Positions 1 through 64,000 of a DNA stretch of 64,000 bases are shown piece by piece (within the stretch, counting starts at the first letter, position 1; each line of letters begins with the position of its first letter). The DNA is from Ruditapes philippinarum. Taxonomy: Eukaryota. Position numbers and translations under genes: made by a program. The stretch spans positions 1-64,000 of the forward strand of contig NW_026856785.1 of NCBI RefSeq assembly GCF_026571515.1, in the 5' to 3' direction. The notes beneath the pieces are model-generated. The model was not told where the DNA came from. It did not search any database and worked only from the letters and a program-made list of their open reading frames with translations.

Positions 1-1226
1 AGCCAGATACTATTTTCAATTCTTTTTTAAGCACTATCTGCAACAACAATAGTTTAATCAATGTAGGTTTCGACCAAAATAATTGTGGATGAAAATATGT
101 CAATAAGAAATAGCATTTCTAAAAAGCTTTTCGACAAATTTATATTTTAAGGATTTGAACTGACGTCCATGCTTAAAAATGAAACTTGAAAATCGTACAT
201 AGACTTAGTAGGGCACTAAAAACGGTTAGAATATACAAAAGATTTATAAACCCAGATGAATTGAGATTATAATTTAGTGCGATTTGAGTTATGCTTAGGT
301 CATTTTGCACTATAAAAATCCCTTTTTTGTCGAAAGAAAAAACGAAATGTGCGAATAATGAAATAGAATATTTACACACGTATATTGTATAGAAATGTAT
401 CAATAAGTAAGAGTTAAAATTTTGATAAACAAATATCAAGTCCCGGCATGTCAAAGAACATCCTCGGGGGTCGTTTCTTTAGAAAAGACAAATGTGTATT
501 TCATACTGTTTTAATAATAAATGAAGAGCATGTTGGACGCTTTTTACCTGAAGAAAGGAAAGTGGCATTAAATGTGAAATAATATCTCATGAAAGTAGCA
601 AAATGTAAACAATGTGATATTATTTTAACTTCCATATAAAATGCTAAATCACTCTGTGTTGAATTACAAGATGTAAATGAAGCTTCAAATTATCTTGCTA
701 TACGACCAATATGAAACTGCAACAGAACACTAGGACACTAGGAGAGATAACAATATCTTGTTTTTGGGCTAAATGGGCCTTTGAAGAAACTATTTCTTTG
801 AATAGTAAAAAGATTACAAGTCTGCTGAAGCGTATATTGCAAGCCGTATAATTCTATACATTTTCCCTAATGGACAAACTCAATAAAACCAAGTCTACGA
901 TTTTTAACAATTTGTATTTATTGTCTTTGCATGTGAAGGATCTTCCATTTTCTGAAAATTTACACTCACAATATTGTCGATCTGGCAACTTCCATTTCTG
1001 TAACAAAAACAATTTAAAATTATGTCACTTTTTATAAAAAGATACTTAATTACATATTAATAAAGTCGTTTCCACACTTGACAAATGTCTTATTCTTTCA
1101 GTTCAGACTAAGATTCTGAAAATCTGTTTAAAAAAGTGTTTATACCCTATACATGTATCCGCCAAAATATAACTATCAAGAAAACGATGTACCAAATATC
1201 TTTTTTCACTAAAGGTTTGTACAGTC

Positions 1227-1793
1227 CATCGTCGGATACCCACGGCCGAACCATTAACATTTATCAGCCGTGGGATTTTTTGCCGATATTCAGTCGATTA
1301 GAGGTGTGTCAAAAGCAGCTATTTCATTGGCTGCCTCACGATTTCATGAGGCGATTAAAACCAGTCAAAACGCTCGTTCTGTTCGACGTTCGGTATAACA
1401 GACACTAATATATTGCGACAACCATAGGCGACGTAAAAAAGGTCAACATCGAAAAATTAAACGATTTCCAACAAGAAAGCATGGATAATTTACTTTTACA
1501 GCGTGATGTTTTCCTTTCTGATTGATATCTGCTTGCAGAAGAACTGATTTGCCGATAGTTTTTGCCATTGATTTTAGCAAGACACGTACAACAGTTTTTT
1601 ACCGTGGGCGCTGCCATTTTGTTTCTTATTGTTTTTTACCTCCGCTGTTGAAGAATATAGATTTGTTAAACGCGATGTCATTGGTGGATATTTTACGCAC
1701 CTGTTGCTGTATATCGACGCTAATCGAATCATTTTACCCACGGTTGATTGCATGTTATGTAACATGTTTATCAATCGTGGGTATCCGACGATG
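1227..1793. mobile_element. Non-autonomous hAT-like MITE (567 bp)
   Basis: Perfect 18-bp TIR CATCGTCGGATACCCACG at 1227-1244 and 1776-1793. 8-bp TSD GTACAGTC/ATACAGTC. The paralogous empty site has a single ATACAGTC at 22805-22812. Confidence 0.9.
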
Positions 1794-3029
1794 ATACAGT
1801 CGTGTATGCTAACTTTATTGCATACAAAAGCGGATTTATATATTGGTTAAATTCACACACATATGTAAATCAATAGAATTCAGGTCTGTTGATTGGAGAA
1901 GCTGCTACATAAAAAGAATTTATCACCAACCAAGCAATTATACGTAGCGATGTACGTGCCATCCTGATTTTCATTTCTTCCTTGCATAAAACCAGTATAT
2001 AAATAAATTGCTCTTGAGGATGCTCAGTTAACGTTGTACAAAACCTCGTCTTCAAAACTATTTCAATAACACTGCAGTTAATGTTACCTTAATATCAGCT
2101 TCTTTCTATTTAAAGACAAAATCCCTTGTTTACCTGGTATTCGGATAAAGAACGAGCTTCATCCGAAAGAAACATAGCACTTAATTCATTTATAGATGTT
2201 TATTCAGCCAATTTGCTAATAGCAAGATATTAAGTCCAAGATTTTAAGGCATTACAAAACTTATATGGTGCATGGATTCAACATAAAATTAAACCCTAGT
2301 ATTCTATAACATGCACGAAACAATTATAAGAAGCTTCATTTTAAGGCAAATATTACAATGTCTCCATTTGCAACAACTATGTCATTGTTTTATGACTTCT
2401 ATTGTTTAAGCCTTGCAATGTCTTACAGACTGCCGAACATCACCATGGCATCTTTCACCAACAACGATGTCATTGAAAGTAAGACTCTGTCATTGTCAGG
2501 TGATCTCGTCTACCTTTCGGTGAAAAACTAGAGAGTAATATATGTTGCTTTGTGTTACTATGGGAGTCACATTTGTTTATCAAGATGGAGGTTTCACACT
2601 TAGAATATACGTATAAAATCCAAGACATAGATCCAAGATGGCTGATAGTTGAAGAACAACAAAGACAAAGCTTACTTTACTTTGAAAGAACAGTCATGAT
2701 ATAGCTCTATATCTTTTCTATTGTTTATAACAGACTGTTGTATTTAGGAAACATTGGTGCGTCAGTAAAGCGATGCTCTACGTACCATGTTCGTTATGTT
2801 GAGAAAAACTTTCAATTTTGCAAACTTATCATCTACTTTTTTCTAGACCAAAACGATCGAATCAGCCAAATGTTCATGGGATTATGCGGAATTTGAAAAT
2901 TAAGTTCAATTAACACATTTGTTAAATTGTTATGTACATATTAATATATTGGAAACGAATACTATAACACAAACATAATGTTATATAAACATAATCATTT
3001 TCTTTTGAGAAAAACAAAGCAGAGAATGA

Positions 3030-3265
3030 TTCGAATGTTTTAGTTGACTTAACCAACTTCATTAACAACATTTTATTGTAAGTAAGATTGTTGCCGTGTA
3101 CATTGATTTTATCATGCGTCTGATAATTTTACAAAGACTGGTGGATCGTTTCCTTTCTTTTACTGTTCTATTACTTTTCCAAAAAATGAATGTATACTAG
3201 AAAGATACCTGAACTGTTCCCTTACCAGTGGAGCTTGAATGTCGCCGTATGACTGTAACCCTTAC
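3030..3265 (+). mobile_element. Old decayed SINE in the spacer (paralogs near 12180-12400, 23945-24150, 35770-35995)
   Basis: Aligns by eye to the SINE at 44556, e.g. ACCAGTGGAGCTTGAATGTCGCCGTATGAC vs ACCAGTAAAGCTGGAACGTCACCATATGAC. Confidence 0.6.
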
Positions 3266-3930
3266 AAATTGATAATAAAATTTAAATGGATTGTTTGTTT
3301 GACCCTGAAGAAAATTTTAAACGAACATAGTTATTATGACAATCCTTCATTGCCAAGCTGTTGTCTTAACATGTACTTAAATTGCGATGTCTAAAAAGGA
3401 ACGCTTCGTGAATGCAATCGGAACCATCTTTTAAAACTTAACAAGTTTTATTTGAACTCTTGCTCATTCGAAACAAAGATCCTCCGCATAACAAAACAAC
3501 GTACAAAATTATCTAACATAGAAATCTTAAAACATCCTTTTGATGTTGCATTAATAGAATTAAAATACACAGTATTTACGTGTCAAAAAGAGATACTATT
3601 ACGCGAACATTCGTAATATTTGTTTCAAACGTGCGAAATCCTTTGTCCCGTCAGAATTTTTTTACAGCAGTTATTACCCATGACCAGTACAGAAGCGTCG
3701 CGTGACATACTCGCTGTTGTGTGTGTGGCGAGAACGGGGGGGGGGGGGGGCACTAACGACATTTTTAAATGTAAAATATATTTTTCAAACTCGTATACGT
3801 GCAAAACATAACAAAACATAACAATTACAAGACCATGTATCTACTTCACGTACTTACGATGTAATTGAATTTACAAATAAAAAGAACATACTACTCTGGC
3901 CGTGTCACTTACTTAAATAGATTGGCAGGA

Positions 3931-4345
3931 TCGGGAAGGAATAAAGAGACAGTGTTAGATAATATAATAAAGAGTGCTTTGTTCGTAAGTATGATCCTTG
4001 AAATTACATGAAATAATTCAATAATATATTATTTTTATATTTACCTAACTGAAATAAAATTCGTTTACAATTTTCATTTTAATTACATTTTTTTTTTCAG
4101 CTGACAACAAGTTGTTTAGTGATTTTTATTGTTACTGCTTGAAATACACTACTGTACCGAGGTATTTGATTTGCATTTTTATTATGCACGTATCATAATG
4201 CTTTGACAAAAGTGAACTATTTTATTTATGTTTTGTTTTAAAATTTCCCAATGTACACAGTAATCGAATTTTTTACGAAAGCAACTTTTTATACAATATT
4301 GTTATATATTACCTGTCCAAATAACCATATAATGATAACATCTAG
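3931..4345 (+). promoter_or_regulatory. Putative core promoter and 5'-UTR exons of lectin copy 1 (paralogous blocks at ~12925, 19155, 27810, 36665)
   Basis: Conserved GGAATAAAGAGACAGT (TATA-like) ~30 nt before (T)ACAGTG/AGAGTG, then GTTC|GTAAGT donor at 3985, polypyrimidine-CAG acceptor ending 4100, GAG|GTATTT donor at 4162 and TAG acceptor ending 4345. Inferred from conservation and splice consensus only. Confidence 0.5.
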
Positions 4346-4347
4346 AC

Positions 4348-6184
4348 ATGCTGCTGGGCTTTGGAAATATGAAGACTGCTGTAGCATTGCTGTTTGCTGT
4401 AACAAGCCTAGTGTCAGGCGTTAATGCAAGAGGTAAAAAGATTTATAAAAGCTAAAAATACACTTAGCTCACAGCATTTATAGAAGTGAAAGTTCCAGAA
4501 TGACTTTTCGCTTCAAATTTATGACATTTTTCCTCGTTGGAATGTGTTGAATTATTAAATTTTAGATATTTAGATAATGAGTGCTAAATAAATTACATGC
4601 TAATTATTTATTATGTAAAGTATTAAGTACAATGCATACGATTGATATAAATGCACGATTTTGTTTGTTAATTAATTTGATAAGTTTCCTTGTTGGTATG
4701 TACTCAATTAAGTGTATTTAATGTCAATAATTATTGAGGTCGATGCGGTTGATTTTAAGATTAGTTCTCCAAATTCTATACTGGCGAAGAAAGAACATTA
4801 TGGCTTATTTTTGTTATAATTATTTTAAATAATTGTCAACTGCCCAGCGGTATAGGTAGTAACACATTTTCTAAAATATGTTAAATGTCATACATCTATA
4901 ACAGCTAAAAAATGTTTAAGCTTGCTGCAAAGATGGCTGGATACCTTATCAAGGTCATTGTTACCACATTGGTTATGGGACGGATCTTACATTTTCTGAG
5001 GCACGGGTGAGGCAGACAATGAATATGTTTTTCTAGTATAGATACGACATAATAGTAATAACCTGAATGTACACATACATTTATATATATTGGTACTCAG
5101 ATAATTATTTTATCAACCAACTGTTTTTCCAGGTTAAGTATAATTCATTAGTATTTAGATAATTTTATTTATTTCTGTACGATCAAATGATGTTTCCTGG
5201 TATTTCAGTCGCATAGAAATCTATTCGTCAAAGTTGTTACCAAAAATGGCCAGATTCATTGTATTTTTGAGTTAGAAAAAAAATGAATCCGTCGAACTGA
5301 TTATTAATTATTGAGATACTCTGAAACTGGTAAACGTCTGATAATCTGTCATTATATGTACACCATTTCTTTATTGTTTCATAAAGGCGTACTGTCAACA
5401 TCGTGGTTCTTACCTTGTACGACTTGACACGTTTGCTGAATACACTTTCTTGGCTGGAATTTTAAAGAAAACTAACGGTAAGTGAATATTTTAACAGTTC
5501 CGTTTCTGTTGTATTTTTGTTGAAGATATAATGGTATATACACAGAAAAACGTTTTAGGAGGAATATCGCTATAGGTAAAATGTTTGTTTTGTGATCAAA
5601 ATCATACACGTGTACATACGTTGAATAAATAAAATAGCGAAAAAAATGGATGGATTTCCATCACTATAAATTTACAAAATTAGCATCACATCAATAGTTA
5701 ATGAAAAATTGAAATTGTCCAGTCTAAGAACCTTTTATTGTATGTTTTATCAGTTATTGCTTTAAATGTATTAAGGTTAAAATGAGTATGACAGCATAAA
5801 TGGCTTAATGTCTATTAATCTAGTACAGAAACAATTATTTCATTTACTTGTCAGTATTCATAAAACAGCTTTATTTATTTCTTTTACAAAAAGTAGGTCG
5901 TTGATATTCCTGTCGCTCTCATTCTGTATTAAATATTTTTTCTTGTTTCTTTATAAACAGCTGGACATACGTGGATGGGATTGACCGACATCTCTCATGA
6001 AGGGATCTGGAGATGGTTTGACACAAAAGAGCATGCTACATTCTCTGACTGGGGAGCAGGGGAGCCCAACAATGACAAGGGTGCTGAAGATTGTGTACAC
6101 TTCGGTTATAATCAGAACTACAAGTGGAACGATGTGTCATGCAGTTTTAAATTAAGACCATTGTGCGAAATTGAATTCAGATAA
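4348..6184 (+). CDS. C-type lectin copy 1 (secreted, perlucin-like, EPN/WND), ~161 aa. Coding exons 4348-4432, 4921-5006, 5387-5477, 5961-6184
   Basis: GT-AG splicing gives an open frame: MLLGFGNMKTAVALLFAVTSLVSGVNAR-ACCKDGWIPYQGHCYHIGYGTDLTFSEAR-AYCQHRGSYLVRLDTFAEYTFLAGILKKTN-AGHTWMGLTD...GEPNNDKGAEDC...WNDVSC...LCEIEFR*. Hydrophobic signal peptide and canonical CTLD cysteines. AATAAA at 6201. The second ATG (4369, MKT) is the start conserved across copies. Confidence 0.93.
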
Positions 6185-9100
6185 ATTGCAAACATTAATG
6201 AATAAAATTTGTTATTTGTTTAGTTATTATTCCAAGTGTATATTAACAAAGAACAAAGAACAGACAAGTTCATATTTCACAACAGCAGGTATCGGATGCC
6301 TTGTGGCAGCTGTATAAAGTTGCACATTTCTTCACTTCTTCACTCAAGCGTTTGTTCTGGCCTTTGTGGATCATTGACTCAAGAACATTAAGTATGAAAG
6401 TGGTTCTGCATATTCATATACGTTTATTGATTTATTGCTGCCAAGCGATCTCCGCATTTACAGACAGTATTTATGAAATTTTCAGCTTATAAAAAGAAGC
6501 GTGCCGTCAGCCTCAAAAATTATTACAGAAAATCTACAGTTGTACTATATTTCAAAATCGAAAATTCTCTTTAGAACGTTCATAACACTTGACATGTTTG
6601 CTTCGAAAACAGAATGTCCACTTTTCTGCCATTTGGATGTATATTCTTTTATTATACTACGAATTCTTTATGCGCGTACCGAATCCCGGGAAATTACGCA
6701 TTCAAATCAAACAGTGTATTTCTTCAAACAGCAAATATTCATGAACTTCATCAATGGACATCTTCAAAGTTGAAGCTGAAGCTGAACATTTTGATTCTCT
6801 TTGTCACCACACGCTATGTCGACACTAAATATCATTAATGTTATTCGTTATCGTTTGCAAAATTAAGTCTTTCTGATATTTAACGTCTGTACTTTTAAAC
6901 CATACTTAAGAAGTATTCTGTATTTTTTCTTGATAAAATCATTAACAATATCGCTTTGATCTTTTTGTCTGTATGTTATGTTGACAATCTAAAATTTAGG
7001 TTTTCTCATTTTACTACCAAGTCACCGTATTTTATGGAGAAAAATATTTATTGGGCCATTTCTATTTAACCCCTTTAATACCAAGCAAGTTTGAAGTTCG
7101 TTCTAAAATATATGACCCAACGGAGTCAAATTGTGCGAAAACGAAGTGATCGTGGTTAAACTTTTTCCGGACTGTTAAAGAACTTTATGGACATATACTG
7201 ACGTGTTTGGTCGTGAATATTGCTGCAGAACTTTGAGCCTAGTTATAATATTGGGCGACTATCCCGTTCTCCAATAAGACGAACACCTTACGTACTCTTA
7301 AACTGGATTCATGTATAACGAACGCATTTACAGTACTATGTTGGTACTAGTCACGTGAAATAACGCGATATGGTCGGACAACACTTAGCAGGTAGAGTTT
7401 ATACCGATTTGTCCGTTTATAGCTTGTTCACCCCTTGCACAGTCAGTCTTTGTTTATTGTTGTTTTGTTTTGTCAAATTCTGGAATATTCGAAACTTGTA
7501 GGATATTCATAGGAATGAAACAATTTTTTTATGAAACATATTCATTTATTTATCACATTCATGAGGTGAAGTTGTCGCTGTTTACCAAAGAAGACCTATG
7601 GTCACGCTGGGTATTGACGGAAAAAGCGCAAATGTGACTTTAAATATCTCAAATGACTGAGTTAAAGCGAATACCATTGGTTATGTAGTGTATTATTAAA
7701 ATTAAATTATGCAGCTCATTAATAGATCATTACACGAATTTATACAGAAGTGAGTTAGAAGTTTTGCCTTGTATACAAACTATGTATAAGTATGATGCAT
7801 ACTTGCAACAGACATGGGCATGTAGAAAATGTAATGTTGCAACCTTGTTCTTTAAAATATATAGATCACTTAACATTAATAGTATGTCTTCTAATTGGTT
7901 ATTGACTTTTAATATACAATTATGTTTCAAATTTTTGTATTACAACATATAGAGGAATTTGATGGCAAACAAATCTTGCAATTAATAATATCTCAAGACT
8001 TTTATGAGTTTAAGGCAAAATAAGTAAATCAGATATTAATATAGAAGTAAACTCCAGTTAAAACTGAATACTGTATTATTTTATTCAAAAGTACATTTTT
8101 TCGTCTTAAAAACCTTCAATGAATAGCGAGCGACAGACACAGCTTAAATTGAAGCATATATTTCCGGCGCATTTACTTAAGAAAAAGATCACGTTGTTGT
8201 AGATAGATAGATAGTTTTATTCTGGTAAAAATACATGTCATAAAACAACTACAAATTCAACGCAACATCAAGAGATACATGTAAACATGAAAGTGCATGT
8301 GTTGATGCCATATATTCAATACCAAGGATGACACAAAAAGAAGGCATAAGCCGACTTATTTCCATTGTGGTCCTTATAAAATAACATAATGTATAGACAC
8401 GTTAAAGGGCCCCCATTTAGTGTGATCATGAGGTGTCAGACGACTTATACATGCATATCAGACAGGATTATCTTCTGTATTCACCGGTGTAAGACAAACC
8501 TGTCTCACACCCCCATGTAAGAAAAATAGCGTGGTTTAATTGATGTCTTTCCCGCGCGCCTTTTATAAATGAATTGTGTTCATAAAAAGGCGTCATTTAG
8601 CCATTATGAATAAAGTTGTAAATTGATACGCTTTTATACACAGCCGGTGTAAGAACCGTATATTTCTATCGAACGGATTTGATTAGATGTTTTAAAAAAA
8701 ATCAATTCATTTTATTCACAAAGGCTAAACCATCTTTTGTCATTCTTAGTAACTTTTTTCAAAATGCTTGCAGTTATTTGTCCAGGAGAATCTTTTGTAA
8801 AAAAAAAAACAAAACAACAAATGTTCTATAAAAGACGAGAAATTACCTTTCGCCTAGACTTAGTAAAATTTGTTGTCAGTTTAATGTTGGCCAGACTGTA
8901 GAATATACTTACATGGTTATAGGTGGACCTGGGTTAATCTGTATTATTCATTAACAATCTTGAAACTATGAAATCACCTACCAGCATTTCAAATATTTTC
9001 ATATGTTTATCGCGTCAAATACCAAGAAATGTAAAATGTTACCAGTTAAAACCTTTAGTATCATTGCTTTTGTTTTCATTGGTTAAAATCCGGCTTTACC

Positions 9101-9643
9101 GTGATGTCGGTATCTGTTACTCTTTAAACAATATTTTCATGTTTATTCAGATTGTTATTACCAGATAATCTTCTGTTAATAAGTGAGTTGCATTTGTTTG
9201 GTTGAATATTTGTTATATGGTACATTTGATTAGACTATATGCAGGTTGTTATGAATTTATGTATACTGCTTACAACATATTATAAGAACGTCTAAACGAA
9301 TAAAGAGGCCTCGTTAATTTATTTTCGAAAGGAACTCGCGATCGATTGTTATAGTCTTTCGAAGTTAACAAAACTTTATTTTAACTTGCATAAACATAAT
9401 AAGGAAAATTAAGTTTTCCTGTAAAACATATGACTAGCGAATTTCAAATCTTATTTTAAACCCCCCTTGTTTATTATCGAGCTTCCTCCTTGATACTTAC
9501 TTACGTGATGGACATAGAAACAATATAATCCATGCAAAGATAAGAGAGAGAGAAAAAAAAATCGAAAAAAAAAACAAAAACAAAAAATAAAAAAGGTTAA
9601 AGTAAGGGATAAAGGGAAGTTTTCATTGATAGTATATTTGTTC
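6185..9643 (+). repeat. Duplicate of the copy-5 3' flank and copy-6 upstream region (39169-39520 plus 42872-46229)
   Basis: Colinear matches: GAAAATCTACAGTTGTACTATATTT (6528/42876), GAAGACCTATGGTC (7590/43371), ATAGAGGAATTTGATGGCAAAC (7949/43758), GGTTAAAGTAAGGGATAAA (9595/46185). Confidence 0.9.
8201..8376 (-). mobile_element. 3' tail fragment of a non-LTR retroelement (CR1/L2-like)
   Basis: Absent from the paralogous site at ~44040. The minus strand ends AATAAAA-(CTAT)3, i.e. a polyA signal plus a microsatellite tail. Confidence 0.65.
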
Positions 9644-12600
9644 AAAGAATTGTCTTTGAGTTTTTTTTAATTTGTTCTTACTTTTACAGCAGGTGTCGAG
9701 TGTCTTTGAACAGCTGTAATTTGCTTCACTCTCGCGTTATGTTTTTTTTTCCGGCTCTTCTGGACCATTGATTCTAGCAAATTTAGTGTTATTTTTAGCA
9801 GTGTAGAAAAAGAATTGTCTTTGAGTTATTTTAATTTGTTCTTACTTTTACAGCAATTCCTGAATTGTTCAAGGACATAAAAAAGTTTGTGTTTTTGGAA
9901 CACAGATCCTACCGATAGAAACCCTTATGACCTTGAATCCTTTTTTTCTAAAGATATCAGCGTTTTATTTTGAAACAGATTTAAAGTAAAAAAAAACCGA
10001 CAACAACAAAAGAAAAAAAAGAACAACAGTTAACCAAGCTGACTTATGTTCTGAGACTGTCCTAGCCACATACTATTTTCAATTCTTATTTTAAGCACTA
10101 TCTGCAACAACAATAGTTTAATCAATGTAGGTTTCGACCAAAATAATTGTTGATGAAAATATGTCAAAAAGAAATAACATTTCTTAAAAGCTTTACAATA
10201 AATTTATATTAAAAGGATTTGAACTGAGGTCCATGATTAAAAATGAAACTTAAAAATCCTACATAGACCTAGTAGGGCACTAAAAGCGGAAAGAATATAC
10301 AAAAGATTTATAAACCCAGGTGAATTGAGATTGATACTTAGTGCGATTCTTAGTCCGATTTGAGTTATCTGTAGGTCATTTTGCACTATAAAAATCCAAT
10401 TTTTGTTGAAGAAAAAAACGAAGTGTGCGAATAATGAAATAGAATATTTACACACGTATATTGTATAGAAATGTATCAATAAGTAAGAGTTAAAATTTTG
10501 ATAAACAAAAATCAAGTCTCGGCATGTCAAAGAACATTCTTGGGGGTCGCTTCTTCAGAAAAGACAAATGTGTATTTCATACTGTTTTGAGCATGTTGGA
10601 CACTTATTACCTGAAGAAAGGAAAGTGGCATTGAATGTGAAATAATATCTCATGAAAGTAGCAAAATGTAAACAATGTGATATTTTAACTTCCATATAAA
10701 ATGCTAAATCACTCTGTGTTTAATTACAAGATGGAAATGAAGCTTAAAATTGTCTTGCTATTTGAGCAATAAGAAACTGCAACAGGACAGTAAAAGAGAT
10801 AACTATATCTTGTTTTAGGGCTTAAAGGGCCTTTGAAGAAAATATTAGTTTTGAATAGTCAAAAGATTACAAGTCTGCTGAAGAATATATTGCTAGCCGT
10901 ATAATTCTAAACATTTTCCCTAATGAACAAACTCAATAAAAACCAAGTCTACGATTTTTAACAATTTGTTTTTATTGTCTTGAGGATCTTTCATTTTCTA
11001 AAAATTTACACTCACAATAATGTCGATCTGGCAAATTCCATTTCTGTAAAAAATACAATTTAAAATTACGCCACTTTTTATAATAAGATACTAACATATT
11101 AATAAAGTCGTTTCCACACTTGACAAATGTCTTATTCTTTCAGTTCAGACTATGTTTCTGAAAATTTGGCAAGTGTTTATACCCCATATCCGCCAAAATG
11201 TAACTATCAAGAAAACGATGTACCAAATATCTATTTTCACTAAAGGTTAAAACAGTCGTGTATGCTTACTTTATTGCATACAAAAGCGAATATGTATTTT
11301 GGTTAAATTGACACACATATGTAAATCAATGGGATTCAGGTCTTTAGATTGGAGAAGCTGCCCCATAAAACGAATTTATCACCAACCACACAATTATACG
11401 TAGCGATGTACGTGCAATACTTATGTTCATTTCTTACTTACATAAAACCAGTAAATAAATAAATTGCTCTTGAGGATGCTCAGTTGACGTTGTACAAAAC
11501 CTCGTCTTCGAAACTATTTCATTAACACTGCAGTTTATGATACCTTTATATCAGCTTCTTTCTATTTAAAGACCACATCTCTTGTTTACCTGGTATTCAG
11601 ATAAAGAACGAGCTTCATCCGAAAGAAACATAGCACATAATTTATTAACAGATGTTTATTTAGCTAATTAGCCAATAGCAAAATATTAAGTCCAAGACAA
11701 AATTTATATGGTGCATGGATTCAACATAAAATCAACCCTAGTATTCTATAAACATGCACGAAACAATTATAAGAAGCTTAATTCTAAGGCAAAAATCACC
11801 GTGTCTCCATTTGCAAGAACTATTTCATTGTTTTATAACTTCTAGTGTTTAAGCCTTTCAATGTCTAACAGACTGCCGAACATCGCTATGGCACCTTTCT
11901 TCATTGTAAGTACAGTTCAATTGATGTCATTGTAAGTAAGACTTTGTCATTGTCAGGTGATCTTTTCGACCTTTCGTTGAAATACTAGAGAGTAATATAT
12001 GTTTCTTTGTGTTACTATAGTAGTCACATTTGTTTATGAAGATGGAGGTTTTACACTTAGAATATGCATTTGTTATGTACAAATTGAGAAACTGGAAACG
12101 AAAACTATAATACAAATATACTGTAGTTTAAACATTATCATTTTCTTTTTAGGAAAACAAAACAGAATGATTTGAATGTTTTTAGTTGACTTTACCTACT
12201 TTAATAACAACAATTTATTGTAAGTCAGACAGTTGCAGTATACATTGATTTTATCATGCGACTGATTAATTTACAAAGACTAGTGGATCGGTTCCTGTCT
12301 TTTACTGTTCTATCACTTTTCCGAAAAAAGAATGTATACTCGAAAGTTACCTGAAATGTTCATTTACCAGAGGGGTTAGAATGTCGCCGTATGACTGTTA
12401 CATGTAAATTGATAATAAAATTTAAATGATTGTTTATTTGACTCCGGAGAAAATATTTAACAAACATTATTATTATTATAGCATTCCTTCATTGCCAAGC
12501 TGTTGTCTTTACGTGTTCTTAAATTACGATGTCTAAAAAGGAACGCTTCGTCAATATAATCGGAACCATCTGTTAAAACTATAACAATAATTATTTGTCC

Positions 12601-13260
12601 TCTTGCCCATTCCAAACAAAGATCCTCAGCATAACAAAACAACTTACAAAATTATCTAACATAGAAATCTTAAAAAACACCCCTTTAAACAAATTATTTA
12701 CAGCAACTATTTTCCATGACCAGTACAGAAGCGTTGCGTGACACGTTGTTTGTGTGTGGGGGATTGTCAACTTTTTTGACACCTTTTTGAATGTAAAAAT
12801 ATGTTTCAAACGTGAAAAAGGCATAACAACAGCAAGATCATGTATCACTTGTGATGAGATAGCATTTACAACTAAGAAGAACAAACTACTCCGGTCGTGT
12901 CACTAACTAAATGAGATTGGTAGGATCGGGGAGGAATAAAGAGACAGTGATAAATAGTATACTGTACAGAGCTTGAAATATTATGAATCTTTATTTAAAT
13001 AACAATTCTTTTAAGCCGACAATTATTTGTTTACTTATTTTGATTGTTATTCTTTGAAATTCACTGCCGATGTATTTGATTTGCATTTTTTTATATACGT
13101 ATTATCATTCTTTGACAAAAGAAACTAGTTAATTTATATTTTGTTTTAAAGTTTCCAAATGTACACCGTTATTAAAGTCTTTACGAAAGCAACTATTTAT
13201 ACAATATTGTTATAATTATATAACATATCTAAATAACTATATTTTAAAAAACATATAGAC

Positions 13261-15503
13261 ATGCTGTTGGGCTTTGGAAATATGAAGACCGCTGTAGCAT
13301 TACTGTTTGTCGTTACAAGCCTTCTGCCAGGAATTAATGCAAGAGGTAAAAAGATTTATAGAAGCTTATATTACAATTAGCTTACATCATTTATAGAACG
13401 GAAAATTCCAGAATGACTTTTAGCTTCATATTCATAACGTTTTGCCTCGCTGAAATTTGTAAAACCATTTACTATTAGATAACAAATGCAAACTATATGC
13501 TAAATATTTATAATGTAAATATTAAGTACAATGTATACTATTTACATAAATGCACAAATAGTTTGCTTGTTGGTATTTAAGTTGATTCAATGTTAGTGAT
13601 AAAGGAGGTCGATCTTGTTGATTTTTTATCATAAGTCCTCTAAATTCAATACTGCATAATGGCATATTTTTGTTATGAATATCATTTAAATAACTAGCTA
13701 GTAACACATCATGTAAGATATATCAAATGTCATGCATATATAAAAGCTAAATTTTTTGTTTAAGCTTGCTGCAAAGATGGCTGGATACAATATCAAGGTC
13801 ATTGTTACCATATTGCTTATGGAACGAAACTTACATTTTCTGAGGCACGGGTGAGGCATACAAAAATGTATTTTTTGCTAGTATAGATACGACATATAAG
13901 GATTTAACTGAATGTACACATAAATTGATTATATTTGTATTCAGTTAATAATTAGTTTATCACGTGTTTGTCAAAATATGAAAATTGAATCATTTAAAGC
14001 TGCATGCTTCCAGATGAACAAATTTGAGAAAAAAGTACTAAGATTTGAAGAATAGTAAAATGGTTCAATATTCAAGAAATAATGTACATGTTAAGTGTGA
14101 GTAATGACTGATTTTGCAGTATCTGTCATCATATTTGTACTAGATCTACATGACTAACGAAGAAATGGCTATTTTGCATATTTTTATCTCTTTTGGTTAT
14201 TAAAAAGGATTTTCAGAGCCGTTGTTTTTGTAATGTGTAAATTACTTTCTTATATCACTCTACAATATTTTACTTTTAAATTTTTACTTTGCAAAATTTT
14301 CATGAAAATTACCATCAATCTGGAGGCACTTTGCTTTAACCACCAAAAGGAATTTTCTTGAAATTTTAGTCGTATAGATATCTATTCGACAAATTTAATC
14401 AAAAGTGGCCAGATTTATTTATTGTAAACACTAGTACTATCTGAGACGGTCGAATTGATAAATTCTTTACATGTATATGCTTTACAAGATCCCTGTTTGA
14501 TAAATAAAACTAACAACATCATTATGCTTAAAATGTATTTTTCATACAGACGTACTGTCACAATCGTGGTGCTTACCTTGTACGGTTTGAAAAGTTCGCT
14601 GAATACACTTTCTTTGCAGAAATTCTAAGAAAATCTAACGGTAGTATTCAAGACTTATTTTATTTTTTCCTTTTCTTTTATTCTGTTTGTTGAAGACAGA
14701 ATGACTATGTTAGGCCTATCTCAGAAATGTGTTTAAGGAATCCATCGCTATAGGTAAAATGTTTGTTTAGTAATCAAAATCCTACACGTGTTCATAAATT
14801 GAATAAATGATGATCGTTAAATTTCGATAAAACTGATGACGCATGCGCGAAATCATCACTTTAAACCTACAAATAAATCAGAAATTTTTTTAAGGGAATG
14901 TTTGATTATTTTTTAACAAAATATAATGATAGAAACCCCTTGACTTCTTTTTTAAACGATTTCAAGAAATGATTGACAGAAGAAAAAAAACCTGAAATTG
15001 TACAGTTTATGCTTTATTGTATGATTTGCCAGTTATTGCGTTATGTTTATTAAGGTTTTGGTATTCTATTACTTAGGACTCTTTCTAATTAATATAAAGC
15101 TAACAAAAGTTTCACAATATAAAATAAACAAAAGTTTCATTTACTTTCACAATTATAACATCTTCAGCGTCCTGTTACATAGGGAACTCTATTTTTCTCT
15201 ATTTATTTTACATAGCATAGTTTGTAGATTTTGTTGAAATTAATATTTTGCATAGCAATTATTATTTCTTTTTCTTTATATTTAGCTGAGAATACATGGA
15301 TTGGTTTGACCGACAAGACTCACGAAGGGATCTGGAGATGGTTTGACACAAAAGAGCATGCTACATTCTCTGACTGGGCAGCTGGGGAGCCCAACAATGT
15401 AAATGGCGCTGAAGACTGTGTACACTTTAGTATCTATTGGGACTACAAGTGGAACGATGTGCCATGCAGTTATAAATTGACACCATTGTGCGAAATTGAA
15501 TAA
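13261..15503 (+). CDS. C-type lectin copy 2 (EPN/WND). Coding exons 13261-13345, 13765-13850, 14550-14640, 15286-15503
   Basis: Same exon sizes and phases as copy 1, GT-AG intact, open frame ending WIGLTDK...GEPNNVNGAEDCVHFSIYWDYKWNDVPC...LCEIE*. The stop is two codons earlier than in copy 1. Conserved ATG at 13282. Confidence 0.92.
13998..14335. mobile_element. TTAA-target MITE (Kolobok/piggyBac-type) in intron 2 of copy 2
   Basis: TTAA|AGCTGCATGCTTCCAGAT ... ATCTGGAGGCACTTTGCT|TTAA, imperfect TIR. Confidence 0.75.
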
Positions 15504-18500
15504 AGATAAATTGCAAACATTTATAAGCAATATTTGATTTGTTATTATTTTATGTGTATTTTATTAAAAAGTGACAAATTCAAAACTCACAACAGCAGAT
15601 GTCGAGGGCGGTGTGGCAGCGGTAAAAAATTGCCACGTATTTCACTTCAGTGTTATATTTTTTCTGGTCTTACATGATCATTGATTGTAGCTCATTAATT
15701 GCTATTCTTAACAGTGTAAAAAGGTCTTTGAGTCATTTTTATTTGTACAATTCTGACATGTTCTAGGGCATAAAATAGTTTGTTTTTGGGACAAAGATCC
15801 ACCGATCGAAACTCAAATGGCCCTTAATAATTAACCTTGAAATATGAAGACGGCAACGTTTATTTTAAAACAGATATAAACGAAACAGTTCGTAAACCTT
15901 ACTTATTTTCTGTGACTGTCCTTAACACATAATGTTTTGAATTCTTAATTAAAAGCATTATCTGCAACCATTATAGTTTTTATAAATGTAGGTTTCGACC
16001 AAAATAATTGTTGATGAAAATAAGTCAATTAGAAATAATATTTGTAAAAAGCTTTCGACCGATTTATATTAAAAGCGCTTGACTGAGGACCAAATGCCTA
16101 AACAATGAAACTTGAAAATCTGGCATAGATCTAATTGGGCACTTATGACGGTGAAAAATGCAAATTTAAAGATAAAGATAATAAAGACCTTATATGAAAT
16201 TGAAATCCATATTTATTGCGATCCTTAGCTCGTTTAGAGCTATGGCCTTTAAGTCCTTGTTATGTTTAGATCAATTTGCATAAAATATGCGAATGGGATA
16301 TAATTTTGTACGCAAGGTTTTGGTATAGACATAGATTAAATAGTATTAAAATTTCGAAAGAAAAAATGTTTTGTCCAGTCCCAGCATATCGAAAACTTTT
16401 ATATCATTTGGGCACATATGTATTTTATACTGTTGTAATAATGAATTACAAGCATATTGGATGCTTATTACCTGAAGAAAGTAGCGTTGAATGTGAAATA
16501 ATTTCTCATTTAAAATAGCGAAATGTTAACAACGTGATATTCTTACTTCCATACAAAATGCTAAATCATTTTAACTGTGCTGAATTGCAAAATGCAAATG
16601 AAACTAAATGTTAGCTAGCCATATGGCCAATATGTATCTTTTCGGAAACTGTATCAGGACAACAAAGCAAAGAAGGTTTGGGAAATTAGTACAATTATAT
16701 TTTAGGGCTTAGTGAGAATTTAAAGAAAATATTAAAACTTTTGAATAGTAAGAAGATTACAAGACAAATAAAACGTTTATTGTAAGCCGTATCTTTGTAA
16801 CTTCTGAGATTGTTTGGCGGACATTAAGACTACATGATTAGAGTGTAGTTATTATTTCTTCTAAGGTAATTAGGGATACTTGATTTCAGTACATTTAGTG
16901 TTAAGGTTCTAATACCTCAAGTCGGTGCTAGGGGGTGCACATGATGTTGCATCTTTTATTATCCCTAATGAACACTCATTAAAACCGAGTCTGCGATTTT
17001 CAACAATTTGTTGGTAATTGTCTTTGCTCTTGAGGAATCTCCCATTTTCAAAATATTTACGCTCACAATAATGTCTATCTGGCAACTTTCATTTTTGTAA
17101 TAAATTATAATTCAAAACTATGATGAGATACTTACTTGATAATGTCGTTTATCATACTTGAAAAATGTCTTATAGATAAAGTTCAGATTAAGTTCCTGAC
17201 AATTAATCAAGTGTTTAAATCCCTAACCGCCAAAATGTAACTATCAAGAAAACGATGGACCATATATCCATCTTAACGAAAAGTTAATACAGTCGTGTGT
17301 GCTAACTTAGTTGTATGTCAAAGCGACTGTGTATTTTGTAACATTTAACATACATATGTAAGTCAATAGAATCCAATCCAGACCTGAAGAATGGGTTGGT
17401 CGCTCAATGAAACGAATTTATTACCACCCACGCAATTATAAGTAACGCTAAACGGGGACTGTGCCATCCTGTGGAAACTAAATGCTACTCATGTTCATTA
17501 CTCTCTTGTGTAAAACCAATATATTATTGCTTTTTAGGATGCTAAATTAACAACAACTTTCAATTATTTCAAATACTCGTCTTCGAAACTTGCTCTTTAA
17601 TTAACCTTGCAATAATGAATCCTTGACTTCAGCGTTTTTTCCATGTAAAGCCTGAAATACCTTGTCTTTCTGGAATTCAAATAAAGGACGAGTTTCATTC
17701 CAAAGAAACAATACTCATACGAGTAATTTATATACAGATGTTAAGCCAATTAGGAAACGACATTGTAATTAATCCGAAACTTCAAGTAACAGTATAATTG
17801 ATGTGATGCGTGGATTTCACTTCAAATTAAACCCTAGTATTATATGCACATGCATGACTAAAATTATTGGAAGCATCATTTTTATTTTTTAAAATGACGG
17901 TCTAATACCACCATGTGTCCGATTTGCAACAACTATGTGGTTGTTTTATGTCTTCTAGTGTTTAAGTCTTGCAATGCCTTACAGACTGCCGAATATCACC
18001 ATAGCGTCTTTTTTGCAACATCTATGTCATTGTCAGTAGGACTCTATCATTGCCAGGTGATCTCTTCTATCTTTCGATGAAAAACAAAAGAGTATTATAT
18101 GTGCCTTTGAGCTACTATGGTATATCAAGATGCTTTACCAGACAGAGGTTCTACATTTAGAATATGATTATAAAATCTTAGAAAATGACTGATAGATGAA
18201 TAACAATACAGATGTAGCTTACTTTGAAAGAAAATGATAAAAAATAACATCTGTGTCATCACTTTTATCAGACTGCTCCATGTACCATTGTCTCAATGTT
18301 GAGAAAATCCCAATCAATATTCTTTTTCTAGACCAAAACTTCGAAACAGCCATTTGTTCATTAGAACGTACTGAATATGGACTTTTTTCAATTCTCTCAT
18401 TTGTGTATATATGTTGTGAATTGCAATTAAAACTATCATGTTTTTAGAAAAAAAAATGGACAAATATTACTATAAGAATGACTTAAATGATTTTTTGCTG

Positions 18501-19517
18501 AATTTATCTTCTTTATTAACAACAATTTACTGTAAATTAGATTCTTGCAGAATAAAATGATTTTATCATGCGCGGAAACTATCCGATTAGTTTACAAAGA
18601 TAAGTGGATTTGTTCCTGTCTTTTAAAACCACTCTTCCACTCTTCCAAAATGAAAGCATAGCAAGTCTGTACGTGTATTTAAATGACGATGTCTAAGGAG
18701 TAATGCTTCATAAATTCATTTAATTGGAGTCATCCCAACAATATCCTCACTCTAAACAATATTCTTTGATGTCATTAACGTTAATCAGAACAAAACAACT
18801 TGACGAATTATGTAAAATGTGATCAATTTCTTCAAAATTTTCTTTTTTAAAGTTGCACAATAACTTGGGAAAAAGTATTTTACGCTGTTCATTTTGTTTC
18901 ATTTGTTTCAAACATGCACAAATATGTTCAAAGAAAATAAACTATTCACATGGATCTGTTAAGAAACGTCGCGTGGCATTCTCACTGTGTGTGTGTTTTT
19001 TTGTGGGGGGGGGGGGAGGCAGGGGTCAACTACGTGCAAATCATGGCTATAACAAGACAATAAGAAATCCATTCGTTACTCGTAATGAGATTGCATTTAG
19101 AAATAAGAAGAATATACTAGTCCGGTCGTGTCACTAGCCCAAAGAGGTCGGAAAGAGCGGGAAGGAACAAAGAGACAGTGTTAAAATAGTATACTTTACT
19201 GTGCTTTGTTCGTAAGTTTGATAATTGATATACCATTACATAATTTAATCCAATTTATATTTATCTAACTGAAGTAAATTCGTTACGTAATATTTCTATT
19301 TAGACAACAAGTGGTTCAATTATTTTATTTGGTATTTGGTTGAGATACACAACCACGAGTATTTACACTTAACTATTGCGTATCTAATTTGTAAACAAGC
19401 TACATAATGAAATTGAAATCTTTCCGAAAGCAAAAATTCACAGACAATTGTGATTTAAAGCCTATCCAAGTAATTTTATCATAATAACCTTTAGATAAGT
19501 TTTTGGACTTTGGCAAG

Positions 19518-21144
19518 ATGAAGGCTTCTATAGAATTGCTGTTTGTCGTGACAAGTCTGGTGCAAGAAATTAATGCAAGAAGTAAAATATATAACAATCT
19601 CACTGCAAAGATGACAAGAAATGTAGCAATAGGAGATATAAAATGACGTTTGGCCACGCTTACAAAGCTGTTAAATTTTTCAGGAATATGTTCAACCACC
19701 TACGTTTAGAAAGCGCAAAATATGCTGGCTTTCCTGTACCGTCCATGAAGAGGCTCATCAAACCGAGCCTGCAACATTTTCACATTTGTCGTGTTGGACT
19801 TTCTTTAGGGATTCTGTTTTTCTCTATTTATTTATTTATTATGTTTATATAAAGTATACGATGTTATATAAATGCTCGTTTTTGTTTGTTTATGAAACAA
19901 TTTAAAAACCCAATTTAATTAATTTGCTTGTTGGTATTTAATCAATTTAGTAAATTGAATGTCAGTGATTTTTGAGGTCGATGTCGTTGATTTTATTATT
20001 GGTCCTCCAAATCTAATACTGCAAAGAAAGAACATTCTGTCTAATTTTTGCTATGACTATCATTAAAAGATTTTATTACAAATATGTAACTATCATGTCA
20101 TCTATAAAAGATGTTTTTTATATACGTATTAGTAGTATTATTTCTGTATCATCATAATAAGGTCATGGCATTTCAGACGTATTGATATTTCATTGCCATA
20201 TTTGTAATCAATAGTGGCCAGATATATATTTTTAACCAGTAAAAAATGTCAAAGGATGTCGAAATGATAACTCCTTTATGTGTTTTGCAATAATTGCTGA
20301 ATGTCTGATAATCTGCCAATATATGTATACAAAAGAAAAAGTCCGTATTTGAAAGAGCCCAGAATTAAATTGAGATTGATATTTAAACATGTTTGTTTTA
20401 ACAGGTGTACTGCCGGAACCGTGGTGCATACCTTGTACGACTTGACACATTTGCTAAATACACTTTCTTGACAGACATTTTAAGGAGAGGTGAAGGTAAG
20501 TATTTAATACTTATTTTACAGTTCTTTTTCTGCTGTTTTGTCTGTTGATGACAGAATGGTTTTATTATACCTAGAATTACTATTGCAATGGATAAAATGT
20601 TTGTTTGTACTGTGATCAAACTTAATAATATACAAGTTCACATAAATTGAATAAATGATGTTCGTAAACGATAAAACAGATGGTGCATGTGCAAACTACA
20701 CGCCATAAACCTACTTAAATAGCACCAGGAAATATCTTAAGATAATATTAATTTTGTTTCAAGAAAATAAGTTCTATTGAATAAGTCCTTTTCTTATTTA
20801 CATATTAAATATTTCACTTACTTATTTACTTTTAAAATAATATCTGAAGCAAATTTCATGTAACTTATGGAGCTTCATAGTTTTTAGTTGTTTTTTTTTC
20901 ATTTGGTATACAAAGCATAGTTTTCTTCATATTTAGATATAGGAATTTGGATTGGATTGACAGAATGAAGGAATCTTGAGATGACACAAAAGAGCATGCT
21001 ACATTCTCTGACTCGGCAGACGGGGAGCCCAACAACCATGGCGGTGAAGATTGTGTACAAATCAATGGTGGTAAGGACTACAAGTGGAACGATGTGCCAT
21101 GCAATGCTAAATTATTACCATTTTTCGAAATTGAATTTAACTAA
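19518..21144 (+). pseudogene. C-type lectin copy 3, pseudogene. Remnant exons 19518-19581, 20405-20495, 20937-21144; the 86-nt exon is deleted
   Basis: Signal exon MKASIELLFVVTSLVQEINAR is present. At ~20110 the end of intron 1 joins intron-2-like sequence with no CCxxGW exon. The last exon has ~8-nt and 5-nt deletions, an in-frame TGA after WIGLTE, W>S before GEPN and the last Cys changed to Phe. Confidence 0.9.
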
Positions 21145-24100
21145 ATTGCAAACATTTAAGTACAACATTTGATATTTCTTTTGTTATTATTTTAATTGTT
21201 TGAAAAAATACTGACAAGTTTATATCCCTAAAGAGCAGGTGTCGAGTGTCTTGGAAAAGCTGTAATTTGCTTCACTCTCGCGTTATGTTATTTTTTCCGG
21301 CTCTTCTGGATCATTGATTCTAGCAAATGTAGTGTTATTTTTAGCAGTGTAGAAAAAGAATTGTCTTTGAGTTATTTTAATTTGTTCTTACTTTTACAGC
21401 AATTTCTGAATTGTTCAAGGACATAAAAAAGTTTGTGTGTTTTTGGAACACAGATCCTACCGATAGTAACCCTTATGACCCTGAATCATTTTCCTTGAAA
21501 CCTTTTTTTTCTGAAGATAGCAGCGATTTATTTTGAAATAGATTGAAAGTAAAAAAAAAACAACAAAAAAAAAAAAGAACAACAGTTAACCAAGCTAACT
21601 TATGTTTTGAGAATGTCCTAGCCAGATACTATTTTCAATTCTTTTTTAAGCACTATCTGCAACAACAATAGTTTAATCAATGTAGGTTTCGACCAAAATA
21701 ATTGTGGATGAAAATATGTCAATAAGAAATAGCATTTCTAAAAAGCTTTTTGACAAATTTATATTTAAAGGATTTGAACTGACGTCCATGCTTAAAAATG
21801 AAACTTGAAAATCGTACATAGACTTAGTAGGGCACTAAAAACGGTTAGAATATACAAAAGATTTAAAAACCCAGATGAATTGAGATTGATATTTAGTGCG
21901 ATTCTTAGCCCGATTTGAGTTATGTGTAGGTCATTTTGCACTATAAAAATCCCTTTTTTGTTGAAAGAAAAGACGAAGTGTGCGAATAATGAAATAGAAT
22001 ATTTACACACGTATATTGTATAGAAATGTATCAATAAGTAAGAGTTAAAATTTTGATAAACAAATTTCAAGTCCCGGCATGTCAAAGAACATCCTCGGGG
22101 TCGTTTCTTTAGAAAAGACAATGGTGTGTTTCATATTGTTTTAATAATAAATGAAGAGCATGTTGGATGCTTATTACCTGAAGAAAGGAAAGTGGCATTG
22201 AATGTGAAATAATATCTCATGAAAGTAGCAAAGGGTAAACAATGTGATATTATTTTACAAGATGCAAATGAAGCTTCAAATTATCTTGCTATACGACCAA
22301 TAAGAAACTGCAACAGAACACTAGGACACTAGGAGAGATAACAATATCTTGTTTTAGGGCTAAATGGGCCTTTGAAGAAAATATTACTTTGAATAGTAAA
22401 AAGATTACAAGTCTGCTGAAGCGTATATTGCAAGCCGTATAATTCTATACATTTTCCCTAATGGACAAACTCAATAAAACCAAGTCTACGATTTTTAACA
22501 ATTTGTATTTATTGTCTTTGCATGTGAAGGATCTTCCATTTTCTGAAAATTTTCACTCACAATATTGTCGATCTGGCAACTTCCATTTCTGTAACAAAAA
22601 CAATTTAAAATTATGTCACTTTTTATAATAAGATACTTAATTACATATTAATAAAGTCGTTTCCACACTTGACAAATGTCTTATTCTTTCAGTTCAGACT
22701 ATGATTCTGAAAATTTGTCAAGTGTTTATACCCTATACATGTATCCGCCAAAATATAACTATCAAGAAAACGATGTACCAAATATCTATTTTCACTAAAG
22801 GTTTATACAGTCGTGTATGCTTACTTTATTGCATACAAAAGCGAATTTATATATTGGTTAAATTCACACACATATGTAAATCAATAGAATTCAGGTCTGT
22901 AGATTGGAGAAGCTGCTCAATAAAAAGAATTTATCACCAACCAAGCAATTATACGTAGCGATGTACGTGCCATCCTGATTTTCATTTCTTCCTTGCATTA
23001 AACCAGTATATAAATAAATTGCTCTTGAGGATGCTCAGTTAACGTTGTACAAAACCTCGTCTTCAAAACTATTTCAGTAACACTGCAGTTAATGTTACCT
23101 TCAGTGTTGTTATATTTTCTGGTCCTTCGGGATCATTCATGCCAACACTATAAAATGTTGTGAATTGAGTACCGCTCAAGCCGGTGCTAGGGGGCGTGAG
23201 GGATGTTGCACTTATTCATTATCCCTCATGTACAGACTAAATCAAACCGAGTCTGCAATTCTTATGTTATTTTGTTGTGATGAATGCTTCCGAGGGATCA
23301 CTTTGTTTCCAGAATTTTAATATCAGCTTCTTTCTATTTAAAGACAAAATCCCTTGTTTACCTGGTATTCGGATAAAGAACGAGCTTCATCCGAAAGAAA
23401 CATAGCACCTAATTCATTTATAGATGTTTATTTAGCCAATTTGCCAATAGCAAAATATCAAGTCCAAGCCTTAAAGGCATTACAAAACTTATATGGTGCA
23501 TGGATTCAACATAAAATTAAACCCTAGTATTCTATAACATGCACGAAACAATTATAAGAAGACAAAGCTTACTTTACTTTGAAAGAACAGTCATGATATA
23601 GCTCTATATCTTTTCTATTGTTTATAAAAGACTGTTGTATTTAGGAAACATTGGTGCTTCAGTAAAGCGATGCTTTACGTACCATGCTCGTTATATTGAG
23701 AAAAACTCTTTCAAATTTGCAAACTTATCATCTACTTTTTTCTAGACCAAAAGGATCGAATCAGCCAAATGTTCATGTGATTATGCGAATTTGAAAATTA
23801 AATTAAATTTACACATTTGTTTTGTACATGTTGAGATACTGGAAAAAAATGCTATAATACAAACATACTGTAATATAAACATAATCATTTTCTTTTTAGA
23901 TAAATAAAGCAGGTATATAACTATAAGAATGATTTGAATGTTTTTAGTTGACTTTACCAACTTTATTAACAACACTTTATTGTAAGTATTCATTGATTTT
24001 ATCATGTGACAGATTAATTTACAAAGACTGGTGGTTCGGTTCCTGTCTTTTACTGTTCTACCACTATTCCGAAAAAGAATAAATACTAGAAAGTTACCTG

Positions 24101-24517
24101 AAACTACCTTTACCAGAGGAGCTGATAAGTCGCCATATGACTGTAACCCTTACACAGTGTTAATAAAATTTAAAATGATTGTTTGTTTGACACTGAAGAA
24201 ATTTTAAAACAAACATAATTATTATGACATTCCTTCATTGCCAAACTGTTGTCTTAACGTGTACTTAAATTGCGATGTCTAAAAATCTGAATAAACTATT
24301 ATTATATTAATTTGCCCTCTAGTCCGTTCCAAACAAAGATCCTTCGCATAACAAAACAACTTACAAAATTATCTTAAATAGAAATCTTAGTAGAATCCTT
24401 TTTGATGTTGCATGACAATTAAACTAAAATAAACAGTTTTTTACGTGTCAAAGAGAGTTCAAACCTGCACAAATCATTTGCCTCGTCAGAATAAAATAAA
24501 TTATTTATAGCAGTTAT

Positions 24518-27500
24518 CAGGGCTGGATATCAAAACTGCGTCGTATCCTTCAAAATGTAAACAAACGCCGCCATCTTGGAACGAAAAAGGTATGTTTTCG
24601 TTTTTATCTCTTTTTGTTGGATATGACTGAAAACCAGATATATGTATTAACACGTTCCACTATTTTCCGGTTCGTTCGGTATATGTTGTTTGAACAACTA
24701 TTTTGTAAAACAAAAGTTAAAGCGAACTTGCAACTCGAAGCGGGCCAGAATGTTTATGAAGTTTTGTGGATACGACGCAGTTCATATTGCTTTATCTATC
24801 TTTTTTCCTTCAAATCAATCATATACCCGTTTAAGATTTCACCATAAACTTCAAAATGTAATTTTGCATCATTTACTAAAATTTCATTAAAAAGAGATGT
24901 TTATTTTCCAAGAAAATAATGATTTGTACGAAATGAAACGACGCAGTTGAAATTAAGATATGATACGACACAGTTCAATTTTTGTCAGTCTTTTCAACAA
25001 GGATAATTTTGGCAATATACGTCTATTTTACGAATAATTGCTTGTACTAGATAAAAAAGCAGATTATTCGCAGTTTATAGCATTTAAGTTATAATGTTCC
25101 GTTGCTTTAAATTATTAAGAATACAATACAGGGTGTTTCATAATATGTGATACACTTTTAATCAAATGTCTCTTTTATGTAAGAATGTCAGTAATAATGA
25201 AAAATGTACCATATTAAAGGGATTAAAGGGAAATGCTGTCCATTTATAAAGTGTAGTTTTTCCTTATTTAACCTACCAATAATATATTTTAGCTAGATTG
25301 TATGTGATGTCCAATATAACATTTAATTTGAATTTTTAAATTGCGAAAGCTACTTTTGACCATGACATGTTACTTTATTTATCATAATATCTAAAAAAAA
25401 AAGTTTATATTTTCTTGTATCTTCAACATTATTCCTTTTTTTTGCAAAAATATAGAAGTCTATAAACTTGAATCACAAACTTCATTTTGGCTAGCTACGC
25501 TCTTTGTAAAATGTGGTTCTGTATGTTCTAGGTAAAGACAGCTTTTTTGTTGTTTTATTTCAAACTTCCACTCTACCATTTAGCTTTACTGATGGCGAGG
25601 ACCTCAGGTGCGCCTTTGTCAATACTTCAGGCAAAATGTTGCACCTGCAGAGAACCATCGACATTTTGAAACTTGCTTGCTAGGTTTTCTATGCGAAAGA
25701 ATCAAAAGTCCCTGGTCGATTTCGAAACTCATAGCAGTTCAGTGCAAGTGATTTGAAGTCAGTAAACATAAAGAGCTTGGCCTCGGTCGGGGAGACAACT
25801 TTCTATTTTATTTTTTTTTTTGAATTTTTTTTCAACAAACTTTGTTTTGGTTTAAAATGTCAACTGTACAAATAAGTAGGGTTTTTTAAAATAAACTTCT
25901 GACACGAAGTTTTAAGATTATGAACAATTGATTTAATTACTTTGTATAAAGACAATAACATTTAAATTTCTTATTGAAATAAAATATTTTATCAATCTCT
26001 AAGATCACTTTTTACCTTGGTATTTCTTTAAAAAAAGTATGTTTCAGTGGTGTGAATAGCAGATAAATTTTCAATGTAAACATGATGCCATTGTTTGAAA
26101 TTTTTTATTTTATCTGTCAGGCAATTCATTATCAAATAAAAATCGCACTTAAGTATGAAGGTATGCTAAGATACCATGTCTCTAGTCTGTGGAAAATTCG
26201 ATGCGATAACCTGACCTAAATTTTCTCATCCCGGCTTTAATTCAAGATAGTGAAAACTTCTTCAATACTATTGAATCATCATGTTGGGCATATATCTGTA
26301 TTAAATGTATCGTTGCAAAGCGTAAAATACCTTTGCAAAACGGACACCTTCTTTACATAATAATTTATAGTTTTATCATTTGTAATTCTATTTAAAATTT
26401 TATTTTTTAATAGAGAAGATTGATACTATAGTGCAAATATAGAAAATACATCTCGTAGGCGATAAAGAAATGCAATACGACAAAATCAGCGTAAAAATGA
26501 CTAAACGCAACACTACTCTACTTGCAAATATATATCGAAGCCTAACCATTTGTAATATAATTTTAAATAGTTAATGTTCATTTTAAAGAGGAATGTATAT
26601 TGCATTTCATACAGCTTTTTGGAATTTATAGATGCTTATGACAGGTGCTAAAATGGGACCAAAAAATAAAGCCATAAAAGTTTATAAAAAGATTATCACA
26701 TTTTTTTATTTTCTTGGAACCAATGAGTGACCTCTGCTTTTGACTTAAGTTGTAAACAAGAAATATTGTTGGACGTTACTACCATACTTAACGCATATTT
26801 TTATAGCTTATTAATAACCAATATGCAGCCTGCAATGAAAATATAACTGCGTCGTATCATATTTTATTTCCAACTGCGTCGTATCATTTCATACAAATTA
26901 TTATTTTCTTAGAAAATAAACATTTCTTTTAAATGAAATTTTAGTAAATGATCCAAAATAATATTTTGAAGTTTACGGTGAACTTTGAAACGGGTATATG
27001 ATTGATTTGAAGGAAAAACACGATTGATAAAACAATATGAACTGCGTCGTAACCACACAATTTCATAAAAATTCTGCTCCGCTTCGAGTTCGCTATAACT
27101 TTTGTTTTACAAAATAGTTGTTCAAGCAACATATACCGAACGAATTCAGCTCCTCTTTATGATCCTTTACAAATTATGTCATACGTAGTAGGTATTTATT
27201 ATCTTCTTGTAAATATATGGAAGGAATAAAATGCAGGTACTGTAACAATGAACTGTTGCTACAAAACTATTTCATGCTGATACTAATATAAATTGTTGAT
27301 ATGTTTTTACAGGAGAGAGTTTCATGTAAGCTTTAAGCTTTCTACTCAATCCTGAATGTAATTTATACATTGTAATTTTGTCTGTAAATACTTGATGAAG
27401 AAATAAATATTGTTTAAACCATACCGAACGAACCGGAAAATAGGTGGAGCATGTTAATACATATATCTGGTTTTCAGTCATTTCCAACAAAAAGAGTTAC

Positions 27501-27586
27501 AAACAAAAAACATACTATTTTTTTCCAAGATGGCGGCGTTTGCTTACTTTTTGTAGGATACGACGCAGTTTTGATTCCCAGCCCTG
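24518..27586. mobile_element. Non-autonomous foldback-type DNA transposon (3.07 kb, ~460-bp TIRs, 6-bp TSD)
   Basis: Termini CAGGGCTGG/CCAGCCCTG. TSD AGTTAT at 24512-24517 and 27587-27592, with an empty site at ~3669. Bases 24518-24975 are the reverse complement of 26845-27586, the right arm being interrupted at 27145-27420. No transposase ORF. Confidence 0.9.
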
Positions 27587-28248
27587 AGTTATTCCCCATG
27601 ACCAGTACAGAAAAGTCGCGTGACATACTCGCTGTGTGTGTACCGGTTGGGGACTACCGACTTTTTTAAATGTAAACTATATCTTTAAACTAGTATACGT
27701 GCAAAACATTACAATAACAAGATCATGTATCACTTATGATGTAACTGAATTTACAAATAAACAGAACATACTACTCCGGCCTTGTCACTAACTCAAAGAA
27801 ATTGGCAGGATCAGGAAGGAATAAAGAGACAGTGTTAAATAGAATACTATACAGTGCTTTGTTCGTAAGTATGCTAGTACGTGAAATAACATGAAATAAT
27901 ATATTCAACACAATATTATTTTTATATTTATCTAGCTGAAATAAAATTCGTTCACATTTTTCATTTTAATTACATTTTGTTCAGCTGAAAACAAGTTGTT
28001 TAGTTATTTAGTGATTGTTATTGTCGAAATACACTACCGATTTATTTGATTTGCATTTTAGTTGTGCACAAATTATAATTCTTTGACACAAGTGAACTAT
28101 TTAATTTATGCTTTGTTTTAAAACTTTCAAATGTGCAAAGTAATTGAAGCCTTTACGAAAGCAACTATTTATACAATATTGTCATATATAACCTGTCCAA
28201 ATAGCTATATATTAATAATATGTAGACGTGCTTCTGGGCTTTTGAAAT

Positions 28249-30540
28249 ATGAAGACTGTTGTAGCTTTGCTGTTTGCCGTAACAAGCCTAGTCTTAGGAA
28301 TTAATGCAAGAGGTAAAATATTTATTAAAGCTAAAATTACAAGAAAAATTGAAAGTTCAAGAACGACTAATCGCTTCATATTTTTGACGTTTTGCCTCGT
28401 TGGAATGTGTTAAACTATCTACTTTAAGATATGTGTGCTCGATATATGCTAAATATTTATTATGTCAAAAAATTAGTTCAATATATACGATTTATATAAA
28501 TGCACGATTTTGTTTGTTGACTTATTTAATAAGTTTGCTTATTGGTATGTACTCAATGAAATGGATGTAATGCCAAGGATTATTCAGGTTGATGCCGTTA
28601 ATTTTATTTCTAGTATTCCAAATTCAATACTGCAAAGAAAGAACATCATCAATGAATATTATTAAATAATTTTCAAAGTGGTTCTTAGTAAGACATAATG
28701 TAAAAGATGTCACCTGTCATACATCTATAAAAGATAAACTTTTTGTTGAAGCGTGCTGCAAGGATGGCTGGTTAGCCTATAATGGCCATTGTTACCACAT
28801 TGGTTATGGGAAGCTTCTAACATTCTCTGAGGCACGGGTGAGGCAGACAATAAATTTATTTTTCTAGTATAGAAACGACATATTATATAAGTTAACTGAA
28901 TGTATACATTTTTATACCACTTGCTTGTCAATGTTAATATGTTATTATGAAAATTTACTCACTTAAAGCTGCATGCCTCCAGATGAGCAAATTTGAGAAA
29001 ATGTGTTAAGATTTTAAGAAAAGTGGAAAGATTAAACATTCAAGAAATAATGTACAAGTTATGTGTGATTAATGACTGATTTTGTAGTATCTTTCATCAT
29101 GTTTTTACTACGTGACTAACGAAGAAAGGGCTATTTTGTATATTTTGATCTCTTTTGGTTATTATAACGGATTTTTAGCGCCGTTGCTTATTGCAGTTTG
29201 TAAATTGCTTTCTTATATCTCTTCACAATATTTAACTTTTCGATACATTTGCAAAATTATCATGTAAATTGGCATGAATCTGGAGGCATGCTGCGTTAAT
29301 CAATGGCTTTATCTCTATCATCAAAAGGTTTGTTTTTGTAATTTTGGTTAATAGATATCTATTTGACAAATTTGTAATCAAAAGTGGCAAGATTTATATC
29401 TTTATCATCAAAGGGGTTTTTTTCTTTTGCAATTTTTGTTTATAGCTATCTTTTAGACAAATTTGTAATCAAAAGTGGCAATAATTATTTATTTTAAACA
29501 CTAGTACTAACTGAGACGGTCGAATTCATAAATTCTTTACAAATGACTCCCAAGACCCATGTTCGATAAAGAAAACTCAACATATGCTTTAAATGTATTT
29601 TTCATACAGGTGTACTGTCACGATCTTGCTGCTTACCTTGTACGGTTTGAAACTTTCGCTGAATACACTTTCTTGGCAGGAATTCTGAGAAAATCTAACG
29701 GTAGTATTTAAGACTTATTTTTGTTCCTTTTCTGTAATTCTATTTGTTAAAGACAGAATGATTTATTTGTACTCAGAAATATGTTTAAAGAGTTCTATCG
29801 CTATAGGTTAACTGTTTGTATTGTAATCAAAACCATACACGTGTACATAAATTTGATAAATAACGATCGTTAAATTTCGATAAAACGGATGGCGCATACT
29901 GGAAATCATCACTTTATATCTACTTATTTAGCGTTAAGGGAATGTTTAATTATGTTAAAAAAAGTATAATAAGTGTGTTTAATGATAGAAACCATTTGAC
30001 TTCATTTTTAAACTATTCAAGAAATGATTAAAAGAAAACAAATATTTACTGTTTAAGTAAACTTTATGGTATGTTTTGCCATTTATTGCTTTACATTTAT
30101 AAGGGAATTAGTATTCTCTTAATTGAGACTCTTTCTAATTAAAATGAAGTAACAAAAGTTTCACTTTACTTTTACAATAACATCTGCAGTATTCCTGTTA
30201 CATATGGAGCTTTATATATATTTTCCCTCTATTAATTATTCATAGCATAGCTTGTAGATATGATTGATGTTGATATTCTGCGTAAAAAGATATTCTTTCT
30301 TTTTCTTTATATTAAGCTGGCAAAACATGGATTGGTTTGACCGACAAAACTCATGAAGGGATCTGGAGATGGTTTGACACAAAAGAGCATGCTACATTCT
30401 CTGACTGGGCAGATGGGGAGCCCAACAATAAAAATGGCGCTGAAGACTGTGTACACTTTCAAAACAGCCAGGGATACAAGTGGAACGATGCCCCATGCAG
30501 TTTTAAAGCGATACCATTGTGCGAAATTGAATTAAGATAA
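28249..30540 (+). CDS. C-type lectin copy 4 (EPN/WND). Coding exons 28249-28312, 28752-28837, 29610-29700, 30317-30540
   Basis: Open spliced frame MKTVVALLFAVTSLVLGINAR-ACCKDGWLAYNGHCY...-VYCHDLAAYLVRFE...-AGKTWIGLTD...GEPNNKNGAEDCVHFQNSQGYKWNDAPC...LCEIELR*. The upstream ATG of copies 1/2 is GTG followed by TGA here, which supports MKT as the true start. Confidence 0.92.
28967..29295. mobile_element. Same TTAA-target MITE in intron 2 of copy 4 (degraded copy in copy 5 at ~37847-38136)
   Basis: TTAA|AGCTGCATGCCTCCAGAT ... ATCTGGAGGCATGCTGCG|TTAA. Confidence 0.8.
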
Positions 30541-30954
30541 ATTGAAAACATTAATGAACAAAATTTGATATTTGTACTGTTATTAATTCAAGTGTATATT
30601 ACTGAAGTACTGACAAGTTCATGTTTCGCAGCAGCAGGTGTTGAGTGCCGTCTGGCAGCGGTAAAAAGTTGCCACGTATTTATCTTCAGTCTTGTTATAT
30701 TTTTCTGGTCTACTTGTTCAGGATTCTAGCAAATTTTGTCTTATTTTTGGCAGTGTTAAAACGTTTTTGAGTTATCTTCATATGTACTTACTCTTATAAC
30801 AATTTCTAAAATGTTCTAGGGCATACATAGAAACCCCAATGGTCCATAACCATTTACCTTGAAATATGAAGACGGCAGTGTTTTATTCTGAAACATATTT
30901 AAAAACAGTACGTAACTATACCAACCTTAACACATACTGTTTTGAGTTCTTAAC

Positions 30955-31831
30955 TTTTAGCTCGACTTAAAAAAGAAGAAGAGGTATTGTTAAAGTCGCG
31001 GCGGCGTTGCCGTTGCCGGTGCCGTTGCCGTCCGTAAACTTGTACCTGGATCATAACTTTTTAGCTCTTGGTGTATTGTCTTCATACTTAGCCACAACAA
31101 CCCTTGGGACAAGACCTTTCAGTAGACCACACTAACCTTGACCTTTATCCATAAGTGACCTTGACCTTCAAATTTGCTTGATCTTGCTATTATTGGCTGT
31201 AACTTTGTTATTTTTGAATGGATTGTCATCAAACTTGAATATAATAATTTTCAAGGATAACCCTTAAAAATAATCAGACAGACTTTGACCTTCACTCATT
31301 TATGACCTTGACTTTGAAGGTCAAATTATTGAAATTTTCATTGTTTTGGCTGTAACTGGCTATAACTTTTCTATTATTGCTATTTATAGAATTGCGTGTT
31401 TCTACTTATAGAATTGCGTGTATCTTTTTATGGAATTGCGTGTATCTTTTTATAGAATTGCATGTATCTATTTATAGAATTGCGTGTATCTATTTATAGA
31501 ATTGCGTGTATCTATTTATAGAATTGCGTGTTTCTATTTATAGAATTGCGTGTTTCTATTTATAGAATTGCTTGTTTCTATTTATAGAATTGCGTGTTTC
31601 TATTTATAGAAATGCTTGTTTCTATTTATAGAATTGCGTGTTTCTATTTATAGAATTGCGTGTTTCTAAATATATATTTATATATACAAAATATATAGAC
31701 AAAAATAAATGTGACAAGACAGACCGATTAAATTTATAAAAAAGGAAACGTTAAGATTTGTTAAAACATTTCTTTGTTTGATTTTAGAAAAAGTAAAAAG
31801 TCAAGCGTTGCCCCGCCCGGCGGTGGCTTTG
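30955..31831 (+). mobile_element. Helentron-associated (HINE/DINE-1/pearl-like) non-autonomous element
   Basis: Starts TTTTAGCTCGACTT, followed by a (GCCGTT)n microsatellite and GACCTTGACC motifs. Ends with the complementary subterminal AAGTCAAGC plus a GC hairpin before TT. Absent from the paralogous site at ~15948. Confidence 0.8.
31381..31666. repeat. 22-bp minisatellite, 13 copies (TATTTATAGAATTGCGTGTTTC)
   Basis: Counted directly; head-to-tail with no spacers. Confidence 0.95.
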
Positions 31832-33620
31832 TTAAACAGTATCGCAACCACAATAGTTTAATCAATGTAGGTTTCGACCAGAATAATTGTTGATAATTGT
31901 TGAGGAAAATAACTTAATAAGAAATGATATTTGTAAAAAACTTTTCCACCAATTTATATTTAAGGAGATATACCTATTATTAAATTGAAATCGTTATTAA
32001 GTGCGATTCATAGCTCGATTAAAGTAATTGCCATTAACCTTGTCATTTTTAAATCATTTTGCCTAAAGTGTGCGAATGAGGTATAGACATAGATTAAAAC
32101 GTGTTAAAATTTGGAAAAAATGTCCAGTCCCAGCATGTCAAAGTATATCATTTAAGCAAACTTTTTTTTTTTGAATTCTGTTGTAATAATGAATAACAAG
32201 CATATTGGATGCTTATTACCTGAAGAAAGTAGCGTTGAATGTGAAATAATTTCTCATTAAAATATAAAAAATGTAAACAATGTGACATTCTTACTTCCAT
32301 ACAAAAGGCTAAAACATTTTAACTGTGCTGAAATACAAAAACTGCAAATGAAGCGGAAGGTGAGCTATCAATATGGCCAATATGTATCTTTTCGGAAACT
32401 GTAACAGGACAACAAGGCAAAGAAAATTTTGAGAGATGAATACAATTTTATTTTTGGGCTTAATGAGCCATAAAAGACAATATTAAAACATTTGGAATAG
32501 TAAGAAGATTACATGACTACTGAAATGTTTATTGTAAGCCATATGTGTTATTCCCTTCTGAAATTTGCTTGGGGACATTAAGAATACAGGGTTAAGTGTG
32601 GGTTAGGGGGTTCAAAACAAATTTCGGGGATACTGGGTTTTTTTAAAAAACAGTTAGTTTTGAGTTTTTCAAAATAATTTAAAGCCGGTCCCAAGGGGGC
32701 GTACGTATGTTGAATTTTAAAATTTACCCCTTTATGAAAAAGCTCATTAAGACTGGGGCCCTCCCTATTTTAAACATTTTTTTATTGTCTTTGCTGTTGT
32801 AGGATCTCCTTTTTTCAAAATATTTACAGTCAGAAAAAACTATTGAACATACATGAAAAAAGGTCTTTCAATTCAGGCAAAGTTCCGGAAAATTTATTAC
32901 GTGTTTAAATCCCTATCTGCGTTATATGTGACAATCAAGAAAACAATGGACCAAATATCCATGTTAACAAACAATCGTGTGTGTTAACCTTTTTGTATGA
33001 AAAAGCGAATATGCATTTTGTAACAATTCACACACACATGTAAATCGATAGTGTACTGATTTGTAGAATAGAGTGGCCGCTCAATGAAATAAATTTATCA
33101 CAACCCACGCAATGATGCGTATATACAATTGAAAGGGACTGTGTCATCCGGTTGGAGCTGAATGGTACTGATGTTCATAACTTCCTTAGAACCGTAAAAC
33201 CAGACTGAGTATATAATTATTACTCTTTAGGATTGCTCAATTAATGTTACCTATCAGGCATTTCATAGTACAAAAACTCTTCATAGAATGTTGCTCGTTT
33301 ATTCAGCTTGCTGTAAGTGTAACCTTGACTTCGGCTTCTTTCCATTTAAAGCCTTAAATTCCTTGTTTACCTAGCCTAGATTTCAAAAAGGGGACGAGTT
33401 GGAACCCTTAGGACAAAGCCAAAAACAAATTATTTTCGAATGTTCATTTAGCTAATTAGGAAACAGCAAAATACTAAATCCAAGACTTTAAGGCATTTAC
33501 ATAATTGATATGGTGCGTGGATACAATATTATGTCAACCCCTAGCATTCTCTGCACGTGCATGACTAAAATTATTGAAAACAGCATGCGTCCTTATCTTA
33601 AAGACAACTGAATACATCTA

Positions 33621-35084
33621 CGAGGGTTGTTCAAAAAGAAATAGGACTGGAGCTCTACTGTTCACATGTTTTAATTTACGCACATAATTTTACAAGAAAC
33701 AAATATCGGAACATATTCTCTGTATACAGTGAAAAAATCAATACAAAATGTTTACAAATAACAATTCTGTGAATTTTTCAAATGACAAGGTGTACGAAAC
33801 CTAGCGCAAGCTGACAATACAATAATTGACGTTCATGACGTCGTTAACTAAATACAAAATATAACAAGTGCCATCTATCCTGAAAGTATTCTTCCTAGTG
33901 CTCTAGGTGTCTGAATTATGTGATCATGATCAGGTCTCATATGTGGAGATTAAGCGAGAAAGAAAGCGATCACAATTTCGTTTAACTCTCCAAGAAAATG
34001 CCCCATAGCCGGCCATTCTCCACTTTTCTCGAATATTTGAGAAAACTTGGAACTCAACAAGCATGGACTTATAAAGCTTAAGCAAAATCGATTGATATTA
34101 TTAATGTTCACATGTATGTCATCGAATGTTTTTAAAACAATATGATTATATACAGTAAAATAACAATATTTATCCATTGAAAAAAGTATCATTTATTGTA
34201 AAAAATTGGCGGAAAATACTACTAATTTATTAATACCATTAATCATTATCATATTAATTTATTTAAACCAAGTAAATTGTATATCTAATGAGATAAAATA
34301 GAAACGTCTTAAATACAATCCTTTGGTGAGACCTGAATAAGTAGACCCGAAGCAGACATAAAAAATGCCGGACAGTCCTGGTATCGTTTACCGTCGATAC
34401 ATTTACAGGGCTTTTGCAATTGACGTCACCACTTCACGTCGCGCAATTTTCCGCTTTCATCTCCTCACACATTTCTGTGAGTGATTTTGTATTCGCCGTT
34501 TTTAAATTGATTGTACCAGCTGAAAACGAGTGTCCCTGGTTGCAGGATAATTTTTCCTTTCTTTTAATGTTATCATTTTGTAAGTATCTGGAAAAAATAT
34601 TGCCAATATGTTTGGCAAAATTTAAACGATTGCGCGAAATTTCGGTTTGTTAACCGAGTTTTCCGTATTTCTACCATTTAACGGGCAATGACCACGGCTT
34701 AGTTCAAAAACTGCATTTAATTATGCCATTTCATGCCCGAATGACGTCAAAAAATTACATTTAATGTCACTTTAATATAGATTAAATTGTGGTTGGTGGA
34801 TAATATATTGACAAAAAGAAGTAAATAAATTAAATAAATCAGAAGTACAACTTAGCTTTCAATGACTACTTTTTATGTGGCTGCGCCGGGTACGTGTTAC
34901 CATGTGTTTATTCAATATCACAAGAAAAACGCCGCGTTCATCACAAATAAATTAATTAACTTAATGCCATAAATTGTAGAAAAACAATTTAACGAATCCC
35001 TATAACATATGAAAATATTTTAAATTTGTGATGAAATATGAATATGCAAGACTCTCAGTCCTATTACTTTTTGAACAACCCTCG
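33621..35084. mobile_element. Non-autonomous Tc1/mariner-type element (1464 bp)
   Basis: TA|CGAGGGTTGTTCAAAAAGAAATAGGACTG ... CAGTCCTATTACTTTTTGAACAACCCTCG|TA: 29-bp TIR with one mismatch and a TA TSD. Absent in paralogous spacers (~2358). No transposase ORF. Confidence 0.9.
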
Positions 35085-37078
35085 TATTTCTTCATTTTGC
35101 AACAACTATGTCATTGTTTTATGACTTCTAGTGTTCAGAAGCCTTGCAATGTCTTACAGACTGCCGAATATCAAAATGCTGTATTTCTGCAACAACGATG
35201 TCATTTTAAGTAAGACTGTGATCTGTACTACCTTTTGGAGAGAAACTAGAGAAGTATCGTTGAGTTTCTATTAAAGTCACATTTGTTAATCAAGATGCTT
35301 TAATTAATAGATGTTGGTTTTACATTTAGAATATGCAAGTCCAAGAAAATGACAGATAGATGAAGAACAACAGAGACAAAGCTTACTTTGAAAAAAACCT
35401 GATAAAGCTGTATATCTTTTCTATCGTTTTTATCAGACTTCTGCGTTCAGGAAACGTGTTCATTGGTGCGTCAGTAAAGCGATGCTCTATGTATGTTCAG
35501 AAAATCGCTTTCAATTTTGCAAAGTTATCATTTACTTTCTTCTAGACCAAAACGATCGAATCAACCAAATGTTCATGTGATTATGCGAAATTTGAAAATT
35601 AAGTTTAATTCACATATTTGTTATGTAATATTGGGGAAAACTGGGAAACGAAATACTATTTAATTAAAAAACATAAATGGGGAATATTTTAAAGGGTAAA
35701 ACATTTTTTTTTTTAGGGGAGATAAAAAAGATTAATTTAAGTTTACGGGAAAGTGGGGAATGGGTTTTTGTTGACTTTACCTACTTTTTTTAACAAGAAA
35801 AATTTTTGTAAAGGAAAATCTTTGGGAGTAAAAATTGATTTCAAACATGCGACTGATTTATTTTTGCAAAGACTGATAGATTAGTTCCTGTCTTTTACTG
35901 TTTTATCACTTTTTCGAAACAGGATATATAGTAGAAAGTTACATGAAATGTTCCTTTACAAATGGCGTTTGAATGCCGCGTATGATTGTAACACTTACAA
36001 ATTAAAAATAAAATTTAAAGGATTGTTTATTTGACTCGAGAGAAGATATTTAACAAACATAATTACATTTTGTGTTATGACATTCCTTCATTGCCAAACG
36101 GTTGTCTTTACGTGCACTTAAATTGCGATGTCTAAAAAGGAACGCTTCGTCAATGAAATCGGAATCATCTGTTAAAACTAAACAATTTTTATTTGTCCTC
36201 TTGCCCATTCGAAACAAAGATCCTCCGCATAACAAAACAACTTACAAAATAATCTAACATACACATCTTTAAACATCCTTTTTGATGTTGCATAAATAGA
36301 ATTGAAATAAACAGTATTTTACGTGTCAAAAAGAGATACTATTACGTAAACATTCTTAATATTTGTTACAAACGTGCAAAATCCTTTGCCTCGTCAGAAA
36401 AAAATAATAAATTATTTACAGCAATTATTTCCCATGACCAATACAGAAGCGTCGCGTGACATATTCGCTGTTTGTGTGTGTGTGGCGTGAACGGAGGGGG
36501 GGGGGGGGCACTATCGACATTCTTAAATGTAAAATATATTTTTCAAACTTGTGTACGTGCAAAACATAACAATAACAAGCCCATGTATCTACTTACGATG
36601 TAATTAAATTTACAAATAAAAAGAACATATCACTCTGGCGGTGTCACTTACTTAAAGAGATTGGCAGGATCAGAAAGGAATAAAGAGACAGTATTAAAAT
36701 AGTATACTATACAGTGCCTTGTTCGTAAGTATGATACTTGAAATAACATGAAATAATATATTCAACACAATTTTATTTTGTATTTATCTAATTAAAATAA
36801 AATTCGTTCACATTTTTCATTTTAATTACAATATTTTCAGCTGACAAAAGTTGTTTAGTTATTTTGATTGTTATTGCTTGATATATGCTACCGAGGTATT
36901 TGATTTGCATTTTTATTATGCACGTATCATAATGATTATCAAAAATGAACTATTTAATTTATGTTTTGTTAAAAAATGTCCAAATGTACACAGTAATTGA
37001 AGTATTTACACAAGAAACTTTTTTTACAATATTGTCATATATAACCTGTCCAAATAAATATATTAATTACATCTAGAC

Positions 37079-39168
37079 ATGCTGTTTGGAAATATGAAGA
37101 CCGCTGTAGCATTGTTTGTCGTGACAAGCCTTGTGTCGGGAGTTAATGCAAGAGGTAAAATGATTTATGAAAGCTAATATTACAATTAGCTCACAACATT
37201 TTTAGAACTGAAAGTTCAAGATTGACGTTTAGTCTCGTTGGAATGTGCTAAACTTTTTATTATCAAATAAAGAGTGCTAAATATATGCTAGATATAACTT
37301 ATGTACAACATTAAGTACAATGTATACGATTTTCATAGATGCACGAATTTGTTTGTTGACTCGTTTGCTTGTCGGTATTTAATCAGTCAATTAAGTGGAT
37401 TTAATGTCAGTTATTGTTCCTGTCGATGTTGTTGATTTAATCATTAATTCATCAAAATCATTGATGCATAGGAGGAACATTATGACTAATTTCGTTATGA
37501 ATATTATTTTATATTTTCAATGTGGTACTTAGTCAGACATACTAAGTAATCAAAAATATTTCACCTGTCATATATCTATAAAAGCTAATTTTTTTGTTTA
37601 AGCTTGCTGCAATGATGGCTGGATACCATATAAAGGTCATTGTTACCACATTGCTTATGGGACGCTTCTTACATTTTCTGAGGCACGGGTGAGGCAGACA
37701 ATGACTATACTTTTCTAGTATATATACGACATATTAGCAGTTAACAGAATAAACACATAAGTTTATTATATTTGTATAAAGTTAAATATTATTTTATCTC
37801 GTGTTTGTCAACGTTTATGAGATGTTATGAAAATTTTATCATTTAAAGATGCATGCTTCAAGAGCTTTGAGAAAATGTACTAAGATTTTAATACAATATT
37901 ATAAAAATCTGTCAATGATGGGGGAAAAATTACTGATTTGTATTTATCTATATCTATGTTTACTAAGGGCTAACAAAAGAAAGGATATTTTGGCATTTTT
38001 TTGATCTTTTGGTTATAAAACAGTTTTTAAGAGCCTTTCCCTTTGAAATGTAAAATTTCTTACCCCACTTCAAATATTTTTTTTTAAATACATTTGAAAT
38101 TTTTCAGAAAAAAACCCTTAAATCGGGGCTTTCATTTTAATAATGGCTTGTCTTATCAACAAAGGAACATCTTTAATTTTAGTCTTTATTGAAAATCCTT
38201 TCGAAAAATTTAATCAAATTTGGGCCAATGTTTTTTTGTAAACACTTGTAATAACTGATAAATATTTTACATGTGTATGGTTTACAAGTCCGTGTTCGAT
38301 AAATAAAACTAACCACATATGCTTTAACACGTATTTTTTCATACAGGCGTACTGCCACGATCGTGGAGCTTACCTTGTACGGCTTGAAACGTTTGCTGAA
38401 CACACATTCTTGGCAGGAATTCTAAGGACAACAAAGGGTAGTATTTCAGATTTATTTTACAGTTCCTTTTCGCTCATTTTGTTTGTTGAAGACAGAATGA
38501 TTTTGTGGTACATTAATTGAATAACCATGATGGTAAAATTTCGATAAAACGGATGGCGCACGCAAGAAATCACCCCTATATACCCACTAAAAATCTAACA
38601 GAAAAATTGGTTAAGAGCAGGTTTAATTAAGTTTAAAAAATATTATGAAATGTGTTAAATGATTGAGACCCCTTGACCTCTTCAAAAAATGATAAAGTAC
38701 ACGAAAAAGAGAAATTATACAGTATAAGAACATTAAATTGTATGTTCCTGTCAGTATTTGCTTACATCTGTTACGATTAGATAGAGTATGCCGTTACAAA
38801 TGGATAAATTCCATTATTTTAGTATCCAAAATTAGGAGCTTTAAATTTATTTTTTTCTAATGCAAAACATAGTTTGTTGTAATTGTTGGTATTGACATTC
38901 TAATTGTTCTTAATATCAAATTTTCTTTTTTGCTTTATATTCAGCTGGAGATATGTGGATTGGATTGACCGACAAGAGTCACGAAGGGATCTGGAGATGG
39001 TTTGACACACACGAGCATGCTACATTCTCTGACTGGGGAAAAGGGGAGCCCAACAATGCTCATGGTGCTGAAGATTGTGTACACTTTAGTCCCGGTCGGG
39101 GCTACAAGTGGAACGATGTGCCATGCAGTTTTAAATTTAGACCATTGTGCGAAACTGAATTCAGATAA
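37079..39168 (+). CDS. C-type lectin copy 5 (EPN/WND). Coding exons 37079-37154, 37603-37688, 38347-38437, 38945-39168
   Basis: Open spliced frame (MLFGN)MKTAVALFVVTSLVSGVNAR-ACCNDGWIPYKGHCY...-AYCHDRGAYLVRLE...-AGDMWIGLTD...GEPNNAHGAEDCVHFSPGRGYKWNDVPC...LCETEFR*. Indels in the first exon are in-frame only. Conserved ATG at 37094. Confidence 0.92.
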
Positions 39169-40674
39169 ATTGCAAACATTAATGAACAAAATTTGTTACT
39201 TGTTTAGTTATTATTTCAAGTGTATATAATATATACATACAAATGTATTAACAAAGAACTGACAAGTTCATATTTCACAATAGCAGGTATCGAATGCCTT
39301 GTGGCAGCTGTATAAAGTTGCACATTTTGTTTCATTCAAGGGTTGTTATATTTGTTCTTGGCTTTCTTGATCATTGTCTCAAGTACATTAAGTATTAAAG
39401 TAGTTCTGTACATTCATATACATTTGTTGTTTCCTTTGCTTCCAATCGATCTTAGCATTTACAGATTGTATTCAAGAAATTTTTATCTTTTAAAAAGAAA
39501 CATGCCTTCAGACTCAAAGAATATACAAGAGGGCCATGCTGGCCCTGAGTCGCTCACCAGAAACAACGGCTTTACAGTGTTGTAAATTATTTTTTAAAGG
39601 CAAGGCTCTTTCAGCAAGTTCAGCTCAACTTTAACTTGCCCCTCTAGTAATATACTTTCACAACATTGATTGTTTCAGCTTTTTTTCTTCATAATAAAAA
39701 ATAGGGCCAATAAGATGGCCCTAGATCACTCATCTAACCAATCATTTCATTATTCACAATATAAATTGATATATTTTGCCCTAATATTTTGGAAAGGCTT
39801 TGTTAAAAATATGTATGCTGCAAGTGTGTTCCTATGAGATTATGTAGAATAAATGCAGAATAAATGACCACTGGAGCAGGATTAAATTTGACTAAACAAT
39901 TTTTTTTTAAACTTTTTTGAATGAAAACACAAATTGTCACATGCAAAACATGTAAGGTGTAGATGCTTGAGGACAACAAAATTTTAATACATTCTGTATG
40001 GTTACATAACTGTACCTCAAAAAAAGACAATAGGTCAAACATTGTAAAAAATATGGAAAGTAGGCTAGTTGATATCAATACTCAATTTAGCATCAGAAAT
40101 TACACACCTAGTCCAAACTTTAAGTCTGTATGTCAAAAAACACAAGAATTATGGTCAAATTATATCAAAAATATCAAAAGTAGGTCAGTTGAAATAAAAA
40201 TTCATTTCGGCATCAGAATTTACAAACCTGGTCCAAATTTAAAATCTAGATGTTAAAATACAAGAAAATAGGTCAAATGGTGTCAATAAAAATAGATCAA
40301 ATAATACCTAAAGTAAGTCAGATGGTATCAAATTTCAAGTATGTACATAAAAGACAAAAAAGTAGGTAAAGCAATATTAAATATATCAAAAGTATCATAT
40401 CAAAAGTTTATTCAATATCAGAAATTAAACCCCTTGTCGAAATTTTCACCAGGTACATCAAAAACAACAAACTTGGTCAAACAATATCAAATAATAATAT
40501 CAAAAGTAGTCAAATGATATCTTAATTCATTTTGCATCAGAAATTGCATTCATTGTCCAAATTTCAAGTCTCTGTACATCATTCCAAATTTCAAGTCTCT
40601 GAACATCAAAACAAAAAAGTATGTGGAATGGTTTCAAAAATATCAAAAAACAGTTCCACTGATACCAAAACATG

Positions 40675-42785
40675 ATAAAGACCACCCACCCAAGAATTCT
40701 ACAGACAAAGTTTGGTGATCATCCATCGATAAGTTCTGTAGAAGGAGATGTTAAAAGGTTTTTCTATTTTTAGCTTTAGCAGCCCCTAAAAGGGGCAAAT
40801 GAAATAAATATGAGCAAACTTGATAAAAGGCTACCTAAGAATGCTACAGACAAAGTTTGATGATCATCCATCAATTAGTTCTGTAGAAGAAGATGTCTAA
40901 ATGTTTTTCTATTTTTAGCCCTAGAGACCCCTTAAAGGGGCCAATCAAAATAATATGAGCAAACTTGATAAAAGACTACCTAAGAATGCTACAGACAAAG
41001 TTTGGTGATCATCTACCGAATAGTGCTGTAGAAGAAGACATTTAAAGGTATTTCTCTTTTTAGCTTTAGAGATCCCTTAATTGGGCCAATCAAATTAATA
41101 TGAGCAAACTTGATAAAAGACTACCCAAGAATGCTACAGACAAAGTTTGGTGATCATCCATCAATTAGTTCTATAGAAACAAACATTTAAAGGTTCTTCT
41201 TTTTAAACCTATAGCGGCCCTTAAAAGGGGCCAATCAAATTAATATGTGCACGTTTTATTAAAAAAGGATATGACCCTACTATTTTAAGACATACTGCAT
41301 GTTTAGTGTTCAACCCTTTTACAGTTGGACACTACGCTTTCCTCTTTTGATTGCATCTGACGGACCAAGTGGGAGACTCTATGATGGATAGTTCGTAAAG
41401 CCCTTTGGGGACTGAATTGTCTTAATGTTCGTCTTCTGCCTTGCTTCGTCGGGCCCTTGTAGGTGATTTTCTTGTAGCTCTGTCTTCCTTTAGGACATTG
41501 AGTACTTTTGTTATGGTCATTGGGTTTACTTTTATATGTTCCTACATGATCATTTTAGTGTTTTACTTATTTAACCTTGTGTAACGATGACAACTGTTAG
41601 AATTTCACTTGGCGGGGATTCATTTTATTTACACTGTCTCGTTTATAGGAACATTGTGGGGCTAAGAGCGAGGTTTGGTGCACCATTAACCGGTTTAAAC
41701 TCCCCAGCAGTCATTATTGTGCTGCTGACCGTTCCAAGGCGGCGCCCCACTGTGTTCCTCAGATGTATGTCTATGTTGTTTCATACTGTTTTGGTGACAC
41801 TTTTGCTTGTGTCCTTTGTTGTTTTATCGTCTACGGTAAGTATCTTCCCCATTGCCTCTAGTTTTTATTTCTTTGATTAACCCCCCCCCTTCCCCCGGTC
41901 TCCTGTCCCCTTCCCCTTTGTGGGCCTATTTTTATTTTCTTTGTATTCCTAATCAGTTACAAATTATTTATCATTTAATGATTAACCTGTCCGTGCTTTG
42001 TCTTTGCCCTGTCCTGTTTCTGTTTGGGGTCCGCCTGGGCTCCTTGCCATTGGTTCTTGTTGCTGGGTCATATGGGGGTTGCGTTCATTGAACGCCGCCT
42101 TTCCTTGTTGATCTTGTTTATCATATTTGATAAAAGACTACCCAAGAATGCGACAGACAAAGTTTAGTGATCATCCATCTATTAGTTCTGTAGGAGAAAA
42201 TGTCTAAAGGTTTTTTTATTTTTAGCCCTAAAGACCCATAAAAGGGGCCAATCAAATTAATATGAGCACACTTGATAAAAGACTACCAAAGATTGCTACA
42301 GACAAAGTTTGGTTATCATCCATCAATAAGTTCTATAGAAACAGACGTTTAAAGGTATTTCTATTTTTAGCTATAGCGGCCCCAAAAAGGGGCCAATGAA
42401 ATTCATATGACCAAACTTGATAACACACTACCCAAGAATGCTACAGATAAGATTTGGTGATCATCCATCCATTAGTTCTGTAGAAGAAGATGTTTAAAGG
42501 TTTTTCTATTTTTAACCCTAGAGACCCCTAAAAGGGGCCAATCGAATTAATATGAGCAAACTTGATAAAAGACTACGTAAGAATGCTACAGACAAAATTT
42601 GGTGATCATCCATCCATTAGTTCTGTAGAAGAAGATGTTTAAAGGTTTTTCTATTTTTAGCGCTGCTGACCCTAAAAGGGGCCAATTGGAATGACATGAG
42701 CAAATATAAGTGTGACTGTCACAAGGATGCTACAGACCAAATTTGAAGTAAATCTGCCCAGTAGTTTCAGAGAAGAAGACGATTG
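40675..42785. repeat. 145-bp tandem core repeat (~8.5 units), split by an insertion at 41252-42126
   Basis: AGAATGCTACAGACAAAG-like starts at 40693, 40838, 40983, 41128, then 42145, 42290, 42435, 42580, 42724. Confidence 0.92.
41252..42126 (+). mobile_element. 5'-truncated retroelement fragment, probably Penelope-like (Naiad-type RT C-terminus plus 3' region)
   Basis: Interrupts one 145-bp unit. Begins with RFIKKGYDPTILRHTACLVFNPFTVGHYAFLF*...DSMM, which resembles the GYNxxxLRQTACLVxNPxTV C-terminus I recall from invertebrate PLE proteins (from memory, not searched). Confidence 0.65.
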
Positions 42786-44555
42786 TTGACGCATGACGAC
42801 GGACGACGGACGCCGGAGCATCCCCCTTTGATACTAATAGCTCACCTGAGCCTTCGGCTCTGGTGAGCTAAAAAGAAAATCTACAGTTGTACTATATTTT
42901 AAAATCGAAATATCTCTTTAGAGCGATCACGTATTGAAACTTTTACTGGTCTTAGTAAGAATTTCATGGAGGTATACTGACGTGTTTGATTTGGAGTATT
43001 GCTGCAGAACATTGTACCTACTTTAAATCCCCTTCTCCAGTTAGACGAACATTTAACGTACTGGTAAATGAAATTACCGTATATCAAACGCATTTACCGT
43101 AAATTGATGGTACATGTACTAGCCTCGCGAGATAATGTTATAATGTTGGACGGCAATAAGCAGTTAGAGTTTAAACCGATTTGTCCGTTTGAAGCTTGTT
43201 CATGCCTTGCACAGACTGTATTTGGATTTTGTTGTCTTGTTTTTGGAAATTCTTAAATGTTCGAAATTTGCAGGTTATTCAGCAAGAATGGAACATTTTT
43301 TTCATCAAACATATTATTGTATATAATTACTCATCAGATACATGAGGTGAAATTTTCGCAGCTTAACAAAGAAGACCTATGGTCGCGCTGGGTATTGGCA
43401 AAACCGCGCAAATGTGACTTTCAATATCTCAAATGACTAAGTTTATGCAAAATCATTCGTTATGAAGTGTTTTGTTTGAATTAAATTATGCAGCTAATTA
43501 ACAGATTTTACGCGAATTTATGCATTATGTAATATATGTATAACAGTGTTATTCATAATTGTGTACAAAAGTAAGCTAGAAGTTTTGCCTCGTACATAAT
43601 ATATGTATACTTGCAACAGACATGGACATGCTGAACAATATCAATATAGTGGTGATCTATGATTGTAGATGATATAATTTTGAAACAGTTTTTGTTCTTT
43701 AAATGGGTTATCGTCTTTTATTTAACAAATATGAATTTAATTAATGTATCACCTCATATAGAGGAATTTGATGGCAAACAAATCTTGCAATGAACAATAC
43801 CCACGGACGATTATGAATTTAAGGCAAAATAAATAGAGTAGATATCAATATAGATGGAAACTCCAGTAAAAACTTCTAACTGTATTTTTTTATTCAAAAG
43901 TACAACTTTTCGACTTCAAAGCCTTCAACACACACGATCTTCTCTTCTATATAAGTCAATGAATAGATAGCGACAGACACTGCTCAAATTGAATCATACA
44001 TTTCCTGTGCATTTACCTTAGAAAAGGAGTGCGTTGTTGTAAAATAATATAATGTACGGAAATTTTAAAATAGATCTACCTCAATTTAGTGCGATAATGA
44101 GGTGTAAGACGACTTATTTTTGTTCGATTTGATTAGATGTTTTTAACACAAATCAATTAATTTGATTCACCGGGACAAGACCATCTTTAGTCATTCTGAG
44201 TGAATGTTCTCAAGGTTTTTGTCTAGGAGAATTTTTGTCAAAAGACAAATGTTCTACAAAAGACGATACATTACCTTAGGCCTAGACAAGAACTACAAAC
44301 AAATTGAGAAAAGGTTCGGTGAAATAAACGTTTTTAATCTTTGTGAATAAAATAGATTGATTTTAATCGAATTAAAATCAGTCGACTTACAAATCATGAT
44401 CTCACTAATTGGAGGCCCTTTAACTTTTCCTTAATAATATACAATTCAAGTTGAATATAATGACGAACGCCGGTAAGCCTGAGTGATTTAAAACGACTTC
44501 GTGAAAAGTGTAATGGTATAAAGCAAGCATGCTAGTTAATTTTGTACAACACAAA

Positions 44556-44808
44556 TGTTGACTTCAAACCACTTGCCTTTCACCGCTGTGGGTTCGAGTC
44601 CCGTCAGGGACTTTGAATTCTTTCAAGTGAGGAAGCCTTACAGCTGGCTTACGGGACGTCGGTGGTTCTATAGGTACCCGTTCGTGCTTAAAAAAATGCA
44701 CAGAAGGGTACGTGAGGTCTTACTCACCAGTAAAGCTGGAACGTCACCATATGACCTTAACTGTGTCTGTGTGACGTAAAACCCAGTAAAACAAATAAAA
44801 CAAAACAT
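44556..44808 (+). mobile_element. tRNA-derived SINE, 5'-truncated
   Basis: Pol III B-box GGTTCGAGTCC at 44591, GC-rich body and A-rich (AAAC/AAAT) tail. No A-box or acceptor stem. Confidence 0.8.
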
Positions 44809-46531
44809 ATATTGAAAGTTCCGTATGAGATAACGTGTATATTTAAAGAAATATCGAAAGATTAACATGTTGTACCTGTTCACAATCAACCTTTTAATAT
44901 TAAGTAAATATCATTTTTTTTGTTCTTGTTCTGTCACAAATATGGTTCCCAGTCTAGTCTCTTAAAGTTTTCTGAAAGACTGTTGTTGGCCAATCTATGA
45001 ATTCATCTCTGCTTTAATGATATACTATGACTGTGATTCGTTATTTCCTGCTTGTTTATAAGAAATAACTGTTTCCCTAACTATAAGTATCATAATAATC
45101 AACAGTCAATGTTTGTTTGTGTTTTAGTTTTCACTTTTGCCAAATTACTTGTAGATAATAAAAAGGTTAAAGAAAAAAAACAGTGTCGATGTGTTTACAG
45201 TTTAACCAGAATTTTATCTTTCCACCGACGATGTACCGCTGCTACAACATAAGTACAAACCATAATTATTGTTATTTAGATCATGGCAATTATATCACTT
45301 ATGCGCTGAAAAGATGCAATAATTGTAAGAATACAACTCGAGCAGAAGGTATATAATTGTATAGATCATGTACTTTAATATGGAAATTACAATCTAACAG
45401 ACACATGCGAAGGCTTTTTTATGTTAAGTATTGTATTTTGCCTGTTTAACATTGAAAAAAGAGTATAATATGCATATACTTGTATATGTATAATTGTATA
45501 TTTGACTTCAGGCGGACCTGTATTTTTCCATGTTGTAACATAATAAATAAATATATGATCTTGAAAACTATAAAATATCACCTTTCATCAGTACTTAATT
45601 TTTATATGTTTAGTGCTTATATATGTTAAATGTCACCAGTAAAAACCATACAAGAGAAATGTCCTCCTTTAGTATGATTGTTTTAAATTTGTTTTCATTG
45701 GTTAGAATCCGGGGTTACTGTGAGGTCGGTACAATATTTTCATGTTTATTCGGATTGTACTTACCAGATAATCGTCTTTAAATCACAAGTGAGTTGCATG
45801 TTTTCGTTGAATATCTGTTATATAATACATTTGATCAGACTATATGCAGGTTGTTATGAATTTATGTATACAGCTCACAACATAGCAGAACGTCTAAACG
45901 AATAAAGAGTCCTCATTAATTTATTTTTGAAACGAAGTTCGATTGTTACAGTGTTTCGAAATATGTCAGTTTCATTAACAAAACTTCATTTAAACTTGCA
46001 TAAACATAATAAGGAAAATTAAGTTTTCCTGTTAAACATATAACTAGCGAATTTCAAAACTTATTTTAAACTCTCATTGTTTATTATCGAGCTTCCTCCT
46101 TGATACGTACTTATGTGATGGATATAGAAACAACTTAAACCATTCACAGATAAGAGAAAAAAACGACACATGAGAAAAAAACCCGGTTAAAGTAAGGGAT
46201 AAAAGGAATGTTTCATTGATATCTGTTCATGGCAATTTTTGTAAGTATAATGATTAAATTAAATCATCTTTATTCATCATTTTATGTAAAATATAAAAAA
46301 AAACACATAAAAATGACATTAATAAGTACATACTGTGAGGACGTAAAGTACCTAAATTCTTTACGGATTTTTATTTTCTCTTATCACAAGTTTAGATACA
46401 TATTATTTGTTTTTCGTACATAGTCGTTTGTATTTTCTTCATCAATGATCTACATTTTTATGAATTAAACATAAAATGCTTTGATTTTCTAGTATTGAGA
46501 TATAAAGGACAAATTAAGAGACTTCAAGGAA

Positions 46532-48438
46532 ATGAAGATCGCTTTTAAATTAGCACTGTCATTAGCCGTAATGGGCCTAGTACCAGAAATCGACGCAGGT
46601 AATGATAATAATAATAATTATTGCAAAATTTGTGGGTTATTGGGTAAATGCGCGTCAGAAATAAAAACGGGTCTAGATTAAGTGTATGGAGAAAATATTT
46701 TCTCCATATCTTACAATTGCCAGGTAGGCGTCAATGTTTAAGGAAGGTAGGACGTCAGCACTGTCAAAGCCAAAGTTGATGAAGATGCAATATTTAACTT
46801 AGGGGAGAGTAATGACATTTTCGGGCTACAGCGCGTCATGTGTGTTTTCCATCTTGAAAGAAAAAATCAAAATAAGATAGAAATTATTTTGATTTCTACC
46901 TTATTTTGATTTCTTCTCTTAATTTACTTGTTGTAATAAGAAAAGTTAAAGTTAAGGAAAATATGCGCCCGTTGAATCCCTCATTTGCTAACCTCTGACC
47001 AGAAAATTGAACGGATTGTAAAAGCCTCGATCTTATTGTCTTGGTTCAAAGATCGAGACCTTAGACGTCTGAGAGAAATTGATTGTAACAGGGCCTGGCA
47101 ATAAACGTTAACCCAGTAACAAAATGTGGGTACATGAAAAAAGCGATCGCGCAATTGTTGCTCGATGTAGCAGGAGCGTTAAAGAGTTATGTACGCTTAC
47201 CTTTTTGACAGTGATGGAATAGTGATATTTTAATGATCAAAAATACCTTGCAACGATATGCTTGTTTTGTATTATAATTAGTTGCTTGCAAATGAAGTAT
47301 TACCTGTGATTCTGATTTCAAAACAATATGTCAATGAGAATTGAATTTCGGAGACCGTTAACTTTTTATGCGTGTTATAGCATTCAAAATCTAAAATACA
47401 TTGTTGAAAACTCCAGGTTGTTGTCAAAACGGCTGGATACAATATGAAGATCATTGCTACTATATCGGTTATGAGACCCGTCTAACATTTGCTGGAGCAT
47501 GGGTATTTACGTACACTTTTAATGAAATTATATACATGAATATACAAATGTCTACGATTTGTCTTCATGAATTTATCATTTTTATATTGTAGTTTTGTCT
47601 TAAAAAAACTTTGGTTAATAATACATTACAATAGATGTTTATTAGTCGGTTGATATAAAATCGCATACTGTAACAAAATCGTCTCTATGAAAAGTGCAAG
47701 CTTGGCCGACGAATATGTCACATTGGACAAATGCCATACTCAAATATATCACATTTATAGTGTTTTTTATAAATTTGTTCACACAATATGCCTTTGATTT
47801 TGTTTTCATACAGCCGTGTTGATGTATTAAATCAATAAAATGATATTATCTCTTAAAAACATGAGCATTTTTACATTTTTGATTAGTTATTCTGCTCCAG
47901 TTATGGTGCTTACCTTGTGCGACTTTACACATTTGCTGAATACGAGTTCTTGAGAGGCTTTTTAAAGAAGACTCAAGGTAACTTTCTCTCAACATCAAAG
48001 TTCTTTTGAACTTATAAGAATTTGTAAATCAGTTAGTAATGTTATCCTACGATGTGAATACCAGTAAGATGCAAACTATTATTTGTAAGAAATGCATGAT
48101 TGCATTGTTTTAAAGTCAAGCATATGCTTCTTATTTCAGTTTGTGTTAAAATTTTCAGACACATTCCCTTAGTGTTTCGTTACCGATTTGACTAAAATGA
48201 AACAATTTTACTTCTAGCAATTACTCCATGGATTGGATTGACTGACAAGGCCTATGAAGGACTATGGAGATGGTATGGCACAGGGACCCACGCTACATTC
48301 TCTGACTGGGGTCCTGGAGAACCCAATAATAATGGCAATGAAGATTGTGTACAATTATATTCAGGCTATGACTACAGGTGGAACGATACGCCATGTCATG
48401 GACAACTTACACCACTGTGTGAAAAAGACTCAATATAA
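46532..48438 (+). CDS. C-type lectin copy 6 (more divergent, EPN/WND). Coding exons 46532-46598, 47417-47502, 47887-47977, 48218-48438
   Basis: MKIAFKLALSLAVMGLVPEIDA-GCCQNGWIQYEDHCYYIGYETRLTFAGAW-LFCSSYGAYLVRLYTFAEYEFLRGFLKKTQ-AITPWIGLTD...GEPNNNGNEDC...WNDTPC...LCEKDSI*. The 86/91-nt exons, intron phases and GT-AG sites are conserved. Confidence 0.9.
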
Positions 48439-50775
48439 AAAACTCAAGAAGATATTGCTATGCTTACTTATCATTATCACATTTTATAAACCGTGATGTT
48501 AGCCTTTTTTGGAAATATTTTTTAAATGTGTGTACCAATTGATTTAGGTCAAGAACCAATAACTTGTAAAATTTCAGGTCATTCAATTTTACCGTTTTTG
48601 TTCCAGAATTATCATTATTATTTTACAAAATGACCTTAAATTTCAATGCGTTCCAAAGCTTTTCAGTCAAAACCGACTAGCAATCGCACAATAATCGATT
48701 TTTAATTATTAAATTCTGATTTTTTTTTATATATATATATATTATGCATTTTTTTTCCAATTGTAAGTGTAAAATTAAAAAATCATAGGCTTTGGACTTC
48801 AGTGGAGATCCTTTCTTGCATGTTTTTGTAAAAAAAAACATCTGAAGATGCACAAAAAGGCATTTAAAGCAAGCCTAGCCAAGCAGGGCGAGGGATTAAA
48901 AAGTTCTCAGGGGCTAATCTTTATCTTTAAACTTAGAAAACCAAATGGTTATTTTTTCCGTACATATTTTTGTAACAAATAATATTTAATGAACCTTTGA
49001 AATAGTTAACATTATGTTTTAGTAACAAACCATACTATTCTCTCGCCTGGTGGCATTTGTTATTTTTATCCGAAAAGTATGGTTAAAATGATACTACAAT
49101 AAAATGAAGATACCTGCCTAAACAGGAAGAAACTAAATGTAATGAGAAACGTTTTATTTTAAAATACCCACTTCTTTTTTTATAAAAACCGGGCATCAAC
49201 CTGAATTGTATTCTTTAATACGATAATAAAAGATTGATAAGATTCATATGCGACCGGCTGGCTATAATCAAAAGTTCGAAATTATTTGCTTTTTATAAGA
49301 ACTATAGGACTTGTGCCAGGGTCATTTGCTTAGTGTGTGAAAAATATCCATTCTGTTCGTGCGATACAACGACTTTCTTGAAATAGCACAATTACATTGT
49401 AGCAACATTTGATCTTCCTCTATCAGTTAAAGTGTGGAAGCAAGACGCCATTTAAAGTTTGCAATGTTGTAGTGACATGAACTTTCAACTAGTATATACT
49501 TATCCATATATATTGCGACTAAAATGATACATGCTTGTAAATTTGCTAAATAAAATATGTTTAAACTAGCTATATACTATTTCTAAACATTAGTGACAAC
49601 ATACCTAATCGCTTAAATACATGTAACCTTTATCATTGTTGATTAAAAAAAATATCTAGGAAATATCGCATGCATATGCTATTGTGATGCTTGGTATCGC
49701 ACGAGTTGACTGTGTAAGGTTGTATTTCGGTCAATATCAATTTTTCAAATATACACGTATATGATATAATATTCTTCAGCTTAAAAGTCCAAACATGTAC
49801 TTTATTAAATTTTTATACATGTATTTACACAAATATATGTCCTTCTGTTACATCACGGAACTTGTAGAGATTACAAAATACTGAAACAGTTACAACTGAG
49901 CATTAAATTTTATATTCCTTTAATTGCTTTTGATAGCATGACCAAGGGACTGGCCCTTCCTGTCAATATGAAATAACGAAACATCGACCTGCTGTTAAAT
50001 AGCGTTGCCCAGAAATTTAGGTAATTTATGGAACACGAGTCAAATCTATTTCTGTAAGTAAAATAAAACAACAAAAATATGAAGACTGCAGGAATTGATT
50101 GATGTTGTATTGGGAGAATGTGAATGGTATTTCTGCGTCTGAACTAATTGCTACGTAATACTAAACTTACAAAATCGTCGGTTACAATCTTTTGTTTATG
50201 TTCAACCTTATACTTTCTTAAACATGTGCATTTGCTGACGATATATTTGTCTTGATCAGCCGAGATAACATTAACAAGTTAGAAAATCATAATCTTCCGG
50301 GTAAACAAGTAAACAGACGTGATGTTTTTTTCTTAGTTGTCACTCCTCCGAAAACCATTTGTCGAGTACGCGAGGACATTTAAGAGGGTATTTTTTCGAA
50401 AGGTCACACCAGTCAGCGTGCTATTCGCGAGTCTTTGTAAGATATAATTAGTTAAGATTAATATCCAAATACCAGTCTTACATCTTTTGCATTTCATGAA
50501 ACATATTTTATTTTGAATATTTCAGATACGGATTTTAAAAGTTTGTTGAAAACAAATTCAAGTAAGATGAAATGTTTTTTCAATATCTTTTATTTTGTCA
50601 TAAATACTTTTAAAAGGATGTTTTTCATTTTTAACACGTTGAGAAGTAAAATATGATTATCATTTTTGGAAAAAAAACCTTTCACGAGCTAAATATAATG
50701 ACATATTGTCAATCAAAGTTTAACACAGGAATTGTTTTATAATGATCTTTAGATACGGCGTAAAACTTTGACGAA

Positions 50776-52427
50776 ATGAAGACTGCAATAGTTTTGCTGC
50801 TTGTCGTTGCCTGCCTGGCGGAAGGAATTAATGGAAAAGGTAAAATAATTTTTTTTATCACTAACGGCATTACTAGTTCATAACAAATCAGCGGAATGAA
50901 AATTCTAAGACGTAGATAAATAAGTTATGATTCCTTCTACAATTGGACAATTTGTCTTCCTAAAATGATACTATTTTTTATGAATTGCATCTTGTTTGTA
51001 TAGTATAATTTTGTAGATATTTGGTATAATTATGTTGAATAGATACTGGTTTTTATGCATGTATATCATTGTCTGTGTAAAGGATGCTGATTTAAATTTT
51101 TAAAAGGTTTTTGTTAAATTTTTAGGGTCGGTCTACAATGCAGGGTGGGGAAAAAATTTTTTTTTTTGTTTAAAACAAACCCCTTTTGGGAAAATATAAG
51201 CGAACCCAAAAGTATATTAAAGCCAAAAACAAATTTATATAAACATTTAAATTTTTTAATTTCGAATTAAATTATGTTTTAAAAAGCCAGGTAGATTAAA
51301 AAATTTTGGAAGTAACTTTTTGCACATTTTTCCCTCTTTTTTTAAAAATAAATTTTTAGCTTTTTCCCGTTGCCCCAGGTTGGATAGCCTATAAAGACCA
51401 TTGTTACCACATTGGTTACGGAAGTCGTTTAACGTTTTCTGCTGCACGGGTATGTAGAAAGTGTGTATGTATAACAAAGAAATGTTCCTATATGGCAAAT
51501 TAATATTTAGCTGTATTTTTATACACAAATATTTACAATCTTATGAATACTAGAAATATTTTATTTTTATTTGGTTTCTGAAATTAGTTACTTCTCTATT
51601 TATTGCATTTTTTGTTATGATATTTCTTTTTTAAAATCTTCTTCACGGTTATTTTGCGTCATGTGTAATTTTGCAGATTGCAGTTCTACATTATAGATGT
51701 TTACTTTGAAAGCTATGTACGTGAAATAGCCTACAATTTAAATGATTGTATAAAGAATTATAGAAACATACCTGAGTTTACAAAGAATATTACAACTTCC
51801 GATTGAAAATGTTTATTTGTATTTTCAGCGGTATTGTCAACGTCTGGGTGCTTACCTTGTTCGGCCTGACACGTTAGATGAAAATACTTTCTTGAACGGA
51901 TTTCTTAAGAAATCTAATGGTGAAAATTATTTTCTTTTCATTTCAAACAATTGTTTAAAGCAAGATTGGATTTATCCAAACAGAACTTGGGAAATATCAA
52001 AGCATATTGAAACGATTGCATTTGAACAACACTTAGGTTACACGGCTTAAGTTTAAGTAAAAACTTTTAGCAATTTTATATTGCTTAACCATACTTCAAT
52101 TTTGTAAAATCAGTATTGTCATACATCATTTTAATTTTCACAAAGTAGGGCATTTGTACATATGGCGTATGTTATAATCAGAAGAATTTTTTGTGAACAT
52201 TTCTAGCTGGAAGTACGTGGATTGGACTGACTGACAAGTCTCAAGACGGAATCTGGAGATGGTATGACACAAAGAGTCTTGCAACATGCTCTTACTGGGC
52301 TCTAGGGGAACCTAACAATTTTGGCAATCGCAATGAAGAGTGCGTTCATTTTGACTACGGTAAAGACTATAAGTGGAATGATAATACTTGTCGTCACATG
52401 TTTACACCTTTGTGCGAAAAAGACTAA
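50776..52427 (+). CDS. C-type lectin copy 7 (EPN/WND). Coding exons 50776-50839, (51360 or 51379)-51449, 51829-51919, 52207-52427
   Basis: MKTAIVLLLVVACLAEGINGK; ...GWIAYKDHCYHIGYGSRLTFSAAR; RYCQRLGAYLVRPD...; AGSTWIGLTDKSQDGIWRW...GEPNNFGNRNEEC...WNDNTC...LCEKD* (this last exon is absent from the ORF track). The AG ending at 51359 is out of frame, while the AG ending at 51378 restores frame. AATAAA at 52523. Confidence 0.78.
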
Positions 52428-53460
52428 ATGTTAGGTCCTTAAAGATACAAAATTGACACAAATTCAATTGCTAGTTTTTTTTTCTGTATTTTCTTCAGTT
52501 ACTTTATTTTTCTATTTGAATTAATAAATATAAAAAATATTTCATTTACTTTCGTTTATTTAATATACACAACAATATTTTTAGATACAAATTATAACAT
52601 TGTTTTCAAATATCATAGTAAGTTATACATTAACAAAACAATTATTTGAAATAAGCTGTCAATAAAATTACGGACATTGCAATTTATTGTTAGTTTTTAT
52701 TTGTATACTGCTGACAATTTATTCTTCCTTCATACTACCTCCCCAAAAACTGGCACGTCAATTTTACGGAAAATCACTTGACGAACGAAATTTTGAAGAT
52801 CGCATATGTTGATAACATCATTGACCCTCTAGAGAATTAGAATAACAACCAGATGCAAACGCTGTATGCATATTTATATGAGCCCAAATGACTGATGACC
52901 TTGTTGGCCACCTTACCAACAATAATAGTTTATGTTCCCACAAACTTCACCCATGAATTTAAGTGTCTATAGGGCTATAAAATCAAACCTAAAGCATTCA
53001 TTCGAAGAATGATACTCTAAGCAAATTATGAAACGATCTGAAGAAAGAGGCTCGAACAATATTAAACCAATTCCACAGCCTATCGCAAGTTTGAATGAAT
53101 ATGTATCAAAATGGTTCGTACATATGTACCAAACCATTTATTTCAATTCTGCTTTATGGTTGTTTTGAAAAAAGACACAGAACAGCCTATCCAAACGTTT
53201 CTTTGTTTACATTAAATCAGTTTTTAAATATCTAATTTTGCCCTTTAACATTTTACTTAAAAGGTTTTGTGTATTTTTACTATATTTTCAGCTGCAGTTT
53301 GTAACTAAAACATATCTATACAAATTGATCAAGGAAGAAATTTTATTGTTACATTCAAAAAATGTTTATATAGAGTTGATTATGTTTCAGTGTCACGTTT
53401 GAAAATAATGTACAATAAATATACAAAAAACCCAAAAACATTTCTATGTTCAAGGGAAAG

Positions 53461-53630
53461 AACAAAATTATATGAAATTGAAGACTCGGTTTGATTGAGT
53501 CTGTTCATGAGAGAAACTGCAAATGTGTAACATCCCTTACTCCTCCAAGCAAATGGCTGCAGCAGTATTCAATCTTCAAGAGTAAATGTGCTGGAATCAA
53601 TGATCCCGACGGACCAGAAAGAAGTAAATT
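53461..53630 (-). repeat. Dispersed repeat fragment homologous to 23113-23277 and to the lectin spacer
   Basis: Minus strand TCATGAACAGACTCAATCAAACCGAGTCTTCAATT vs TCATGTACAGACTAAATCAAACCGAGTCTGCAATT at 23226, and TTCTGGTCCGTCGGGATCATT vs TTCTGGTCCTTCGGGATCATT at 23117. Confidence 0.8.
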
Positions 53631-55263
53631 ACGGGCTGATGATGTCTTTCATGTGTCCGAATTATTTACCAGAGTAATACATGATAGAAATGTATTACAT
53701 TACTCTATCTTTTACTATTCTGTGACACAGACGACACTTGCAGGTCAGGCCCCCAATACATTGCTCCACCCTAGTCAACTGTCGAGTACATGTAACTTTT
53801 TAACATTTTAGCACGAGTTGGCCATCTGTCTCATTCCCAATAATTTTTAGGTCCACGATAGTGTGGGCAGAGACTATCAGTTCCGGCTGATTTTAATATT
53901 ATTTGAATCTTCTTATGTTTTATGTAATTGGGAGCTTTGAAAAACTAACTCTTCAAGGAGAAAATTAGCTCTTCAAATAAAGGGAAGAAAAAAAACATAT
54001 GTTAGGACATTTATTGTAGTTATCCTTCTTTATTAGACATGACTGTTTAGAAGCATAGTAATGCTAATGTATATAGAATTATTGTCATTTTCTTTCTTTT
54101 ACAAGATTTTTTTTATTTATACACAAATTTAAGCTACTCCAATAATGCATATATAGATCCTGTGAAGAAAACAGTATTTCGATCAACTATCTCATTAGTC
54201 TCATTGGGAGCAGGAAATGTTGTATAATTTAATTGAGATAATCCTTGTCCATGATGTTTATAAGTCTACCTACCATAAATGTGAACTTTCATATTTCATA
54301 TGATACTTTTTTTACTCTTTCTTCAGTAAGTATCCACGGGAAGACCTAATTTATTTGTTTTTCGTATTACCCTTTTTGTTTAGGTTATATAGCTGGAGAC
54401 ACATTGAGGATAGGATGAAATAAATAAATAAATAAATTGTATATAAATGAAAGTAAAATTATCTCAAAAAACTATATGTTTAGAAATATTATATAATGCA
54501 TTTATAAACCATCGTTTTCTTCGAACGTTTTCTATGTTATCTCATCAATTTCAGAATTTATAAATGTAATATGAAAATCTTATGCCTCCTTTTTAATGTT
54601 AAATGATTTACTGTATGATTTGCATTTGTATGGTTATGCATAATTGTATTTGAAGGAATGAAAAATAGAATAAAGATTAAATTGCCAATCAAGGCTCAAT
54701 AAAATACTTTATCAATCTTTGATGGTTAACTGGACTTTGCTTATTTCATGTGAAAATTGAATGATGAATAATGATGAGACAGATGACATATATGTGCTAC
54801 TTTGTAAAAAGTATCTGAGAGTTAAAAAGAGTGTCGAATGCGATGTTGAGAGCAGGTCTTACCCCCAGCTGTCTGTGTTCAATGGAACACTTATAGACAC
54901 TAATCTGGTGGATCCCTCATAGTAAAACCAAAAAGCATCACACAATATTCGATTTGAATTGTCAATATATGATTATTACACTTCAATTTGTTTCCTGTTC
55001 GCGCTGACCAAGTGCATTACTGATAGTTGATATTAAAAGAAATACTTTGTACAGTGTATTGAGTGTGCAGGCGGTGCATACTCTTATGAAAGCACTGTGA
55101 ACGAACGTACAATTAATTTCGAAATATGTTAGATACCCTTAGTCTCGCGTAGCTGTTACTGAATCGAAACTATCCCTGTTAACTATATTGACTTGTTTTT
55201 GTTTGTAATTTATTTAAATTGATATGTCAATTTTGTAACTTGTTTTGCTTTGTAATATACATA

Positions 55264-55347
55264 AATTAATTAATTGATGAATGAATGAATGAATGAATGA
55301 ATGAATGAATGAACGAACGAACGAATTAATTAATTAATTAATTAATT
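55264..55347. repeat. Compound microsatellite (AATT)n-(GAAT)n-(GAAC)3-(AATT)n
   Basis: Seen directly. Confidence 0.9.
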
Positions 55348-57064
55348 TTTCAATATATTGTAGCAAAGTACACTATCTACAATTTGATAAAAATTTCAAC
55401 TAAGTCTTATATCAACGGCATAGCATCAGGAAAAAAGTCAGAACGATACAAAAAATCTTATTTAGAAACTTATACAATATACCTTGCAACTTTCCAACTT
55501 TGAAATTAAAATATCTACTGTTGGTCATGTTAAAAAATGATAAAATATTTGATTCTGAAAGGAAATACAAAATGCACAAGGTGACTGATATCATAGCCAG
55601 CGCTTAGATTTTTTAACCAAGAATTGCCACATGATACAAATAAGTTGAATAATAACATCAATGTGTGTTCAAAATTGGATACAGTGTTTGAGTACAAATG
55701 GGGTTTAAGCTGCGAAAGACCTATCAATGATGTAGGAGACGTCAAAAGTGCTAAAGAAAATAATGATGGCTAGATGAACAATAAAGTTGCTTTGACTACA
55801 ACCCCATGTCTATACGTACTATAAACGCGAACTTACTTTCTTTGATACAGGTGTCGATGTTGAACATGAAGAAACCTGATCTGGTAGAGTCCTTTAATTT
55901 CGTTTAAAACATTTTTGTCCGGCTATCAATGAACTTGCAAACATTGACTTGCAGGGCAAGTGAGGAATACGGTGAACTGTAGGTACGTGAGAAAAATACT
56001 CCTATATAGTATATAAAAAGGCATTATATCGAAATGAATTTACATTTTTTTTTCAGTGTGATATATAATTGTTATACAATAAATATTTCAAGTTTTAAAA
56101 TCTACCTTATGAAATGACTTTTATTTATCTATTTATTGTGTAACATAAACATTTTATTGTCAATACACGATTTTCTGCAAAAATTGATTTACTTTATATT
56201 GATCATTAATAGGTCAAAATGGATTTAAGCACTTTCTTAATTAAATGATATATTATATAGATTTGTTGTGATTGAGGTTGTATACCACACTTAAGTGAAA
56301 TTGTATATATGTATATAATTATGCTAATAATTTTTAAACATCAAAGAATATGTAAAATATATACTGCAAATATTGGTGCACATTATATGCTATCATTAAA
56401 ATATATGCATTCTTTTCTTATTGGAAATTTTGACTTAGAATTTATAGAAAATAAATTTCTAATTACCTACCTTTATTATGAAATGTTTAATTCGGTAATA
56501 TCTTTATAAATAACGCTTTTTTGGAACATACTATATTGATAAATCTTATTTTCAGCATCATAGTTATGATATAAAACCATAAAACACGGTGCACAAAAGC
56601 GTTCTTAACCACCCGCCATAATAAGGGGAAATAACTAATTAATTTGAGTGCATTGTGTGATAAAAATATGCACTGTATCTAGTCAGTATACAAAGTAAAT
56701 GTAGGCAGTGAAAGATATAAGTGTGGTGAATTTCAACCTCTTAACGACATACCTTGCTATTTCACACACTAATGCGATCAACATGAAGATTTATTTTCAT
56801 TCTGACGAAGTGGAAATAACTTATGTTTCATTACAGACCAATCACGTCTGCAGGGATAAATTTTCCATTTTGGCAAACATTTTGATAATTACGATTTTTT
56901 GGAAATGTTTTTTTTCTACATTCTGTATCTGTTTGATCTTTACAAGTTGATTGTGTTTATTAACTTAAGATGTGCCATTCTGTGACGATGTGTTCTGTAA
57001 TATAATTAATTTTAAAAGAACAGCGAGTGCGTTTATTTTTACATTGGTGTAAAATCAACAGTAC

Positions 57065-58452
57065 ATGGACATCGCAATTTATCTAGCCACATTGTTCTCC
57101 CTTGATTTTCCTTATGAGTATGCCAACCAATGGTTGTTGAAAAAATCTAAATGAATGCGTTTATTTGCAAAAACTTTTAACTACATTGCTGCAAAGATGG
57201 ATGGTTTTCATATAGAGGACATTGTTACTTCATCGATTTGGGTATAAAGCTGTCGTTTCCTGCAGCCAGGGTATGTACACACAATCATACAATAGTATGC
57301 ACTTGTTTCGAGCGTTAAATTTTTACGATGAAAGAATTTATTTAAAACAAGATCAGGCAGATATTAAGTTAATGATATTATTTTATGTTTTTTAAACCAA
57401 AAAAAAAAAAATATCTTTAATGGTTCTAAAATCAATGGTTTGGTATATTTTACACTGGTATGAATGTATGCATTTGTATGTATGCGTGCATATGTGTATG
57501 TGTGTGCAAGTGCGCGCGCACGCGCGTTTGTATGTGCGTGTGTGTGCGCGCGCGCAACAACGCATGCGTATGTTTTTACTGATAAAAAGTTATTCTCTAT
57601 TTGTTTATATATATATATATCAGATTTACTGTTTAAATCTTGGGGCAGACCTAGTCCAGCTCGAAACAATTGCTGAAAATAATTTTCTGAAGGGATATCT
57701 AAAGAAAATCGAAGGTAAATCTCTAACATCAACTTGAGTTTATTGCTTATAATGGTCGCATGATAAACATGCGACATCATGAGATAAAATACTATATAAT
57801 ATAAATGATACTGCTCGCTTGTTCGTTTCTGTTATTATTTGTTTCTGTTGTATTATGTAATTATTTTCCGACCTTTTCTCATTTATAATGTGTAACATAT
57901 ATAACACCTCGATATCATAACCGATGGTTTCAAGCATTGCCAATAATTGCTTTAGTATCAAAGATAAAAAAAAGATAAAACTAAACTTTGGCTATTTAAA
58001 AACATCGTTTCACAGAACACATTGTAACAACAGTGAGATACTGAAGATATTGAAGAGCGCTTTCATTTTTTTAATTTCATTATTTTTATTTTATTATAAA
58101 TCTTTATCTTTTATCTTTTATTTATTTATTTATTTATTTTGGGGTGGGGAAGGGTCCGTATCCTTAGTGTCTGAATGGGCGGATTGACTGGACCCTCATT
58201 TAACCAAGAATACGCTTTCATTTTCTAGCAAAACATGCTTGGATTGGCCTAAATGACATGACTCATGAAGGTATATGGCGATGGTACGGCACGAATGAAC
58301 ATGCTACATTCTCTGATTGGACACCTGGACAACCAGACAATGCAATGAACATTGAAGACTGCGTGCACTTTAATCATTATCACTACTTTAAATGGAACGA
58401 TTTCCCGTGCCGAAATTTAGTTGCACCTTTCTGTGAGACAGACCAAATATGA
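57065..58452 (+). pseudogene. C-type lectin copy 8 (QPD/WND, galactose-type), apparently disrupted. Exons ~57065-57132, 57185-57270, 57624-57714, 58229-58452
   Basis: Exons CCKDGWFSYRGHCYFIDLGIKLSFPAAR, IYCLNLGADLVQLETIAENNFLKGYLKKIE and AKHAWIGLNDM...GQPDN...WNDFPC...FCETDQI* are open. The exon-2 acceptor reads AC (57183-57184) with an in-frame TAA just upstream. The signal exon needs one C removed to read MDIAIYLATLFSLIFLMSMPTN. These lesions could be assembly errors. Confidence 0.7.
57459..57572. repeat. Alternating purine-pyrimidine (TG/CG/TA) microsatellite in intron 2 of copy 8
   Basis: Seen directly, e.g. GTGCGTGTGTGTGCGCGCGCGC. Confidence 0.9.
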
Positions 58453-60330
58453 GCAAACATTTGAATGAAATAAAATCCGACGATTACATATATCATATTA
58501 ATATATATATGTTTGTTTAAAATTTAATCGGAAGCATATATTTTGTAAATCGAATAACATGTACGAGTAAAACATCAAACCTGTATTTTCAATCTTGTTT
58601 CTTTTTACTCTTACGTTTTGCTACTGGATCTATCTATTTACACGTTTAGATTACTCTACTTGTATTTTAACAGGGAAGAAACAAATTGAGTGGTTTGAAT
58701 TTTAAAAGTTTTCATTTCTTTTTCTACAGGCATCAACTGTTTTGATTTCACTGTTTTCAACTGTTTTCTTTTAACTTATAAATCATGTTCATAATATGTA
58801 AACAAGGAAGAAATGTTAACGTTGCATTCATAACAACTGTTTGTGTTTTACATAAAGTTAAATATGTTAAGTTAGATAATGTCATATAACATAAACTAGA
58901 TAAATACAGAATCCCTAAAGAAAGCCCAACAAGAACAAAATTGAAAATGTTGCAGGCTCGGTAACGAAGATACATTTTTAACAACATAGGTATGTGTTTG
59001 TCCACCTTGTAAACGAACGTGGATTATCATTATGGTTTGCTCGTATTTCTGAAATATTTTAAAAACATAGCTTTCTTAGAAATCTTAAGGACATGGTAAG
59101 CTGAATATCAGCCACAAATACATTTTAGATAATCATGATATGATGATTACAGTTAAGTTGACCAAGTGATAAATTGGTGGTCTAGCGGAGTGACTTTGTT
59201 GGCCTGGCACCCTAGTGATGTCAAATTTGCGGCTACCGGAGTGAAGTTGGTGTGATTATAATGTTAAACATCTTCGAAATTATGTTACGTTACTCTGCCA
59301 AGTGTCATTTCATGAATATTGTCAATACATGAACATTGTCTTAATACATAAAAGTCATAGATAACATAATACTAGTATTTGAGAATATCATTCAAGTTAT
59401 TATTATAGTAAATTTGTGATTACCAGCGCCGAAGTTCAGAAATCCATTTACCACATATATTCCCTGGTTTGTTTCAATTAATTTTCATTTTATCATGCTA
59501 TGAATTTTGAATATCCCATTCATTTGAAGGGATATCAGTTTCAACAGCAATGAACAGTGTATAACCTGGGCAGACAGTGAGGAGACTATACAGCGACTGA
59601 TAGATATTGTCATTCTTCACTTACATTCTTATGTGAGAAAAACTAAGTAGACATAAGAATAAATTCATAACTTTAAGTAATCCGAAAAATAAATAGTTCG
59701 GTTTTTATCGGCCCGATCTTAACAAACATATTTTCCATAAATCAAGGTATTTGTGTTGGTTGTTTAAATGACTGTAATAAAATTGTCGCAGTATCTAATG
59801 TTAACACTGTAGTTATATATATTATATCATACCTGTACTATCCTAAATGCCATTATCTTTATATTTGCGTCTTTTTTACTTTTCGTCATATGGAGATCAA
59901 CCTTATACTCGTTATAGCTCGAACAAAGAGCCATGATTTACCCCTAACCTCTGATTAAATAAAAACAGTAAATAACTACTAAATTTCGAAATTTTAACCT
60001 GACGTCATAGCGCTAACAATGAAAATGGCGGAATCATGTGACTAAAGTAGTTCTTATATATCGCAGTATTATGCGAGAGGTCTATTGCAAAGCATAAATG
60101 TCAAGGAGATCAGAATGCGCTAATAAAAATGCATAGCAAATGCTTTCATCACTTTCTGGGAATAATTAATAGTTTATCAAATTATTTGATTAAATATGAT
60201 TTTCTACTTACTTAGTCCTATGAAGAACACCAAACTCACAAATGAAAATACCGGTGATCCTTTACACAGGTTTGACTGTATTTTCTCAGTTTGAACTGAA
60301 CAGGTATAGACAAGTCGGCACGGCATAAAA

Positions 60331-60545
60331 CAGATTCTGGCAAGCCGTAACAGCCGTACCCGGATTCTCTCTATCATAATCAGCCCGAACCAGATTCTCG
60401 CTAGCCGCAACTGACGGAACCGTATCTTGGGTATCAAAAACAGCCCGAGACAGATTATGTCTGGCCGAAACAGCCGGATCCGGATTATGTCTTACTATCA
60501 AAAACAGCCCGAACCAGATTCTAGCTAGCCGGAACAGCTGAACAA
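60331..60545. repeat. Degenerate ~60-bp tandem repeat (~3.5 units)
   Basis: CAGCCCGA(A/G)(C/A)CAGATT recurs at 60381, 60441 and 60505. Confidence 0.75.
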
Positions 60546-63325
60546 CCAGAACTGTTGCGGGTGTTGCAGCTCGCCCGCCAGCTACACTCTACACATTGTG
60601 ATGTATATAACAACAAAAGTGCTTCTTTCTAAAAATTTTCAATCGTACAATAAGGATTTTAATTTTTCTTGTATATGATTATTAATAATTTCATTTGCCT
60701 TTTAATTTGGACTCTATGACGAAAAAGTGTAACTTACTTCTATTCATTGGTTATATAAAAATGTGCACTTCCTTTTCGATACGTGTGCAGATTATATTAA
60801 GCATAAACAAACATGATCAAGTGACGTCCTTGAATTTGGTCCGGGTATATGTTAAAAGTTGATAATTATCTTAATCAATTAGCATGCAAACATTGTCATG
60901 CAGGGTTGACAAGGATTAAGGCTAACTGTAAGTGCGTAAGTAAAATATTCTGAAATGAATAAACATATCTAAATGCCTAGAAATTATTCATTTCATTATT
61001 ATTTCCATTTGTTTGAATGTAAATTGATACTCTCTGTTTTAACGTTAATATTTTATTGTTAAAACATGTTTTCCTGCAAAAATGTGATTTACTTTATTTG
61101 GGTTAATTGATTAAGAGAATATTATTGAGATAATATTGTGATGAAAATGGGTTTATTTGTCAGGCAAACTGAATTATTACCAAAAATTTTCAAAGATGAG
61201 GTCATCTTGAGTAACAGTTTGTTGTTAGAAACCTACAAATTATCAATGAAGGTGAAAATAAATGCCAATTTATTATATCGCGAACAAATGAATAATTTGA
61301 AGATATTTTTTTCTATTTTATAATTTTGAGAGAAGAGTTCGTAAAACTTGTGAAAGCAACTTGACCTTCGATTTCAAAGTTCTGAAATCTTGCCAGATTC
61401 ATGAGATTCGATTCATCTCGTCCATCAAATCAGATCATCCTTTTTATCAATACCGTGCACTTAAATAACTAATCCTTCACCAGCCGATTTTGGTAGACTT
61501 TGTCCGGTAGCTCGCAATTACCATTACCGTCCATGAACATTCATGAAATAAAACTTTATCTACTTACACTGATGATTATCTGAACCTTAAGTTAACAAAC
61601 ACAAAAGTTTTATAGATAAACAGATAATTATCTGTAAGTGTTGGTAGTTTAGGGTACTTTTTATTTTAGTGCTTTTGGAAGTTAGAAACTTTTTTCGTTA
61701 CAGAAAAAAATATCTAAATAGTCTGATAGATATCTGTTATTTTTCTTGTTAACACAAAAAAACTTAAATTTTTTGTCAGATAGTTAATGCGATAATAATA
61801 TGTTTAACTGTTGGAAGAAATATGCCACTACTAATTAACTTTCACAATAGATTGCATTTAGAAGAAAAGAAAAACATTCATAACCTCATGTATGTCAAAT
61901 AAGAATTTGTATCCCAAATTATTTATAACTTATTTATTAACTAAGTTGAAATACAATTTTCAACAACCTGTTAATCAATTTATCGCCTGAATTTGAATTA
62001 TATGTGTAGTTATGTTTTTCCTATTATTGTGTACGACTGAATAAAACTGTTTATGATTGTCAAAGCTAGACTATGTGAGCATATCGGCACTCGTATCTGA
62101 ATATGATATTTGACCTAATATAGATATATAAGTATCTTTTGACGAATTACGTGTTATTGGTTTCGTTTGTTCTTTTCTGGGTTTACGTGACTGATTACTA
62201 TCATAATACACGCACTCGATTTTAACTGGTAATATTGGAGGGGGGGGGGGTGCGTTAATTGAATGCCGCCCTTCCTTTTTGATCGTTGTATTCATACTTT
62301 ATGATATTATTACTTCGTTAATATTTTTAATTTAATGGACCTCTTTGCTCCATATTCATATATGTGACCGCCTTTTAAATAAAATTTAGACTTTGGATTG
62401 ATTTATTTTTATAAAAACGGGCTCATTGACCTTAAACATCTTCTAAATATTTTGTTGTTACATTTTTCTGGTCTTTTGTGATCACTGTTTTCAGCACATT
62501 TGAATTGCGCTAAAGCTGGTACTTGGGGCATGATAAATGTTGCGCTTAAACACTTTGTCTGATAAATACAGTCAACATTTTTCAAATGATATTTTCGTTT
62601 TGCTTGCTTACAAGAGATCACCCCTTTAACTGATATTTATTGTAGCGGTCGATTTGCTTCCGTTTATTGATGAGAACGATTAAATATTTCAGAAACTAGA
62701 AGCTGTTCCCATGGAAACAAAAAGACGTAGGACTACTGAAGTAGTAAAATCCAAGGAATCAGTTCAGAAACAGTCCGTGAAAAAGAACTCAGTGATTGGC
62801 TGAAGTTGTTTCCAATAAAAACCATTGTCATAGCTGTGTTTATAGGGCTGCTTTACTTATTTGCCCGAACATTTTTACACAACTTACTATATTTTACCAT
62901 AAGATTTTCTCCGGAGCTAAACTATGTAGATGGACCTCCTCCTATGTAAATTTATAATGTAAAAGTCCTTAAGCTATAAACTGTGAGAATAAAAGCAACA
63001 AAAGCAACAAGGATAGTATTGTCGCACCCCCCCCCAAAAAAAAACAACAAAAAAAAACGCCTGTCAAAAAGTTTTGATGGAGATGTGGGCTTTATTGACA
63101 GAAGTGTTAGCTGGCAAGCAAATTTAGACTATACTCCTGGCACTGTGTTTGTAACAAATTAGTTTTTTGATGTCAGAAGCCCAAATTAAATAGTGCAAGC
63201 AACGAAAGTGACATTCTGCTGAAAGGAATGATAAAATTCAAAAAAAAGTGCAATATACAGCTGTATATATTTCTTTACTGAATACATTATTTAATATACT
63301 AAAAATATTTGTTTGGTTAGATTAA

Positions 63326-63607
63326 AGGGACTCTGAGGTTTTTTGACATGATGGGACTGAAAATATTTTTTCTGATAATTGTACCATTTGTTGAATGTTT
63401 AGACATCAAATGACCAATAATGAAAAGCGTTTAAACGCTTTTCACTCAAATCGGGTTAAGGGGAGCATAAAAATACGATTTTCAATTTATTTCAAAGTAT
63501 ATTTCTTAAGTTTCTCTGCATATATTTCTATTTAAAGTGCCCGAGCTCATTTATGTAAGAAATTCAAACGTAATGTTATTAGGCTTTTGAACCTCAGTGG
63601 AGTTCCT
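63326..63607. mobile_element. TTAA-target MITE (Kolobok-type)
   Basis: TTAA|AGGGACTCTGAGGTT ... AACCTCAGTGGAGTTCCT|TTAA, imperfect TIR. Confidence 0.7.
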
Positions 63608-64000
63608 TTAAAATTAAATATATCAATAATATACACCATTTGAATAAAAGAATGACTTACTTACAAGAGACGTACTTATCATTTGTATTTTATTATAAAG
63701 CTCAATAAAACATGTATTATTGTTCAACTTGTCTAAACTTGGTCAAAAATGTTCATGAATTAACGCAAAATCGAAATATCTTGATTTTAATCTTCTTTTA
63801 TAGGATGGAAAAAAACATAGTAAGCTATTTAAGTGTTGTCCAAAGTATAATGTTAAATTTAAAAATAGCACAAGATGAAATTTACCAGGAAATATCCAAA
63901 TTAAATGGATTTGGTAACTGTTGTCAAAAGGAAAAATATACCAATAACATTTGGTGCCACAAAATTTACAAAGGACACTGCAAATAAAATATAATATAGA

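What the first reader, a model, noticed from the sequence alone, without database searches (positions are those of the whole stretch)
5961..58452. Lectin repertoire with constant framework and CDR-like hypervariable loops
Seen: a 55-nt block (5999-6053) is identical, silent sites included, in copies 1, 2 and 4 and differs by 2 nt in copy 5. About 50 nt downstream, the 5-residue loop between CVHF and YKWND differs completely in every copy: GYNQN (6104-6118), SIYWD (15429-15443), NGGKD, QNSQG (30460-30474), SPGRG (39088-39102), YSGYD, DYGKD, NHYHY. Residues flanking GEPNN also vary (GA/AA/AD/GK before, DK/VN/KN/AH after). Established: EPN and WND form the Ca2+ site-2 sugar pocket of CTLDs, and these loops surround it. 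Inference: a germline-diversified recognition system under diversifying selection, with the framework homogenised by recent duplication or gene conversion.
Basis: partly seen in the sequence, partly recalled or inferred. Interest (0 to 1): 0.78.

Follow-up and report, generated by a model that had tools for sequence, protein, structure and literature searches.

The report
Clam lectin gene array, fast-evolving loops
This is a tandem cluster of small secreted sugar-binding (C-type lectin) genes of the Manila clam in which the calcium and sugar pocket is kept constant while a few residues around it change faster than neutral DNA, a clean but not unprecedented example of how an invertebrate widens its recognition repertoire in the germline.

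Summary
The window (Ruditapes philippinarum, contig C5272) carries eight same-strand copies of a four-exon gene for a roughly 155-aa secreted single-CTLD lectin. Four are intact (c1, c2, c4, c5) and c6 is probably intact. c3 is a pseudogene, and c7 and c8 are doubtful at the 5' end. The 55-nt block is identical in c1, c2 and c4 and differs at 2 nt in c5. No two loops are alike.

Codon site models on exon 4 reject neutrality: M1a/M2a LRT 22.3 (21 sequences) and 31.1 (7 close paralogs); M7/M8 LRT 20.0. The selected sites are the middle of the five-residue beta3-beta4 hairpin, the residue after EPNN, and two others. In ten independent pairs, loop pN is 0.50 against exon pS 0.30. Loop nucleotide divergence exceeds intron divergence in all six pairs among the intact copies.

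Segment trees conflict at 100% bootstrap, so paralogs have recombined or converted. The silent identity of the 55-nt block is not significant on its own.

RNA contigs show c1 spliced as modelled, with the germline loop. Nothing points to a somatic or dedicated diversifying mechanism.

This is an ordinary birth-and-death immune-type gene family under diversifying selection. I found no description of it for bivalve C-type lectins.

The parts
4348..6184 (+). c1: intact four-exon lectin gene (database protein P0151, 161 aa). Exons 4369(or ATG 4348)-4432, 4921-5006, 5387-5477, 5961-6184.
   Evidence: Exon peptides and GT/AG sites. P0151 matches the model residue for residue. RNA contigs of run X5 show the three introns as GT..AG joints.
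5999..6053 (+). 55-nt block identical in c1, c2 and c4; 2 mismatches in c5
   Evidence: Block pS 0.037 against 0.231 in the rest of the framework.
6104..6118 (+). c1 hypervariable loop GYNQN (residues 136-140 of P0151), at the tip of the beta3-beta4 hairpin
   Evidence: strands 132-136 and 142-146.
6074..6076 (+). c1 codon D126, first residue after EPNN; selected among the close paralogs
   Evidence: alignment column 35, posterior 0.97.
13282..15503 (+). c2: intact gene. Exons 13282-13345, 13765-13850, 14550-14640, 15286-15503 (stop two codons earlier than in c1). Loop SIYWD at 15429-15443.
19518..21141 (+). c3: pseudogene. Exon 1 and exon 3 remnants; no exon 2 found. The exon 4 remnant has an in-frame stop, a deletion in the GIWRWFD stretch, and W-to-S and C-to-F changes. 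Loop NGGKD at 21064-21078.
28249..30540 (+). c4: intact gene (P0152, 154 aa). Exons 28249-28312, 28752-28837, 29610-29700, 30317-30540. Loop QNSQG at 30460-30474.
37094..39168 (+). c5: intact gene (P0154, 158 aa, which starts at an ATG upstream of 37094). Exons 37094-37154, 37603-37688, 38347-38437, 38945-39168. Loop SPGRG at 39088-39102.
46532..48438 (+). c6: probably intact, more distant copy. Exons 46532-46598, 47417-47502, 47887-47977, 48218-48438. Loop YSGYD at 48358-48372.
   Evidence: The N-terminus matches that of P0163, the near-identical gene on C11887.
50776..52427 (+). c7: doubtful copy. Exon 1 50776-50839. Exon 2 stays in frame only from an acceptor at 51377-51378 and then lacks the N-terminal Cys-Cys. 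Exons 51829-51919 and 52207-52427. Loop DYGKD at 52353-52367.
   Evidence: The database model P0162 is N-terminally short.
57185..58452 (+). c8: QPD-type copy with an unresolved 5' end. There is no AG acceptor before exon 2 and no signal-peptide exon was found. Exons ~57185-57270, 57624-57714, 58229-58452. Loop NHYHY at 58372-58386.
   Evidence: The database model P0164 is marked partial.
1..39524 (+). Five tandem duplication units of about 5.7-9.3 kb (c1 to c5), similar in introns and intergenic DNA as well as exons
   Evidence: Self-BLAST, for example 1-1226 against 10064-11257 (88%) and 21620-22812 (93%), and 2358-5114 against 35086-37798 (77%).

Best explanation
The window holds part of a lineage-specific tandem array of genes for small secreted mannose-type (EPN/WND) C-type lectins of the Manila clam. 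The array grows and decays by birth and death: unequal crossing-over adds units and some copies break. Purifying selection holds the fold, the cysteines and the Ca2+ site-2 ligands (E122, N124, E130, N144, D145 in P0151 numbering). Positive diversifying selection acts on a handful of residues around that site: the tip of the beta3-beta4 hairpin (136-139), the residue after EPNN (126), and probably 98 and 152. Each copy would therefore keep the same primary monosaccharide grip but present a different extended glycan-binding surface. Occasional exchange between paralogs (gene conversion or recombination) keeps parts of the framework and 3' end similar. Exchanges that would erase the loop differences are not seen, presumably because they are selected against or are quickly overwritten. 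Shown here: gene structure, tandem array, expression and splicing of c1, omega above 1 at loop sites, and mosaic histories. Inferred: sugar binding, differing specificities, and a role in recognising microbes or particles.
For: Family and fold. Pfam Lectin_C scores E 3.4e-13 on exon 4 alone. The AlphaFold model of P0151 has pLDDT 94-99 across the domain. Its best structural matches are solved lectin domains: codakine (TM 0.91, rmsd 1.6), DC-SIGN, CEL-I and mincle.

Gene models. GT/AG sites are canonical, the models agree with database proteins, and RNA contigs show spliced joints.

Selection. See; numbers are in the report. My M0 likelihood equals IQ-TREE's (-2587.65), which validates the code. 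Exons 2+3 evolve at dN/dS 0.29-0.58 with dS 0.22-0.40.

Birth and death. There are five tandem units, a pseudogene c3, damaged c7 and c8, and partial exon 1-2 duplicates on C11887.

Exchange between copies. Splits that cannot both be true each have 100% bootstrap. c1 and c5 have framework dS 0.064 in exon 4 and 91-96% identity in the first ~200 nt of the 3' flank, but dS 0.24 in exons 2+3 and 63% identity in intron 3.

Structural role of the hairpin. In the clam lectin codakine, Trp108 lies between the beta3 cysteine (103) and the WND Asn112. It stacks on a GlcNAc of the bound N-glycan and forms an extended site (review PMC12842671, passages).
Against: No binding, specificity or immune function was tested.

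The likelihood-ratio tests assume one tree per alignment, and recombination, which I show exists, is known to inflate them. The tree-free pair count and the c1/c5 contrast reduce this concern but do not remove it. Branch lengths were fixed to M0 values up to one scale factor, and posteriors are naive empirical Bayes, which is optimistic for small data sets.

Two of ten independent pairs do not show loop pN above pS: c6 against its C11887 twin (0 against 0.025) and the 71k/103k pair (0.17 against 0.24).

I could not obtain model coordinates, so distances of the selected residues from the Ca2+ site rest on sequence and secondary-structure position and on recalled structures, not on measurement.

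Expression was shown only for c1. One raw RNA run (X21) had almost no reads on it (14 laid).
Confidence: 0.75

Rival explanations
1. The loops are simply unconstrained. They drift neutrally, and the contrast with the framework reflects purifying selection on the framework alone.
For: The beta3-beta4 stretch is variable across C-type lectin domains in general: the consensus of 89 diverse domains has no majority residue there. The loop codons were chosen after seeing the data.
Against: M1a already contains a neutral class and is rejected in favour of M2a (LRT 22.3, 31.1 and 27.2). M8a is rejected as well (LRT 11.6). Loop pN of 0.50 exceeds exon pS of 0.30. Loop nucleotide divergence of 40-73% exceeds intron divergence of 17-44% in all six pairs among c1, c2, c4 and c5. 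Loop length is fixed at five residues in all 21 sequences, so misalignment is not an issue.
Confidence: 0.08
2. The loops are old rather than fast. Repeated gene conversion homogenises the framework and resets its silent divergence, while the loop patches escape and keep an ancient divergence. The excess would then be diversity-preserving selection against conversion, not accelerated substitution.
For: Mosaic histories. Exon-4 framework dS is lower than in exons 2+3 for c1-c5 (0.064 against 0.24) and for c2-c4 (0.11 against 0.27). Block pS is 0.037. Apparent pS is also raised in the loops (0.39). The run test finds longer concordant stretches than permuted sites in 5 of 10 pairs at p < 0.05; 2 survive correction for ten tests.
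Against: Loop divergence exceeds that of the introns, which should be the oldest unconverted DNA. The c1/c5 contrast would need at least three separate short tracts that end exactly at the loops. The dS differences rest on 2-8 silent changes and are not individually significant. The runs are only 20-30 bp long and lie in noisy intron alignment.
Confidence: 0.3
3. A dedicated or somatic diversifying mechanism, such as targeted hypermutation or templated micro-conversion from donor fragments (as in chicken Ig or snail FREPs), creates the loop variation.
For: The differences are sharply localised. The same fold serves as the variable scaffold in bacterial diversity-generating retroelements (recalled, not tested).
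Against: A 178-nt RNA contig of run X5 spans the loop (6024-6201) with 0 differences from the genome. Local tblastn found no orphan exon-4 donor fragments in the window beyond the eight copies. There is no ORF of 150 aa or more in the 64 kb, so no enzyme or retroelement is encoded nearby. Every loop is encoded in the germline.
Confidence: 0.03
4. The function is not immune. The lectins sort food particles in mucus, or act in shell formation as the 'perlucin-like' label suggests, and the selection comes from algal or matrix glycans.
For: Mucosal C-type lectins of mussels and oysters are reported to take part in particle capture and to be induced by starvation (review PMC12842671, passages). NCBI names most members 'perlucin-like'.
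Against: The name rests on about 31% identity to abalone perlucin (P0197). A 'perlucin-like protein' rises 8- to 39-fold in Manila clam haemocytes after Vibrio challenge (PMC4234419, passages), although its identity with this cluster is unknown. Diversifying selection of this strength is more typical of host-parasite conflict (general knowledge).
Confidence: 0.25

Closest known systems
Expanded bivalve C-type lectin repertoires (Saco et al. 2023, PMC10140915; review PMC12842671)
   Same: Secreted single-domain lectins with a signal peptide, in lineage-specific expansions. Relatives occur only in close species: the nearest outside Ruditapes are Mercenaria proteins at 45-56% identity.
   Different: Those papers place the diversity in gene number, domain architecture and variants of the EPN/QPD and WND motifs. 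In the passages returned, the first has no occurrence of 'loop' or 'EPN'. The second has none of 'positive selection', 'hypervariab', 'diversifying', 'gene conversion' or 'tandem dupl'. Here the motifs are constant and the variation sits beside them. Supplementary files were not seen.
Codakine, the mannose-type lectin of the clam Codakia orbicularis (PDB 2VUV/2VUZ)
   Same: Best structural match by target TM-score (0.91, rmsd 1.6, 30% identity), with EPN and WND. A residue of the same beta3-beta4 hairpin (Trp108) forms its extended glycan site.
   Different: Codakine is a single characterised protein and a disulfide-linked dimer that lacks Ca2+ site 1. No paralog array or selection analysis is reported in the passages I read.
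Mincle, DC-SIGN and mannose-binding protein (vertebrate EPN lectins)
   Same: Same fold and the same Ca2+ site-2 ligands. The hairpin is about as long as mincle's in the alignment. The residue after EPNN corresponds to His189 of rat MBP-A, which touches the sugar (recalled).
   Different: 28-33% identity. Those are membrane receptors or collectins with necks. These clam proteins are bare secreted domains.
Fast-evolving vertebrate lectin-fold families (snake-venom C-type lectins, NK receptors Ly49/NKG2)
   Different: Most of those have lost Ca2+ and sugar binding and bind proteins. Here the sugar-site ligands are all kept.
C1q-domain gene array of the same clam genome (earlier scan note s1-793112)
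   Same: Tandem array, one scaffold, variation concentrated in loops, and many broken copies.
   Different: A different fold and family. I did not examine that locus.
Somatically diversified receptors (antibody CDRs, lamprey VLRs, snail FREPs)
   Same: Constant framework with variable binding loops.
   Different: No rearrangement, donor cassettes or somatic variants were seen. The diversity is one fixed loop per germline gene.

Membership tests
C-type lectin-like domain (Pfam PF00059), Ca2+-dependent sugar-binding subgroup | Significant match to the family profile | tested here: met
   Exon 4 alone scores E 3.4e-13, 50.7 bits against a cut-off of 22.6. PF00059 is precomputed for P0151-P0166.
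C-type lectin-like domain (Pfam PF00059), Ca2+-dependent sugar-binding subgroup | Double-loop fold with two helices and two sheets | tested here: met
   Model with mean pLDDT 89.0 and 94-99 within the domain. All top Foldseek hits are solved lectin domains, E about 1e-12, TM 0.77-0.91. A first model from 14 sequences was poor in the long loop (pLDDT below 50).
C-type lectin-like domain (Pfam PF00059), Ca2+-dependent sugar-binding subgroup | Conserved cysteines and the WIGL-type motif | tested here: met
   C42, C132, C148 and C156 are invariant. C30, C31 and C60 are present in at least 90% of sequences. W92 and L95 are invariant and G94 is nearly so, within WxGL.
C-type lectin-like domain (Pfam PF00059), Ca2+-dependent sugar-binding subgroup | Ca2+ site-2 ligands: EPN or QPD, a Glu before the beta3 Cys, and WND | tested here: met
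   E122-P123-N124, E130 and N144-D145 are invariant or nearly so in 14 family members. c8 and some relatives have QPD.
C-type lectin-like domain (Pfam PF00059), Ca2+-dependent sugar-binding subgroup | Ca2+-dependent carbohydrate binding | not testable with these tools
   Needs recombinant protein.
Perlucin (abalone nacre protein), the name given by NCBI | Orthology to Haliotis perlucin and a role in CaCO3 nucleation | tested here: not met
   Only 31% identity to Haliotis 'perlucin 4' (P0197), no closer than to fish or mammalian lectins in the same list. The name is a similarity label. The function was not tested.
Multigene family evolving by birth and death under diversifying selection | Tandem duplicates that include pseudogenes | tested here: met
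Multigene family evolving by birth and death under diversifying selection | Omega above 1 at a minority of sites, with the rest constrained | tested here: met
Gene conversion between paralogs | Significantly conflicting trees or tracts along the gene | tested here: met
   Incompatible splits, each at 100% bootstrap. This cannot be told apart from unequal crossing-over that joined units of different ancestry.
Gene conversion between paralogs | Silent divergence lowered inside the tract | tested here: inconclusive
   The direction is as expected, but the counts are 2-8 silent changes and the 55-nt block was chosen after the fact.
Somatically diversified immune receptors | Transcripts that differ from the germline in the variable loops | tested here: not met
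   An X5 RNA contig over 6024-6201 has 0 differences. This is weak evidence: contigs drop rare variants and the run is from another sample.

The most novel reading that the evidence does not exclude
The two contigs C5272 and C11887 may be alternative haplotypes of one locus. One carries c1 to c5 and the other only a c1-like gene with different loop residues. Individual clams would then differ in both the number and the loop sequences of these lectins, and exchange between paralogs would reshuffle frameworks around protected loop patches. That would be an individually variable, germline 'loop cassette' repertoire, closer to an MHC-like or pan-genome immune locus than to a fixed gene family.
Probability: 0.12. 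Interest if true: 0.75.

Novelty: new member of a known kind. Interest (0 to 1): 0.45.

Why it matters
Bivalves have hundreds of C-type lectin genes (at least 535 candidate exon-4 matches in this genome). The accessible literature explains their diversity by gene number and by variants of the EPN and WND motifs. This cluster shows a second route: the motifs stay fixed and selection acts on the few residues that shape the extended glycan site. It also names those residues, which are directly testable. Swapping five residues between c1, c2, c4 and c5 should swap glycan fine specificity. The Manila clam is a major aquaculture species troubled by Perkinsus and Vibrio, so copy-specific ligands would be of practical interest. 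The phenomenon itself, positive selection on the binding loops of duplicated immune-type receptors, is well known, so a specialist would be interested rather than surprised.

Tried and rejected
The whole-library phmmer search with exon 4 gave nothing useful. The best 150 of 10,346 hits were long multi-domain proteins whose summed scores hid the close relatives.

The first structure prediction, from 14 close sequences, was unusable in the long-loop region (pLDDT below 50 at residues 98-128). A second alignment of 89 sequences fixed this. Model coordinates are not exposed to scripts, so I could not measure distances from the selected residues to the Ca2+ site.

The Sawyer-type run test on the whole-gene alignment gave some low p-values, but the runs are 20-30 bp long and lie in poorly aligned intron. 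I give it little weight and rely on the segment trees instead.

I considered the 55-nt block as proof of conversion and rejected that as too strong (and my rough estimate).

I considered whether C11887 is a haplotig of C5272. Collinear blocks are only 86-91% identical, whereas another individual's DNA contigs differ from the window by about 3-5% in introns (records 13-20).

Raw RNA run X21 laid only 14 reads, some of them in introns, so it says nothing about expression level. X6 behaves like low-depth DNA.

Literature searches found no paper that reports site-level positive selection, hypervariable loops or gene conversion in bivalve C-type lectins. This holds only for the open library searched and without supplements. 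Zhang et al. 2015 (PMC4346834, passages) applied PAML to oyster TLRs, not to lectins.

The scan's own notes for this place were empty.
Full report
WHAT IS THERE. The window is the first 64 kb of contig C5272 of a 1.41-Gb AT-rich animal genome. Names attached to proteins encoded on this contig identify it as the Manila clam, Ruditapes philippinarum.

A motif scan of the six frames finds eight exon-sized reading frames on the + strand with (E/Q)P(N/D) ... WND. Local tblastn with the four exon peptides of copy 1, kept separate, together with inspection of splice sites, gives a four-exon gene. The exons are: signal peptide; CCxDGW...SEAR; AYC...KKTN; and a 73-codon last exon with the whole long-loop region. 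Intron phases are 1, 0 and 1.

Database proteins P0151 (c1), P0152 (c4) and P0154 (c5) agree with these models residue for residue. I did not build or search a joined spliced model myself. Searches with window sequence were made exon by exon, and full-length work used those database entries.

c1, c2, c4 and c5 are intact. c6 is probably intact. c3 is a pseudogene: no exon 2, an in-frame stop, a deletion, and lost Trp and Cys. c7 keeps its frame only from a downstream acceptor and then lacks the N-terminal Cys-Cys. c8 (QPD type) has no AG acceptor before exon 2 and no signal-peptide exon was found.

Self-BLAST shows that c1 to c5 sit in five tandem units of about 5.7-9.3 kb. The units are similar in introns and spacers too, at 65-93% identity. 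There is no ORF of 150 aa or more anywhere in the window.

THE OBSERVATION. An alignment of exon 4 of c1, c2, c4, c5 and two close relatives on contig C11887 shows differences piled up in three patches, with almost none between them. No two loops are identical. Several pairs share one to three positions, so 'differs completely' is a little too strong.

IS IT SELECTION? Among six close paralogs, Nei-Gojobori counts were as follows (15 pairs):
- Framework dS 0.04-0.35.
- Framework dN 0.04-0.15.
- 3-11 of 15 loop nucleotides different.

Those codons were chosen after looking at the data, so I also fitted codon site models to exon 4 with my own implementation. Its M0 likelihood equals IQ-TREE's (-2587.65).

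| Data set | Test | LRT | p | Result |
|---|---|---|---|---|
| 21 family members, 68 codons | M1a vs M2a | 22.3 | 1.4e-5 | omega 4.7 for 4.6% of sites |
| 21 family members | M7 vs M8 | 20.0 | 4.4e-5 | omega 3.7 |
| 21 family members | M8a vs M8 | 11.6 | 3.3e-4 | |
| 17 sequences (four doubtful dropped) | M1a vs M2a | 27.2 | 1.2e-6 | same three sites |
| 7 closest paralogs | M1a vs M2a | 31.1 | 1.8e-7 | omega 6.2 for 17% of sites |

In the 21-sequence set the sites with posterior 0.98 or more are the second, third and fourth loop residues (Y137, N138 and Q139 of P0151). The four sequences dropped for the 17-sequence run were the C2831 copy with an odd tree position, the C11887 copy with W-to-S, c7 and c8.

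In the seven closest paralogs the sites with posterior 0.95 or more are I98, D126 (first residue after EPNN), G136, Y137, N138, Q139 and L152. The residues before EPNN reach only 0.60.

A tree-free check used ten non-overlapping pairs. It gives loop pN 0.50 (61.2/122.3), pN elsewhere 0.106, and exon pS 0.296 (106.2/359.0); Fisher p is 6.7e-5. Eight of the ten pairs show loop pN above pS. The exceptions are a nearly identical pair and the 71k/103k pair.

Exons 2+3 behave ordinarily, with dS 0.22-0.40 and dN/dS 0.29-0.58. Loop nucleotide divergence of 40-73% exceeds intron divergence of 17-44% in all six pairs among c1, c2, c4 and c5.

Caveats: recombination inflates these tests, branch lengths were fixed up to one scale factor, and the posteriors are naive empirical Bayes.

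FRAMEWORK: DUPLICATION, CONVERSION, OR CONSTRAINT? Trees for consecutive segments of the gene conflict. Introns 2-3 support {c2,c4,c5} at 100% bootstrap. The 3' flank supports {c2,c3,c4} at 100%, which places c5 with c1.

c1 and c5 differ by dS 0.064 in the exon-4 framework. They are 91-96% identical over the first ~200 nt downstream. Yet they show dS 0.24 in exons 2+3 and only 63% identity in intron 3. Within that shared tract, 15 of 27 loop nucleotides differ against 25 of 244 elsewhere.

Copies have therefore exchanged sequence, by conversion or by unequal crossing-over, and the loops stand out as holes in the shared tract.

The 55-nt block has pS 0.037 against 0.231 in the rest of the framework. 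It was picked after the fact and is rich in Trp and two-fold codons, so I treat its silent identity as suggestive only.

WIDER FAMILY. At least 535 exon-4-like candidates exist in the genome; the 150 that were scored all had E at or below 0.001. About 21 belong to this subfamily, on C5272, C11887, C13750, C13169 and C2831.

C11887:46191-55026 is collinear with window 2995-6582 plus 42873-48510 at 86-91% identity. It carries a c1-like gene directly beside a c6-like gene, without c2 to c5. That c1-like gene has exons 2 and 3 identical in protein to c1 and eight amino-acid changes in exon 4.

Outside Ruditapes, the nearest proteins are from Mercenaria at 45-56% identity, with equally varied loops.

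STRUCTURE. With an 89-sequence alignment, AlphaFold gives a confident lectin-domain model, with pLDDT 94-99 in the domain. The five variable residues are the turn between strands 132-136 and 142-146.

Foldseek's best matches are solved sugar-binding lectin domains: codakine (TM 0.91), DC-SIGN, CEL-I, MGL and mincle. In codakine, a residue of the same hairpin (Trp108, between Cys103 and Asn112) stacks on a GlcNAc of the bound glycan and creates an extended site (review PMC12842671, passages). From memory, the residue after EPNN corresponds to His189 of rat mannose-binding protein A, which contacts the sugar. I could not measure distances in the model.

EXPRESSION. Run X5 is coded 'organism B' and has an RNA-like depth profile, with exons at 30-220 and introns near 0. 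Its contigs carry joints 4430>4919, 5005>5386 and 5476>5960 with GT..AG ends, exactly the predicted introns. One of its contigs covers 6024-6201 with no difference from the genome.

DNA contigs of another individual (X8) differ by about 3-5% in the introns. Record 19 carries all eight of its differences in the intron part of 5812-6023 and none in the exon part. Only 40 of 106 difference rows were shown, so polymorphism within the loop remains unknown.

COMPARISON AND NOVELTY. The expansion of bivalve C-type lectins is known (PMC10140915: abstract, outline and passages). The recent review attributes their diversity to motif variants (PMC12842671, passages). Neither mentions positive selection, hypervariable loops or conversion in the passages returned. 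Seven full-text searches found no such report for bivalve C-type lectins. Supplements were closed.

The kind of system is familiar: a tandem receptor family under birth and death with positive selection on the binding loops. I therefore rate this a new member of a known kind, of moderate interest. It is well supported statistically and is directly testable by loop swaps.

Noticed in passing
L031-L032 (G000:C11887:46191-55026) against window 2995-6582 and 42873-48510: A collinear segment, 86-91% identical, has a c1-like gene directly next to a c6-like gene and lacks c2 to c5. It is either a paralogous segment or a very divergent haplotype with presence/absence of four lectin genes.
   Followed up: partly
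window 51360-51449 (c7) and 57170-57270 (c8): c7 exon 2 is in frame only from an acceptor at 51377-51378 and then lacks the two N-terminal cysteines. c8 has no AG where the other copies have their exon-2 acceptor, and no signal-peptide exon was found.
   Followed up: partly
protein P0158 (UniProt A0A6B9L4F4, 'C-type lectin', 184 aa): It matches the genomic gene product P0157 closely up to EPNN and then continues in unrelated sequence without WND or the last cysteines. It looks like a frameshifted cDNA entry.
   Followed up: no
L039 1200-1709 and 4025-4535, minus strand (G000:C11887, about 121.2-124.5 kb): Two partial duplicates hold exons 1 and 2. Exons 3 and 4 follow the first copy at L039 382-465 and L038 9470-9685, but none follow the second. 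They are debris of the same array.
   Followed up: no
window 4389-5995, run X5: One 312-nt RNA contig joins 4389>4919 with 38 foreign letters between, and 5007>5995 with non-canonical ends, and has 6 mismatches in exon 2. It is most likely a transcript of another paralog, or a chimeric assembly, laid partly on c1.
   Followed up: no
run X5: The run that best shows spliced c1 transcripts carries a different organism code (B) from the source and the other runs (A). This may be a synonym or a labelling difference.
   Followed up: no
window 7158-9500 against 42937-46110: The spacer after c1 resembles the spacer after c5 (72-82%). This fits the idea that c2 to c5 arose inside an older c1-c6 interval.
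   Followed up: partly
L031 295-2679 (G000:C11887, about 40.3-42.7 kb): Upstream of the c1-like gene lies a QPD-type copy with a stop in exon 3 and a split exon-4 match: another pseudogene.
   Followed up: no
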